A stretch of DNA of 64,000 bases from Candidatus Bathyarchaeota archaeon (GTDB lineage: Archaea > Thermoproteota > Bathyarchaeia > Bathyarchaeales > Bathycorpusculaceae): the NCBI GenBank assembly GCA_963770935.1, contig CAVYRJ010000001.1, forward strand, positions 32,001-96,000, read 5' to 3'. The notes beneath the pieces are model-generated. The model saw nothing but the letters and a program-made list of their open reading frames with translations, was not told the DNA's origin and did not search any database. Every line of letters begins with the position of its first letter. The stretch's first letter is position 1. This document shows positions 1 to 64,000 of this stretch, piece by piece. The position numbers were made by a program, and so were the translations under genes.

Positions 1-1
1 T

Positions 2-571
2 TTGCCAACTGAGAAGCCGTTGTTGCCGTTTTTGGGTCAGCCACTGATTGATTGGGTTGTAAAAGCAATTAGGGACGCGAAGAGGGTTTCCGAGTTTTAT
101 GTTATAACCAGTGCAAATACAACTGAAACCGAGAAACACTGCTTAGCTAACGGTTGGAAGGTTCTGCGTACAGACGCCAAAGGATACCACAACGACCTAA
201 AACAAGCCGTCATGAAGGCTGATTTGATGGGTCCAGTGCTCACGATGCCAGCAGATGTACCAGCAATAACAGGAAAATTTCTTGACAAAGTAATCAGCGA
301 ATTTGAGGTCTGTGGAAAAGATTTCTTGGCGGTTTTTGTCCCAATCAAAGCACGACAGGACTTGGGGCTCTCCATTTCCTCCACCGACGAGTACAAGAAC
401 GTGTGGTATGCAGTTTCAGGTGTGAACATCATAAACGGCGCCAAAATCCAAGGCACTGGAAAAATCGAAACCAGTGCCATAATCACCGAGGAAACCGAGG
501 TGCTTTTGAACATCAACACGGTCAAGGACTTGGATATAGCCGAGAAACTAATGATGACAAAGAAAGACTAA
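2..571 (+). CDS. cobY: GTP:adenosylcobinamide-phosphate guanylyltransferase (NTP_transf_3 family), probably 5'-truncated by window edge
   Basis: EKPLL...PLIDWV, GYHNDL, PADVP, GVNII and LLNINTVKDL motifs typical of archaeal CobY/MobA-like nucleotidyltransferases. The N-terminal AGG motif would lie outside the window. Confidence 0.75.
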   Translation: MPTEKPLLPFLGQPLIDWVVKAIRDAKRVSEFYVITSANTTETEKHCLANGWKVLRTDAKGYHNDLKQAVMKADLMGPVLTMPADVPAITGKFLDKVISEFEVCGKDFLAVFVPIKARQDLGLSISSTDEYKNVWYAVSGVNIINGAKIQGTGKIETSAIITEETEVLLNINTVKDLDIAEKLMMTKKD

Positions 572-662
572 AAACCCATTTTTCAGCGCAATTGGTATTT
601 ATAGTTTGCAAACCATACTTGTGGCGGTATTTTCCAGATGGGGAAGGATTTAGGGATAAAAC

Positions 663-2597
663 ATGATTAAACTGCCAAGCCAAGTTGCAGATTACTTCCC
701 CTATGAAAACGTACGACCCCACCAAGACGAATTCATAACCACCGTTTACAACGCCGTCGCCAGCAGACGTTCAGTTTTAATTGAAGGCAGCAACGGCCTA
801 GGAAAAACAATTTCAGCACTTTCTGCTGTGTTGCCAGTAGCAATCGAAAAAAAACTCAAAATTCTCTACGTCGCGCGCACCCACCGCCAACATGACCGCG
901 TCATCGAAGAGCTACGAGCAGTTTTCAGGAAACACCAAATTTCAGGACTCTCTATCCGTGGGCGCAACGAAATGTGCCTCAACGTCTTTGCTGCAAGAGG
1001 CGCTTTCGATTCCAAGTCACTTATGGAAGTCTGCGAACTCCTCAAAGCTAAAAGCAGATGCCCCTACTACACCAATGTGGAAGACCGCACATACGATTAC
1101 ATGCAGCTTCAACAACAAGTAGCCAGCCGACCATATATGGGCTCCGAAATCCAACGGATATGCAAGAAAAAAGAGGTCTGCCCCTACGAGCTCGTGAAAG
1201 CTGGACTTTCAGATGTCAAAGTCATTGCTTTGAGCTACCTTTACGTCTTTGACCCCGTTATCCGCACAGCTTTCCTTAAAAACCTGGAGACGGAACTTCA
1301 AAAAATCATTCTAATCGTTGACGAAGCACACAATTTGCCTGAAACCGCCATCGACATCTCAGGTAGCGCCCTATCGCTGTTTGTAATGAGAGCGGCAGAA
1401 ATGGAAGCCAACCGCTTCGGACACAAAGATATCGAAGAGTTCGCCAATTTCTTTAGGACTGAAGTGGAAAAAATAACAGATAAAATAAGTCGAGAAGAAA
1501 TAATTCCTGCCAACAGCATCATTGATATAATCCAAAAACAGGGAAACATTACGCACCTTAGAGAGTTCTTTGAACACATGCATGAAGCGGGTGCTGCAAT
1601 TAAGAAGAGTTTGTTGGCTGAAGGCAAAAATCCAAGGTCCTATGTTCACTCTATGAGTGAATTTCTCCTCAAATGGAACGATACCTTGGATGACGGTTCT
1701 TTCATAAATGTTGCCAGCCGATACTTCAACAAAGAAAACAACAAAACCGCTAAGCTCGAAATAGTGGCGCTTGATCCCTCGAAGGTCACGCAACCCGTTT
1801 TCTCATCCACCTATGCTAACGTCATTATGTCGGGGACTCTTCAGCCGCTGGAAGCATTTGCGAGAATTACGCGATTACCCGAAAGCACCGTGAAGTTTCT
1901 TGCGCCCTCACCCTTTCCAAGGGACCATGTTTTCTCAGCCGTCTGTTGCGGTGTCACAACTTCAATGGAGAAAAGAACCCCTCAAATGTACCAAACCTTG
2001 GTTGAACGCATAAACGAAGTTGTTAACAGCACCCCAACCAACACAGGCGTCTTCGCAGCCTCCTTCCAAGTCTTAAACGCACTACTAGCTGAAGGCTTAG
2101 AAAATACTCTCTTAAAACCCCTGTTTCATGAACGCAAAGGCATGACGTCAAAAGCTAATGAGAAAATGGTTCAAGACTTCAAAGCTTGTGGCGATAAAGG
2201 CGGCGCTGTCTTTTTGGGTGTACAAGGCGGCAGGACATCGGAGGGTGTGGATTTTCCAGGTAACCAAATGAACTCGGTGGTGGTTGTTGGTGTGCCTTAT
2301 GCGGAGCCAACGCCCAGAGTTAAAGCGCAGATTGAGTACTATGACAAATGTTTCCCAGGACTTGGACGCGAATACGGCTACGTTTTGCCCGCCATGAAAA
2401 AAGCGTCGCAGGCAGCAGGGAGACCAATAAGAACGCTTGATGACCGAGGTGCCATCGTGTTCTTAGACTACCGTTTCTCCACAAGCTACTGCAAAAGTTT
2501 CCTGCCATCATGGATAACCAACGGAATGAAAGTTTTACCCGACAAAAAAGACGTTTTAGCAACCGAAGTCAGCAATTTTTTTAGAACACAGTCCTAA
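663..2597 (+). CDS. xpd: XPD/Rad3 family Fe-S ATP-dependent DNA helicase
   Basis: Q motif (RPHQ), Walker A GLGKT, four Fe-S Cys (EMC, VC, RCPYY, VCPYE), DEAH, SGTL, EGVDF, QAAGRPIR. Confidence 0.92.
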   Translation: MIKLPSQVADYFPYENVRPHQDEFITTVYNAVASRRSVLIEGSNGLGKTISALSAVLPVAIEKKLKILYVARTHRQHDRVIEELRAVFRKHQISGLSIRGRNEMCLNVFAARGAFDSKSLMEVCELLKAKSRCPYYTNVEDRTYDYMQLQQQVASRPYMGSEIQRICKKKEVCPYELVKAGLSDVKVIALSYLYVFDPVIRTAFLKNLETELQKIILIVDEAHNLPETAIDISGSALSLFVMRAAEMEANRFGHKDIEEFANFFRTEVEKITDKISREEIIPANSIIDIIQKQGNITHLREFFEHMHEAGAAIKKSLLAEGKNPRSYVHSMSEFLLKWNDTLDDGSFINVASRYFNKENNKTAKLEIVALDPSKVTQPVFSSTYANVIMSGTLQPLEAFARITRLPESTVKFLAPSPFPRDHVFSAVCCGVTTSMEKRTPQMYQTLVERINEVVNSTPTNTGVFAASFQVLNALLAEGLENTLLKPLFHERKGMTSKANEKMVQDFKACGDKGGAVFLGVQGGRTSEGVDFPGNQMNSVVVVGVPYAEPTPRVKAQIEYYDKCFPGLGREYGYVLPAMKKASQAAGRPIRTLDDRGAIVFLDYRFSTSYCKSFLPSWITNGMKVLPDKKDVLATEVSNFFRTQS

Positions 2598-3673
2598 GAT
2601 TCCTGAAGCTTCTGGTTTACGACAACTTTTCCGATAATTATCTTTAAGGGTTTAGCTGAAACTGCAGTTTGGACTTTTAGCACTTTCCTTACAGGGTTAA
2701 TTTCCCTTAGCACACCAATTCCTAAAAACTTGCTTCCTCGACCACACAACCCAACAAGTAAGCCTTTCTCAGGTTCCTGAGTGATTGGGATGGCACTTCT
2801 GGGTTCGATTGTCACTTGGCTCTTTGGGTAGCACTGCAACTTCGCATTTCTGAGGTATCTAGAATAGGTCATTTCGCGAAGAATCTTGCGTTTCTCTGCT
2901 GTTCTCTGACTAAGAGCAGAGGAGGATTCAACAACCACCACTGGAATAGTTAACTCTGCAATCAGGGGCCCAAGTTCATCTTCCATCTGAACCCCAACTA
3001 TAACATCGGGCTTAATCGCATCAATCAAGGCAGCTTTGTATTTAATAGCGACATCACCGCTAACCCAGCCATCAGTATTAACTAAGACAAAATCCGCTTG
3101 CTGCTGAAAAATCTCAGCCTTCATAGCAGTTAACCCCTCAATCACCTTCGCTATTGCCTTTATCGGCGAGGTAACTCCCACAAAAAAGGCATTCTTTAGC
3201 TTTAAATCGTACAGGTCAGCGACACACTTTGATGTTAAGGCATAACCAATCGTCGCTGACGGACCAATGTCAGATTGACCTAAGTCACCATCTAAAACCG
3301 CTACTTTGGATTTCCCGTCAATTAGATTATTTAACAGGTAGGTGCAAAGGCTACTTTTGCCACAGTCAGCTGCCCCCAAAAGTAAAACAACAACAGGGCG
3401 TTTCACCAAACCCAAAATTGCTTCTACGGGTTTTTTCCATGATGCTGGAATTGTACCGCCAATGGTTTCTGCTACGCTTGCGTTGGCACCCAACGAAACA
3501 TCAACAACTGCTTTTTCAACAGCAAAAAACGGCAGGCGCTTTCCTTCCCTAACTACAATCCGCTGGGAAACCTTTATTGGGCAACCAAAAACTTCTGCTT
3601 TTCCAGAAACAAGCTTAGCCGACGCTGGACCATTTACTAACAATGTTCTATTGGGTTCGACAGTTTGCTGCAA
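2594..3673 (-). CDS. Clp1/Grc3 family polynucleotide 5'-hydroxyl kinase
   Basis: GAADCGKSS P-loop, DGDLGQSDIGP, NTDGW, and an RKILRE clasp motif. Confidence 0.88.
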   Translation of the reverse strand: MQQTVEPNRTLLVNGPASAKLVSGKAEVFGCPIKVSQRIVVREGKRLPFFAVEKAVVDVSLGANASVAETIGGTIPASWKKPVEAILGLVKRPVVVLLLGAADCGKSSLCTYLLNNLIDGKSKVAVLDGDLGQSDIGPSATIGYALTSKCVADLYDLKLKNAFFVGVTSPIKAIAKVIEGLTAMKAEIFQQQADFVLVNTDGWVSGDVAIKYKAALIDAIKPDVIVGVQMEDELGPLIAELTIPVVVVESSSALSQRTAEKRKILREMTYSRYLRNAKLQCYPKSQVTIEPRSAIPITQEPEKGLLVGLCGRGSKFLGIGVLREINPVRKVLKVQTAVSAKPLKIIIGKVVVNQKLQES

Positions 3674-4304
3674 TTAGTTTTCTCCTTGGAACAATGTTTC
3701 CTCTCCTTCCGGCAATGCGTGTAGCGGAGGAAATATGCCTGACTCCTCTGCTACGTTTGTTTTCTTTTAAAGGTTTGTTAGTTCCCGCTTCACTCACCAC
3801 TTCCAAAGCCACTTGAAGTGGCAAAGCATCATCTAAATCTTTTAGCAGTTCCTTATAGACTGGAACCCCGTTCCCAATCTTAACAGAAACGCTGGTAACT
3901 GCAAAGTCAACGTTTCTCAACACCTTAAGTATGCTGTCAATCACTTCTTTAGTGCTAAAGCAGTTCCCTTCCTCAATAACTTTTCCATCAGCCACAGCAA
4001 CCAACCCAATTGCAACACCCGGATCAACACCGAACACGATTTTCCCGAAGGCTTCCTTGCCCAATAGCAATACCTTTACTTGCTCAACTAAACTGTCGAT
4101 CTCATCTTGACCATGAAAAACCAAGATTTTTTCATGATTCACCAGACGCTTTTCCTGCTCAGTTGTTAATACTACCTTTATTTTGGCAGGCACTGATTCT
4201 CCCGGAATTAGACTGACAAAGGGAATGTCGTGTTCTCTTAGTTTGTTAACGATGAGGAAGTAAGTTTTGCCTTGAACTGTAGCAACCGCCACTTTTTCTT
4301 TCAT
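3648..4304 (-). CDS. Conserved archaeal protein with RNase H-like (YqgF/RuvX-like) C-terminal domain
   Basis: FGVDPG..IGLVAVADG, VKIGNG and VSEAGT motifs. Overlaps the Clp1 ORF. Confidence 0.6.
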   Translation of the reverse strand: MKEKVAVATVQGKTYFLIVNKLREHDIPFVSLIPGESVPAKIKVVLTTEQEKRLVNHEKILVFHGQDEIDSLVEQVKVLLLGKEAFGKIVFGVDPGVAIGLVAVADGKVIEEGNCFSTKEVIDSILKVLRNVDFAVTSVSVKIGNGVPVYKELLKDLDDALPLQVALEVVSEAGTNKPLKENKRSRGVRHISSATRIAGRRGNIVPRRKLIAANCRTQ

Positions 4305-4380
4305 ATTGCAACCTTAAAGGGTAGATTTAAGTGCAAAAAACATTACTATCTTCAAGTTAATAATCCTTGACGTGTAAAGC

Positions 4381-5082
4381 ATGGTTAAAATCCAGACAGG
4401 CAGCAAATGCATTGACAGTAGTATCGGCGGTGGCATCTTACCTGAAACAGTCACCTTGATTTATGGTGAACCTGAAACTGGAAAAACCACGTTTGCCATG
4501 CAATGCGCTGTTAATTGCGCCCTCCAGAACTTCAAGGTGCTCTTTGTTGACTGCGATAACACCTTCTATGCCAAAAGGCTATCTCAAATTTCAGGCGAAA
4601 AGTTTGATGAAGTTGCCGAACGAATAATCTTGGTTAAACCGAAGGATTTTAGGGAGCAAACGGCAGTTGTTGATGGCATCCAAGACTACGCCACCAAAAA
4701 AGTTGGATTAATCATATTTGACACCTTCACCTCGCTTTATGGCGCAAAAGTCTGTGAAACATTAAGCAAGACAAAAGCTTTTGGCGTTAACCGTGAATTG
4801 AACAGGCAACTGGCTATCCTAGCGCAAATCACAAAAATCCGGAAACTTCCGGTCATAATAACAAGCCAAGTGCGCAACGTCTTCGTTGATCAGAGCACCT
4901 GTGTTAGACCCGTTGCGACTAGAGTTTTAAAGTTTTGGGCTGATACAATAATCGCTCTAAAACCCACCGAGAACTCCCAAATAATTAAGGTGACACTGGA
5001 GAAGGCACGGGAGATCAAGCAAGAACCCGTGTGTTATGTACAAATAGGGGAAAGCGGAATACAAGATACACAATTCCACTGA
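4381..5082 (+). CDS. radB: RadB-like RecA-family ATPase
   Basis: GEPETGKTT Walker A, LFVDCD, IIFDTF, TSQV. 233 aa, lacking the RadA N-terminal domain. Confidence 0.75.
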   Translation: MVKIQTGSKCIDSSIGGGILPETVTLIYGEPETGKTTFAMQCAVNCALQNFKVLFVDCDNTFYAKRLSQISGEKFDEVAERIILVKPKDFREQTAVVDGIQDYATKKVGLIIFDTFTSLYGAKVCETLSKTKAFGVNRELNRQLAILAQITKIRKLPVIITSQVRNVFVDQSTCVRPVATRVLKFWADTIIALKPTENSQIIKVTLEKAREIKQEPVCYVQIGESGIQDTQFH

Positions 5083-5099
5083 CTAATGGTTGAAACCCG

Positions 5100-5627
5100 A
5101 TGGATTTAGCCCTTATAATTGTTGAAGCCTTAAAGTTTATTTTCCCAGCCTATTGCGCCAACGGAACGCCTGTGCTTGCTGGAGGCGGAACAAAGATGGA
5201 TTTTGGCAGGAACTTTGTGGATGGCAAACGCATTTTCGGCAACAACAAGACTTTTAGGGGCTTCTTTTTCGGCTGGGGCGTTGGGTTTGGAGTGGGACTG
5301 GTCGAAGGCTTGGTTTTTGGCTTTGAGAGTTTCCCGGTTCTGTTTGCCTTGCTTATCCCTTTGGGAGCGCTTTTGGGCGATTTAACAGGTGCTTTCATAA
5401 AACGAAGAATAGGCATCGCGCCCGGCGGACTCTTGCCCATCGTTGATCAAGTGGACTTTGTTGTTGGGGCAGTCGTGTTTTCGCTTCCATTAGCTTTCAC
5501 AGGTTGGCAATTGGGAGTGACAACTTTTTGGCAAGTGGCGGTGACAGCTTTGCTGATAACGCCGCCGATTCACTTGTTCACTAACTTTTTAGCTTATAAG
5601 ATGAAGTTGAAGAAAAATCCGTGGTAA
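5100..5627 (+). CDS. carS: CDP-archaeol synthase
   Basis: PAYCANGTPV, DGKRIFGNNKT, GDLTGAFIKRR, DQVDF and C-terminal KKNPW signature. Confidence 0.92.
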   Translation: MDLALIIVEALKFIFPAYCANGTPVLAGGGTKMDFGRNFVDGKRIFGNNKTFRGFFFGWGVGFGVGLVEGLVFGFESFPVLFALLIPLGALLGDLTGAFIKRRIGIAPGGLLPIVDQVDFVVGAVVFSLPLAFTGWQLGVTTFWQVAVTALLITPPIHLFTNFLAYKMKLKKNPW

Positions 5628-5661
5628 GCTGCAAAAAACTATTCAACCAAGAAAAGACAAA

Positions 5662-6087
5662 TTATCGGCCGCCAGTTGCTTTGAACTGGATTGAGCCTTC
5701 CAAGAACACATATGCTAACAACAAGAGCGTAACACCTATGACTAATAGCATGTAGGCTTGCCTAGGCTTGTAGGCACTCTTGGAGCTTTGGTAAATGGCA
5801 AATAAACCAGCGAATCCCATCGCGTAGAGTGTTACTGAAATGATTGTATCGGCAACAAATTGTGAGCTGAGATCTGGATAGAGGAAGAAGAATTGTCCAT
5901 TGACATATGCGGAAGGCAAGGGACGATTAATTAAAGTGTACAGTCCACCGCCGAAGAGGAAAATTGCATAGGAAATCCCAACAACTATAACTATGAATGC
6001 TGAGGGCGTGTTTGTTGAGAGTTTGCGGAACCATCGGCTAAGCGAGAAGGATAGTGATGAAGAACTTTTCTTTAGTTTTGTAGTCAT
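5662..6087 (-). CDS. OSTC/DC2 (OST3/OST6-family) like oligosaccharyltransferase accessory membrane subunit
   Basis: 141 aa with three TM segments. PSA...FGGGLY.LI..P, FL...SSQFVAD, LYAMGFAG and LLVIG..LLLAY are colinear with the eukaryotic OSTC/DC2 pattern (compared by eye from memory). Confidence 0.6.
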   Translation of the reverse strand: MTTKLKKSSSSLSFSLSRWFRKLSTNTPSAFIVIVVGISYAIFLFGGGLYTLINRPLPSAYVNGQFFFLYPDLSSQFVADTIISVTLYAMGFAGLFAIYQSSKSAYKPRQAYMLLVIGVTLLLLAYVFLEGSIQFKATGGR

Positions 6088-6302
6088 TTTTGGTGCTCTT
6101 CCTCAATTAGGTACTTTGCTACTTCTTTAGCCCATACTCCAGTTAATGAATTTTTCTGAATCTCCGCCAAATACTCCACCCAAGAAACGTTTAAAGCAGC
6201 CTCCCAAACCCTGAATTTCTCCTGCACATTCTTAAACGCCTTAGAGTGCAACTGACAAAATCCGTTCTCTTCTGAGTCTCTGCAGCATATTTTACAATGC
6301 AT
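6084..6302 (-). CDS. Small CxxC...CxxH zinc-binding hypothetical protein (72 aa)
   Basis: MHCKICCR...GFCQLH. Its ATG overlaps the topA stop (TAATG) and its stop overlaps the next ATG (ATGA). Confidence 0.65.
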   Translation of the reverse strand: MHCKICCRDSEENGFCQLHSKAFKNVQEKFRVWEAALNVSWVEYLAEIQKNSLTGVWAKEVAKYLIEEEHQK

Positions 6303-8371
6303 TATATACCGTCTCCTTTCAAGGGGCAATCTGAATTAAGACACAGCTTCCAAGGTCGCTTTAATCGAAGATACACCGCTACAGTTGGAGAGCCGCAGCT
6401 TTTGCAAGCAGTAGCAAGCGGTTTAACGGTGCCAGTTTGAGGCAGTGGAAATGACGTGTTGCATTTGCCTTCAAAAAAGTTTGTGCAGCCGACAAAGCGT
6501 TTGCCAGATTTTTTAGAACGCAAAATTACCAGTTTTCCCTCATGACACTTGGGACATAAACCAACCGTACTTCCGTTTAGTCTTGATTTCTGAAGCGATC
6601 GACTTAACTGTGCACCCACTGCAGCTTCTTTTTCTTTGAGTGCAGAAGTAACAAGTGTTAGGGTTTCAATAGTGTTTTGAAGCGTGGTTTGTTTAGTCTG
6701 GGTGCCTTGTTGGATTTGATTCATTTCTTCTTCGAGCTTTCGGGTTAATTCAGGGGAAACAATCGTTGGGCAAAATTTCATAAGAACTTCTGTAACTTCA
6801 AAGCCGAGGTCGCTTACATAGAATCGGTCTGTTCCCTGCAGATATTTGCGATCTTGCAAAGTTTTGATGATTCCTGCCCGTGTGGCTTTTGTTCCAATTT
6901 CTTCCTGCTCCATCTTTGAGAGCAGACTACCTGGGTTATATCGAGCCGGCGGTTTTGTAAAATAGTCATTTAAGATAACCCGTTTTACGGCTACTTTTTG
7001 TCCTTCGGTCAAGGGCGGCAGGATTGAATCTTTCAATTGAAAGTATGGTTTGTAGAATTTAATCCAACCCTCCGTCAAAGTTCGGGTTGCATCAAAGTGG
7101 AAAAGGTTGCCATTTAAGCTTACAACTACATTTGTACTCTGCCGAATTGCTGGTTCGCCGAAAACCGCCAAAAATCTCTTAACAACCAGGTCAAAGATGT
7201 TTCTTTCAGCTGTGCCAAGGGGTTTTTCAGGCAGATTTCCCGTTGGGTAGATGGCTGGGTGCGCAGGGTCATATTTTTTGCCTTCATTAGGCTTCAACGA
7301 TGTTTTAGCGAGCAATTCAGCAGTGTGTTTAGCGTAGACAGGAGCGTTTCCGAGTTTTTTAAGTATATTTCTGTAACCAATTGTTGGCGGAAGCTTTTGG
7401 CTGCTTGTTCTCGGGTAAGAAATCAATGCGTCCAAATACAAATGTTGAAGGATGTTTGAGGTCTGTATGGGGGTGTATTTGAAGATACGGTAAGCTTCAT
7501 TCTGCACTGCTCCAAGGTCAAATGGTTCTGGTGGGTTAAGCAAAAACTCTTTTACGTCTAATGTTTCTATTTGGCCTTCCTTGGTCTTGCAAGCATCCTT
7601 AATCGCTGTGGCTTGGGCTTTGGTTTCAAGCGTTTTTTCATGTTCGACTTCTAGGACTGTATCGATTATGCATATTTTCGCGGTTATGGTCCAGTACGGT
7701 GTTGGAACAAAGCAATTTATGGTTTTTTCGCGAGCATCAAGGAATTTCAGGGTTGGTCCCTGCACCCTGCCCGTGCTAAGTGTAACGTATTTTCCGCTGT
7801 AGTTTTGGGCAGCTTGGGTTAAAACTCGAGACAGGTTAATGCCATATAACCAATCTATTTCATGACGAGCTAACCCTGCTTCAACAAGCGTAAAATCTAA
7901 CCTTGGCTGAAGGTTAGAGTAGGATTCTTGGAGATCCTCTCTTGTTAGAGTTGAGTACTTCATCCGTTTAGCTTCCGCTTCTTTGCCATCACAGGCGTAC
8001 TTTAGGATGCAGTAGCCTATGATGCTACCTTCAATGTCAAAGTCGCAGGCATCCACAAACCCCCCTGCGTCCTTGGCCAATTGAGCGATGACTTTTAGCC
8101 AAACTCGAATCCTTGATGCTTTTCGTTCAGCTTGGTACCGTGGAACCCATTGGTAATCAAAAACCGGATAGCCACGCCCTTTCTGCATACTTGTAATCGT
8201 GTATAAATGTCCCAGCGCCGGAACCACCACTATTGCACCGTTACGATATGCCTGATAATACGGGACGCCGTTGCTGGAAGCTTTTGTCGGTTTGCCGTCA
8301 ACATCTAGTGCCAATGCTATCCTTTTTGCAGCATCGGGTTTCTCCGTAATAACTAAAGTGTATTTTTCCAA
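6302..8371 (-). CDS. topA: DNA topoisomerase I (type IA) with C-terminal Zn ribbons
   Basis: TOPRIM ITEKP, DFDIEG, STGRVQGP, catalytic ISYPRT, IGTKATR, and CPKC/CKSC zinc ribbons. Confidence 0.95.
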   Translation of the reverse strand: MEKYTLVITEKPDAAKRIALALDVDGKPTKASSNGVPYYQAYRNGAIVVVPALGHLYTITSMQKGRGYPVFDYQWVPRYQAERKASRIRVWLKVIAQLAKDAGGFVDACDFDIEGSIIGYCILKYACDGKEAEAKRMKYSTLTREDLQESYSNLQPRLDFTLVEAGLARHEIDWLYGINLSRVLTQAAQNYSGKYVTLSTGRVQGPTLKFLDAREKTINCFVPTPYWTITAKICIIDTVLEVEHEKTLETKAQATAIKDACKTKEGQIETLDVKEFLLNPPEPFDLGAVQNEAYRIFKYTPIQTSNILQHLYLDALISYPRTSSQKLPPTIGYRNILKKLGNAPVYAKHTAELLAKTSLKPNEGKKYDPAHPAIYPTGNLPEKPLGTAERNIFDLVVKRFLAVFGEPAIRQSTNVVVSLNGNLFHFDATRTLTEGWIKFYKPYFQLKDSILPPLTEGQKVAVKRVILNDYFTKPPARYNPGSLLSKMEQEEIGTKATRAGIIKTLQDRKYLQGTDRFYVSDLGFEVTEVLMKFCPTIVSPELTRKLEEEMNQIQQGTQTKQTTLQNTIETLTLVTSALKEKEAAVGAQLSRSLQKSRLNGSTVGLCPKCHEGKLVILRSKKSGKRFVGCTNFFEGKCNTSFPLPQTGTVKPLATACKSCGSPTVAVYLRLKRPWKLCLNSDCPLKGDGI

Positions 8372-8507
8372 CCGCCGTTAAACCACACTTTAACATTCCA
8401 ATGGATTTCCCATTAAAAGCTTTACAGTAAGTGAGTCAAATAATTAGAACTAAAATTTGTTAGCAACCGATAAATATGCCTCATCCATGTAAATACTGGG
8501 GATTTGG

Positions 8508-8678
8508 ATGCCGCAACGCGTTATTTGCCATGGTTGCAATCATGTTTTATATGAAGGCAAAGATCTCAAACCACCAGACGAAATCATCGCGCAGCACGGC
8601 GGAAAATGCCCAAAATGTGACAGAAAACTGTCCCTGTTGCCTATGGACGTGGAAGTTAAACCCTTAAGCAAGCGTTGA
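8508..8678 (+). CDS. 56-aa zinc-ribbon protein (not in ORF track)
   Basis: Manual translation: MPQRVICHGCNHVLYEGKDLKPPDEIIAQHGGKCPKCDRKLSLLPMDVEVKPLSKR*. Two CxxC pairs; ends 7 nt before the next gene. Confidence 0.75.
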   Translation: MPQRVICHGCNHVLYEGKDLKPPDEIIAQHGGKCPKCDRKLSLLPMDVEVKPLSKR

Positions 8679-8685
8679 CAACAAC

Positions 8686-9378
8686 TTGAATGCCCCAACC
8701 GAAGCCTCGTTTGATTTGTCAGCTGAGACCCATTGGGAAATGGCAGCAAAAACCAGAATGGGCAAGTACCTAACCAACCTGGAAACCGATTTTATTTCTA
8801 AATCAATTGACCTATCCACAGAGAATATAACAGTGATGGATGTTGGCGCTGAAGCGGGACGCTTCTCGGTTTATGCCGCTAACACTAAAGCCACGGTTGT
8901 AAGCGTCGACATTAATTCTTATGCTCTCAAAAGGCTTAAGCTCAAAACTAAACAGGTTAACATTATCCAGGCAGATGCAAGACATCTACCCTTAAAGGAT
9001 GCAGTGTTTGATGTTGTTTTTATGATTGAAGTTTTGGATTATATCCCCGAACTGGAACAAGCTTTGTCTGAGTGTAAGCGCACTTTGAAGCCCAATGCTT
9101 CCACCATACTATCTTTTGGCAACAAATCAAGCCTTAAAGCGAAACTGAAGGCAATGCAGGGAAAATCATACCGCCACTCATACAAGGAAGCTATGCACAG
9201 CCTATCTAAGACAGGGTTTTTGGTGAAAAAGAAACTGGGGTACAGTTGGTTGCCATTTGGAAGGACTTCTCAGAGCGGTCTTGTGCCTACTCTAGCTGGG
9301 TTTGAGAGAGTTTTTGGGTTACGAAGGATTGTTAGGTTTAGCCCTTGGGTCATTATTCATGCAACCAAACCCTCTTAG
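8686..9378 (+). CDS. Class I SAM-dependent methyltransferase
   Basis: MDVGAEAG motif I, QADARHLP, FDVV, RTLKPN. Confidence 0.85.
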   Translation: MNAPTEASFDLSAETHWEMAAKTRMGKYLTNLETDFISKSIDLSTENITVMDVGAEAGRFSVYAANTKATVVSVDINSYALKRLKLKTKQVNIIQADARHLPLKDAVFDVVFMIEVLDYIPELEQALSECKRTLKPNASTILSFGNKSSLKAKLKAMQGKSYRHSYKEAMHSLSKTGFLVKKKLGYSWLPFGRTSQSGLVPTLAGFERVFGLRRIVRFSPWVIIHATKPS

Positions 9379-9459
9379 TCACTTGAAGCCATTCTGGCTG
9401 GTTTTGGAAAGCCATAAATAAATCGCCAATGTGTAAAATAGTACAATCGCAATATACAT

Positions 9460-11765
9460 TTGGAAGAGATGCTTAAAGTGGGCGAAGGAATTAAGGAACG
9501 ACTCGGTAATAGCTTATCGATTTTTAGCGGACTTAGAATGCAGGTGAGCCATGGTTCAATCATTGCTTTCTCAGCGCTGATTATGATTCTCTTTATTGCT
9601 TTCACAGTTCGTATTTTACCCCTACGTTGGGAAAACCTCTCAGGAGGCACAGCACTCCTAAATGAGTTTGACCCCTACTACCAGTTCAGCATAACCCAGC
9701 ATATGGTGGATAACGGTTTACTTTCACCTTATTGGCCAACACACTGGATTAACTTGATGAAATGGTATCCTAACGGATTAGACATGTCTACATCGTTACC
9801 AGCCCTACCTATGACAGCTGCCGTACTCTATCAAATTGTCACATTATTCGGCGCAAAAATCGATTTAATGACGTTTTGCTCCGTCCTACCAGCCTTCATT
9901 GGCAGTGGTATCATGTTTAGTTCTTTATTTTGTAGGCAAAGACATGGGTGGAAAAGCAGTTGGTCTATTTGCAGCTCTATTCCTCGCGTTAGCGCCATCA
10001 TTCTTGCAGAGAAGCTCGCTTGGATTCTTCGATACGGAAGTACCGGGTGTCCTTGGGCTAGTTCTATTCATATTCTTGTTTCCTAAGATCAGTTGATGGT
10101 AACAGGTCACTGCGCGCATCATTACTGTATTCGCTTGGCGCCGGTGCGGCATTGGCTTATTTCATCTCAGGCTGGGGAGCAGCATATTACCTGATTGCAC
10201 TATCAGTCCTGTTTGTCTTTGTCATGGTCCTGTTGAAGAGATACAGTCAAAGACTGCTGATTAACTATAGCATCACGTTTGGTCTTGCGTTGTTTATAGG
10301 AACAAAGGTTCCATACATCTCACTTAGCTACGTTATCTCAGCAGCAGTGCTTCCAGTCGCCGCAGTGTTTATCGTGCTTGTACTTGCAGAAGTTCTGCGA
10401 AACAACATTTCCATGAGAAGCAAGATTGCGCTAGCAGTCGCTTCTCTGGTAATAATCGTCGGTGGCTTTGTTACTCTCGCAGTAACGGGCTTCCTTGGCG
10501 GTATTGCTGGAAAGTTCATAACAGTTTTAGACCCATTCATCAGAGCTGCTTCCCCACTTATCGATTCAGTTGCAGAACAGAGAATCTCAGGATGGGGAAA
10601 CCTCTATTTGGAATTAGGCATAGGCATACTATTCTTCCTAGTAGGTTTGTACTTTGTATTGAAAAATCCAACCAACAGAAACATCTTCCTGTTGCTCTTT
10701 GCGGTTACCTCGCTTTACTTTGCAACTTCAATGGTGCGTCTACTGGTACTATTTGCGCCAGTTTTCGCTATAATAGCTGGCATAGGAATAATTAGCATGA
10801 CAAAACCGTTCTTCACTCTACTCCAAGAAGCGCCACGTACTTTAGCTAAGTCAAAGCGAAGATTGGCACGTGTAAGCAAAGAATACAGCGGACTCGCTGT
10901 CTTTGTGATCTTCATAATCTTGGTGACCAACTTGGCGTTTTCACCCCAAACTGGAGGGATGCCAAGAGCCATCTCGCAAGCCTACTCTCCGACTGCAATC
11001 AGCGCTTCAAGCCTTCCAGTAGGCGGAGCAAGTCTAACCCAGCCAGTAACGGCATGGCTTGATGCAGTAAGTTGGCTAAAGAACAATGTTCAGTCAAGTA
11101 CTGCTGTTGTAATGTGGTGGGACTACGGCAACTGGTTAGCTGACCTTGGAAACGTAACCAGCTTAGCAGATAATACTACAGTAAATAGCACTCAAATAGA
11201 GAACGTGGGCTTCATGTTTATGGGCAACGAGAACCAATCGATGGCAATGCTCAATAGCTATGGGCAAGATCGCGTCAAATACATCGCTGTCTTTGAAGTC
11301 CTACAAGTATCTCAATCAAGCAGCGGCTCAGATTCATACGTTGTAAGCCCAGCCGGTTACGGTGATGAAGGCAAATGGGTATGGATGGCTAGAATTTCAG
11401 GACAAGCAAAAACTAGACTCCTGAACGACGGCTTCATGAACCCATCAACAGCATGGACAAATGAAACACAATTCGGCACAAGTGACCCAACAACGGGCAG
11501 ATGGGTATGGAATGACCAAGGATTAAACTGCACCGTGTTTGAACTGTTGAACTATGCAGAAGTGCAATACGCCAACACCATGACCGCTTTAGGAGTCAAT
11601 GTCCAACCAGACCAAACAACGACAACGCCAACATACTTCAAAGAAGCCTACTTTGCAGGAGTACAAACATCACCCTTCCAATACGGAGGCCTAGTGCCGA
11701 TAATCGCAATCTACGAAATTGACTGGGCAACATACGACGCCCAACACGGCATAACACCGCCCTAA
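9460..11765 (+). CDS. aglB: Oligosaccharyltransferase AglB/STT3 (split by indels near 9900 and ~10085-10100)
   Basis: EFDPYY, WYPNG, SSLGFFDTE, SVAEQ, WWDYG and DNTT motifs across ORFs 9460-10086, 9899-10096 and 10152-11765. Confidence 0.92.
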
Positions 11766-11779
11766 GCAGGAGCAAAGCA

Positions 11780-12675
11780 GTGTTTCCAAAGGTCCCAGAT
11801 CAACACAAAGTTGGTCGACCTTTAATCCCCAACGGTTTAGGCGTTCTTTTTGTCCTAACCACAACCATTTATCTTTTCTCGATTTACTTTTTAAATAAAG
11901 TGGTTCCCACTTTGGAATTTGATACTTTAGTGAACGGTGTCTCTGCCGCTTTAACCCTTGCAGTCTGTATATTGTTTGGCGGTTTCATGGGTCTTTTAGA
12001 TGACTTTATGGATCTGAAATGGCGCTACAAAGCATTCATGCCCCTAATTGCAGCATTACCACTAATGTATTATGTGTTTGAGGGTTTACAGACTGGTGCC
12101 ATTCGAACTTCCATAGCCCTTCCCTTCTTGGGAACCTTACAATTCGGCGCATACTATGTCTTTCATAATTGTCCCGCTTATTGTTATGATTGTCACAAAC
12201 ACCGTTAACCAGCTTGGTGGGTTAAACGGGCTCGAAACCGTTTGCCCAGCCATCGTCATCTTGGGATTGATGGCGTTTTCACCCATCCCACATCCTAATG
12301 GTCGGACCCCTATTCTTCTGGCTCATCTTGGCCTTCTTTAACGTACGAGGCAAAATTTTTGTGGGAAACGCAGGCTCATTTGCCATAGGAATAACCATCG
12401 CATCATTCGCCGTTATATCCGATCTAAAAGTTAACCTCTTAATCTCCATTCTGCCCTTCATATTTAACTCATCAATTATCTTGCTCTCAATCTTCTTCAC
12501 CCGTAAAAGAGCCAAAGTCATCTTCGACGGCACAAAACTCAGCTCCGACAGCAGAAAAAGCCTTGTAACAATCATCTGTTACCGACGCCCCTTAACTGAG
12601 CGGCGCATAGTGCAGATAATCGCCATCGTAGTTGGGCTCTTTACGCTGCTTGGCGCTCTAATCCAACTTTTTTAA
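11780..12675 (+). CDS. aglH: UDP-GlcNAc:dolichyl-phosphate GlcNAc-1-phosphotransferase (MraY/GPT family), frameshifted twice
   Basis: DQHK..RPLIP, GLLDD, NTVNQLGGLNGLE and KIFVGNAGS across three ORFs. Confidence 0.82.
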
Positions 12676-12748
12676 GTTAGAAAACAGCGGAAAACAATTA
12701 TTGAGAAAAATATCTTGACCTTCATGGGTTTTAAAACAGGTGTTTACG

Positions 12749-15485
12749 TTAGGCTCCAAGGAAACTTTCAAGGCGTGTTAACCCAATAATTTCATCAAAA
12801 TTCAAACCCAACGCATCCAAAACCTGATCAAAAGTGCTATGCAAATAAGCGATGTATTTGTCAACGTCTACTTCATTTCGGGACGCCAACTCCGCCGGTT
12901 TTACTCGATCCTTGTTACTATTAACTTTTACAAAGCTGATGAGGTCGCCTGCGCGGAGTTCTTTACCGCTTTCCTGAAGAATTTTGGCGGCTTTCACGTG
13001 TTGAGGCGTTGTTTTTGTGTAGCTTGCAACTTCATCGCCCAAAACCACATGGAACGCAAGCTCACTCATCTCACCCCATTCACGCCGTTTAAGAGCATTA
13101 TATCGTTCGCGCACGATGGCAGCTATGTCTTTTCTTGCTTTTTCGAAGTCTTCAGGGTTCTTGACTTTGGCAAGTCGCTCTTTCATTTGGTTAAATGCGC
13201 CTTTGATGAAGGTTGGAATGTGTTTTTTCTTGCCCGTTAGCCCCTTCACGTCGACGGTGCCGTCTTCGAGAACGCCTAGGTAGTTTTTCTTGCGTGAACT
13301 AAAAACCGCGTAGCGGTAGACTTTGTCAACATCTATGCCCATTCCCAATTCATGCTCGGTGTAGTGAACTACATCTTCGATTTGTTCTTTAGTTGGATTT
13401 TTGAGGAATAAGCTGTCTGTGTCGCCATAGAGAACTTGAATACCCACGGATTTGGCGTGGTTAAGGATTTGAGTGATGCTGTAGCGTGCCGATGGCTGCT
13501 GTAGCTTCTGCAACAGGCGGACAGTAGAGGTCGAAGCTGTCGGCGCCAAACACGCCATAGCTGGCGTTTAAGATTACCTTGAGTGCTCCCTGTGCGATGC
13601 TGTACCAACTGCGAAGTTCCGGTGGCAGCGACTTGTCTTTGGCGCGGCTCTTGTACCAACGCACACGCAAATCTCGAAGCGAACCAATCAGAAGGCTTTC
13701 CAGACGCTCGTTTTTCTGTGCAGACCCAGTGCTGTTGTGTCAGGTATGGTGTGGCTTTTGCAGTTGGGGTGGCTGCAGCAGATGGATTGGTAGCCAAGGT
13801 TCCAGACTTTGATGATGGAGGGGTACAGGCTGGGAAAGTCCATGACTGCCACGTTGAAGTGTACGCCAGGCGTTGGTTCCACAACGATTGCGCCTTTGTA
13901 TTTTTTGCCCTTAATTACGGCAGTAGTGCTGGTTTTGCCTTTTTTGGTTAGGATGTCTTCGGCGTTTGGGATGAGGAAGTTGCGTTTACGATGCTCGCGG
14001 TGCATAAAGTTACGTATCCAGCGGCTAACACCTTGTCTGCTAACGTCTTCCATGGGCATGCTGGCAATTCTTGTTAAAACCAGAATTAGCTTCATTGCGG
14101 AATCATTTTCGAAACTGGTTAGTTTATAGGTGATTTCAGAGTCCCGCAGACAATACGCTGCAAGCTCGCTATAGTTTAAGTCGCCAAAGTTCTTGTCAAG
14201 TGCATTTTTTGGGTGCCAATTAACGCGCAGCCAACATCATCTAGACTGACATCTTTGTATTTACCGCCGTAAGCATAAATTTGGATACTACGGTTGAAGA
14301 AGAACTTGTAGAGGTCAATGTGGATACCGTATCGTAAGGAGACAAGTGCGTTTACCTATGTCTATAGGTATGTCGCGTTTACTAAAGCCCAAGTTATACG
14401 CGCGGTGGGCGAGGTATCGGAGGTCAAAGTCGTCGCCGTTAAAAGTTAAGATAAAAGGGTAATCCCATAGGACATCGAAGACTTTTTTGAGTAATTCCTC
14501 CTCAGACTCACAGAACTCAACATCTATGCCGGCGGTTAAGACTGGTCACCATCTGCATGCTCTCACGTTTAAGGATAAACACACGTTTTTCGTCCATCTG
14601 AACTGTAGACGGAGCAGGCAATTACGGGACATGCGCCTTCTCGTGCATCGGGCATCCGTGTGGATAGGGGTGAGTAAACTTCGATGTCTATGGCGGCTCG
14701 GCGGAACTTTGGCGCTGGGTACTCGAGTAGTTTAGCCCAACTTTTCGCGTACTCAGCATACTCCCGTTCTGCATCTGTTTTGCAGTCATTGAAAAGGGCT
14801 TTGATTTTGTTAAGGTTCTCTGTGGCTGTGTTGTCGACTCTTTCGATTAAGTTGCCGTTTTTAACTTCATAAATCATACCTGGCAACAATTGCTGGTCAA
14901 AAATGTAGGATTGGTAATACTTTATCTTTGATTCCCAAATCTTGAGTTTCGCTGTCCTAATGTTGTCAGCCGAGACTTTTGGGAAATCCGCTGGCACAAT
15001 GTCTCGTATGGTGTCGCTGGTCTTCCTCCAATGGCCAAGAGGGTCTTTAGCAGATTATTTTTGTGACTTCAACTTCCGGTTGTCGCTAAGAGGATCAAAT
15101 TTTTTGTAGACTTCAAACTTTCAAAGCCTGGATGATGTAGTAACTCGTTCGTATTCGTTTGGAGGTCGTATGGTTTTAGGTTGGTTACACAGTAGGGTTT
15201 GTGGCCTGTGTTGTCATACCAGAAGTAGAGGTTGCCTGACTCGGGTTCGTAGAGTTTTATGACTGCCTTCTTTTGGCGCCCATCGTAAGAGGCAGAAACA
15301 AAATACGAAGGCGGCAGGTTTTCAGGGGCTATGGGCGGAAATGGTAGGCGCGTCTCGTTTTTTGGGCTTAATTACCTCGACTTCTTGAATCGGGGATGTT
15401 TGAGCTGGCGCTTGCGCTTTAACCTCCACTTTAACGGGAGGTTTAGTTTGCTCTCTCATAAAGAAATCTAAAGATTACTCGCCAT
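12749..15485 (-). CDS. polB1: Family B DNA polymerase, PolB1 type (many frameshifts)
   Basis: WYDNTGHKPYC, exo I AIDIEV, exo II TFNGDDFD, region A DFPSLYPSII, region B QGALKVILNASYG, region C YGDTDS, KKNY, and a PIP-like C-terminus TRLESF. Start approximate. Confidence 0.9.
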
Positions 15486-15722
15486 CCCCAGTTACCCTTA
15501 GCGACTACATATGGTACAGAGAGACTAAAATCCTTACTGACTAAAAAAACCAAGATTTATCCATGGTTTAACTTTTAAAATTATGGACAAAAACCAGAAA
15601 AATCTTGAAATTGTGCAGTATCAATTACCTAAGGATATGTGGCTGTTAACATGAAATAACATAGCTGCTAGGTTTGAATTCTTATTAGGTGCACCTGTGT
15701 TTTTCTTAGCTGTGAATTTGAT

Positions 15723-17070
15723 TTGTTACGGGACGCTTGGACTGTTGCCATAGAGACTCTCAGTTGGATAGAAATGCGCCGACTCAACGAGCGAGCTGCA
15801 TTGATGAAAACAGTAAAACAACTCACCATCAAAGACCCAAGTGCGATACGTTTCGCTTACGGCTTAGTAGTTGAGACTGAACGTCGAAAAAACCTTATCG
15901 ACAAATTCATTAACACTGTGGTGGAACCCAAAAAAATCGGCGAGTACACAATGGGCATCCAAGCATTCCTGCGTTTGTACGTTTACCAGACGCGTGTCGT
16001 TAAAAACTGGGGAAAAATTAACCTCAAAGAAGCTGAAAACGTCGCATCCATGGGCAGAGCAATATTGGGCTGGCAAACTATGCGGGAAATCGAACCATTT
16101 TTGGGCTTTTTGCTCACCAAAAAATTGGCTCCAATCATGGAAACAACCAACTGAAACAGAAAGAATCAGCTTGCAAACTTTCCATCCTACATGGTTTGTG
16201 GAGTACTGCTTGAAGCTTTTTGGGCATGACGAAGCGATAGCACTCCTAAACGGAAGCATGAAGTCACCGCCAAACTACATCCGAATCAACACCTTAGCAG
16301 CAGCTGAAGATGCAATTCTTCAAAAACTTAAAGAGGAAGGCGTGGAACTGGAAAAAACTGAGCTTCTAAATTACACTTACAAAGTCTTATCATCCAAAAA
16401 GCCTTTGAATGCCCTACCAAGCTATGCAGAAGGCTTATTCTATGTCCAGGACAAAGCAAGCTGCTTTGCCACCCAAGCCGCAAACCCAAAGCCAGGCAAC
16501 ACCGTATTTGATGTTTGCGCTGCACCAGGTGCTAAAACAACCTTCATTGCCCAGCTAATGCAGAACCAAGGCACCATCTACTCTTTGGATTTCTCTTCTA
16601 AACGCATGAAAACCTGGAAAAAAGAAACTGCCCGCATGGGAACCAAAATTGCTGAGCCAGTAGTTGCGGATGCCCGCGTTTCTGTGCCCTTGTTGGGTGA
16701 AGCTGACCTTGTGATTTTGGATCCACCATGCACGAGCACAGGCGTATTTGCTAAGCAGCCCTCATCGAAGTGGCGCCTGAGCCCCAATTCAATACGGAAT
16801 ATGTCGGAGCTCCAGTGGCAAATGATTAACAACTGCGCAGAAAAAGTTGCAGTTGGCGGCGTCTTAGCCTACTCAACCTGCAGCATAACCCTCGAAGAAA
16901 ACGAAGGCATAATTGAGCGATTCATTAAAGAACACCCAGAATTCACCCTAATGGACATTGAACCCAAAATCGGCATGCCAGGACTAAACGGCTTAACACA
17001 ATGCCAAAGGTTATACCCACACATTCACCAATGCAATGGTTTTTTCATAGCAAAACTACAAAAAAAATAA
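15723..17070 (+). CDS. RsmB/NOP2/Sun RNA cytosine-C5 methyltransferase with NusB-like N-terminal domain (frameshift ~16150)
   Basis: QDKAS, DVCAAPGAKT, DPPCTSTG, YSTCS, ENE, GFFIAKL. Confidence 0.88.
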
Positions 17071-17092
17071 TCGACAATTCGATAATTAAAAA

Positions 17093-17689
17093 TCAAGCAG
17101 TACCAAAATCGCCCAGTGTTCTTTGGGGGGTTTCTTTGGTGAATAATGGATATGTTATTTTTGTTCCTTCGACTTGTGCCAGAGAGTTGAGTTCATGGTT
17201 GATGACGCTGTCTTTGCTTATTATGTGTTCAACTTTTATGTGCCGCACCACTAGGGCGTCGGAGATGAGGTTTCGGTGGCATCGCCAAGGCAACGCTTCC
17301 GCACACATTAGCGCTAAACGGTTTTCCCTTGCTAACGCCACGATTTTTAGCAAGTTAACGTTAAATTCTGGGGTTTGCATGTAGTCGGCGTAACCTCGGA
17401 AACCGCTGTTTTTCCATGCGGTGTTGACAGAGTCGTGTTTTGGATGCCTTAAGCCGCCGATTTCTGGCATGTGAATGTATTTTATGCCGTAATGTTTGAG
17501 GGTGGTTGGGAGGGTTTCCTTGTTGAACTGGGGGTTGTGCTTGCTACGGGGAACTGTACGTACATCCACTAGTAAAGTTACACCATAAACCTCAAGCAAT
17601 TGAAAAAACTCCTCCAACGTACGAGTAGAATGCCCAATCGTTAAAATAATCACATCTGAAGCTTTAAACAAACCACCAACTCTCCGCAA
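17093..17689 (-). CDS. DUF488 family protein
   Basis: TIGHSTR, DVRTVPRS, GGLR, ALMCAE...CHR motifs. Confidence 0.85.
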   Translation of the reverse strand: MRRVGGLFKASDVIILTIGHSTRTLEEFFQLLEVYGVTLLVDVRTVPRSKHNPQFNKETLPTTLKHYGIKYIHMPEIGGLRHPKHDSVNTAWKNSGFRGYADYMQTPEFNVNLLKIVALARENRLALMCAEALPWRCHRNLISDALVVRHIKVEHIISKDSVINHELNSLAQVEGTKITYPLFTKETPQRTLGDFGTA

Positions 17690-17879
17690 AACTAACTATA
17701 TGAATTAAAATATAAGAATACTAATCAAACGTAAACTAAAGGTTCAACGATAGTTAATCATTATCCCAAAACTGCAAATCAATTTAATTAGGAATGCTTA
17801 TTAAAACTTGTTTTTACATTGTTTGCTCGCAGATAATTGCTAGACCTTGTTTCAATTCTTTCCAGCGTTCCTCAAAACC

Positions 17880-18067
17880 AAAACCATATCCTTCAAGCAA
17901 ACACAGGCACCTAGAAGCGGATTATTTCTTTTCCAAAGTACTCGCAGGAGCTTAATCCTGTTGAGCAGTTATTTTGTCGCTGCCAGCGGCGAAATATCAT
18001 TTATGCAAGACATTTGCAGATGAGGATTTTATGCATAAAATATTGAATATTTATCTAATTAGCTATA
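17880..18067 (+). mobile_element. Degraded IS630-family transposase 3' remnant
   Basis: Frame from ~17930 reads FPKYSQELNPVEQ, matching the IS630/Tc1 DDE motif LPxYSPELNPIE. The region ends in TAGCTATA, an IS630-like terminus. Confidence 0.55.
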
Positions 18068-18089
18068 AAATAGAGGTGAAATTTATTGG

Positions 18090-18225
18090 TTAACAGCTGC
18101 AAGTCGAAGCCCAACTCCGAGAGCTCCTCAGGAACCTTAGAGATGCGTTCTGATGATGGCTGTTGAGCGACTTTCTGCATTCCTGCCTTTTCAGCAAAGG
18201 GCGAAAATTTTGACATTACTGCATA
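18090..18225 (-). pseudogene. Fragment of a larger gene (AVMSKFSPFAEKAGMQKV...LSELGFDLQLL), possibly GNAT-related
   Basis: Protein-like internal segment with no credible start. The F.EKAGM pattern resembles a GNAT motif B end. Confidence 0.35.
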
Positions 18226-18393
18226 TAGCTGGTGATTCAAAACAATGCAGGGACTTTAAACTCTCCAGTTCAAAGTTTTTGGCGGTATTCAGAAACCTTT
18301 GAAAAATCTTTGGTTTTTTTGTATTATTGGTTTCGACAAGTTTTAAAACCGTTGGGGTGTATAGCAGGTCAAGATGTTTTGTGAGGATTGAGG

Positions 18394-18904
18394 ATGAGGG
18401 GGAAGCCGTGGTCGATTGATGAAGAGCGTTATTTGCGTCAACTTATTGAGGAAGGAAAAGGCTTCACTGACATTTCAGAAACTATGGGCAAAAGTCGTGC
18501 TTCAGTTAAGAATAAAATATACAATTTGGGTTTATCTCTAAAAAGATAACACCCAACCGCAAATTCCAATAGCCGTATCATCATCACCATCATCATCTTC
18601 TAAAGCTCCAATCGCAAATCCAACTTCTCCTACAGATGTTGCCAGCGCAAATGAGGCTTGTCTCGAATTGAAAACGGCTGGACCATTGCCAAGTGTTGAG
18701 GAAAAGCTCAAGGTCATGGATGCTGCTTTGGTGGCGTTAGAGCGTCCTGGTCTTCGCGCGACTGAGATTTCACGTTTACATAATATTATTATGGGTGTAA
18801 AAGTGTACCAGCGGCTCTTTGCCGATTTTGTGAACTATCGTGCATTGGAATCTGAAGTTTTGGAGTTAAGAAAACAGCTTGCGGCAGAGAAAAACAAAAG
18901 TTAG
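18394..18904 (+). CDS. HTH + coiled-coil protein, putative terminase small subunit (frameshift in A-run ~18541)
   Basis: MRGKPWSIDEERYLRQLIEEGKGFTDISETMGKSRASVKNKIYNLGL (Myb/HTH-like), then a Ser/Pro linker joining in frame to helical ORF 18668-18904. Overlaps the terL start. Confidence 0.55.
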
Positions 18905-20334
18905 TTCAAAATTTCCTCGGACCTTCAATTCCGATGAGATTCAATCTCACTGGCGAGGCCTTCGTGAAGAATATCGAATCCATCAAGAGTCCAAGGTTGT
19001 GAAGCTCGATGCAGTTAAGGGTGACACAGCAAAGTTCTTCAGTGACATTTGTCGTCTAAAACCTTTCAACTATCAGCTTGAGCTAGCGGAATTATATCGG
19101 AAAAATCAGTTTCTTGCGGTTAGGTGGCCAAGACAAACCGGCAAGAGCACTTCAATCGGCGGATTACTACTGCAGGATGCCTACGAGAACCCCGACCTAA
19201 ACATTGGCTTCATTGGTCCAAGTTGGCGCCAAACGAAGCTGAATCTTCGGCGGGTAGCGGATTTTTGCCGCAACCTTCCCCAAGGAAGCTCCCATGTCCA
19301 GAAAACCAGAATTAGCTTCAAAAACGGCTCAGTCATTGAAGCCTTTCCAAACAACGCTGATACAATCCGAGGCAACACATTTCATCGGCTTTGGTGGGAC
19401 GAAACCAATTTCACCGCTGGCGATGAAGATTTGTATGATGCTATTTTGTTTACGTTGGGCACAACAAACGGTAAGTTAGTTGCTAGCAGTACGCCTTTTA
19501 ATCGAGATTCGTTATTTTGGAGGATGTGCAACCACAAGGATTATGCGGATTTTGTTAAGCAGCATTTTAGTTGGGAGAAAGCTTTGGATCCTTCGGGGCC
19601 TTTAAATCCGCAGATGATTGAACGCATTAGGCGGCAGTTTGGGGATGATCCAGCTAGGTGGCGCCGAGAAATGGAGGCTGAGTGGGCTGAAGACGAAGAC
19701 GTCTGGCTCTCCCAAAGCTTAATCTCCAGCTGCATTGGCTAAAAACTGTGGGGAGGACCTGCAGGAATTTCGGCCTGAGGTTGGCTATGAGGGCGAGTTT
19801 TATTGTGGTTTGGATCCTGCTCAAACTAAAGATTATCATGTGCTCTGTGTTGTGGAACGGGTTGGCGAGAAGCTACTACTTAGGCACCTGAAAATCTTTG
19901 GCCATCCAACCTATGACGCCTATGTGTTGGGTTACCTTAAGTCCCTGCAGGATAGGTGGGGCGGCTTTCGCAAAATTCGAGTTGACATTACCAGGGAAGG
20001 CCCAAGCTTCATTTTGGATATGGAAAACGCCGGCATCAACAACGGTGAAGGCGTTGTTTTTAGTTCTCCACGAAAAAGTGAGATGGCTGCTCTTCTTAAG
20101 AAACGTATGCAGGATGGAAGGTTTATTTTTCCTCTTTTAAATTGGGAAAAACCGTATCGGGGCGATATATGCAATGAGTTTAATGTGGAGCGGTTTGCTT
20201 TGCGTAAGGATGGCGGTTATGCTTTTAGTCATCCGCAGGGTACGCATGATGATGTTTTTTGGGCTTGCGTGCTAGCGGTTTTTAGTACGGTTGAGATGTC
20301 GGCGTTTGATCCGGAGGCAGCGCATTTTGGCTAA
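18879..20334 (+). CDS. terL: Phage terminase large subunit (Terminase_6-like), frameshift ~19740
   Basis: YQ adenine motif, Walker A PRQTGKST, IRG, Walker B WWDE, coupling motif SSTP, and nuclease acidic motifs GLDPA, RVDIT and HDD. Confidence 0.88.
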
Positions 20335-20470
20335 GCGCTCTTCTAGGGAGATGGATGTTGCTGTTTTGCAGGTGCTTTCAGAATCTTCCCCTCCTATGAT
20401 AATGACCCATATTATGTATAGAGATAATGTGAACGAGGTTGCTCATCGCTTAATCAACTTCTTTTGTTGA
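20327..20470 (+). pseudogene. Truncated winged-helix transcription regulator (ArnR1/HTH_45-like)
   Basis: Manual translation (TTG start): MAKRSSREMDVAVLQVLSESSPPMIMTHIMYRDNVN..., resembling the RS..E...IL......THIMY.ANxN wHTH pattern. Stops early. Confidence 0.45.
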
Positions 20471-20554
20471 ATTCTCAGGGTTATTCTAAATGATCGCTCC
20501 AACATTATACATTAAATTTATTAATAATATCCATACTGCATAAGGTAAAGGCGA

Positions 20555-20905
20555 ATGTCTGTGTCCCTATCAACCAAACTGAAAACTTTCAAGCCCTTCA
20601 AACTAGCATCCATAGCCTTCTATGCAGGCACAGGCATAACTCTTTTGGCGTTTTTACCCTTGACTGGTTTTCCGCCGCATGTTGGTTTTTTGGGAATCCT
20701 CAGCATAATAACTGCTTACAGCCTCTTTGTTAAGAGAGTTTGGGCACCATGGCTAGTCGCAATCCTGCTCATCGTAAACTCAGCGTTTGCTCTTGATGTG
20801 TTATTTTCAGTGGGTTTTAGCAACCTATTGGTTGGGTTGAGTATGCTTGGTTACGCTGTTTTAACCTGGGTGTTTACGGCTTACCTCTTGCTGAAAAGAA
20901 AATAA
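20555..20905 (+). CDS. Four-TM hypothetical membrane protein
   Basis: 116-aa hydrophobic ORF with a basic C-terminus. Confidence 0.65.
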   Translation: MSVSLSTKLKTFKPFKLASIAFYAGTGITLLAFLPLTGFPPHVGFLGILSIITAYSLFVKRVWAPWLVAILLIVNSAFALDVLFSVGFSNLLVGLSMLGYAVLTWVFTAYLLLKRK

Positions 20906-20906
20906 A

Positions 20907-22157
20907 TTAGACTTTAGCAGCGGAACCGCGGAAAAGAAAAACAGTCACTTCTTGGTCTACATCCACAAACTGCTCGTTCTCGGCAATCTCCACAAACCCA
21001 TCAGCCTTTGCCAAGGTGGTAATCGCCCCTGAAGCACCTGACTCCGCGGGCTCTGCAATCAAACGGCAAGTCTCATCGAACTCTAACTTCACCATAACAA
21101 AAGTCCGTCTGCCTTTAGCACTAAACATTCTGGTACCAGCAAACGCCCTAACAGACTTCATAGGTACTGCAGGTCTACCGGCTAAACGCAAAATCAAAGG
21201 TCTCGCAAGCAAGTAAAAAATCAGCAAAGCAGAAGTTGGATGACCAGGCAGCGAAAATACCGGCTTTTCATCGATAAACCCGACTGTTGTTGGTTTACCC
21301 GGTTTTACTGCTATTCCGTAAACTACGATTCCAGGCTTACCTAGCGAATCCACTATTTGAGGGGTGTAATCTTTGGGTCCAACCGAAACACCGCCAGAAG
21401 TAATAACCATGTCTGCGGAAGCTATTGCAGTTTGCATTACTTTTGTTAAGGCTGCTTTGTCGTCTGGAACCACACCGAAGTAAACGGGTTTTCCGCCGCT
21501 TTCGAAAACAGCTGTGCTTATGCTGTAAGCGTTGATATCAAAAATTTTTCCAGGCGGCAACGGTTTCCCAGGCTCAGTAACTTCTCCACCTGTTGACAAA
21601 ACCGCTACCATAGGAATCTTTAGGACCTTAACTTTGGTTAAGCCCAAAGCCGCCAAAACCCCGATCTCCGAAGAACCCAGAACTTGACCTCTTTTGAGTA
21701 TAGTTGCGCCTTTTTTGATGTCTGAACCCTTTTTCATGACGTTCTCGTTGACTGTGACTGATCCATAAACCATCAAGTTGGCATCCTCATTTTCGGTATC
21801 TTCAACCATAACCACTGCGTCTGCACCCTTTGGAATCACAGCGCCAGTAACGATTTCAACAGCTTCACCCTTCGTCAACATGACGTTTGGTTCTTCCCCA
21901 ACGCTAACTGCGCCTGAAACCCTAAGCACTACAGGCTGGTTTTCGTCGGCTCCAAACGTATCCTGGGCGCTCACCGCATAGCCGTCAACGGTTGAACGGT
22001 TAAACGGTGGAATATCCAGCGTGGAAACCACGTCTTCGTTTAACACACGATTGTAGGCTTCCAGTAAAACGGCTTCTTCTTCACCCAAAAACACAGGCTT
22101 AAATTGGTCATCTATGGCTTTTTTTGCTTCCTCAAACGTCATAAGCTTCCTAAACAT
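20907..22157 (-). CDS. moeA: Molybdopterin molybdenumtransferase MoeA
   Basis: PPFNRSTVDGYAV, TGAVIP.GADAVVMVE, STGGE, TSGGVSVG, KPGKP, LPGHP. Confidence 0.93.
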   Translation of the reverse strand: MFRKLMTFEEAKKAIDDQFKPVFLGEEEAVLLEAYNRVLNEDVVSTLDIPPFNRSTVDGYAVSAQDTFGADENQPVVLRVSGAVSVGEEPNVMLTKGEAVEIVTGAVIPKGADAVVMVEDTENEDANLMVYGSVTVNENVMKKGSDIKKGATILKRGQVLGSSEIGVLAALGLTKVKVLKIPMVAVLSTGGEVTEPGKPLPPGKIFDINAYSISTAVFESGGKPVYFGVVPDDKAALTKVMQTAIASADMVITSGGVSVGPKDYTPQIVDSLGKPGIVVYGIAVKPGKPTTVGFIDEKPVFSLPGHPTSALLIFYLLARPLILRLAGRPAVPMKSVRAFAGTRMFSAKGRRTFVMVKLEFDETCRLIAEPAESGASGAITTLAKADGFVEIAENEQFVDVDQEVTVFLFRGSAAKV

Positions 22158-23407
22158 TACGCTTCCTCCAAGCTGCCGAACATGTGGACAGTCACGTTTT
22201 CTCCTTCGTTTACGCCTTCGCGGTTTTCAGGCACAATTAGATATCCGTTACTCTGAGTCATTGTAGATATGCTTCCAGAACCTTTTGCGCTCACTGGTTC
22301 AGCTGACAATTCACCATCCTTCAAGACCACATGAACTCGCACGTAAGTTTTTCTGCCCAAGACACTTGTAACTCTTCGCGCCAGAACCGCCTTAACAACT
22401 GGTCTTGGCTCCTCTTTTTCCATTCCAAGCATCCTGCAGATGAGTGGTCTGCCAAACACTTCAAACCCAATAATTGCAGCCACAGGATTACCCGACAAAA
22501 TCAAGACAGGCTTACCCTCCAACATGGCAACGGCTGTGGGCATCGCAGGACGCAACGCAACACCATGCACAATTACGCCGGGTTTCCCAAGCCTGTTAAC
22601 TGCATCTGGCACCAAATCTAATCCGCCCACGCTTGTCCCGCCAGTAGTGATAACTGCATTGCATGTTTGAAGGGCACTTTGGATTTTCTGAGCGATTTCA
22701 TCAGTGTTGTCTTTTGCTAAACCGAGGTCAACTGTTTCCGCACCAAGTTCTTGGCACATCGCGGATACCATGACTTTGTTTGATTCGTAAATCTGGTTTG
22801 CTGCACGTTTGGTGCCTAATTCTGCAAGTTCGTTGCCTGTGGGTAAAATGGCGACTTTGGGTTTCTCTGCGACTTTAAGCTGGGTATAGCCTAAAGCAGC
22901 CGCTAAACCGATATGGTAGGGGTTTAAGCGTTTTCCAGCTTTAGCGAACATCTCGCCTTTCTTGATGTCTTCGCCAACCTTAGAAACATTTGTGCATGGC
23001 GCAAGTTGGCTCCAAACCTCAAGTTCCCCTCCAAGCTTCTGAGTGTTCTCAAGCATAACCACAGCATCTGCGCCAGTGGGAATTGGGTTTCCTGTCCAAA
23101 CCTGCTTAGCCTGCTTTGCTTCGACTCTGTCAGTTTGGATTAATTGCAAAATCGCTGGTTTTGTTTGGGAAGCACCAACCAAATCAGTCGACTTCAAAGC
23201 GTAACCATCCATAGCTGACTTGTCAAAGCGGGGCAAATTCTCTGGGGCTACTAGGTCTTCGGCTAAAACTCGATCTAAAGCTTCCTGCAAAGTCACAATA
23301 GCCACTTTGGGCTTGCCAATTTTTAGCACATTAAACCAGGTTTGCAGGGCTTGGTCAATAAACGTTAACTTCTGGAATCCTTTAAGTTTAACCAAAACGG
23401 TTCCCAC
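22157..23407 (-). CDS. moeA: Molybdopterin molybdenumtransferase MoeA (second paralogue)
   Basis: PRFDKSAMDGYA, TGNPIP.GADAVVMLE, PTGNE, TTGGTSVG, LSGNP. Confidence 0.92.
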   Translation of the reverse strand: MGTVLVKLKGFQKLTFIDQALQTWFNVLKIGKPKVAIVTLQEALDRVLAEDLVAPENLPRFDKSAMDGYALKSTDLVGASQTKPAILQLIQTDRVEAKQAKQVWTGNPIPTGADAVVMLENTQKLGGELEVWSQLAPCTNVSKVGEDIKKGEMFAKAGKRLNPYHIGLAAALGYTQLKVAEKPKVAILPTGNELAELGTKRAANQIYESNKVMVSAMCQELGAETVDLGLAKDNTDEIAQKIQSALQTCNAVITTGGTSVGGLDLVPDAVNRLGKPGVIVHGVALRPAMPTAVAMLEGKPVLILSGNPVAAIIGFEVFGRPLICRMLGMEKEEPRPVVKAVLARRVTSVLGRKTYVRVHVVLKDGELSAEPVSAKGSGSISTMTQSNGYLIVPENREGVNEGENVTVHMFGSLEEA

Positions 23408-23576
23408 AATAGCACACGCGACTTACCGTAAAAAACATATCGAACCTCAAATTTCTCCTCAAGGCAAAAGAATACAGGAATTCATTATGGGTCAATATGG
23501 CTAACGATTTTAGAGAAATATTTAACATACCCACACACCCAATTAACTATCGAAACCGCTTAGGAGCAAACCTCGC

Positions 23577-25008
23577 ATGAGCATACTTAGCCACGACACC
23601 TTCTGGAACGCAGTCATAACTATGCCGATGACCAAAAAAATGCTCCAGTTGTCTCTGAAAAAATGCGGCTCATGCGGCAGAACAGTGTTGGAGGCGGCAT
23701 TAGATGATTACGCAGGCAAAACCGAAACTAAATGCGACAAATGCAGTGGGCTATACTCGCAGGTTATTGGTTTCTGGATTGAATTTTTGCGCAGAGGTCT
23801 TGGCTTTAAACGCGAGAAGGTTGAGAAACTTTTAGTTGACCGTTATGCCAGAGCAGCTGTTCTTAATTTGGTTCGATCGTTTGCTTATTTCGGCATCAAA
23901 AAACCCATGTCACTTTCTGCGCCGTTTCTGGTAGTTTGGGATTTCACTCATAAGTGCAATTTAGTCTGTAAGCACTGCTACTCCAACAGCGGCGCAGCTG
24001 TTCAAGAGGAAGAATTATCCACCGAGCAGGCGTTGGCGGTTGTGGACCAACTTGCGGATGCCGGCGTGACGGCGTTGGCGTTTAGCGGCGGCGAACCCTT
24101 AACCCGCAAAGACTTCTTCCAAGTTGCAAGGCACGCTTCTGACCGCGGACTCTATGTGTCGCTTGCTTCCAACGGCACACTACTGACCAAGGAAAACGTG
24201 CAGAAGGTAAAGGAAGCCAAAGTTAACTACATAGACGTTAGCATCGATGGCGCCTCAGCTAAAACACATGATGAATTTCGAGGCGTCCCCGGCACATTCG
24301 ATAAAGCAATAGCTGGCCTCAAAAACTGCGTAGAAGCCGACTTATGCGTCTGTATCGCTACGACAGTGGGCAAAAATAACATGGCAGAGTTGCCCGCCAT
24401 CATCGATTTAGCTGAAAAAATTCAAGCTGAACGATTCACTTACTTCAATTTTATCCCGACAGGACGAGGTAAAGCTCACTTTGACCAAGACCTTTCACCT
24501 CAAGAACGAGAAAAAGTCATGCGTTACCTGCTAAACCGCATGTCAGCTGGCTGCAAAACAACCATCCTTGCAACTGCTCCGCAGCTGGCTCGCGTAGCGC
24601 TACAATGCCAAGGTTCATCAGGCACAGGCGAAGTCACCATGTCTATGGCACATATGCAAACAGTGAAAGTAACCAAAAAAGCTGTACCGCTTGGGGACTT
24701 TATCGGCGGATGCGGTGCTGGAAGACTCTACTGTTCGATATCACCACAGGGCGATGTTCATCCATGCGTGTTCCTGCCAGTAAACGTGGGCAACCTGAAA
24801 AACCGAAAAGTTCCAGGACATCTGGCTAAACGCGCCCCTCTTCAAATCCTTCAGAAACAGGGCAAACCTGAAGGGCTCATGTGGAAAATGCGATTACAAG
24901 TTCATCTGCGGCGGTTGCAGGGCACGCTCGGCAGCGTACCATAACGGCGACATGCTAAACGGTGACCCAGGCTGCATAATGGGAGTGAAGGGTGCAAACA
25001 GTGCCTAA
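23577..25008 (+). CDS. Radical SAM/SPASM-domain protein with Cys-containing N-terminal extension (frameshift ~24800)
   Basis: CNLVCKHC, SGGEPL, SIDG. SPASM GGCGAG..CSISPQGDVHPC continues in the shifted frame as CGKC..ICGGCRAR..DPGC, ending TAA at 25008. Confidence 0.85.
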
Positions 25009-25962
25009 CTCAGAAAAGCAAGTTAAGATTTTCCGTGCTGGAAGCGACGTAAGCGATATTGTAAAAGAGGCTGTTGCCAATTCGGGGTTACGTGGAAAAA
25101 AAAGGATTTTCATTAAACCCAACCTAAGTCACCCTGAATATTTGCCGGGCGTTGTAACCAGTCCAGAAGTTATGCAGCAGCTGGTCGGGTTGCTTCGAGA
25201 CGGTAACAGCGAAGTAGTCGTGGGCGAATCCAACGGCTTCAACTATCCCTGCTGGACAGCCTTCGACAAGACAGGCATGGAAGCAGCAGTTAAAGCGGCA
25301 GGCGGCAGCGTCATTAACCTCTCCGAAGACAAAGTTGTCGAAGTCAAATTCCAAACCAACACACCTCTGAAACGGCTGTTTCTGCCCAAAACCATCCTTG
25401 ACGCCGACGCCGTCGTTGATTTGCCACTTATGAAAACCCATGAGTTCATGGCTTACAGCGGCGCCATCAAAAACCTGTTCGGCTGCGTGCCCAGCAACAA
25501 ACGCATCTACCTGCACCCGTACTTGCCTGAAGTCATGTATCGACTCTACACGCCTATTCAAGCCGCAGTTAACTATTATGGATGCGCGAACAGGCATCGA
25601 AGGCAACGGACCAACAAAAGGTAAACCTGTGAAAATGGGGTTGATGTTAACAGGCAACGACGCGTTAGCCGTGGACATAGTCGCTGCCAAAGTCATGATG
25701 TTAGATTGGAAAGAAACTTACCTCAACTACATCGCCAAAAAAACAGGCTTGCACGAAGAAGACATCAGCGTTGAAGGCTTACAGGTTTCTGAGGTTGCGC
25801 ACCGATTTGAACCGCCACGCATCGACTTACCCGTGAAAGCCCAAATGATGATTTACCAGCATGAATACCTGACAAAATTCTTCTTCTGCTCGCTGGACCT
25901 TGTTCGGCTGTTCCAGAAGGTAACCATGGCTTATCGGGGCGAAAGCCGCACAGGTTGGTTAG
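24992..25962 (+). CDS. DUF362 family protein (frameshifted; end approximate)
   Basis: IKPNL, VVGES, LMKTH, GAIKNLFG, IEGNGP, DALAVD. Confidence 0.8.
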
Positions 25963-27157
25963 CTGAGGACTTCATCGTAGACTTTCATGGCTTCTTTAAC
26001 GACTATACGCCAATCCAATTGCTCAACAACTGTTTGCCTTGCTTTTGCACCCATCTCCGCCGCCTCAGCGGGATGTTCAAGCAAGATGCAGGATTTTTTC
26101 ACTAAACTGTCGTGGGTTGAAGGGTTCAACCAGAAAACCATTTTTGCCGCTCTCGATGGTTTCAGGGATGCCACCCACGGTTGTGGTTACGACAGGCAAG
26201 CCTGTTGAGAGCGCTTCCAGCACGGCGAAGGGATGATGTTCATAGAAGGTGGAGAACGCAAAGACGTCGGCGGCTTGGTAGAGTTTAGGCAGCTTCTTGT
26301 CGGGGTAGTAACCTGTGAAGACTATGTTGTCTTTTACGCCGAGTTTTTCTGCGTAGGCGATGAGTTTGTGCATTTCGTCGCTTTGTCCCTTGCCCGAAAT
26401 GATGAATTTGGCGTTTGGGAAGCGTTTAACGACGGCGGGCATGCTTTCGATTAGGGTGAACAAGCCTTTGCGTGCATAGAGCCTGCCTACAGAGACTATG
26501 GCTAAGTCGTCGGGGTTAAAACCGAGTTCTGCCTTGACTTTGCGTTTGTCGACTGCAGGTTTGAACTTGTTTATGTCTACGCCGTTGTGGATAACTCGGA
26601 TTTTGTTTTCAGGAATCTTGTAGTAGTTTGTGAGTTCCCACTTCGTGAAGTGGCTAACAGCTATAATTTTCCGTGCCCTTGCAAGCATTCCTTCCTCAAA
26701 GAACCGCAAAAACCAGTTGAAACTAACTAGAAACTTTTCGTTGGCGTTTAGGCGGCTGTAGGGTTCGCCGCGGATGGCTTCAGCTTCGCCCTTCCATGTG
26801 GAGTGCACGGTGCAGACAAGCGTTTTGCCAAAGTTGGGCGGCACAGCAAAATTCGGTGTTAACGGCAATTGAGGATGGGTGATGTCTACGTTGGCGGTTT
26901 CTCGGACGCTGTTGTAGTTTGCGGTTGCTGTTGCCTGCAAGCATGAAGGATTTGACGATGGGCATTTTGGGGATTTTTAGGAATGACACGTCTAGTTGGG
27001 GGTTGACTTTGACGTCTTGGGCTTGGTTGGAGCCTGTGACAACGTAGATTTTGTAGCCGTTTTTGAGGAGTTCATTGGAGAGGTAGTAAACGTAGGCGCC
27101 TGTTCCGCCTGTGAGGGGCCAGTATTCAGGGGAGATAAAGCAGACCTTGTGCGCCAT
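25959..27157 (-). CDS. GT4 family glycosyltransferase (two frameshifts)
   Basis: SPEYWP..GG, IHNGVD, VGRLYARKG, EHHPFAVLEA, GGIPE. Confidence 0.85.
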
Positions 27158-28147
27158 TACTTATCCTTCCCAGCAAGATATCTAATGGTAGTTGTTATTG
27201 CACCAACAAACCATGCCCCTGCCCTCACAAAGTAAAGCACGAATAAACGCAAAGCAGTTGAGTCATGAAACTTGACTGATATTTTCACCGCTGAATAAAC
27301 AAAGTAAACAACCATCGCCAAAAAGATTAAACCTGAAACAACCCACAGCAGCCTAAGCACGGGAACGATTCCGACAAGAAAAAACACCACAATGCCCAAG
27401 AGCAATATTGGCTGAATGTTCATGCCTACGTCGGTGATTTCGTCACCCCTCGCCAAGTGCCCATGTTTAAAGTAGAGTTTCAGCGTGTTCTTGCCGTATT
27501 GCAACTGCTGACGATAAAAAGCCCTAAGTGTTGGACGGTTAAAATGATAACAGACCGCGGTGGGTTCATAGGCAATTTTGTAGCCTTTAGCACTTATGCG
27601 GAAGCCAAGGTCGGTGTCGTATTGGCTGGGCAGCTTCTCGTCCCATCCGCCCGCTTCCTCGATAACGGCTTTTTTGAGAAGCAGGTTCATGGTGGCGATG
27701 CGCCCTGTGTATTTGCCTATGCGTCGGTAGCGGTTTTTGAGTTCGTAGCCGATGCTTCTTGCCCACGGGTTCTCAGCGTTCCATGTTTCTATGCTGCCGC
27801 TGACACCTGCCACTTGGGGATCGCCAAGGTGGGGGGCAAGTTTGCTTAGCCATTCTGCTTCGACTTTGGCATCGGCATCTATGAAACCCAAAATTGGATG
27901 AGCGGCGATTTTCATGGCATAGTTGTACGCGGCTGGCGCGTTGAGCCGGATGGAAACAACTTTAATGGGGAATTTCTGCGGCGATTTTGACTGTGGCATC
28001 CTTGGAGCCGCCGTCCATGACGATGACTTCAAAAAAATCTCGGGGATAGTTCTGTGCCAAGATGGATTTGAGGCATTCTTCGATGGTGTCTTGGCTGTTG
28101 TAGGCTGCAACTATGATTGAAACCTTAGGAGTTGCGTTGTCAGCCAA
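27157..28147 (-). CDS. GT2 family glycosyltransferase with C-terminal TM helices (frameshift ~27980)
   Basis: SIIVAAYN, MDGGSKD, FIDAD, GGWDE, RQQLQYG. Confidence 0.85.
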
Positions 28148-28150
28148 TGT

Positions 28151-28850
28151 CTATCCCTTCACATACGCCATGATTATCGATAAGAGAATTTTGGAGCCAT
28201 CCACCATCGGGTCAACGCCTGACCTGCCATAAGTGCGCTGCTCAAAGCTAATGGGCACCTCAGCTACTCTGAAGCCTTCCTTAGCGGTTTTAACGAGCAT
28301 TTCAGATTCTATTTCGTATTCGCCTGACTTTAGCTTTTGCTTATTAAGGACTTCGCGTTTCATTGCGCGGTAGCCTGACTGGGAATCGGTGATGGCTATG
28401 CCCGTTAACATTTGGATTAGGAAGTTGAAGATTTGGACTCCGAACGCGTTTAGTTTTCTTGCTGCAACATTTTTTTGGTTCAGGTATCTTGAGCCGATGA
28501 CAAGATCTGTCTTGTTCTTCAGGACGGGCGCAAAGACTTCGTTTGAGTTCTTCGGGGCGATGTGACCCATCGGAGTCGATTGTGACTATTATGTCGCCTT
28601 TGGCTTTAGCAAACCCAGCCCGCAACGCATAGCCTTTGCCAAGATGCTCCTTTAGAGTTAAAACCTTGACTTTGCGTTTTTTAGCGACTTCAAGCGACTT
28701 GTCATATGAACGGTCATCAACAACAATAATTTCATATGGCAAACCGATTTGCTGCAGGGCGATTTTTGTGCGGTCGATAATGTTGCCTATTGTCAATTCC
28801 TCGTTGTAGACGGGAATTATAATGGAAAGCAGCATTTCCCGTCGGCTCAT
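28151..28850 (-). CDS. GT2 DPM1-like polyprenol-phosphate glycosyltransferase (frameshift ~28550)
   Basis: SIIIPVYNEE, VDDRSYD, GKGYA, IDSDGSH, TDSQSGYRA, EVPISF. Confidence 0.85.
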
Positions 28851-28934
28851 TTTATTTAAGAAGCCAATGGAAGAACTTATAAAGTTTGGCTCCCCAACCT
28901 TGTAAACAATTGAACTGGGAAGTTTGAGCTCAAA

Positions 28935-29481
28935 ATGGAAACCACTATGAACACTAATGTTGAGGGTGACCGAAAAGTTTGGTTTTCCATGTGGTTCTTG
29001 GGAGCAATTGTCACTTTTGGCTTAGCGTTTTTCCCGATGTTTTACCGTTTAGTTGACGGCAGAAACAGGCATTTTCGCAACGAGGCAGAATTCGAGAAAC
29101 AGGTTGCTGCCCATTTGAAAGGCAATGGAAAGGAGCCACCAGCAGTGGGCGAGCGGTTCAAAGATATGAATGCAACGGCTTGGGCTGCCAGCATCATCCT
29201 AATCATGCCCATCTTCATCATCGTTTACCTGTTATCCAAAGACTTAGCAGTTCACGAACAAAAACAAGACACCTTCCTTGCCGCTGCTCTTCCAGAGCGA
29301 GTGTTTATGCCGCAGACAATACCGATAAAAACTTATGCTATTGATTACTTTAGTTACGTTGGGCGTTGGGGTAGTGTACTGGCTATACAAGGTCGTTAAC
29401 TTGTATAATGCTCACTATAAGGCACACTTGCAAGTTGAGAAAGAAATAGGTCGATTGATGGAGGAAAAGAAAGTTGTCTAG
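28935..29481 (+). CDS. Hypothetical membrane protein (frameshift ~29340)
   Basis: TM-rich ORF that continues in another frame as GVGVVYWLYKVVNLYNAH to TAG at 29481. Confidence 0.6.
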
Positions 29482-30587
29482 CACATGTAAAAAACGCAGG
29501 TTTGTTAGTCACGGTGGAGACATCTGGGGTTTTAGCAGAAAATACAACATTCCCCTAGACGAAGTGCTTGAATTCAGCGGACCCATAAACTTTCTGGGGC
29601 CATCCCCAAAAGCAGTGGAAGCCGTAAAGCAAAATGCTCGGTTAATCAAATTTTATCCTGACCCAAACCCAGTGGAATTCAAGGCAGAAATCGCCAAGTA
29701 CGTTGGCCACGGCGTTAAAGAGGAAAACATTCTTTTGGGCAACGGCTCAATCGAACTAATCTACATGATTACCGAGAGTCTACCCTGCGGGTTTCAAGGC
29801 GGTAATTCCTGTGCCCTCGTTTTCCGAATACGAGAAGGCGTCGCTGCGGGTCGGCGGAGAACCAGTGTTTGTCCAGTTGCCCCAAAACTTTTCTATGGAA
29901 ACGAGAAAATCAAGAAGGCAGTTACCGACGACACAAAAATCATGTGCATCTGCAACCCCCACAGCCCTTCAGGAACACTCTACAGCAAAAAAACCATCAT
30001 GGATCTTGTGGAGTTCTGCAACAAAAAAGACATCATCTTCAGCATAGACGAGAACTATATCGAATTTGCTGATGAAAGCTGACAAAACACAGTTGCAGGC
30101 ATGGTGAAAGAGTACGAGAACCTGTTTGTTATTCGGTCAGTCACCAAGTTCTACGGTATGGCAGGCATACGCTTTGGCTACGCTATCGCCGCTGGAAACC
30201 TCATCGATAAACTGGAAACGGTGCGTCAGCCATGGAGCATCAACGGTTTAGCAGGCACAGTCACGTTGGCAGCGTTGAGCGACACCGAATTCATCAAAAG
30301 CACCAAAGAAACCATCGCCAAAGAACCGAGCAGAACTTGCCAAGAGCCTTAGCGAAATCGAAGGCTTACACGTCTATCCATCCGTAACCAACTTTTTGCT
30401 CGTAAAAATCCAAAACCGCAAACTCACATCCACTATGCTAAAAGAACTGTTGGCGAAAGAACACATCTTAATCCGCGACTGCTGCACCTTCATGGGCATG
30501 GACGACAGCTACTTCCGCGTTACTGTCAGGTCAGCTAAGGACAACCAAAAACTTGTCGAAACAATAAAGCGAATCCTATCGGCGTGA
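29474..30587 (+). CDS. cobD: L-threonine-O-3-phosphate decarboxylase / HisC-like PLP enzyme (several frameshifts)
   Basis: HGGDI, FSGPINFLGP, YPDP, GNGSIE, PSFSEY, CNPHSPSG, IDENY, RSVTKFYGMAGIRFGY, IRDC. Confidence 0.78.
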
Positions 30588-30737
30588 CTTTGAAAGCAGC
30601 TATGCTTTATTTTCAAAGTGAATATAGTACTAATAAATTGATTGCCAAGAACCTAAAAGAGTAGGTTTGTATTGGCGGTTTTTGGAGCAATTAGTATGTT
30701 GTAAACAGTAGGTAAAGGAGTTAAAATGAATTGTTGG

Positions 30738-31835
30738 TTATTTATCAGTAACTTGCAAATCGTGTTGAGCTTTTTGCAGCTTGTTTTGAATCGGCAACTT
30801 GTATGGGCATTTGGGTTCGCATACTCCGCAACCATTGCATCTGTTAGCTTTAACTTCTAAGCTGCTGTAGAGTTTTTTTGCCCAAGCTTTCAAGCCGTAA
30901 GCCTCGTAAAGTGTGTGGAAACGAAGTAATGCCGCAATGTTGATGTTTTGTGGGCATGGCATGCATTGTCCGCAGTCTCGACAGTTGTTTTCGTCGAGGT
31001 TAAAATTGAAGCGTTTTTGTTCTTGAGCGGTGAGCCCACTGTATTGGTTTCCGGTTTGGGCTGCGGTTTCAACTTCGCCGACACTTCGCAAGCCTGGGAC
31101 AACTGCGGCTACATTCTGAGAGAGAACGTACCTGAGTGCACTGTTGACCTGTTTATCTGCAGTTTCGCCCAGCAGTGCTTTGAGTTCGGGTTCGTCTGAA
31201 ACCAGTGAAAGCGAAGGCTGATACAGGCAGGTGATTAGTGTGGAGGTTTTGGCTGACAGCGGCTTCATAGCGACGACGCCGACATCATGCGCCTTCGCCA
31301 CTGGCATCAACTCCTCCAGCGCCTGCCTAGTCACAAAATTAAGCGGAACCAAAACGGTGTCAAACTCGCCGCTCTCTAATGCCTTTGCCAGAACCGGAGG
31401 TTTATGCCCGGTGATTCCGACAAAATCCACTAGCCCCTGCTTACGCGCTTCTTTGCAGGTTTGCAGCGACCCATCCGCGCTCATGGCTTTGCTGAGAGTT
31501 TTCTCGTCGTCGATACCGTGAAGCTGGATGATGTCTAAGTGGTCGGTCTTAAGTCGTTTGAGGCTGATTTGGAAGTCTTCGCCCGATTCCTTTTTAGTTC
31601 TTGAGCCTGTTTTAGTGGCGAGGACACATTTATCTCGGACTTCTTCTAGTGCGGCGCCGATTTTTTCTTCGCTGTCCCCATCGAGTTTGGCGGTGTCAAA
31701 ATAGTTTATGCCCAAGTCGAAGGCTCGCCTAACAACCCTAACAGCGTCTGGCGTGCTGAGTTCAGATATCCATGTTCCGCCAAAGCCGACAATAGACACC
31801 TGAAGGTTTGTTCTACCAAGCCTCCGTTTTTGCAA
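30738..31835 (-). CDS. Aldo/keto reductase with C-terminal ferredoxin-like Fe-S domain
   Basis: RRLGRT, GINYFDTA, LATK, QLHG, AMKP, then CRDCGQCMPC and CNGCGVCEPKC. Confidence 0.88.
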   Translation of the reverse strand: MQKRRLGRTNLQVSIVGFGGTWISELSTPDAVRVVRRAFDLGINYFDTAKLDGDSEEKIGAALEEVRDKCVLATKTGSRTKKESGEDFQISLKRLKTDHLDIIQLHGIDDEKTLSKAMSADGSLQTCKEARKQGLVDFVGITGHKPPVLAKALESGEFDTVLVPLNFVTRQALEELMPVAKAHDVGVVAMKPLSAKTSTLITCLYQPSLSLVSDEPELKALLGETADKQVNSALRYVLSQNVAAVVPGLRSVGEVETAAQTGNQYSGLTAQEQKRFNFNLDENNCRDCGQCMPCPQNINIAALLRFHTLYEAYGLKAWAKKLYSSLEVKANRCNGCGVCEPKCPYKLPIQNKLQKAQHDLQVTDK

Positions 31836-31993
31836 ACCAATGCCCCACGAATCTTTGGTTTTTGATGATTTGCAAGCTTTATAGCCTTAACGGAATATTA
31901 ATTCTGAGGATTTTTTTGGGTGCTGTTTTGAAGCAGGAAACTCTCGCACTCCGATGTACCTTCCCATTCTTTAGAACGAGAAACGAAAGGCAG

Positions 31994-32805
31994 CTATTTT
32001 TTAGCTATCCAAAAACTCATTTCTGGTTTGCAAACAATTTTAAAAATATAAAATAGGGGATTCCCTATCCATGTAGCATGTTGGTAATAATCCACCCTTC
32101 GGAAATATTCAAAGTACTTTTTAAAAAAAGCCTCTACCTCATTGTGCTTTAGGGGGTGCTCTTTTTTGTGCCAGTAATCAGATAAGGTATAATCAATTGA
32201 AGGTATGTTTATTCCGGCAATTTGAAAATAAACAATGTTAAGGGATGGATTAGAATGAAAATAAATGAGCTTGACTATGTTTGCTAATTTGTTTGGTTCA
32301 TCTATCCAGTAAAAGCGCGAGGCTTCGTGGTCAATGTACAATACACCGCCTTTTTTTAAAAAAGCCGAAAGTTTCCGGAGCGCACCTGAATAATCTGGCA
32401 GATGGTGAAGAACAGAATAACATGTAATTAAATCGAATTCGCCTTTGTCAAAACTCATTTCCTCTATCGGCGAGTTGATTACAATTAATTTTTTGTCTTC
32501 TATGTAGGTTTTATACCTATTTTTTAAAATATCGCACATTTCAGCGGAGATATCTATGGCGGTAACTTTGTAACCCAAACTAAGAAGCTTACCAGTCAAA
32601 TTTCCGGTACCTGCTCCAAAATCGAGAGCGTTCTTGTGATTATTCGATACAAGTTTTTCCGCTGTTTTTAATGTTGAGTTATTCTCGTTTGCTCTTGCTT
32701 GCTGTACACTTCTGGATGCAGCAACTCGTAATATTTTGCCTCAAGCCGGTGGACAGTAACATTAGCTTCATGGATGCTTTCTTGAAGATTCTTTGCCGCA
32801 GACAA
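31994..32805 (-). CDS. Class I SAM-dependent methyltransferase (frameshift ~32670; start approximate)
   Basis: Upstream frame gives HEANVTVHRLEAKYYELLHPE, then ALDFGAGTGNLTG, FDLITCYSVLHH and LKKGG. Confidence 0.78.
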
Positions 32806-32936
32806 ATCCGTTTAAGCCTCGATTTCCAAGTTAAATTATTCATCCTAAGCCAGCATATGTAGCTTTCCGTAAAACAATAAACGGGATTCATAAAACCAAT
32901 ACGGAGCAAGTTTTTCTGCAAATAAGGATAAGAGAT

Positions 32937-35256
32937 TTATAGATTAGCTTTCCAAAAGGGTAAGGGCTTTAGGAGCTGCCTAAACACCATTCTGCTTTCT
33001 CCAATGAAGTCTTCTTTTTCTTTCTCTGTGTCCAATTTGTTTATAACACCTTTAAGGTCACTGATGTTTATTTTTAGGTCTGTTGCGTTTGGCAGACTCT
33101 CTAGCAACACCATGAGTTGATTAATTTCTCTTTGATTGTCTTTTTCTCCAACCATTATGCTCAGTATTATGTCGTTGAGTGTGTAATATGCTAAAATTGT
33201 TTTTGCAGCATCTTTATTGTCTGGATGGTTTTCATCAGGTAGCTTGTTCTTTGAAGCAAAAGAAGTAGTCATGCAAAGTCCTAAGAAGACCATAAGTTTC
33301 ATTAGAGGTTTCTTTCGGCAGACGCTTCTCTACGGTCTAGCAAAAGCTTAGAAAAGTCCAAATTGACTAAGCAAGATGTTTGATTCATCAATCTTTTTCC
33401 AGCCGCTTCAGAACGCTTTGAGTAACTCTCTATTTGTTTCCAGTCGATTCTTTTTTGTAGACTTCTAAGAACATCGAATAATGAATCGACAATTTCCAAG
33501 GCTACAGCTGACTGTTTTTTTAGTCTCAACCTGCATGGTTGCCATATTTTGCTCGATTCTTCTTTGTTCTTCCAGATGCACATTAGCTTTTTCCCTTATT
33601 TTTTCAGCCAAAGCAGGCTCTTCAATTACAAATACGTCAGTACCCGCCTTTCCAAGTTACGCTTAATTCATTTCCAAATTGTTTTATGCTTTCTACATCG
33701 GTCACTGGAATTTCCTTGATTATTTCTTTTCGATTTCTAAGGCGCCCTTTTTCTGTGTGAAACCTTATCGTGTTATCAACAAACTCAAGTTGGCCATGTG
33801 CCAAGACTGGTTGAAACAGCTTTTGATGAAAAAGGCACCTGGATAGTTTCTTGGGATGATGAAAATGCGGAGGATGGTGTGCGGCGTTTTTTGTTTTTAA
33901 TAACAAAGTAGGAGGGCACACATGTCAACACGAAAGCGGCAATAGCAACAGATGCGTACAGCGATGGATGCGGATATATTGAAAAAGGGGTTGGAGTGGA
34001 TGGTTGTTCCATTCCAATAGTAGATTGTTGAGTATTTTTCTGTATAATTAAAGTGAGGATCGTCAAAGATTATGTCCAAATTAAATCCGTACTGCTCAAT
34101 TAAAGAAGCTATTTTTGCGCCAATTTGAGGAGCCAAATCGTCTGCTTCCCAAAGACCCCAAATCCTATCATTAGCCTGTCGCATACCCCAACCATAATCC
34201 TTAGGAAGCACCACAGCAACATCAGCCTTTCAGCAACGCCATTTCTTGGAGAACTATGCATTCTGATTCCAAAAAGTCTGCATAGCCTCGAAGTGTTCAT
34301 CCGTTAAGGCGCCATAGGGATTGATTTGGGGATAATTAAAAACTATCACATACTTGGCTCCAGCATCATATGCAGTATTCAATTGCTCAAGCATCTGTGT
34401 TCCACTTGGCAAGTAAGGCGGGTCATTAGTTGCCCATGTTATTATTGCACCCCAATCTTTACCCTGAACATTTGCTGCCCCTCTACACAGACCCAATATG
34501 CTGTGCCTCATTATGATTCCAACCCAACTCCGCGAACACCACATCATATCCAGCTAAATAATCCAACCAGTAGAGCGCATTATCAGCGGTAAACACAGGA
34601 ATTACTCGTCCTGTGCATTAGGGATTGAATTACGATACCGTGCGTTGTTTAGTCGTTGGACATAGTAGCTGCCGAGGCCCCTTGTAAAATTTTTTGCTGC
34701 CTGACTGTAGTCCGTAACATTAGCAAAAGTTGTTTGAGTTCCTTCCGCTATAGGTTGTTGTCGAACCCATTATAGTTTCCAACATCAATTTGTTTGCCTC
34801 CAGGTTCGTCGAGGACGTAAGCTCCTAAAAACTTGTCTCCCCACCTATCGTTTGCCGAGCTCAGCCAAGCAACATGTGAAATGGCTCAACACCCGCATCT
34901 CTAAAAAGGTCTAATCTAGACCCGTTAAGTTGAGTTGTGAGTTGAAAAAGACGAAACTAAAGTACACCATAAAGTACAGGTTAGCGTCATAAGCGTATTG
35001 ACAGATTTCAGTAAGGGTAGTTTCATTCAGTGCAACATCCCAGTTGTCGACTACGAAGAGGTTGGTGTATCCCTTCACCTTGTCTATCAGAAGTTTCGCT
35101 TCGGCTAGTGGTGTTTCCGCCAAAAGTAACTCCGAAAAAGGGTATATCTTGAGCAGAAGTACCAGTGCTGGCTTTTGCCGGGTAAAAACAAACGCTAGGC
35201 AAAAAAACTACAGTAATCAGTAAAATAGCAATTGGAAATTTCAAGATAAATTTCAT
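32937..35256 (-). CDS. Secreted DEPGG-motif domain + TM + cytoplasmic domains; one fused gene or two adjacent genes (many frameshifts)
   Basis: Signal peptide, FGVTFGG, LIDKVKGYTNLFVV, FLGAYVLDEPGG, LCRGAA...WGAIITW, LPKDYGWGMR, YYWNGT, then TM YASVAIAAFVLTCVPSYFVIKNKKRR and cytoplasmic fragments to 32937. Confidence 0.55.
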
Positions 35257-35575
35257 GTCTTACCAATTAAAGGAGTTATTTTGTGAGGGAAATAAGTGTT
35301 TCTAATATTGAAGGTAATAGAAAAATAAATTGGAAAAAGCTGATTCCAATTAGCAAGCGAGCATATAATTTGGTGAAAAACATAAGGCTTATTACCAAAT
35401 TTTTATTCAGTAGGATGAGTGCGTCAATAAGTCAACATTTGCAGATCTTAGAAGAGAAGGAAAGCACCTTCGCGGAAAAAACAACCATGTCATCATACCT
35501 ATCAGTATTGCGAAAACGTTCTACAGTCGTTAACCATAAATCAGTCCATAGCTGGCTGCTCACAATTAAACGGCA

Positions 35576-37069
35576 GTGACAAATATGCGTGTTTGCCTAA
35601 TTAATCCACCTCGTATTCAACCGAGATTTTGGGGAAACCTCGGCATTCTTCAACCAATGGATATAGCGTATGTAGCAGCGCTTCTGGAAAAGGAACATGA
35701 GGTGCGCATCATAGATGCTGCTAACGAGGGATGGAAAAATTTTGAGCAAATTGATGAGACTAAATGTAGACAAGGATTAACAAATAAAGAAATAGCGGCT
35801 AGAATTAAGCAGATATCTCCAGATGTTGTTGGAATAACTATTTCATTCTCAGGTTGGTGGAGAACCGCTAATGAAGTTGCTGCAACAGTGAAAAACCTTG
35901 ACAAGGACATTATCACAGTTTTGAGCGGTTTACATCCATCTGCGAGACCTGTAGAGTGCCTTGAGCAGCCATACACTGATTTTGTCATAAGAGGAGAACC
36001 AGAATACACTACGATGGAGTTGATCCAAGCACTCGAACAGGAGAGCAAAGATTTCAAAAAAATCCGAGGAATCGGTTACAAGGAAAATGGAAAAACAATT
36101 ATCACGGAACTACGACCTCCAATTGAAGATTTGGATGCTTTGCCTTTTCCTGCTAGGCATTTGCTTCCCATGGAAACATACTTTGCCGCAGCAAAAGAAC
36201 TCCCGCCCAGAGGAGAGGTAACTAAACGTTGGACCACTTTGACAACTAGTAGGGGGTGCCCGTATAATTGCGTGTTTTGTTCAATTCACACTGTTATGAG
36301 CAGAAAATGGCGTGCAAGAAGCCCACAAAACGTTATTGGCGAATTAGAAGAGGTTGTTGAATCCTATCGAATTAAGCAGCTTGATATCGTTGATGAAAAC
36401 ATGACGCTTGACCCGAAAAGAATGGAGTCTATTTGTGATTTGATGGTGCAGCGGGGATTGGATGTTGAGTGGTTTGCTCCCAATGGAGTTAGGGCAGATA
36501 CATTGGATGAGGGTCTTTTGAGAAAAATGAAGGCGTCAGGCTGCAAGAAAATTCGTGTTGCTCCTGAGTCGGGCGTTCAACGAGTTGTTGACAACATTGT
36601 GAAGAAGAACTTGGATTTAAGATCTGTAGAAAAAGCGGTAATTCTGTCAAAAAAAGTCGGAATTAAAGTGGGCTGTTTCTTTGTTGTTGGCCTTATAGGG
36701 GAAACAAGGGAAGACATAGAGCAAACCATAGCCTTTGCTCAGAAGCTTAAGCGGCTGGGGGCTGATAGCTTCTACTTCAGCTATGCTACACCCGTTTATG
36801 GAACTGAACTCTACGAGCAGGCTAAACAGGGTGGCTTTCTGCGGGACTGTTTCAGTGACGACGCATTGGCTGAGGCTAAACCGCTCATTGAAACGCCTGA
36901 GTTGAGCGCGGATGAGATGGTTAAGTTGTGTGCGAGGGCAAATTTGGTTAATCCAACGTTTACTTATGATAGAATCATAAGGGCTATGCGGGACCCCAAA
37001 AAGGCAGCTAAAGGTCTATTGCGGGGTATCGCTAAAAAGAAGTTATTGCTCAAATACGCAAAGCAGTGA
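35576..37069 (+). CDS. Cobalamin-binding (class B-like) radical SAM protein
   Basis: VCLINPP, DVVGIT, SGLHPS, RGEPE, TSRGCPYNCVFC, DEN, APESG. Confidence 0.9.
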   Translation: MTNMRVCLINPPRIQPRFWGNLGILQPMDIAYVAALLEKEHEVRIIDAANEGWKNFEQIDETKCRQGLTNKEIAARIKQISPDVVGITISFSGWWRTANEVAATVKNLDKDIITVLSGLHPSARPVECLEQPYTDFVIRGEPEYTTMELIQALEQESKDFKKIRGIGYKENGKTIITELRPPIEDLDALPFPARHLLPMETYFAAAKELPPRGEVTKRWTTLTTSRGCPYNCVFCSIHTVMSRKWRARSPQNVIGELEEVVESYRIKQLDIVDENMTLDPKRMESICDLMVQRGLDVEWFAPNGVRADTLDEGLLRKMKASGCKKIRVAPESGVQRVVDNIVKKNLDLRSVEKAVILSKKVGIKVGCFFVVGLIGETREDIEQTIAFAQKLKRLGADSFYFSYATPVYGTELYEQAKQGGFLRDCFSDDALAEAKPLIETPELSADEMVKLCARANLVNPTFTYDRIIRAMRDPKKAAKGLLRGIAKKKLLLKYAKQ

Positions 37070-37086
37070 GTTGTTTATAGTTTCTG

Positions 37087-38115
37087 TTAAACTGGGAAGA
37101 AAAACCATCTCGTCACCAAGATAACGACGAAGCACAACAACATCCACAAAACAATGGTCACATCCCTAATCCGCAAGGCACCCAAAATCTTTTCCCCAGT
37201 TAACGGCTCTTGAGGGTCACCAAGAATGTATTGTCCAGGCTTCTCCAACTGAACCCGCAGTGCACCAGCAACAGCAGCCATTGGCCACCCGTGATTGCGG
37301 CTAGGAGTTTTTCTATGATCTCGATAAGCTATTCGCCAAGCGTTTTTGGCGTCCATTCGGAGGATAAACGCTGCTACAATCATCAATAATGCAGTTAATC
37401 TTGTGGGAATGTAATTGACGACGGTGTCAAGGTTCGCACTAAACCAGCCAGTGTTGATATGTTCTTTTGTTTTAAAGCCAACCATACCGTCAAGCGTGTT
37501 TATGGCTCGGAAAACTATGGCGCCTGTGACTCCGAAAAGGGCAAATGACATCATTGGTGAAAGTTTGAAGTCTATGAGGTTTTCTGACATGGATTCGATA
37601 ACTGCGCTGCTGATTTGGGAGCCGTTTAGGGTTCGGCTGTCTCTTCTGGAGAAGTGGCTGTATTTTTTGGCTTCATCTAGGTCGTTGGCTTGGATTGCTT
37701 TGGCGGCGGCTTTTGCCCAATCTGTCTCAAGCTTAATGCAAATAGTCATTTTGAGGATTATGATGCCGATGAAAGCGTAGATGAAAATGCCAAGGGAGAA
37801 CCAAGTAATATACGTGACAAATAACCATAAGCCAAAGAAGACGGGAAGCGCAAAAGCGGCAATCACCGTCAAACCCAACAGAACACCAAGGAACTTCTCT
37901 ACTTTTGGATTGGGATTCTTGAAGTAAGGTTCGATTTTCGCTGTAAAATTGCCCATCAACACGGTTGGGTGCAGCTTAAACACTAACCGATCAGGATTGT
38001 TCGGTGAAGGGTCGCCAAGAAACAAGTCTAAGACGACAGCCAAAACCAACATAATGGCGGCTACTATGATGTTTGTGGCGTTTTGCACCAACCACGGAGT
38101 AAGGGTGAGCAGCAT
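37087..38115 (-). CDS. cbiB: Adenosylcobinamide-phosphate synthase
   Basis: LDLFLGDP, HPTV, SRRD, IESMSEN, FRAINTLDGMVG, LDTVVNYIPTRL, SRNHGWPMAA, LEKPG. Confidence 0.92.
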   Translation of the reverse strand: MLLTLTPWLVQNATNIIVAAIMLVLAVVLDLFLGDPSPNNPDRLVFKLHPTVLMGNFTAKIEPYFKNPNPKVEKFLGVLLGLTVIAAFALPVFFGLWLFVTYITWFSLGIFIYAFIGIIILKMTICIKLETDWAKAAAKAIQANDLDEAKKYSHFSRRDSRTLNGSQISSAVIESMSENLIDFKLSPMMSFALFGVTGAIVFRAINTLDGMVGFKTKEHINTGWFSANLDTVVNYIPTRLTALLMIVAAFILRMDAKNAWRIAYRDHRKTPSRNHGWPMAAVAGALRVQLEKPGQYILGDPQEPLTGEKILGALRIRDVTIVLWMLLCFVVILVTRWFFFPV

Positions 38116-38200
38116 TGTTTCGATACTTTGGAGACTCGCTTAATATTAATTACGGTAGCTCCCAAAAGAATGCCACTGTGGGAAAATATAGCTCCTTATC

Positions 38201-38995
38201 TTAAGGCGCCTTTTCCGCGTGTGTTTTATTCCACTCTTCGTTAAAGTAGCCTGTCGCTATTATCAAAACATGGGGGTTGTTTGACCATAAACTGGGCAGG
38301 ATGTTGTCTTGGCATACTTGCAGAGTAATCTGTTTGTTGTCAAATATGTGCATTCCAAATTGAATGGGATCATCTGTGTATTTTACTTGAAAAGAGGGTT
38401 TTTCTATAAGAGGTCCCCAGATTACATGGGGCAACTCATCTTCGGGGGGCTTTTGTGTGATTAATCGGATTTTTAGGTTTTTCTTTGTTTCGATCATGTT
38501 TTTGAGCAAGAGCCATTCGTTCTCAAATTTCATCGGAACCTTTATCGTAGGTAAAATAATATCTATGCTGTTTTGGCTTTTCTGAATGAGTTTTTGGTGT
38601 GTTTTAAGAAAGAGCGTTACTTCTGAAGTAATGATGTATTGTGCACTTTCAGAAGGACATGCGTTTTTTTTAACTATGGGAAAACAATCAAGCAATAAAT
38701 CTTTTTTCTTGACTAGATCGTTGTATTTTTGTTTTTTATTCTCAAGTAATATACAGAGCGCTTCGTTTATGGGCGTGGCTCTATACCGGGTTGGTTTGGC
38801 TATAATTTTTTCCACTAGCCCTATTTTCTCTAATGTTGGCATGATCCTGTAAATATCCTGTCGAGCTACATTGGTATCTTTTGCAAGTAGTTTTACATCT
38901 GCTTCATAAAATTTAACAAGGTTTAGGTATATTGTTGCCTGGAGCAAGCTAAGACCAAAATCCATAAGGAGATGTATACTTTCGCCCATATTCAT
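38201..38995 (-). CDS. TrmB family transcriptional regulator
   Basis: FGLSLLQATIY, RQDIYRIMPTLEKIGLVEK and PTRYRATP HTH, plus a C-terminal effector domain (IFDNK). Confidence 0.85.
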   Translation of the reverse strand: MNMGESIHLLMDFGLSLLQATIYLNLVKFYEADVKLLAKDTNVARQDIYRIMPTLEKIGLVEKIIAKPTRYRATPINEALCILLENKKQKYNDLVKKKDLLLDCFPIVKKNACPSESAQYIITSEVTLFLKTHQKLIQKSQNSIDIILPTIKVPMKFENEWLLLKNMIETKKNLKIRLITQKPPEDELPHVIWGPLIEKPSFQVKYTDDPIQFGMHIFDNKQITLQVCQDNILPSLWSNNPHVLIIATGYFNEEWNKTHAEKAP

Positions 38996-39100
38996 TTTAT
39001 GCGTCTTCCGTAGCGTGATAAATATGAGCTTTAAGTCTTAAGGTTTTAGCGTGTCAGATTTCTCAATCTCTTGGTTAGCCCAATTTGTGTGCTGGTTGAG

Positions 39101-39114
39101 CAAAAAAAAGGGAT
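39101..39114 (-). terminator. U-tract terminator after propeller gene 1
   Basis: Minus strand ATCCCTTTTTTTTG about 20 nt after the stop codon. Same pattern follows all five paralogues. Confidence 0.6.
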
Positions 39115-39131
39115 AGGTTTTTGATTTGTTT

Positions 39132-41561
39132 TTATGGTCGTTTCTTGAGTAATAGCAGAACCATTACTATGCCGACAAGCGCGATAGCAACTATTATTCC
39201 AGCGATTGCGGGGATAAAGTATAGGTCAGCTGCTGAGGGTGAAGCGGTTGCGACGGGGGCTTGAGTGGTTGTTGGTTCTGAAACGGTGAAAGCGGTATCT
39301 GCGTGTGAGGGCCAATATGATTCAGAGCCGACAAAGTTGGCAGTAACAGTGTAGGTGCCTGAGATGTCAGGTTTCCAGTTCAAGCTAAAGAAGCCATTTG
39401 CGTTAGTGGTGGTTTGGCCTATTGAGCGTTGGTTACCGTTTGAGTCAATGACATTGATTGTTACTAAGACGCCTGTGGTGTTGGTTGGTTTGGGTTGTTG
39501 CTGGTAAATATATGCCATCCAATCTGTTTGGCTTTCGTCTGAGACTGCTGGAACACCGTTGGGGAAACGTGAAGCTTGTTCTTGTGCCTCAGTGCCTGGG
39601 GAAATGTCGATTACGGTACCTTTGATGAGGACGCTTTTGTCCGATGGAACTTCTATGTCGGGTGCTGAAACTGTGACAGCGGTTGGACCTTTGCCAAAGT
39701 TGTAGATGCTGTTGTCATAGTGGTTGTATGCCGTAACGGTTCCGTCTGCGATTACTGGTCCTTGCAGCCATCCTTGTGAGCGCCATATTTCTTCACCGGT
39801 GGTAGCATTAACCGCGACCAGTGCTGCTCCGCGGTAAAGCGGGTGGTTGGGGCTGTGTTCGCCTACTGCTGCAAAGATTTTTCCGTCTGCTGCAACGTGT
39901 AAGCCGTTTCCCAATGGATACGTGCCGTAGGGTGTTTCGTAACCTGCGTTGCCGATGTAGTAGTTCCAGTCGTTGTTTCCTGTTTCCATATCGAAACAGT
40001 GTATCGTGCCGTCGTATGCTACTGCATATAATTTGCCATATGCGACAACTGGGCTAGATGCGCCTAGACCGTTTCCGCCTGAGGTGTACATGCCCCATGC
40101 GCTTTCATACGGTTCAGTTTGCCAGAGTTGTTTTCCGGTGGTTGCGTCATAGCCGTACCATGTCATGGTTTCTTGTTTGAACCATGCAAATTTTCCGTCG
40201 ACTTCTCCTGTGAAGAAGTACGTGGCTGATTCGGTGCTTGAGACGTTGAAGTTGAATAGCTGGGCTCCATTTTTTGTACTGTATCCTGTGACGCTTATGA
40301 CTCTATCTACACCTGTACCGACTGCGTTGGCTGCAATTATTGTGTTCTTACCCATTGTTGCGATGCTTTGGCTGCCTGGGACGTCTGGTACGCTTACGTT
40401 CCATTCAATACCTCGGCTCCAAGTAACGTTTATGCCGGCGTTTGCTCTCCAGTCCCATCCTTGACTTCCACCTGTTTGGTTGACTATGGCTTTGGTTGCA
40501 TTCCACAATGTGAGCGTGTTTTGTGCGCCGCTAAGGATGTAGGACAACAGGTTACCTTTTTCGTCTAATGCATGTCTGCCAGTGGTGGCGTTGACGATTC
40601 GAAGTATTTCTGTTCCGGTGACGGGATCATACATTCTGTAGGTGGCTCCAGAGCTCCAGAGGTATGAAAACGCTCCGTGCTGGTTTGGTGAGTCGAATTC
40701 GAATGATTGACCGAATGATATGGTTGTGCCATTTTGGAACCAAAGTTGTTCGCCCGTTGCTAGATCTCGGCATACGAGCCCTAGGGTTGCCGATGCTCCA
40801 AGTCGTTGTTGATAGTAGAGTTTTCCGTTTAGAATTACTGGAGGTGACCATTTGCTTTCGTATGAAGCGCCGCTGTAGTAACCCAGATTTCCCAGCTCTC
40901 CGCTAACTAGTCCGCCTAGATCTTTTTCTTTTTTCCATAGAACGTGTGCACTGTTTGTAGCTGAACCGACTGGGACCCAGTTGGATCCTCCTGCCCATGA
41001 GCTGCCAACGACCATAGGTAAGCCGTACCAATTGTTTTCAATTGCATACCAGGCTCTATTCTGTGCGTTGATGGGTCTTGTCCAGTATTCCTGTGGAAGA
41101 GGTGTGTTAGGATAATCACCAATGGGTTCATCTTGAACAACTAGAACGATGTCAGGTGCTGTAGTACCTTTGATGGTGCGGGTGCCGACTGTTTCTCCTG
41201 GATAGCTGAATTTGATTGTGTAGGTGCCGACTTCGGTGGGTGTGATTGATATGTATTTTGAGCCTACTGGATCAGAAGGTCCAACGTCTGTTGTTATCTT
41301 TCCAGATGGGCTTATGACTGTTATGTTGTAGTTTGTCCATGTTGCAGTGGCGCTACCTGGGTATGCGTTGTTTGGAAGAAGGTCGACCCACGCAGTGACT
41401 TGGGCTCTTTGCCCAAGTCCAACGGGGTTGGGACTGACTGATAGAAAGCCATAGGTTGGGAAGTCTTCAGCTTGGACTGCAGGAACAAAGATAGATAGCA
41501 TTGACATTATCAGAATCGATGCGATTACTATTGACAGAGTTTTCACTTTTATTTGTCTCAT
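39132..41561 (-). CDS. Surface-anchored PQQ-like beta-propeller protein, paralogue 1 (809 aa)
   Basis: Signal peptide (VQA/E), Ig-like N domain, DxxTGxxxW repeats, Ig-like C domain, Pro/Thr linker, TM and LLKKRP end. Confidence 0.85.
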   Translation of the reverse strand: MRQIKVKTLSIVIASILIMSMLSIFVPAVQAEDFPTYGFLSVSPNPVGLGQRAQVTAWVDLLPNNAYPGSATATWTNYNITVISPSGKITTDVGPSDPVGSKYISITPTEVGTYTIKFSYPGETVGTRTIKGTTAPDIVLVVQDEPIGDYPNTPLPQEYWTRPINAQNRAWYAIENNWYGLPMVVGSSWAGGSNWVPVGSATNSAHVLWKKEKDLGGLVSGELGNLGYYSGASYESKWSPPVILNGKLYYQQRLGASATLGLVCRDLATGEQLWFQNGTTISFGQSFEFDSPNQHGAFSYLWSSGATYRMYDPVTGTEILRIVNATTGRHALDEKGNLLSYILSGAQNTLTLWNATKAIVNQTGGSQGWDWRANAGINVTWSRGIEWNVSVPDVPGSQSIATMGKNTIIAANAVGTGVDRVISVTGYSTKNGAQLFNFNVSSTESATYFFTGEVDGKFAWFKQETMTWYGYDATTGKQLWQTEPYESAWGMYTSGGNGLGASSPVVAYGKLYAVAYDGTIHCFDMETGNNDWNYYIGNAGYETPYGTYPLGNGLHVAADGKIFAAVGEHSPNHPLYRGAALVAVNATTGEEIWRSQGWLQGPVIADGTVTAYNHYDNSIYNFGKGPTAVTVSAPDIEVPSDKSVLIKGTVIDISPGTEAQEQASRFPNGVPAVSDESQTDWMAYIYQQQPKPTNTTGVLVTINVIDSNGNQRSIGQTTTNANGFFSLNWKPDISGTYTVTANFVGSESYWPSHADTAFTVSEPTTTQAPVATASPSAADLYFIPAIAGIIVAIALVGIVMVLLLLKKRP

Positions 41562-42097
41562 TTTTTCTTTTTCTCCAATTTTTATAGTCCTTCATATTCA
41601 GTTCGTACTCGATTTAAACGCTTGTAACAAGTACCACTTTTGACAAGTGAACATTTGTTAAACTCTATCAAGAGATATGCATTATTTTTATGAAAAATGT
41701 CTTCATTTAGCTTTCTTAATTGGTGAAGTAGCGATACTGATTACTCAATCTGCTTGTTGAAGCTCTTGTATACAGGATTTTTTTGGATTTTGGCTAAGGT
41801 GACGGTTGTTTCTGAGGCAATTTTTTGGTTGAAGGATCGCAGTACAGAAAAAAACATCTATCATAACATTCTAGATTTGCAAAAATTCTGTTCCTAAAGT
41901 CTTGACTTAAAATTAAGCCGTGAACGCATTATCTTTGGAACGAGAGCGCATCCAAATCGGTGTATTTTGCCGTAAGGATAACAGCCAGAGCGTACATGAC
42001 GACCCCTAAGATTGGACGTCAGCAATTGGTCTTTGCTGTTGTAGGGATAGTTGTTGTTTGTTAGAAAACGTGAGATTTGCTTTTAAAGAATAAAGCG

Positions 42098-42316
42098 CTA
42101 ATCTCTCTGTTTGACCACGTATGCGGCTATGATTGAGATTATGATAAGGGCTATGAATATTATTCCAAATATGGACATTGGTGTTCTGAAGTTGGGGTCG
42201 CCTATGAGAGTGTCGTTTGAGGGCATTGGAACATAAAAAGCAGCCAAGAAAATACCAAAGAAAACGATGCCTATGCCTTGCGCCAAAAACACTAACGAGG
42301 TCAATTGACTTTTCAT
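42098..42316 (-). CDS. Small two-TM membrane protein
   Basis: 72 aa with two hydrophobic helices. Confidence 0.6.
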   Translation of the reverse strand: MKSQLTSLVFLAQGIGIVFFGIFLAAFYVPMPSNDTLIGDPNFRTPMSIFGIIFIALIIISIIAAYVVKQRD

Positions 42317-42456
42317 TTGACTAACCCATCCATCAATTTAAGCTAACGAAAGCTTACACTTTCATATTCTCTGCAGAACATATAAGCTTACACTTTACAA
42401 TAATCTAGCAAGCATAATATACAACTTAACATTTTCTTTATTACAAGGGAAAGTAG

Positions 42457-43353
42457 ATGTCCAGCGCTAAATCTAGTTATATGATTCGAACAGGATTATT
42501 TTTAACTGCTTTGTCTTGGTTCGCGTTTACGTTTTACGAGTTTGTTAATGCAATCACTCATGTTATCCAGCCCAACAGTGATAATCCGGTTTGGACTTGG
42601 CTGGTGCTTCAAGAAACCGGAGGAACCGTGGGTTTAGGCTTAAGAACAGCAGGCGGCTTAATCGCAGTTATAGCTTGCCTGTTCTATCTCGTAAAAAGGG
42701 ACCTCTCCGAACCAGAAGCTCTTATGGCACTTCGGCTGGTTGTAATCTTTGAAGCCTCATATTGGCTTTCCTTCCTCTTCTCTATAAGTCCTCGCGGCTT
42801 CACCAACATAAGCGCACTAATCGAGAACAACCTGCCAATTATCGTGCAGGCAACCGTTCTACCCATTGTTTTGATTATATTATTTTTCCACTTGACTCCA
42901 AAAAGGGCATCGACCGGCGGATTAAAGTGGGGGCTGATTTCAGGCATCGTTTACATTCTGGTCCTTTGGCTCAATAACGCGGGCAACTGGATAGCCGCAG
43001 CCATGATAAAAGGAATGGATTACTTAACACTGTACCCAGCGAACCTGTTTAGTTTCGGTTTAACCGTAGTCGGGTTGCTTTTGCTAGCTCTCTACACAGC
43101 GTATTTTACCAAGAAAACAATCGCAAAACACGACATCACACAATTAAACCTAAGAACAATAGGTTTCATCATCACTGCCTTCGGATTGTACTTTGACATA
43201 GTATACGTTATGTTCCTCTCTTTGGGAGCGGTTGGCGGCTGGGGAATGTGGTACGCTTGGTTTACGGGTCACAACTTGGACTTGTGGCTAATGGCACTTC
43301 CATTCGCGGGTCTCCCATTCCTTTTTCAAAATAAAAATGAAACCTCATCCTAA
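42457..43353 (+). CDS. Multi-pass hypothetical membrane protein
   Basis: 298 aa with about 8 hydrophobic segments. No family recognised. Confidence 0.75.
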   Translation: MSSAKSSYMIRTGLFLTALSWFAFTFYEFVNAITHVIQPNSDNPVWTWLVLQETGGTVGLGLRTAGGLIAVIACLFYLVKRDLSEPEALMALRLVVIFEASYWLSFLFSISPRGFTNISALIENNLPIIVQATVLPIVLIILFFHLTPKRASTGGLKWGLISGIVYILVLWLNNAGNWIAAAMIKGMDYLTLYPANLFSFGLTVVGLLLLALYTAYFTKKTIAKHDITQLNLRTIGFIITAFGLYFDIVYVMFLSLGAVGGWGMWYAWFTGHNLDLWLMALPFAGLPFLFQNKNETSS

Positions 43354-43481
43354 CCCTTTACGAGCAGTTGCGGTAAAAATTGAGGCAACTCGAAACAATC
43401 ACGCATTTTTGTTTTGTTTTCAAATGTCTTGCCAGAAATACGCTAATTATTAGTACCAAGATGGAATTCTAAGTTAAAGCT

Positions 43482-43500
43482 AAAAACAAAAAAAGGGAAA
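43482..43500 (-). terminator. U-tract terminator after propeller gene 2
   Basis: Minus strand TTTCCCTTTTTTTGTTTTT. Confidence 0.6.
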
Positions 43501-43523
43501 GTTTGTTTTTGTTTTATGGTAGT

Positions 43524-46043
43524 TTATGGTCGTTTTCTAAGCAGTAGCAAACCAACAATAGCTATAGCTATAATGATCGCTACTGTTGAACCAACAAAGT
43601 ACATCTCTGTAGGTGGTAAAGCTACGACTGGGACAGCTGTAGGTGTGGGTGCTGCTTCGTCGACGAAGAATGCGGTTTCAGCATATGAAGGCCAATAGGA
43701 TTCAGAGCCAGCGAAAGTGGCGACAACGGTGTATTCGCCTGTTATATCTGGTACCCATTTGAAGCTGAACATACCGCTTGCGTCACTGGTTGCTGAGCCG
43801 ATGGGTCGTTGATTGCCATTTGCGTCGATTACTTCAAGTGTTACTGGAACTCCAGTTGTGGTTTGTGGTTTTGGTTGCTGCATATACACGTACTTCATAA
43901 ATGCTGTCATGCTTTCATCAGAAACAGCTGGCAGGCCGTTGGGGAAACGTGGAGCTATATTAGAACTCTTTGCACCGGCTGATATGTCCATTACATTGCC
44001 CTTTATCATTACGCTGTCGCCATATGTTGCTATGTCGTTCTGGATTGAGACTGTTGTTTGGCTTGGTCCCTTGCCGAAGACGTACACATTCATATCGAAC
44101 ATGTTAGCGGTTGCCCAATATCCGTCAGCGAAAGCACCAATTTTCCAGAATCCCGTCATATCATAGATGCGTTCTCCTGTTGCAGCGTCATAGCAGTATA
44201 AGCTCCATCCTTTGTAGTAGGGTTGTGTAAGGGAGTGTTCAGCAGTTATTACAAACACTTTTCCATCAACAGGATAGATGCCGCCGATTGGATATCTGTC
44301 ATAAGGACCGTCAAGGTTGCATAGGTCGGTAGTAGTGTTCCATAGAAGTTTCCCTGTTTTAAGTTCATATGCATATAGTATTCCACCGTATCCACCTGAA
44401 TATAGTACGTCTTCACTGATAGCGCAGGTTCTGCTGTACATCATCCATTCGTTTTGTGGTTCAGTTGCCCAGAGTTGTGCTCCGGTGTTTATGTCAAAGC
44501 CCATCCACTGCCTTGTCTCTTTTGCCCTTACAACGAATACGCCAGCATCGAGAGAGAATTTATTTACCATAGTGCCTTCGAATTGATAAGTTACGTTGGC
44601 TGCTGGTGGTTTTAGGTTTATGTTGAACAACAATTGTCCCTTTGAAGCACCATCTGTTTTCACTGCCCAAATTGTGAATTGCTCGTCATATTGACTGTTG
44701 CCGTTAGCTACGAAACCTGAACCGCCAATTACTCGGTCTGGAAGAGTGAAGATGACGTTTCCTTTTAAGTTTAGCGGTAACGTTATGTTCCATGAATAGC
44801 CAAGTGATCCGTTGTGTTGCCTTGGTAGTATGTCGTTTTGAATCCCTGCTGGTCTCCATTGCCAGTAACTAGTTCCAGTTGTGCCCATTAGCATTGACGG
44901 TATTGCTGAGAAGTTCCATAGAGCTAACGATGTTCTGCCATTAGTTGGTCCTCCAATCACGTATCGCATATACTCACCGTTTGGTCCAACAGAGTTTACA
45001 CCTGAAGGAACGTTATAAATGGTAAAGAGTAACGCTCCCGTGAATGGATCATATGCCGTCATATTAGTGCCAAAAGTATTCCACAAGTATCCTTGTGCTC
45101 CGTGCTGATTAGGTGACCAGTATTCATATAGCGTAGCACTCTGTGCGCCGACTTTATCGTCCCGCCATAGCTCTTCTCCAGTGCGTAAATCTACTGCAAT
45201 ATATTCCTGTCCCGACATTAGGGTATAGTCTCTACTATGGAAGTCCCTGTGATTCAATGGCTGACTGTAATAAAGTATGCCATTTATGATGATTGGCTGC
45301 GTGAATCTTTGCTCATATGAGGTTCCTTCGTAATATGCCAGATTGTCCGTTACGGTTGGTTCGCCAACGAGGCCGCCAGCCTGAAGTGGCTTGGTCCACA
45401 TAATGTGAGCACTACCTGGCGCTTTGGTATAGGGATTATCTCGTCCGTCATTGAGCCAGTTACCTAAAATCGAGCTCCATTCTCTGTTGTATGCGTTTAC
45501 ATTACGTGTCCAGTATTCAGTTGGAAGTGGAACACCCGGCAGCAGTTCTAGTGGTGCCTCCTGTACGACAAAATTCGCTACGTTGCTGTCAGCGGCTGCA
45601 TATAATCGTTTAGACGTAGTTGTGTTTTTCCATGTTTCTGGGAAGTGAGTTTGAATAGAATATGTACCGACTGCATTTGGTGTATACAGATGGTATGTGG
45701 TTCCTACTGGATCAGTATATGGAAGATTTATGGTTTCTTTAGTGTTGTCAGGCTTGGTAATCGTCAGCGTTATGTCATACCATCCAGCTCTTGTGCTGGG
45801 TGATATAACAGTGCCTGCCGTCTCACCAATGTCTGGCGGCATTTCCGCAGTCCAAGTAATAAGGGTTACTTGTTGACCGACACCTACAGGGTTAGGAGCA
45901 GAAGATGCATAAATGAACGTGGGATACTTCTGTACAGTCTGAGCATTTGCTAAAGGCAAAACAGCAAAGATTGAAGAAGCAATCATTGTTATAGTTAGAA
46001 ACATCGCAATCAAAGTTGACATATTTTTATTTGATTTATTCAT
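43524..46043 (-). CDS. Surface-anchored PQQ-like beta-propeller protein, paralogue 2 (839 aa)
   Basis: Same architecture; signal peptide ANA/Q; ends LLLRKRP. Confidence 0.85.
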   Translation of the reverse strand: MNKSNKNMSTLIAMFLTITMIASSIFAVLPLANAQTVQKYPTFIYASSAPNPVGVGQQVTLITWTAEMPPDIGETAGTVISPSTRAGWYDITLTITKPDNTKETINLPYTDPVGTTYHLYTPNAVGTYSIQTHFPETWKNTTTSKRLYAAADSNVANFVVQEAPLELLPGVPLPTEYWTRNVNAYNREWSSILGNWLNDGRDNPYTKAPGSAHIMWTKPLQAGGLVGEPTVTDNLAYYEGTSYEQRFTQPIIINGILYYSQPLNHRDFHSRDYTLMSGQEYIAVDLRTGEELWRDDKVGAQSATLYEYWSPNQHGAQGYLWNTFGTNMTAYDPFTGALLFTIYNVPSGVNSVGPNGEYMRYVIGGPTNGRTSLALWNFSAIPSMLMGTTGTSYWQWRPAGIQNDILPRQHNGSLGYSWNITLPLNLKGNVIFTLPDRVIGGSGFVANGNSQYDEQFTIWAVKTDGASKGQLLFNINLKPPAANVTYQFEGTMVNKFSLDAGVFVVRAKETRQWMGFDINTGAQLWATEPQNEWMMYSRTCAISEDVLYSGGYGGILYAYELKTGKLLWNTTTDLCNLDGPYDRYPIGGIYPVDGKVFVITAEHSLTQPYYKGWSLYCYDAATGERIYDMTGFWKIGAFADGYWATANMFDMNVYVFGKGPSQTTVSIQNDIATYGDSVMIKGNVMDISAGAKSSNIAPRFPNGLPAVSDESMTAFMKYVYMQQPKPQTTTGVPVTLEVIDANGNQRPIGSATSDASGMFSFKWVPDITGEYTVVATFAGSESYWPSYAETAFFVDEAAPTPTAVPVVALPPTEMYFVGSTVAIIIAIAIVGLLLLRKRP

Positions 46044-46126
46044 GTTTTTTTCTTTCCTTAAATTTTATTTTTTGGAAGGCAATAGCCTTCCCACATATTT
46101 TTATCGGTAACACGTATATAAAATTA
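46044..46126 (-). promoter_or_regulatory. Promoter (TTTTATATAC) + 5'-leader hairpin + purine-rich leader of paralogue 2
   Basis: TATA at 46114-46123; perfect stem GGAAGGC-tatt-GCCTTCC at 46074-46091; AAGGAAAGAAAAAA before the ATG. Confidence 0.6.
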
Positions 46127-46243
46127 GCTTGTTTTGAGGGTTTTTTTCAAAATTTTTTTGATATTGTTTTGCAATAGGCACGAGTAATTTATGTTAATTA
46201 GATTATGTTGACAAGGCAGTTGCTAAGACTAATTTTCGAGTGG

Positions 46244-46263
46244 AAAACAAAAAAAGGGAAAAA
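46244..46263 (-). terminator. U-tract terminator after propeller gene 3
   Basis: Minus strand TTTTTCCCTTTTTTTGTTTT. Confidence 0.6.
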
Positions 46264-46286
46264 GATTTTGAGTTTGATTAATCTCT

Positions 46287-49046
46287 TTATGGTCGTTTTT
46301 TAAGCAATAGTAACGCGAGTAGGATGCCGACTAATGCGATTGCTACTATTACGCCTGCAATGGCGGGGACAAAGTATTGGTCGGCGACGGATACAGGTTC
46401 TGGCGTTGGTGTAGCAGTAACAGTTGGAGCATCCTCAACAAGTAGATAGGCTGTCGCAGATGATGGACCGTAGGATTTGGAGCCGGCGAAGTTTGCTAAG
46501 ATCTGGTAGTTCCCTTGAACTTCAGGAGTATACGGGAGTGCGTAGTTGCCGTTCATGTCGCTTGTTGTGGTACCGATAGAAATTAGGTTGCCATTTGGAT
46601 CAATAGCGCTTAAGCTGACTTCAACACCTTTAGCGTTCTCTGGCTTAATTTGCTGCATAAACTTGTATTCCATCCATGCGCTCATGTCATCATCGGAGAT
46701 AGCGGGAGTATCTTTAAGTGTAAAGTCGATTTTGTCATTTGTGTTGCGTCTGCCTGTTGGAGTCTGGTCAGTAACTGTACCTTTTAACATCACTTTTGTT
46801 CCCAGGAAGGATACATCGTTTTGTGTTGTGACTGTAGTAGCGCTTGGACCCTTGCCATAACAGTATATCTCATTGTCTAGACTGTTGCTGCCTAGGAGTC
46901 GACCGTCGGCTATAGATAGGCCACCGCCGAAGTCTAAGATGCTAAATATTTCAGTTCCGTCTGTAGCATTGATACAGCGTAAGTTTGGACCCCGGTATTG
47001 CGGAGAAGTATACGAGTGTTCACTTGTATAAGTGTAGATTTTTCCGTCAGCGACTGCACCTATGATCATTGGATAGTTGCCATATGGAGATTCAAAGCCT
47101 ATATTCAAAGCGTTGTATTTCCATACGATGTCCCCTGTTTTAATGTCGTATGCAATCAATTGACCAGAATAGCTGCCGTAGCCTATGAGGAGATGGTTGT
47201 AGACGATTTGACTTATGCCATAGTACGTAAATTGTGGTTCTGGTTCACTTTCCCAGAGCAGTTGTCCAGTGTATAAGTCATAAACCCATCGTTTCAGTTG
47301 CTGTGGATCACTCCAGGTGAGTACACCGTCTTCTGGATATACACCGTTCATTGATAGCCCGCCTGTAAATGCGCCTGGCTGCGAAATGTTCTTACCTATG
47401 TCTGCGAATGGCGGTGTGTAGGTCATTTCCCAAAGTTTTCTGCCTATTTCGTTAGGTTTTAGACTAACACCCATCATCCAGCCTGGTGCTACTCCGTTTG
47501 CATCGTTCCATCCTGCGGTTCCAACGATCATGAATTCATCTTGGCGAATAGCTCTGATTGTGCCTGTTTCATTTTGACGGGAATTCCTTGGACCAAGTAT
47601 GTTGGGAATTGATGAATTCGACGAATAAAATAGTGCTCCGTTATGAACACAGTTGTAAGCGACACCGCCAAGATAAGCGTTAGAGCCTCCAAAAGTACCA
47701 CCTGCAGGTCTCCACTGCCAGTATCCTGTCCCATCTTCACTCGAAACCATTGTTCCTGCGGAAGAATTCCATACTGTCAAGTAATAGTTGGGGCTAGAAG
47801 TACTTCCCTTGTTGACCATGTTATAGTAGAGAATGCTTCCATCTTTGCCGTAGACCTGTGTACCGCTTGTGGATACGTTAGCTATGAAGGCAATAGAGTT
47901 CATATTCCATCCGTCCAGCATCTCCCAAAGAGTCCCAGTGGTTACCTGTGAACTATTGAAAGTCTGAACAGCGGTTTGCCGACGAACCGTTAGATTCTCA
48001 AATTGAACTGCATTAGGTACCTGAACTATCGCGGGCAATTGGACGTTGGACGTTCTCCACAGGTATGCGAATCCTCCGTGCTGGTTAGGTGACTCGTAAA
48101 GATAGATTGAACCCATTGAAGGGATTGTTGTAGTGTAGTTGGTGAATATTGTTTCGCCTGTGTATAGATCAATAGCTTCCCAGCCTTGGTTACCGTGTGT
48201 AGTGAAGCGTGGGCTCCAGTGAATCTTGCCGTCAAGAATTATTGGCGCTGACCAAGAAGTGCCTTGATAGTGGCTGGTATGGAAGTTGTAGGTTTCCAAT
48301 CGTTCATCCATGAGGCCGCCAATTGAATATGGTTTTGTCCATAGTATGTGAGCGCTTTCTGGTGCTTGACCGAAACCGTAGTTGCCGACGTTGCCGCCTG
48401 AACTGCCTAGTGGCCACACGTTTGCTGCGCCACCAAGTTTGTTACCCGCAAGAACGTACCAGGTTCTTGCCGCACCGCTTATTGGGCGAGTCCAGTAATC
48501 TTCTGGAAGAGGGGATTCAGTCCAGGATGGCACTGGTTCTTCTTGTACAGTGAAAGTTTCTATTGGGCTAACAGCTGCGCTATAGAAAGAGCGGGTTGTG
48601 CTAACGGTACTGTTTTTCCAGGTTTCAGGGAAGATAGCTTGGACGTTATATGTGCCAACCATTTCAGGTGTGTATTTAACATAGTTGGCACCGACGGGGT
48701 CGCTATAGGGCATATTTACTATTTCTGTTGTATTGTCAGGTTTTGTAACGCTTATTTGCATACCATACCATCCGGATCTACCTGTAGGACTTGCTACTAT
48801 GTCTGCTGTTTCACCAATATCTGGCGGCATTTCTTTTGTCCAAGCAACAAGCAACATATCTTGACCGACACCAATGGGGCCAACACCGCCGCCTCCAGCG
48901 CTAGTGCCAACATATAGCCAAGTATAATAACGGTTTACAGTTTGGGCATTAACAATTGGAAAAGCCATGACTGCAGAAGCAAAAATTGTGATTGTAAGTA
49001 ACAACGCAATAATGGTTTTCATTTTTTTATTTTTTTCTATTTTCAT
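46287..49046 (-). CDS. Surface-anchored PQQ-like beta-propeller protein, paralogue 3 (919 aa)
   Basis: Same architecture; signal peptide VNA/Q; ends LLLKKRP. Confidence 0.85.
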   Translation of the reverse strand: MKIEKNKKMKTIIALLLTITIFASAVMAFPIVNAQTVNRYYTWLYVGTSAGGGGVGPIGVGQDMLLVAWTKEMPPDIGETADIVASPTGRSGWYGMQISVTKPDNTTEIVNMPYSDPVGANYVKYTPEMVGTYNVQAIFPETWKNSTVSTTRSFYSAAVSPIETFTVQEEPVPSWTESPLPEDYWTRPISGAARTWYVLAGNKLGGAANVWPLGSSGGNVGNYGFGQAPESAHILWTKPYSIGGLMDERLETYNFHTSHYQGTSWSAPIILDGKIHWSPRFTTHGNQGWEAIDLYTGETIFTNYTTTIPSMGSIYLYESPNQHGGFAYLWRTSNVQLPAIVQVPNAVQFENLTVRRQTAVQTFNSSQVTTGTLWEMLDGWNMNSIAFIANVSTSGTQVYGKDGSILYYNMVNKGSTSSPNYYLTVWNSSAGTMVSSEDGTGYWQWRPAGGTFGGSNAYLGGVAYNCVHNGALFYSSNSSIPNILGPRNSRQNETGTIRAIRQDEFMIVGTAGWNDANGVAPGWMMGVSLKPNEIGRKLWEMTYTPPFADIGKNISQPGAFTGGLSMNGVYPEDGVLTWSDPQQLKRWVYDLYTGQLLWESEPEPQFTYYGISQIVYNHLLIGYGSYSGQLIAYDIKTGDIVWKYNALNIGFESPYGNYPMIIGAVADGKIYTYTSEHSYTSPQYRGPNLRCINATDGTEIFSILDFGGGLSIADGRLLGSNSLDNEIYCYGKGPSATTVTTQNDVSFLGTKVMLKGTVTDQTPTGRRNTNDKIDFTLKDTPAISDDDMSAWMEYKFMQQIKPENAKGVEVSLSAIDPNGNLISIGTTTSDMNGNYALPYTPEVQGNYQILANFAGSKSYGPSSATAYLLVEDAPTVTATPTPEPVSVADQYFVPAIAGVIVAIALVGILLALLLLKKRP

Positions 49047-49150
49047 TTTTTTCTTTCCTTTATTTTTTATGTTATTGAAAGCAAACTATAAAGCAATAAC
49101 TTGCCTTCTTTAACAACTAGAGCTATTTGAACTAAAGAAGTATAAATATT
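49047..49150 (-). promoter_or_regulatory. Promoter (TTTATA) + extended 5'-leader hairpin of paralogue 3
   Basis: TATA at 49141-49146; hairpin GTTA..GAAGGCAAG..TTTGCTTTC..TAAC at 49071-49114; AAATAAAGGAAAGAAAAAAATG leader. Confidence 0.5.
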
Positions 49151-49305
49151 TGTTTAATATTCAAGAATTTATGTGAAATCTTGAGTTTCAATATAAGCGT
49201 AGAAATCCGAATTTTCAAATATTTTCGGATTATCTTACATGAACCATAAACTAAAATTTACTATACCAGAGAAGAAAAAGCGACAATAAATAAAAGGGTA
49301 AAGAA

Positions 49306-50115
49306 TTAAATTTGTCGTCTCCTTCGCATAAAAAATAGGTATCCTAGGGTTAATGCAGCTACAATTATCAGTCCAGATAGAATTGGATAGCCATATTCAA
49401 ATTGCAGAGCAGAATCTGGAGAGTTTTGTTGCTGAACCGGTTGACTAGTTAGTGATGAAACTGTTGGTTGAGTGGTCGGCTGACTTTTTGGTTCGGGAGT
49501 AGCAGATGGTTTAGGTGGTTGTGATAGGGGCGGTTTCTGGATGTTTTGAAGAGGGTCTAGTGCGACATAAGCTGCTTGCGGGTTAGGTTGACTCACATAA
49601 GTTGTGGTATCAACCGATATCACAGTAATCATGCTTATCCAAGACTCGCCATTGACTCCAGGAATTACCAAGCGAAGAGTCTCGTACAAGTCTGCTCCGT
49701 CTAACTCGTAAGCTATTATCACATCTTCCTGCGCAATGAAGTAGTTTGAGATGTATATGGAATAACCGTCTGAAGCATAAAACCTCAATGAAGCTGGGTT
49801 CTCAACTAACCCAGCCGCCTCAAGCAAAAGTCCAAGTTGTACACCACCCCAAAAGCCACCTTTAATAGATCGACCAAAACACAATAACTCAGCATCGACA
49901 ATTGTTTTTGGCATAGCCATAAGATCAGATAAAGATAGAGTAACACTATTGTTGGATGAAATCACTATTGTCAATGTTCCCGGTGAATTTGTACTTTTAA
50001 CGATATCAGCTTCGGAAATTTGAGCGGAACCGTAATTTATAGAACCTGAAAGAAGTAACTCCACAACTATTAGCAAGAAAACTAAATTTCTATTTTTCAA
50101 GGTAGCATCATCCAT
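49306..50115 (-). CDS. Membrane-anchored molybdopterin-binding (sulfite oxidase/MsrP-like) domain protein
   Basis: LSLSDLMAMP, AELLC, WGGVQL..LL..AG, ASDGYS, IIAYELDG, LRLVIPG..G..W. N-terminal signal, P/Q/S/T linker, C-terminal TM + RRRR. Confidence 0.75.
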   Translation of the reverse strand: MDDATLKNRNLVFLLIVVELLLSGSINYGSAQISEADIVKSTNSPGTLTIVISSNNSVTLSLSDLMAMPKTIVDAELLCFGRSIKGGFWGGVQLGLLLEAAGLVENPASLRFYASDGYSIYISNYFIAQEDVIIAYELDGADLYETLRLVIPGVNGESWISMITVISVDTTTYVSQPNPQAAYVALDPLQNIQKPPLSQPPKPSATPEPKSQPTTQPTVSSLTSQPVQQQNSPDSALQFEYGYPILSGLIIVAALTLGYLFFMRRRRQI

Positions 50116-50261
50116 ACATCAAAGTGTGACACGTGTCATATTTTTAAACATTACTAAACCGATCATTATTTCTCAGCAGATAAGTAATTGACCAGATAAA
50201 TTGCTTAATGTTATTCATCAAAGTTATTTTAGCAGTTTAGGTTCTAGTTTGTCAAAATAAT

Positions 50262-50276
50262 AACAAAAAAAGGAAG
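50262..50276 (-). terminator. U-tract terminator after propeller gene 4
   Basis: Minus strand CTTCCTTTTTTTGTT. Confidence 0.55.
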
Positions 50277-50301
50277 ATGGTTTTTTTTGTGGTATGTTTA
50301 T

Positions 50302-53029
50302 TTATGGTCGTTTTCGGAGCACCAGGATAATTACTAACCCGATGACCACGATTGCTATTATGATGCCAATGGTTGCTGGGATGAAGTATTGGTCAGCGAT
50401 GGATGCAGGTTCTTGCGTTGGTGCAGGAGTGGCTGCTGGCGCGTCTTCAACAGTTATGAATGTCGTTGCAGATGATGGACCGTAAGCTTTGGAGCCTGCA
50501 AAGGTAGCGAGTATTTGGTAGTCACCTGAAACCTCTGGATTGAAGGAGATGGCATATTCACCGTTCATGTCACTAGTGGTTGTGCCGATAGAAACTACGT
50601 TGTGGTTTGGATCTACTGCTTCTAAGGTTACTTCGACACCTTTTGCGTTTGTGGGCTTTGCTTGTTGCATGAATTTGTATTCCATCCATGCTTGCATGTC
50701 GTTGTCAGATATTGCTGGGCTGTCTTTTAGTGAGAATTGTAGGACATCGTTAATGTTGCGTCTGCCGTATGGAGTTTGGTCAGTAACTGTGCCTTTTACC
50801 ACGACTTTGTTTCCATGCACTGATACGTCGTTTTGTGCTGTAACTGTCGTAGCGCTTGGACCTTTGCCGAAAGCGTACAGTTGATTGTCATAGTAGTTGA
50901 GTCCTACGAGAATGCCGTCAGCCATGATTATGTTTGGTGTCGTGGGTGACATTCCGCCGAAGAATCCTAGTATCTTCCAGATTTCAGTTCCTGTTGCTGC
51001 ATCTATGCATCGTAAGTTAGGACCTCGATACAACGGTTGAGTTGGTGAGTGTTCGCCTGTAACTGTGTAGAGTTTTCCGTCAGTGATGACTGCAACACCG
51101 AGTGGGTAGTTGCCGCCGTATGCTGATTCAGTTCCGATGCTTGTAGGCTCATATACCCATAGAATAGCGCCTGTCTTTACGTCATATGCTGTCATGATTC
51201 CGCCGTAGCCATAGCTGAGTAATGTACCATTGTAGTAGTTTTGACTTCTGCCATAGTAGTGGAATTGTGTTTCAGGCTCGCTTTGCCAAACCAACTGTCC
51301 AGTTTCCATGCTGTAGCCAAATCTGTCAAGTGTCTTCTGTTTATGGAAAAGAATCATACCTTCTTCTGGATAGACTCCAGTGAGACTGACCGTTTCAGCG
51401 TCTGCAGATGATGGAGGTGTGAATTCTTGCCTTGAAATGAGAGTGCCTTCTTGACCAGGTACGAGACTAAGCTTTGTTACAAATCCTGGAACTGTATGAG
51501 TGCCGTTGTTAAATCCTGCCGCAACAACTACAATGTATTCGTCTTGTTTAACGACATTAATACTGCCGGTTTGGTTAGTTATTGCATTCCGTGGGCCTAG
51601 TACAAGGTTTATTGGTATTGATACGTTTAAAGAATAGAATAGTCGTCCGTCATGCACATTGTTATACTGAGGACTAGAAGATGTGAAATACGGATTTGCA
51701 GCGCCGAAGTGTCCAGCTGCGGGTCTCCATTGCCAGTATCCTGTTCCAAGTTGACTTGAAGGCATGGTTCCGTCAGAAGAATTCCATACAGATAAAGCGG
51801 CTTGGTTTGTTGTTGTGCTTACCGCAAGATTATATCGTAGTAAACTTCCATCTATGCCGTATACTTGAGTACCGCTGGTGCTTACGTTAGCTAGATAGCA
51901 TATTGTTTGTCCTGTGAATCCATCAAGCATTTCATAGAGAGTTCCTGTGGATAATGTGGAGGAGTTTACTAATTGTGATGCCGCCAACCGAATTACCGAC
52001 ATGTTCGGATATATTTGTGCATTTGCGATGTTGACGGTGGGGGGCAGTACGACACCAGATGTTCTCCATAAGTAGGGGAAGCCTCCATGCTGGTTAGGTG
52101 ATTCATAGTTGTAGATTTGACCCATTGATGGTCTCGTTGCATTGTAGTCCAGGGATAGTTGTTCGCCCGTGTATAAGTCAACTTGTATCCAGCCTTGATT
52201 GCCGTGGGCAGTTATGCGTGGGGTGTAGTGAAGTTTACCGTTAAGAATAAGGCCGTTCCAGTTGATTCCACCATAGCCAGTAGTTTGGTAGCCTATTTGA
52301 CCGTATGCTTCGTCCATGAGACCGCCAGTGTAGTATTGTTTTGTCCACAATATGTGAGATGATTCAGGTCCAATTCCGCTAACATAGTTAGAAGTTAGAC
52401 CTGCGGTACCCTGTGGATAGTTTTGAGCGGCGCCGGCAAGCCAGTTTCCAGCAAGCGTGTACCAGTCATGATTTGCGCTGTTTAGTGGGCGATTCCAGTA
52501 ATCGGTTGGTAATGGAGTTTCTGCCCATTGGGATGTTGGTTCTTGCTGAACTGTTAGATTTGTGGTGGCGGTATAGTCTGGTGTATAGTAAGTTCTGTGA
52601 TGTCGTTGTATTCTTCCATTCGCCTGAGAAGTACCCTTGCAAAACATATGTGCCAACAGTTTCTGGTACATATTCGATCCATGTTGCACCTACCGGATCA
52701 GTGCGCGGCATTGTTAATGTGTCATTAGTTCCATCAGGTTTTATAATTGAGACTGTATTTAGACTATTCCATCCGGCTCTACCAGTGGGTGAAGTAACAG
52801 TACCTGCGGTTTCACCAACATCTGGAGGCATATCAGCGGTCCAAGTGACCACTATAACGGACTGACCGACACCTACAGTGGACGGTGAAACACCAACATA
52901 ATAGAACGAACGGATGGTGCTCACAGTTTGAGCATTGACTGGGAAGAGAGCGACAGATGAAGCGACAATAGTTAACATTAGAAACAAAGCAATCATTGAT
53001 AGTTTAGATTTATTTTTTATGGTTTTCAT
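50302..53029 (-). CDS. Surface-anchored PQQ-like beta-propeller protein, paralogue 4 (~908 aa; frameshift ~52590)
   Basis: N-terminal ORF 52466-53029 (signal VNA/Q, DPVG) joins ORF 50302-52689; ends VLRKRP. Confidence 0.85.
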
Positions 53030-53114
53030 TTTTTTTTCTTTCCTTTATTTTCTTTATAGGAAGGAATTGCCCTCCTAGGGAGCAGAGTATCGGTGTACGG
53101 TGTATATAAAATTA
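53030..53114 (-). promoter_or_regulatory. Promoter (TTTTATATAC) + 5'-leader hairpin of paralogue 4
   Basis: TAATTTTATATAC identical to paralogue 2; shared ACCGATA; stem TAGGAGGG..CCTTCCTA at 53057-53077; AAATAAAGGAAAGAAAAAAAAATG. Confidence 0.6.
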
Positions 53115-53251
53115 ACCTAATTCAACAAACAACTAGCAATTCTTTTAAAGAAATATTTCCGAAATTATATTCTATTCTGAAATAATTGAAACTTTAGAAA
53201 TGTTACGGGAGCTAAGACAAAATATCAAATGGAGAAAACGCAAGGATAATA

Positions 53252-54824
53252 TCAGATTTTGTAAAAGACTACTCTGCCCCCAACAATAGTCATTTCGACT
53301 TCAATCGTGGCTATTTCGTTATGCTTAGATGTGAGCAAATCTTGGGAGAGAACAATGAGGTCAGCATTTTTACCCCTCTCAATGGATCCCTTGATATTTT
53401 CCTCTGAAAAAGCGTACGCCGCATCAAGCGTATAAAAGCGCAAGGCATCCTCAACAGCAACCCCCTCGTTGGGAATAAACTCCCGTTTCACGGTTGCTTG
53501 GATTCCTAACAGAGGACTTAATGGTTCCATGGGGCAATCGGAGCCGCCGATAACCTTTATGCCTGAGCTGACTAATGTTTTTAGCGGATAAAGCCACCTC
53601 GCTCTTTCGGACCCCAAACGCTCAAACGCTGACCATACTCTAAACTCAGAATCCATAACGCAAGGTTGAACCGACACAATCACACTGGCGTTTTTCATGC
53701 GTTTAATCAGCCCTTGATTAAGAACTGCCGCCTGTTCAATCCGACTGCGTAGCGCTCTTCCTTCCGTTTCTTTAGAAATATTTTCAATTGCTGTTAAAGC
53801 CAGGTCAATCGCTTTGTCTCCAGCAGCATGTATGTTTAATTGTAGCTTGGCTTTGAGGATTTTAATGGCTAAAATGTTCATTTCTTCTTGTGTGTAGGAT
53901 AAGGTTCCGTTTGAAATGGGACAATCACTATAAGGTTCAAACATCGCGGCTGTTTTTGATGATAAATAGCCATCTGCAAAAATTACTGCACCGCTAACCT
54001 TAATTGTGCTGTTTGGGAATCTTTTGATAAATCAGAGATTGATTCGCTATCTATGAGTTCAACTGGAGCAATCACATAAACGCTTATTGGCAGCCTATTT
54101 TGTTCATTAAGCTGTTTGATTATCGACAACTCATCTGAAGAAAAAACTATCCAGCAAACACTAGTTATTCCAGCTCTCACAATTTTCTCGAACGCTGAAA
54201 AGATGGCTTCCATGAGTTCTTCCTTGGTTATAGTGGGAATGAACTTCCAAACTGAGTTTGTAGCATCGCCCCGTAAAATACCCGTCAGCTGACCTATTTC
54301 CTGTTTTTTATCAATAGTTTCACCGGATGCGACGGTTTGCTTTGTTAAGCCAGCTATTTCCAAAGCATAACTGTTAGCGATGGCAGTTGGGCGTATCTTT
54401 GATAAAAAATCACAGGGTTATCTGGAGAGACAACGTCTAAATCGTGACAGGTTGGAAGACGATTTTCAGCAAAACTATTTTGTTCCCACCCGTGTCCAAT
54501 AATCCAGTTTCCTTTCGGTGTTTTTTGCACATGCTTATTGAGACGAGCCTGTAGTTCCTTGATTGACCTCACGTCCCATAGATCAACCCATGTTAAGACT
54601 CTGCCAAAATCCGCAACATGTATGTGTGAATCGATAAAGCCTGGAACTACGGTTTTGCCTTTTAAGTCGATAACTTTTGTTTCTTTACCCATCCAGTTTG
54701 TAATGGCGCTGCTAATTCCGACTTGAATTATTTTGGCGGCTTCAATGGCAACTGCTTCAGCACGTGGTTGAGCAGGGTTCATAGTGATGATTTTTCCGTT
54801 GATTAAGACCAAGTCTGCTGGCAT
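53252..54824 (-). CDS. YtcJ-like amidohydrolase (Amidohydro_3), frameshifted
   Basis: NGKIITM, DLKGKTVVPGFIDSHIH, GITS, FADG, IHAAGD, RIEQA, GGSDCP, GSIERGKNADL. Confidence 0.85.
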
Positions 54825-54863
54825 ACAGTCACATTAAATTGCCTTTTAATTAACTTTAATGCT

Positions 54864-56337
54864 TTATGTGTAAGGATGAAGTTGCTCTCTAAACTTCTTG
54901 TAGTTGGTAAAAAACCACCTTAACACTTTTGTACGCCAAATGCGGTCGTTTAATGCTGTCTAGCCATGCTTTTGCTGTAGAAGGTGTTTTTTCGGAATTG
55001 ACGTAGAATATAGGACCATGAATAAAAGCGATTATAGAAGTCTCTTCGTGCATTTACTTAGTAAAATTAATTGTTAAATTGGGATTTTCAAAGACAGGTA
55101 CTTGCATGTCATAGCGACCCCAATCTGATGAAATCGGCGACCCGAGATCTTCCAATGTGCTTCTAAGAGCAGTTCCAGGATATGGAGTTGCCAAGCATAA
55201 GTAAACATAGTCTGGGTTGGCTCTTTTGATAAAGCTGAAGGTTTGTTTTAGGGTTTCGTCTGTTTCGCCAGGGTATCCGATGACAACAGACATGGCTACT
55301 GAAAGCCCTACTTCTTTTGCCAGTTTAATCGCTTTCTCATTTTGTTCAATTGTGGTTTTTTTGTTAACGGCATCCAAGATTTTCTGGCATCCTGATTCAG
55401 CTCCGAAACTAACAAGTTGGCAGTCTGCATCCCGCATTTTGACCAGAACTTCTTTGGAAATTCTGTCGACTCTCGTTTGGCAATCCCAAGGAATACCTAT
55501 ATGTCTCTTCTTGATTTCTTCACAAATAGTGATTGCTCGCTTTTGATCATAGGTAAATGCATCATCGTAAAAGCTAAAGGTGCCTGCCTTCTGTTCATTT
55601 TTTAACCATTCCAACTCGTCCACAACCTTTATTGGGTCTCTAGCCCTGAATGCTGTTCCAGCCATCCGAGACGATACGCAATATGAGCATTGGAAAGGGC
55701 AGCCTCTACTGGTTAAAACGGGGAGAATTCTTCTTCCGAAAAATTGATACTTGTCTAATGCAAAATAGTGATATGCTGGGTAAGGCAGTTCGTCAAGGTT
55801 TTGAATGAAAGGTCTGTTAGGCGTTCGAATTACCTGTCCATTTTTTCTAAAAGTAATTCCAGAAACATCATCAATATCTTCCGGGGCAGCCAATTTTTGC
55901 AGCAGGTTAAGAAAAGTTTCTTCACCTTCGCCTCTTACAATAATATCGACGTCTGGATGTTCATTTAGTATTTGGCTGTCCATAAATGTCGCATGTGGTC
56001 CACCTAAAACTACAGGTGTTTGGGGACAATTTTCTTTTGCAACTCGAGCTGCTAAAAGAGTTGACTGGATGAAGGGAGTGACAGATGTTATTCCGATTAC
56101 ATCAGGCATAAAAGAAGCTAACTTTGTCCCCAGAGTTTTGTGGTCTATTTCAAGTGCTTGGCAATCAATTAAAGCCAATTGGTAGCCTGCTTTTTCCAGA
56201 ACGGCCGCCAAATAAGCTAAACCAATAGGCAAGTTAGGACACCACATCTTGCCCATATCTAAGGTTGGAGGAATTACCAACGCTACTTTAATTTTTTTGT
56301 TCATGTCCGAAGCCTTAACATGGTCCAATAGCTTCAC
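54864..56337 (-). CDS. Cobalamin-binding radical SAM protein (C-terminus frameshifted)
   Basis: PIGLAYLAA, DVIGIT, GGPHAT, RGEGE, TSRGCPFQCSYC, YDDAF, FGAESG, ATPYPGT. Continues FYNRFYSWSYILRQ past 55054. Confidence 0.9.
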
Positions 56338-56495
56338 CGTATATGAATTAAGCTAATATCGTTACTAACTAAAAATTGAACATTATTAATGTTCTCTAAA
56401 TAAACCATTAATCAATGAAATTCCTAGTTTTGCAATTTCAAAATATCATTTTCCCTAAGTTACAAGATAAAATCCAACGAGGCTTTAACTAAGAT

Positions 56496-56513
56496 AAAAA
56501 CAAAAAAAGAAAG
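56496..56513 (-). terminator. U-tract terminator after propeller gene 5
   Basis: Minus strand CTTTCTTTTTTTGTTTTT. Confidence 0.55.
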
Positions 56514-56544
56514 TAGAGATTTTTTTAGGTGTTTGTTTAGCTGT

Positions 56545-59253
56545 TTATGGTCGTTTTCGGAGCACTAGGATGATTATTAATCCTATTGCAACGATTGCGA
56601 TGATTATGCCGATTGTTGCTGGTACGAAGTATAGGTCAGCAGTCGATTGTGGAATTGGTGTTGGTGCAGGAGTTGTTGGCTCCTCATTACCTACTGCTAG
56701 GTAAGTGGTTCCGGACGATGGTCCATATGCTGCGGAGCCTGCGAAGGTTGCGATGATTTGGTATGTGCCTGGAACTTCGGGAGTGTATGCGAATCCATAG
56801 TTGCCGTTCATGTCACTTGTTGTTGTACCGATTGAAACTAAGTTGCCGTTTGGATCAATTGCTTCTAAGGTAACTTCGACACCTTTTGCGTTTGCGGGCA
56901 TCGTGTTTCCTTGGAACAAGTGTTCCATGTACGCTTCTTGGTCTGCGTCGGATATTGCTGGTGTGCCTTTGAGTGAGAAGTCTAAGCTGCCTGCGACATT
57001 GTGTCTTCCTGATGGAGATTGGTCGGTGACTGTGCCTTGGATCATTATGCTCGCGCCTAGTGCTGGAATTGCTTGTGGTGCAGAAACTGTGGTTGCGCTT
57101 GGTCCTCTGCCTATGCAGTATATTTGGTTGTCAACGCTGTTTAGGTATACTAAGCGTCCATCTGCGACCTTGATTCCCATGGCCCAAGCGGACATCTTCC
57201 AGAGCATTTCTCCTGTGGTTAGGTCTACACACCATACGTTTGCGTCGCGTCTAATGGGGCTGTTGACTGAGTGTTCGCTAGTGTAGCAGTATGCTTTGCC
57301 GTCAGCGATAGCACCTATGTACATTGTTGTGTGCCAGTATGGAGATTCTCCTAATCCTTCGGATGGAGCTGTCCAATTCCAGAGGACGTCTCCTGTTTGT
57401 GCATCGTAACCGATTAGTACGCCAGAGTAGCCTGAGGCGATGAGTTTGTTGTCATAGTAGACTTCGTTGAGACCATAGTAATTCCATCCGTTTTCTGGTA
57501 CTGCAGTCTTCCAAACTTGTTGTCCAGTTGTTAGGTCGAAGCCCCAGCGGTTGCCTGAGATACGTTCTCTGAAGTAGAACATGTTCTCTTCTGGTACCAC
57601 TTGGCATAATTCAACTGCATCAGTTACTTGGTATCCTATGTATGTAGCGTTGGGGAAATCGGCGACTGACTTCGGTGGTGTGAATGTAGTTGTCCATAGT
57701 GTCTCTCCTACGTGGTCCGTCTTTAAGCTGATAGCTCTTAAGTAGCCTTGCACGACGCCTCTAGCATCGTTTCGTCCAGTTGTTCCAATGATGATATATT
57801 CGTCAGGAATTACTCGTCTGATGGTAGCAGTTTGGTTGACAATAGAGTTCACGTTGACTCCGTTTATCATTGTGTTTTCCATTGTTTTGTTTGCTGAGAA
57901 ACCATTTTGTCCGTTATAGGTGTTGTTTAGGTATGGTCTCCACATCCAGTAAGTATTTGACGTGGATGAAGGCTCTGTCTTAGAACCGTTATAGAGTGTT
58001 TTGTCACCAGCCGTTCCGTATGCTGCTCTCCACCAAATAGCTTCAGTTGTGTTCCAAATTTGCAGTCTATAGTTAGGTGCTGTGGTAGTGCCGAGGTTGA
58101 CCATGTTAACGTAGCATATTCCTCCGTAGCCATCTCGGTATTGTGTACCGCTGGAGGATACGTTGGCTATGCTACAGATGTAGCCATTGGAGTAAGCATC
58201 ATACATGTCCCATTTGCCCGATGTGCCTGTATTAGTAACCCAGAGGTAGGCGAATGTCCCGTGTTGGTTGGGAGTGTCCATGTATAGAATCTGACCAAAA
58301 TTGAATGCATTAATGTCCAAGCTTCCTGAGTCATCAAAGCCGCCGCTTCTGTCGATTGGGAATGATGTGTTCTGGAAGAAAATCTTTTCACCAGTGTATA
58401 AATCAATGGCCCATCGTCCAATGCGTGGAGGTGTCTCTTGCTTAATGTAGACTTTTCCTTCAAGGACTATACTTGGTGTGCCAAAGGTTTCGTATGACTG
58501 CCCGTTATAGTAGCTTTCAGCAGAATTGGCAGCATTCATTCCGTCTGCGATTCCACCTGACCAGTATGAAGTTGTCCACAAAACGTGAGCACTTTCTGGT
58601 CCTTCACTCATGGGGTTGACGTTCGTAGTTGAGCCATTAACCATGGCATAAGATCCTTAGCCATTGTCCTGCCTTAGCTGGTACCAGAGTCTGTTATTTT
58701 GGTATATTGGGCGTGTCGAGTAGTCGTTTGGAAGTGGAGTCTCTTCATATTTGGTTATTGGTTCCTGCTGTACAGTTACGTATGATGCTGGGCTAATAGC
58801 CGCTGCGAAAGTGTCGTTTGTATAGGCATGTGTCGGTTTTATATTACCTGGTGTTGGATAGCCTGTCAGTGTTGTTGCAGGGAAGAATACTTGGAATGTA
58901 TATGTGCCTAGCTGATCATATGTGTATGAGAAGTAAGCTGAGCCGACTGGGTCAGATACTAGGTTAGTTTTAGTTTCGTTAGTTCCATCGGGCTTCACAA
59001 TGTTTACGCTGTAGACAAATCTGTCACCGTATTCACCAGAAGCTGTGGGCATATAATAGTTGCACCAAATGACAAACAAACCTGATTGTCCTAGACCGAT
59101 GACTTCGGGTGAAGGTTCGCCCCAGACGTAGTTAATAAGCTCCCATGGAGGTGTGTGTGCAGTAGTAGATGGCAGAGCCATCATTGTGGTTAGCATTGAT
59201 ATTGCCAGAATCATTGTTATAGCAATAGTAATTTTACTTTTTGCAATTTTCAA
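56545..59253 (-). CDS. Surface-anchored PQQ-like beta-propeller protein, paralogue 5 (~900 aa; frameshift ~58660)
   Basis: N-terminal ORF 58657-59253 (signal peptide, DPVG, ETPLP) plus ORF 56545-58644; ends VLRKRP. Confidence 0.85.
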
Positions 59254-59453
59254 ATTTTTCTTATTCTCCTATATTTTGTGACTTATGCAAACGTAAAAAG
59301 CGCTTATTAACGTTTTCCAGATTTGCGCTTGCCTGTTGTAAATATTGGTCGTGTTTTTCTGGCAAAAACACCATAATTTTTTTAAAAAGTTAAAACTACT
59401 TTGATGAAATTGTGGAGATCAGCTCCAAACATAAATGCCAAAAATCTGCAATA

Positions 59454-60819
59454 TCAAAGTAAACCCTTCAAAAAAGTAAGAAGACCATCCCGCCGAATTC
59501 TTCGGAAAATTGTTTTCGGCGATGTGTTAAAACTCCGTTGAAAACGCTGTTGAATCTTAACCACTGATTCGTAATTAAACTGGTCAGTTTTAACGAAAGC
59601 CAAAAAATCTTCCTTTCGATCGTAAAGACCTTTCTTGAGAACTTCTTCGTCAAGACCGCTAGTTGGACAGGCTATATAGACATAGAATGTGCACCAATCT
59701 GGGCCCAACTTTTTTGCGAACTTGTAGGTTGCTTCCATATCAGCTACTGTTTCACCGGGGATTCCGAGCATAAAAGAGCAGGCTATGTTCATACGCGCTT
59801 TTCTGCAGAGCTTGAAGGCAGCCTCGATTTTTTCGGGGGTTGTGTGTGTGTTTAGTTTTTCTAGAATTCGAGGAACACCTGATTGCACCCCAAAAAATAT
59901 TGTTCTGCAACCAGCTTCATACATTTCATTAAGCAATTCTAAAGATAAGAGGTCAACTCTTGTGTCACAAGCCCATTCAATATCGAGTTTTCGCTCTTTC
60001 ATTAGACGACATATTTCAGACGTTCGTTTTTTGTTGATGGTGAAGTTGTCGTCTATGAAGTAGATACCTTTGGAACCAAATTTCTGCTTCATGTATTCGA
60101 GTTCTTCTATGACACGAAGAGGAGAGAAAGCGCGGCATTTGACCCCCAGAGATTCCGAGTTTCGCAGTAGTTGCAGTCATATGGACAGCCTCTCTGTATA
60201 TTCATTACATCAACGGGGTTAGCTTTAAGATAGCCAATTTTTCTATCATAAATTTCCATTGGTAAAAGGTGTCGTGCAGGGAAGGGTATGCTGTCTACGT
60301 CTTCGTTTATTTGTGGAGCGGTTTTAACTATTTTTCCATCTAATTTGCAGGCGACGCCTGGAATTTGGGCGATTATTCGCTTGTCGATGCCTTTTGTAAT
60401 TTGGGTTGCGAGTTCAACCATGGCTTTTTCGCCTTCGCCCATCACAGCGTAATCTATTTCTGGATTTTCAAGTGCTGTTTCAGGCAGGTATGAGGCGTGC
60501 CAACCACCAATTACCACTTTGCATGAAGGGGTCACTTCTTTGGTAATCTTTGCCATTTCCACACAGCGACGATAAGTAACTGAACCACAGGTTATACCCA
60601 CTATTTCTGGTTTGATTCTCTGTATTTCCTGCTTTACAAAATCCAGAGTTGTCCTTAACTGGTAATTATCGAGAATTTGAACTTCAAAACCGGCTTTTTC
60701 AAGAGCCCCACCAACATACGCTAATCCTAAAGGGGGAAGTTTAGCTGGCACACCCCAAGGAGAATTTAACGGTGGAATGGTCGTCATCAACAGAATCAAC
60801 GTAATTTTTCCCCAGACAT
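59454..60819 (-). CDS. Cobalamin-binding radical SAM protein (frameshifts ~60800 and ~60130)
   Basis: PPLGLAYVGG, EIVGIT, GGWHAS, GEGE, QRGCPYDCNYC, FIDDNF, DTRVD, FFGVQSG. Confidence 0.87.
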
Positions 60820-61073
60820 ATCAATTATTACACATAGCATAACTTCGTTTCATAATAAACTTAACTGTATAAGGCATAAACAACAAAATAATTGAAAAAC
60901 ACCAGAATTCGATTACTTGGTAGGAGGAGAATAAAACGAACCATCTAAACTAGGGTTTGTGAATATTAACGAGCCAATTGCAAACAAAAATCCATTTTAG
61001 CAATCAGCCTGCTAATGGGATATACTTAATTAATTCGCAATTTTAATATAAGAAAAAAAGGTCAGTTGGGTAA

Positions 61074-62516
61074 ATGCCTATTGGAGAGACAAGAAGACTC
61101 AAGATTGCGTTAGTTAGTCCTCCACCGCCATCCGTTTTAGCGTTTGTTGACTACCAAAATCCAACAGTAGGCTTAGCGATTTTGGCAGCAGTAGCAGAGA
61201 AAAACGGGCCGAAGTGACAGTATTCGACTGCCCAGCGCTCCACATGACCTACGACCAACTTAAGCAAGAAATTGGATGTTTCAAGCCTGATATAGTCGGC
61301 ATCACAGCTGTTACTCCAACGTTTTCATCAGCACTAAAAGTTGCGCAAAGCACAAAGCAAGCTTATCCACAGTCGCTGGTTGTGTTAGGAGGTCCCCACG
61401 TAACAATTTCAGATGACCAATTTATTCTACAGCACCCTGAAGTAGATGTTGTTGTTAAAGGTGAAGGCGAACAAACAATAGTTGACCTGGCGCACTACGT
61501 TTTGGGTGAGACGAATTTAGATCAGATTGCAGGAATAACATTTAAGAAAAATGAGCAAATTGTCCACACTCCAAATAGACCCTGCATTGAAAACCTCGAT
61601 GATTTGCCACCTCCAGCATACGACTATTTTCCCTTAAGCAAGTATCGGATTTTCGGCAAGCTGAGGTCTTCGATGGTAACGGGAAGGGGATTAACTCTTG
61701 CCCCACAATGCAGCTTCTGTTTGGTTCCACAAATCGGAGGCAACAGCTACCGAACGAAAACGCCCAAAGGCATCGTCGACGAGATGGAATACTTACGAAA
61801 CCACTACCACCCCCGACTTCATCTCATTCAACGATGAAGCCTTTACTTATGACCAAAAAAGAGCAGCAGCGGTCTGCTCAGAAATTCGCCAGCGAAAAAT
61901 CACAGTTCCATGGGACTGCCAAACACGAGTTGACCTGATTTCAAAAGAACTACTATACAGAATGAGAGCAGTGAATTGTCAGCTAGTTTGTTTCGGCATC
62001 GAATCGGGGAGCCAAAAAATTCTCAACGCCATGAAAAAGGACACCACAGTAGAGCAAAATGCGACCGCAATCAGATGGGCTAAAGAAGCAGGCTTATCCG
62101 TGAATGTTTCCCTGATTATTGGCTACCCCGGCGAGACCAAAGAAACACTTAAAGAGACGATAGATTTTATGAAGAAAACTGAACCTGACGACATTTTCCT
62201 GTTTCTGGCGACGCCTTATCCGAACACTGAATTGCGCGAGACAGTTCTGGATATGGGTTGGAAGATGTCGCAGGATTGGAATGACTTTGAGATGCAGTCG
62301 GCGACTTTTGAAAATATGGCGCTACCTTTTGGCAGAATTAACAATGTCCGGGAAATTTTCTATAATCAACTTTACTCGCCTGCCTATATCTTGCGACAAT
62401 CGCTAAAGCATACGATTTACAGTGGGATTATGGTACAAAATGGGCTGCATCAACTCCTTTGGCGACTTAAGTTGCCGTGGCTTTCTGCGAATTTTAAGAA
62501 GCTTCTACATATGTAG
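61074..62516 (+). CDS. Cobalamin-binding radical SAM protein (frameshifts ~61210 and ~61810)
   Basis: MPIGETRRLKIALVSPP..VGLAILAA, DIVGIT, GGPHVT, GEGE, CSFC, NDEAF, CQTRVD, FGIESG, ATPYPNT. Confidence 0.85.
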
Positions 62517-62558
62517 AGCCAAAAAAGCGGTAAAAAGCGCCCGATTACTCGGTGGTTT

Positions 62559-64000
62559 TTAGGTTATAGTGGAATCGGTGAGGCAGTAAATGTTCCAGTT
62601 ATTATTCCCCACATACAACTTTCCATCGTAGAGAGAAGCAGCTGACCAACTGTTGGAGCTTGTTTCAAAACGACTAAGCTTATCCCCAGTAGTCGCATCA
62701 AGCACGTATATTGAACGTTGATCAGTAACTACGTAGAGTTTGCCGTCAGCATAAGTTGGGGAAACATACAACTCTTCGTTAAGGAAGGCAAACCATAGAG
62801 GTTGACCGGTTTGTGCGTTAACACAAACGATAGAGTACTTATCGATTAAGAAAACTTGACCGTTCGCGTAAGCAGGAGAACATACGATTAATTCTCTTGC
62901 TGCGTCGTCGCTGAAGGTCCATATCGTTTCGCCAGTGTCGATATTTATGGCGTAGTAGGCACCCATGTTTGAGGATATGATAACCATGCCGTCGGCTACA
63001 ACTGGAGATCCGTGCAAGTCGGTGCCTCCGCCCAAGGTAATGAAATAAGGTACAGTTATCTTCCAAATCAGGACTCCCGACGCAGCGTCTAGTTTGTAAA
63101 GAGCACCTGCATCGGGTTCTTGCGAAGTAACATAAACTGCACCATTAGCAATAGCTGGAGAAGATGTAATGTACCCCAGAGTCTTAAAGGTCCAAACGAC
63201 ATCGCCATTATCGGCATCAAAACAGTACACATTCTTGTCTAATGAACCGACATAAACAAGGCCACCGACCACGGTGGGAGAAGACTTCAAACGGACCAAA
63301 GAGGCAAAGTTAGCTTCAACGTAACCTCCAGCTGATTTTTTCCAAATTAAGCTACCTTCGTTAGCGTTGAGACAATATACGTTTCCATCGTCAGGTCCTA
63401 TGTAGACTTTTCCGTTGGATAATGCAAGAGAAGATTGAATTCTGCTGGAGGTGGGGAACTTCCAGATGTAGCTGCCGTTTTGCGCATCTAGACAGTAGAC
63501 GTTTTTATCTTGTGAACCGAAAAAAACTCTGCCGTTTGCCATGCTAGGTGAGGAGCTTACAGCTCCAGTGGTCGTATAATTCCAGAGTAAAGCCAGGTTT
63601 GTTGGTCCAGACTGGGCAGCCGCTAAGTGAGCGGGGTTTTGTCTGTAGTTTGACCAAGTTTGAGGACCGAAAGCCCACACTTGACCTGCTGTGTCGTATT
63701 CTTCGCCTGATATCGAGTCAACAGCTGTTGTAACACTACCCGGAATCATGTACAGGTTGCCGTAGGCAATGACGACGGATTCTCTTGGAGCGTAAGCCTC
63801 TAGGGGCAACTGCCATATGACCGCCCCCGTGTAAGCATCGAGGCATGAAAACTCAGCCAAGCCTCCCTCGCCGATATATGAAGCTGTTTGCCCAGTGGTA
63901 GCATAGACTTTGCCGTCTGCAACGGTCGGGGTTCCTGGGAACATCAAAGTGCTTGGCCCTTGGTATTTCCACACAACATCTCCGTTGGTTACATTAAGAG
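62559..64000 (-). CDS. PQQ-like/BamB-type tandem beta-propeller repeat protein (5' part outside window)
   Basis: Many SSP.VADGKVY.GS.D..VYCLDA.TG..IW repeats. An internal WSNYRQNPAH motif suggests a second propeller. Confidence 0.85.
   Translation of the reverse strand, partial: LNVTNGDVVWKYQGPSTLMFPGTPTVADGKVYATTGQTASYIGEGGLAEFSCLDAYTGAVIWQLPLEAYAPRESVVIAYGNLYMIPGSVTTAVDSISGEEYDTAGQVWAFGPQTWSNYRQNPAHLAAAQSGPTNLALLWNYTTTGAVSSSPSMANGRVFFGSQDKNVYCLDAQNGSYIWKFPTSSRIQSSLALSNGKVYIGPDDGNVYCLNANEGSLIWKKSAGGYVEANFASLVRLKSSPTVVGGLVYVGSLDKNVYCFDADNGDVVWTFKTLGYITSSPAIANGAVYVTSQEPDAGALYKLDAASGVLIWKITVPYFITLGGGTDLHGSPVVADGMVIISSNMGAYYAINIDTGETIWTFSDDAARELIVCSPAYANGQVFLIDKYSIVCVNAQTGQPLWFAFLNEELYVSPTYADGKLYVVTDQRSIYVLDATTGDKLSRFETSSNSWSAASLYDGKLYVGNNNWNIYCLTDSTIT

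Follow-up and report, generated by a model that had tools for sequence, protein, structure and literature searches.

The five propeller genes and their neighbourhood

The region under study spans positions 38201..64000 of the window, the whole stretch of 64,000 nt that was analysed and to which all coordinates refer. It harbors five genes, here called pA to pE, which are all encoded on the minus strand and, as a sequence-only reading of the same DNA had noticed, share one build comprising a signal peptide, an Ig-like domain, a propeller, a second Ig-like domain, a stalk and a transmembrane helix ending in KRP:

39132-41561, minus strand: pA, 809 aa, uninterrupted; PF13360 E 6.7e-13; signal peptide and C-terminal anchor
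43524-46043, minus strand: pB, 839 aa, uninterrupted; PF13360 E 2.3e-14; the copy chosen for modelling
46287-49046, minus strand: pC, 919 aa, uninterrupted; PF13360 E 3.8e-07
50302-53029, minus strand: pD, split into two frames in the record; 908 aa once the base at 52596 is left out
56545-59253, minus strand: pE, interrupted by a TAA codon in the record; 888 aa with 1+2 base differences from related contigs

Each of the five proteins matches PF13360 above its cut-off. Their N-termini carry a signal peptide with an AXA-type cleavage site, and at their C-termini a Pro/Thr/Ser/Ala-rich stretch is followed by a hydrophobic helix that ends in KKRP or RKRP. At the sequence level, a separate terminator and promoter-like sequence for each gene are confirmed: the stop codon of every paralogue in the window is followed, after 25-45 nt, by a T7-8 tract, and the repeat families D3, D8 and D10 correspond to the recurring ribosome-site/start region and the stop/terminator region of the paralogues. 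The idea of conserved ends enclosing a diverged middle stood for the C-terminal end and the middle, but not for the N-terminus, as the mean pairwise identity of 14 intact copies is highest in residues 641-800 (~0.5), lowest in residues 401-520 (~0.25) and 0.33-0.38 in the N-terminal part, with a median pairwise identity of 40%. The nearest relative of pA within the genome (C4:139847, 69% identity) is not an array neighbour, and pC is closest to C9:132993 (61%), with pD second at 54%. Judged by these identities, the array does not consist of tandem duplicates.

Two interruptions are absent from the sequence-only reading, namely a frameshift in pD near 52596 and an in-frame TAA in pE at 58657-58659. 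In addition, the amidohydrolase gene is split into three pieces, two of the three B12 radical SAM genes into two pieces each, and many unrelated genes of the window are split as well. One base at 52596 is missing in the contigs of all four public runs, and its removal restores a single frame of 908 aa in pD, whose orthologues in G002 and G010 (66-68% identity) are single open frames of 946-948 codons. Likewise, pE becomes a frame of 888 aa upon removal of 1+2 bases, differences that are found in two RNA-library runs; contigs of RNA libraries cover both genes. As the extra base of pD is missing from near-identical public contigs and many unrelated genes are split, the broken frames are probably assembly errors in the form of indels.

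Every other gene named in the earlier description, which overall was borne out in part, was found in its place, and the BamB-like propeller, the Moco-domain protein, the 298-aa membrane protein, the 72-aa ORF and the TrmB-family gene are as it had them:

35576-37069, plus strand: B12 radical SAM gene at the island edge, just outside the coordinates of the sequence-only reading
37087-38115, minus strand: CbiB, at the island edge and likewise just outside
38201..38995, minus strand: TrmBL2-type transcription regulator, 264 aa, tail-to-head and downstream of pA; PF01978 49.5 bits versus a cut-off of 25.6
42098..42316, minus strand: ORF with two hydrophobic helices, 72 aa; no family match; gene status uncertain
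42457..43353, plus strand: membrane protein with six segments by hydropathy, 298 aa; no Pfam, NCBIfam or PADLOC match
49306..50115, minus strand: small Moco-domain-like protein; PF00174 E 2.3e-11, 44 bits versus a cut-off of 24
53252..54824, minus strand: YtcJ-like amidohydrolase (PF07969), three pieces in the record; conserved island member
55054..56337, minus strand: B12-binding radical SAM enzyme, 427 aa; PF02310 and PF04055
59454..60799, minus strand: B12-binding radical SAM enzyme, two pieces in the record
61214..62516, plus strand: B12-binding radical SAM enzyme, frameshifted in the record
62559..64000, minus strand: C-terminal part of a double-propeller protein that continues beyond the window end and has a full length of 794 aa in the genome; strong PF13570 and PF13360 matches

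Size, spread and surface location of the family

In this genome the family comprises 30 full-size loci and three fragments on 12 contigs, together 79,435 nt or 4.0% of the assembly. It is present in all 18 other genomes of the genus versus none of 12 from other families of the order, and a class-wide sample revealed it in 27 of 201 genomes (7 of 87 Bathyarchaeia genera); like all cross-genome counts given below, these overstate the support, as related genomes are not independent. At E <= 1e-30, 1,515 clusters (50% identity) match the family, and homologues of pB carry names of Bathyarchaeota or Bathycorpusculum PQQ-binding-like propeller proteins. The propellers do not constitute a local system, and the expansion of the family is already in print for Bathy-6 Bathyarchaeia (ISME Commun 2024, PMC11697101). 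As far as its main text describes them, the clusters of that study, like the genes analysed here, encode PF13360 proteins that bear Sec signals and Ig-like domains and number in the tens per genome, one cluster averaging 24 copies in the paper's clade A; divergent copies are attributed to within-genome duplication, and the genomes likewise carry many B12 radical SAM genes. The main text contains no mention of TrmB, regulator, transmembrane, S-layer or synteny.

A C-terminal hydrophobic helix with a basic tail was observed in 36 ORFs of the genome, 26 of which are paralogues, and N-X-S/T sequons occur at 1.30 per 100 aa in the paralogues versus 0.54 in 1,076 other ORFs. Together with the signal peptide, stalk and anchor, these observations support a surface location. 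Both the predominance among anchored ORFs and the sequon enrichment would also fit a variable coat, that is, a set of alternative S-layer-like surface glycoproteins of which one or few are expressed at once, and which alter the surface, e.g. against viruses or grazers, rather than bind substrates. The same holds for the individual regulation of copies indicated by regulator adjacency in the genus and in other genera, for a Methanosarcina surface-layer protein with propeller and PKD domains (1l0q) at Foldseek rank 31, and for the build of signal peptide, beta domains, Thr/Pro stalk and C-terminal anchor, which we take to be that of archaeal surface-layer glycoproteins. However, the copies are old, as judged from the median identity of 40%, and their orthologues are retained across genomes, unlike fast-switching cassettes. 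Moreover, neither switching repeats nor invertible segments nor silent cassettes were seen, a PADLOC match is absent, and the lack of the family in 174 of the 201 sampled class genomes argues against a general S-layer protein. We consider a variable coat unlikely.

The propeller fold and the PQQ hypothesis

The matches of the paralogues to Ig-like domains fall below the Pfam cut-offs. The AlphaFold model of pB (pLDDT 84.0, pTM 0.79) shows a beta-sandwich at residues 38-161, ~32 strands forming eight blades in 214-656, a second sandwich at 661-795 and a helix at 816-835. Residues ~181-659 match YxaL with a Z of 20.1 (rmsd 3.9 over 319 residues), whereas BamB yielded a Z of 17.3 (rmsd 4.3 over 294 residues); the leading Foldseek matches were BamB, tetrathionate hydrolase and YxaL, and BamB also led the sequence matches to solved structures (E 1.7e-11). 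The structural check that the sequence-only reading had proposed, run on pB, thus reveals an 8-bladed propeller flanked by two beta-sandwiches and closest to YxaL/BamB.

YxaL of Bacillus velezensis and BamB of Gram-negative bacteria are cofactor-free 8-bladed PQQ-like propellers, and both are extracytoplasmic scaffolds. However, their identity to the paralogues is only 12-16%, and the BamB family model scores 27 bits versus a cut-off of 285. The archaeal proteins are further set apart by their two Ig-like sandwiches, their stalk and membrane anchor, and long insertions within the middle blades. In contrast to the setting of BamB, an archaeon possesses neither an outer membrane nor the BAM machinery. 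Fold likeness is not evidence of function, which counts against the explanation that we favour below. Moreover, H213 is invariant and H603 present in at least 90% of 131 diverse members, and the motifs SAHxxW, PNQHG, WxWR and EHS are common to all five copies in the window; these conserved polar motifs of the propeller could mark a catalytic or cofactor site, which likewise counts against binding modules.

According to its main text, the ISME Commun 2024 study proposes PQQ redox chemistry, in which the propellers would serve as PQQ-dependent dehydrogenases outside the cell, exchanging electrons with lignin or humic matter. In line with this hypothesis are the conserved His, Asn, Gln, Glu and Arg motifs, the matches to PF13360 ('PQQ_2'), the blade-level likeness to quinoprotein dehydrogenases (E ~1e-10), the RNA-library contigs over pD and pE and, as reported in PMC11697101, the Sec signals, the detection in proteomes and the lignocellulose habitat. 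PQQ-dependent alcohol, methanol and sugar dehydrogenases share with the paralogues an 8-bladed propeller and the same kind of blade repeat; the likeness does not extend to the family level, to a conserved cysteine pair or to the structural rank. None of the paralogues reached a quinoprotein family model (Pfam, NCBIfam), PF01011 yielded a single 34-residue match, in pE only, and TIGR03075 none. Query residues ~483-560 align to residues 45-139 of BamB, 86-208 of 1kv9 and 440-514 of methanol dehydrogenases, and these shifting target positions indicate a repeat-level likeness rather than a colinear match. Alignments of 53 and 131 sequences contain no conserved cysteine, and thus the vicinal disulfide of methanol/alcohol dehydrogenases is missing from the paralogues. 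The closest structures are the cofactor-free YxaL and BamB, whereas quinoproteins appear at Foldseek ranks 32 and 42 (target TM-scores versus the pB model 0.41 and 0.36). PqqC was matched in none of the 26 genus genomes, a weak point, as the control likewise remained without a match anywhere, and a SPASM radical SAM protein of the island scored 118 bits to PqqE versus a cut-off of 381, with AhbD/NirJ-type models scoring higher. The Methanosarcina precedent is disputed as well: a cluster of surface 'PQQ-binding' proteins of Methanosarcina acetivorans is reported to be up with humic acid (Song et al., ISME J 2023) and resembles the paralogues as archaeal surface proteins annotated as PQQ-binding, a likeness by description, but its link to humic-acid respiration is contested, with humics possibly taking <0.5% of electron flux. 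A PQQ enzyme is unsupported by the tests run here, and we regard this hypothesis as decidedly unlikely.

A recurrent regulator and a separate island

Of the neighbour types, the regulator alone is found again next to paralogues at other loci of this genome. All six of its full-length copies adjoin a paralogue, within the genus 24 of 30 loci are directly adjacent to one, and in other genera (g14, g18, g27) this applies to 9 of 14 full-length regulator loci versus none of seven of other TrmB types. The pairs are mostly arranged head-to-head, and the distances among regulators correlate with those among their partners (Mantel r 0.51, reached in none of 2000 permutations). Strong regulator matches were obtained in 19 of 27 family-positive versus 2 of 174 family-negative genomes; they are missing in seven family-positive genomes (four of this genus, two of g19, one of g27), and G167, also family-positive, has no regulator match at all. 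In 21 shared intergenic regions the longest inverted repeat averages 6.33 nt versus 5.56 nt in 85 controls (p 0.0027), a modest difference given that the test regions are slightly longer than the controls and that allowing one mismatch gives a p of 0.04. A TrmBL2-type neighbour occurs at only ~20% of the paralogue copies, which counts against the explanation favoured here.

A profile of 24 regulator sequences aligned with TrmBL2 (PDB 5bpd) over the full length (E 1.3e-19, 2-263 against 1-263), and like TrmBL2 of Thermococcales (PDB 5bpd, 5box) the regulator comprises ~264 aa with a wHTH, a coiled coil and a PLD-like C-terminal domain. TrmB proper (3qph) aligned over residues 8-218 of its 342 only. 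Thus, the proposed TrmB control holds insofar as a TrmB-family gene is a real recurrent partner, but since the regulator is of the TrmBL2 type and lacks the sugar-binding part of TrmB, a control by sugars may not be presumed. TrmBL2 itself acts as a chromatin-like global repressor and is present in a single copy; here, in contrast, 5-15 divergent regulator copies with ~30% mutual identity occur per genome, each beside one putative target.

The paralogue count and neighbour test suggested earlier yielded 30 copies and a recurrent TrmB-family neighbour, but no recurrence of Moco-domain neighbours. The Moco-domain protein has a signal-like N-terminus, a Pro/Thr/Gln stalk and a C-terminal anchor; none of the six other PF00174 genes of the genome lies beside a paralogue, and neither this protein nor the 298-aa membrane protein nor the TrmB gene has an equivalent in the syntenic region of five relatives. 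We regard the Moco-domain protein and the membrane protein as incidental neighbours. The amidohydrolase, in the relatives a single frame of 525-540 codons, is directly adjoined there by CbiB and the B12 radical SAM gene of the island edge, from which it is parted here by the stretch from the TrmB gene to pD. Orthologues of the radical SAM gene at 59454..60799 are single frames of 457-487 codons in G035 and G002. The double-propeller protein, whose N-terminal half (63-427) aligns with the paralogue propeller (224-657; 98% probability, E 2.6e-13), has orthologues of 46-55% identity in the islands of all five relatives. The 427-aa radical SAM enzyme matches BchE best among NCBIfam models (268 bits, under the cut-off of 481), and no paralogue lies within 1.5 kb of any of the nine loci (L032-L040) that hold its closest orthologues. 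As seen from the synteny in the five relatives, a separate island unites the radical SAM, CbiB and amidohydrolase genes and is conserved whether or not the window paralogues are present.

Consequently, the region does not hold together as one integrated system, in which, as the sequence-only reading had it, B12 radical SAM enzymes would modify the propellers, their cofactor or the surrounding lipids, with the Moco-domain protein, the amidohydrolase and TrmB as further parts: the core of the island is kept while the paralogue content shifts, the G035 island lacks any pA-pE orthologue, and three of the presumed parts are absent from the relatives' islands, as shown above. Six of the 30 paralogues do lie within ~35 kb of the radical SAM island and stem from at least four family branches, but the other 24 are without a radical SAM neighbour, as are 14 of the 15 paralogues of G122 and the majority of those in G003 and G014. 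At least one paralogue lies in or beside the island in every genome examined (G002, G035, G010, G003, G014, G122, which belongs to another family, and G177, placed by coordinates), and one lies within 1.5 kb at 9 of 30 radical SAM loci; these nine boil down to a single type of orthologous locus, together with this genome's own. Of the family-positive genomes, 26 of 27 have at least four close radical SAM matches, versus 2 of 174 family-negative ones, a co-expansion that amounts to roughly two clades and may only mirror larger genomes or a common way of life. An integrated system is the least probable of the readings considered. As the copy number of B12 radical SAM genes rises in the same genera as the propeller family and a paralogue is found at every examined island, a trans-acting link may exist; the co-variation fits a functional link, which the explanation favoured here treats as indirect.

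Many paralogous surface binding proteins, each set with a dedicated regulator, are known from the polysaccharide-utilisation loci of Bacteroidota. The resemblance lies in the paralogous surface proteins and dedicated regulators and is a comparison of how the systems work only; unlike in those loci, the archaeal genes are not recurrently accompanied by a transporter, a glycoside hydrolase or any other enzyme, but only by the regulator.

Taken together, the earlier interpretation is supported in part, as the diversified repertoire of surface proteins stands for the propellers. With moderate confidence, we favour the explanation that the five genes belong to a lineage-restricted multigene surface family of separately regulated binding or capture modules, and that the neighbouring island is separate from it. 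This island, comprising the B12 radical SAM, CbiB, amidohydrolase and double-propeller genes, would be vertically inherited, with family members inserted in varying numbers. Each copy would be transcribed independently, being equipped with an A/T-rich upstream region, a strong ribosome site and an oligo-T terminator of its own. The Sec-type signal peptide would export the protein, and the C-terminal helix with its basic tail, located behind the Pro/Thr stalk, would hold it on the membrane, so as to display an Ig-like sandwich, an 8-bladed propeller of the BamB/YxaL type and a second Ig-like sandwich. About a fifth of the copies appear to be paired with a dedicated TrmBL2-type regulator encoded alongside, which probably acts on a putative palindrome near the promoter in the shared intergenic region, and individual copies may be switched on and off separately. 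The variable middle blades may confer a different specificity on each copy, and the family would most likely provide the cell with a set of alternative modules for binding or capture at its surface.

Gene content of the window and extent of the propeller family

ORF listing combined with Pfam and NCBIfam searches bore out the gene inventory that the sequence-only reading had claimed for 38.2-64 kb of the window. Five minus-strand surface-propeller paralogues, termed pA to pE, lie among the following genes.

Features in and around the pA-pE array (window positions)
35576-38115, fourth B12 radical SAM gene and CbiB, just upstream
38201-38995 (-), TrmB-family gene
39132-41561 (-), pA
42457-43353, 298-aa six-helix membrane protein
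43524-46043 (-), pB
46287-49046 (-), pC
49306-50115, small PF00174 (Moco-domain) protein, likewise with stalk and anchor
50302-53029 (-), pD
56545-59253 (-), pE
62559-64000 and past the window end (within G000:C1:94559-98354, or 559-4354 of extracted region L117), gene for a 794-aa propeller protein
Among pA-pE, PF07969 amidohydrolase
Between and beside pA-pE, three B12-binding radical SAM genes
Neighbour of the pA-pE set, 72-aa two-helix ORF

All five paralogues match PF13360 (29.4-54.1 bits; Pfam cut-off 27.6) and carry a Sec-type signal, read by eye from the sequence without a dedicated predictor, in which a basic start precedes a hydrophobic core and an AXA-like site that ends within residues 31-34. 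Their C-termini comprise a stretch rich in Pro, Thr, Ser and Ala, followed by a hydrophobic helix ending in KKRP or RKRP. Moreover, a T7-8 tract is located 25-45 nt past the stop codon of every window paralogue, and the start and stop regions constitute recurring repeat families. These elements make separate transcription units plausible, in line with the earlier claim that each paralogue possesses its own terminator and promoter-like sequence. Rfam yielded no match in the whole window, and nothing relevant was found among tandem repeats between 35 and 64 kb. Likewise, none of three tested paralogues matched any defence model in PADLOC, where the product of the TrmB-family gene gave only a weak HTH match to CasR (E 2.4e-05).

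The Moco-domain protein (49306-50115) has a Sec-like N-terminus and no twin-arginine motif. An exported molybdenum enzyme normally needs Tat export; given this N-terminus, the Moco domain may be cofactor-free or serve another role. A tandem pair of MoeA genes, together with a radical SAM gene carrying a 4Fe-4S domain (20907-24944), lies 25 kb upstream of it and looks like a set for molybdenum-cofactor synthesis. Elsewhere in the window, a terminase large-subunit gene, its N- and C-terminal parts on two ORFs (18879-20334), and a stretch of low GC (0.377-0.41) with small ORFs lacking family matches (32000-35500) may be relics of a once-integrated virus or of other mobile DNA.

Counting the paralogues of this genome, a check proposed together with the sequence-only reading, gave 49 matches to pB, which resolve into 30 full-size loci and three fragments on 12 contigs. 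The family DNA amounts to 79,435 nt, corresponding to 4.0% of the 1.98-Mb genome. The 14 intact copies share 35-58% pairwise identity (median 40%). The proposed pattern of conserved ends and a diverged middle was recovered in part, as the C-terminal sandwich of these copies is the most conserved region and residues 401-520 the least. The nearest relatives of pA and pC are found on contig 4 (69%) and contig 9 (61%), respectively, and pB shows about 41% identity to all other copies; judged by these identities, the five window copies are not tandem duplicates. The family occurs in 18 of 18 other genomes of the genus, with 6-42 matches per genome (best 31 scored), as compared with none of 12 from other families of the order (E <= 1e-20). 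In a sample of the class it was found in 27 of 201 genomes and 7 of 87 genera, one of the 27 showing fragmentary matches on short contigs only. An exhaustive profile search returned 1,515 clusters at 50% identity (E <= 1e-30). The named homologues are annotated as "PQQ-binding-like beta-propeller repeat protein" of Bathyarchaeota or Bathycorpusculum, and the matches in the ESM Atlas are exclusively the family's own clusters.

The propeller family is already in print. The main text of PMC11697101 (ISME Commun 2024) describes 74 PQQ-domain gene clusters in Bathy-6 genomes, one of them averaging 24 copies in one clade, reports Sec signals and Ig-like domains in these proteins as well as their detection in proteomes, counts 7-20 B12 radical SAM genes per Bathy-6 genome, and proposes redox chemistry with lignin. 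The paralogues studied here share with this secreted expansion PF13360, the Sec-type signal and tens of divergent copies per genome. The organism itself is a possible member of the Bathy-6 lineage, homologues of its propellers bearing the names Bathyarchaeota or Bathycorpusculum.

In this record, pD is frameshifted and pE contains an in-frame TAA, the amidohydrolase is split into three pieces and two radical SAM genes into two each. Unrelated genes in the first 35 kb (9460-14997, 18879-20334, 24992-30082) are affected as well, namely AglB/STT3, the terminase large subunit and a DUF362 protein (two pieces each), a family-B DNA polymerase (at least three pieces), two split glycosyltransferases and a truncated aminotransferase; just beyond the window, RnfD is in two pieces (L117 12665-13847). 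Because many unrelated genes are split, the assembly appears to have a general indel problem, and the broken frames are probably assembly errors. No long homopolymers are present at the frameshift sites, and the amidohydrolase, the radical SAM gene and the pD orthologue are single frames in relatives. Contigs from four public runs were aligned to window positions 50400-60300. The base at 52596 is missing in contigs of all four runs, two of these contigs being near-identical to the window, with mismatches at 0 of 388 and 4 of 1254 nt; without this base, pD forms a single frame of 908 aa, and pE reaches 888 aa with one plus two base differences at 58657 and 58673. Manual reading gave 14 uninterrupted and 16 interrupted copies in the genome; this count was used throughout, the looser automatic test having given 17 intact of 30 with a C-terminal tail criterion that was variously too loose and too strict. 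As the rate of frame breaks in the paralogues is about that of the remaining window, decay specific to the family is not indicated.

Contigs from DNA and RNA runs also join 50539-50794 to 56794-57093, that is, the 3' part of pD to that of pE, omitting about 6.2 kb. At the DNA level, pC, pD and pE share 70-73% identity in their C-terminal sandwiches; these joins may therefore represent assembly cross-overs, other paralogues or recombinant copies, and are most simply mis-joins or other paralogues across similar 3' parts. In two RNA libraries, contigs cover pD at about 99% identity and also pE, which documents presence in RNA libraries and is no proof of transcription; they leave 53.0-56.4 kb and the part past 59.3 kb uncovered, a stretch that is uninformative.

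A TrmBL2-type regulator beside a subset of paralogues

Clustering of the 212 ORFs located up to 4 kb from a paralogue locus showed a single family recurring at separate loci. It consists of six TrmB-type proteins of 264-285 aa, each encoded directly beside a paralogue, and all six full-length copies of this regulator subfamily in the genome are neighbours of a propeller gene. Across the genus, a paralogue is adjacent at 24 of the 30 best regulator loci (1.5-kb flanks), mostly head-to-head at a distance of 115-240 bp; among the six exceptions are two weak partial matches and a locus at the end of a contig. In the genera g14, g18 and g27, the last of which belongs to another family, a paralogue is the direct neighbour at 9 of 14 full-length loci, as opposed to none of seven loci of other TrmB types, which served as internal control. 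In addition, the distances among regulators correlate with those among their partners (Mantel r 0.51; 28 pairs; r reached by 0 of 2000 permutations), and in the class sample strong matches to the regulator were obtained for 19 of the 27 genomes with the family and 2 of the 174 without it. As related genomes are not independent, these cross-genome figures describe a pattern and do not constitute a test. A literature search and the main text of PMC11697101, in which the terms TrmB, regulator, transmembrane, S-layer and synteny have 0 occurrences, yielded no published mention of the pairing.

The proposed TrmB control thus finds support insofar as a TrmB-type regulator recurs beside the paralogues, the type being that of TrmBL2. 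The window protein contains the N-terminal TrmB winged helix-turn-helix (PF01978, residues 10-76, 49.5 bits; cut-off 25.6) and gave no match to the C-terminal TrmB Pfam domain. A profile of 24 regulators (A2) is colinear with TrmBL2 (5bpd) over the full length (2-263 versus 1-263, E 1.3e-19), whereas on the sugar-sensing TrmB (3qph) it covers only residues 8-218 of 342, the regulators themselves measuring 249-308 aa. Sugar sensing can therefore not be assumed.

The intergenic regions shared by regulator and paralogue have somewhat longer inverted repeats than 85 control divergent regions (6.33 versus 5.56 nt, p 0.0027; p 0.04 with one mismatch), often 50-66 nt before the ATG of the paralogue. 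Among k-mers of 21 such regions none clearly survives correction for 4096 words, the top uncorrected ones being the ribosome-site word AAAGGA (p 1.8e-05) and TATTAG (p 4.1e-05). An upstream hairpin as a general feature of the paralogues was dropped, as the longest perfect inverted repeat between -130 and -15 did not distinguish 28 paralogues from 578 genes (p 0.088).

Two further observations concern the surroundings of paralogues elsewhere in the genome. PadR-type winged-helix proteins of 123-156 aa are encoded beside three paralogue loci, the genome harbouring nine PadR genes in total:
G000:C1:209637-210107, PadR-type neighbour
G000:C5:39369-39740, PadR-type neighbour
G000:C10:52160-52591, PadR-type neighbour
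They are a possible second kind of dedicated regulator, three loci being too few to call. Moreover, about 105 nt upstream of four paralogues, all outside the window, are far better conserved than the proteins (37-57% identical):
G000:C13:8022, conserved upstream stretch
G000:C17:21399, conserved upstream stretch
G000:C1:210287, conserved upstream stretch
G000:C3:~25000, conserved upstream stretch
The stretch contains the element TTTAATATA and a leader in which GGCAGGG pairs with CCTTGCC (GGCAGGG...CCTTGCC, a G-U position included). This arrangement points to a common promoter, perhaps together with an RNA hairpin, for one subfamily.

Propellers within a conserved radical SAM island

Contig 1 carries ten of the genome's 15 B12-domain matches, with six of these falling between 67 kb and 99 kb. 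In five relatives, the corresponding syntenic region has retained several B12 radical SAM genes, CbiB, the amidohydrolase and the 794-aa double propeller, together with a SPASM radical SAM gene, a HemN-like gene and Rnf genes. In contrast, their paralogue content varies: orthologues of pD are present in the islands of G002 and G010, a pC-like copy in that of G010, and no orthologue of pA-pE in that of G035. In none of the five regions was a counterpart of the TrmB gene, the Moco-domain protein or the 298-aa membrane protein found, and the other PF00174 genes of this genome do not lie near paralogues. CbiB, the amidohydrolase and a radical SAM gene are contiguous in relatives, whereas the stretch from the TrmB gene to pD intervenes here. 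A paralogue lies within 1.5 kb at 9 of 30 radical SAM loci, and these nine represent one orthologous locus type plus this genome's own; at the nine closest orthologues (L032-L040) of the window's intact radical SAM gene there is none. Likewise, among the 212 neighbouring ORFs, radical SAM neighbours are confined to one locus. By gene order, the radical SAM genes form a separate island with paralogues inserted, and not a conserved unit with them.

The 794-aa protein comprises two propellers, an N-terminal half homologous to the paralogue propeller and a C-terminal half of canonical PQQ_2/ACSF4 type. Its gene stands head-to-head with the SPASM radical SAM gene, the two being adjacent in three of six genomes. 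The SPASM gene is highly conserved (82-94% identity, five relatives).

These comparisons argue against the region as one system, as the island is kept while its paralogue content varies and only the TrmB-type neighbour recurs. A trans-acting link between propellers and radical SAM genes can nevertheless be considered a tentative possibility. None of the genomes examined lacks a paralogue in or next to the radical SAM island, and in G122 of another family one starts about 1 kb past the radical SAM cluster; in this genome, 6 of the 30 copies, from at least four family branches, lie within about 35 kb of it. In addition, at least four close radical SAM matches (best 8 scored) are present in 26 of 27 family-positive as compared with 2 of 174 family-negative genomes, and sister genera without the family have 0-1. 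This co-expansion rests on roughly two clades, however, and may be no more than a consequence of genome size or lifestyle. We regard it as a lead and not as a result. A locus resembling a polysaccharide-utilisation locus was rejected, since a co-located set of receptor, enzyme, transporter and regulator is not conserved and only the TrmB-type neighbour, with six members, recurs.

Fold, surface location and possible function of the propellers

The check by AlphaFold and Foldseek that had been suggested was run for pB (pLDDT 84.0, pTM 0.79). The model predicts a beta-sandwich (38-161), about 32 strands (214-656), which would be consistent with eight blades, a second sandwich (661-795), a low-confidence stalk and a terminal helix (816-835). 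Profile comparison of segments likewise found blade-level repeats. The paralogue propeller is colinear with the N-terminal half of the 794-aa protein (98% probability), and the variable middle therefore corresponds to insertions in central blades. Foldseek placed BamB, tetrathionate hydrolase and YxaL on top and quinoproteins lower (4mh1 at rank 32, 1kv9 at rank 42). VIA-align ranked YxaL first (Z 20.1, rmsd 3.9, 319 residues; BamB Z 17.3); quinoprotein chains were absent among the 50 matches listed, which is no evidence against them. The check thus returned a BamB/YxaL-type eight-bladed propeller with two sandwiches, a fold that pB shares with PQQ-dependent dehydrogenases and that alone does not separate the enzyme family from BamB or YxaL.

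That the paralogues are PQQ enzymes is possible on this fold, albeit doubtful, given that quinoproteins rank below YxaL and BamB in Foldseek and that neither family models nor cysteines point to them. No paralogue reaches a quinoprotein family model in Pfam or NCBIfam. PF01011 gave a single 34-residue match, in pE (24.4 bits), and TIGR03075 none in pA-pE. Solved quinoproteins align with the paralogues at inconsistent positions, indicating likeness at the repeat level only. No cysteine occurs in the invariant or >=90% columns of alignments of 53 and 131 sequences, so that the vicinal Cys-Cys of methanol and alcohol dehydrogenases has no counterpart in the paralogues (cysteine content 0.52%). 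As regards PQQ synthesis and precedent, PqqC (TIGR02111) was found in 0 of 26 genus genomes, which is no evidence of absence as the control gave 0 of 14 named genomes, the SPASM radical SAM protein of the island falls short of PqqE (118 bits; cut-off 381) and scores higher to AhbD/NirJ-type models, and the Methanosarcina precedent for PQQ-based electron transfer is disputed. The likeness to BamB is itself one of fold, since pA, pB and pE score 21.7-29.2 bits against TIGR03300 (cut-off 285.2) and pC and pD do not match. Strongly conserved polar motifs, with H213 invariant and H603 present in at least 90% of 131 diverse members, count against a pure scaffold. The set of conserved positions comprises H213, D285, N312-Q313-H314, N377, R397, K595, E602-H603-S604, D650 and D686. 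The DSSP line of the model, as a reading and not a measurement, suggests that the motifs PNQHG and EHS would sit in different kinds of loop.

A hydrophobic helix followed by a basic tail terminates 36 ORFs of the genome, and 26 of these are paralogues. N-X-S/T sequons are enriched in the paralogues, at 1.30 per 100 aa versus 0.54 in 1,076 other ORFs and 0.95 predicted by composition, and an AglB gene is located within the window. The genome encodes a single archaeosortase-family protein (G000:C7:42630-43427; L095 1276-2391), which scores 67.5 bits with the closest model, thaumarchaeosortase (cut-off 250); known C-terminal sorting-signal (CTERM) models of NCBIfam gave no match in the paralogues. 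A conserved Tyr motif, D/E-x-Y-F/I-V/I-P/G, is situated just before the anchor helix and could be an unrecognised sorting signal.

Taken together, the observation behind the sequence-only reading is real, although what was taken for a new self-contained system is one large cluster of a known genome-wide family within a conserved radical SAM island. The best-supported reading takes the paralogues to be surface propellers of the cofactor-free BamB/YxaL type that are anchored in the membrane, controlled copy by copy and presumed to act in binding, one fifth of them having a dedicated TrmBL2-type regulator at their side. In a far-reaching alternative, which we consider quite improbable, the propellers and the co-expanded B12 radical SAM island would make up one lineage-specific extracellular machinery. 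The radical SAM enzymes would then synthesise or insert a cofactor other than PQQ, or would methylate the propellers, and this would enable the propellers to attack lignin- or humic-type polymers anaerobically. A TrmBL2-type or other small regulator of its own would switch every propeller, and the working site would consist of the conserved His, Asn, Gln, Glu and Arg motifs.

In these archaea, about 4% of the genome is taken up by one surface-protein family. It generally goes by the label of PQQ dehydrogenases and is invoked in models of anaerobic lignin breakdown. The label is not supported here; the propeller resembles the cofactor-free scaffolds YxaL and BamB. The apparent system is a radical SAM island with inserted paralogues. 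The regulator beside about one fifth of the copies provides a practical handle, as regulator-DNA binding and the expression of each copy on various substrates are testable in enrichment cultures.
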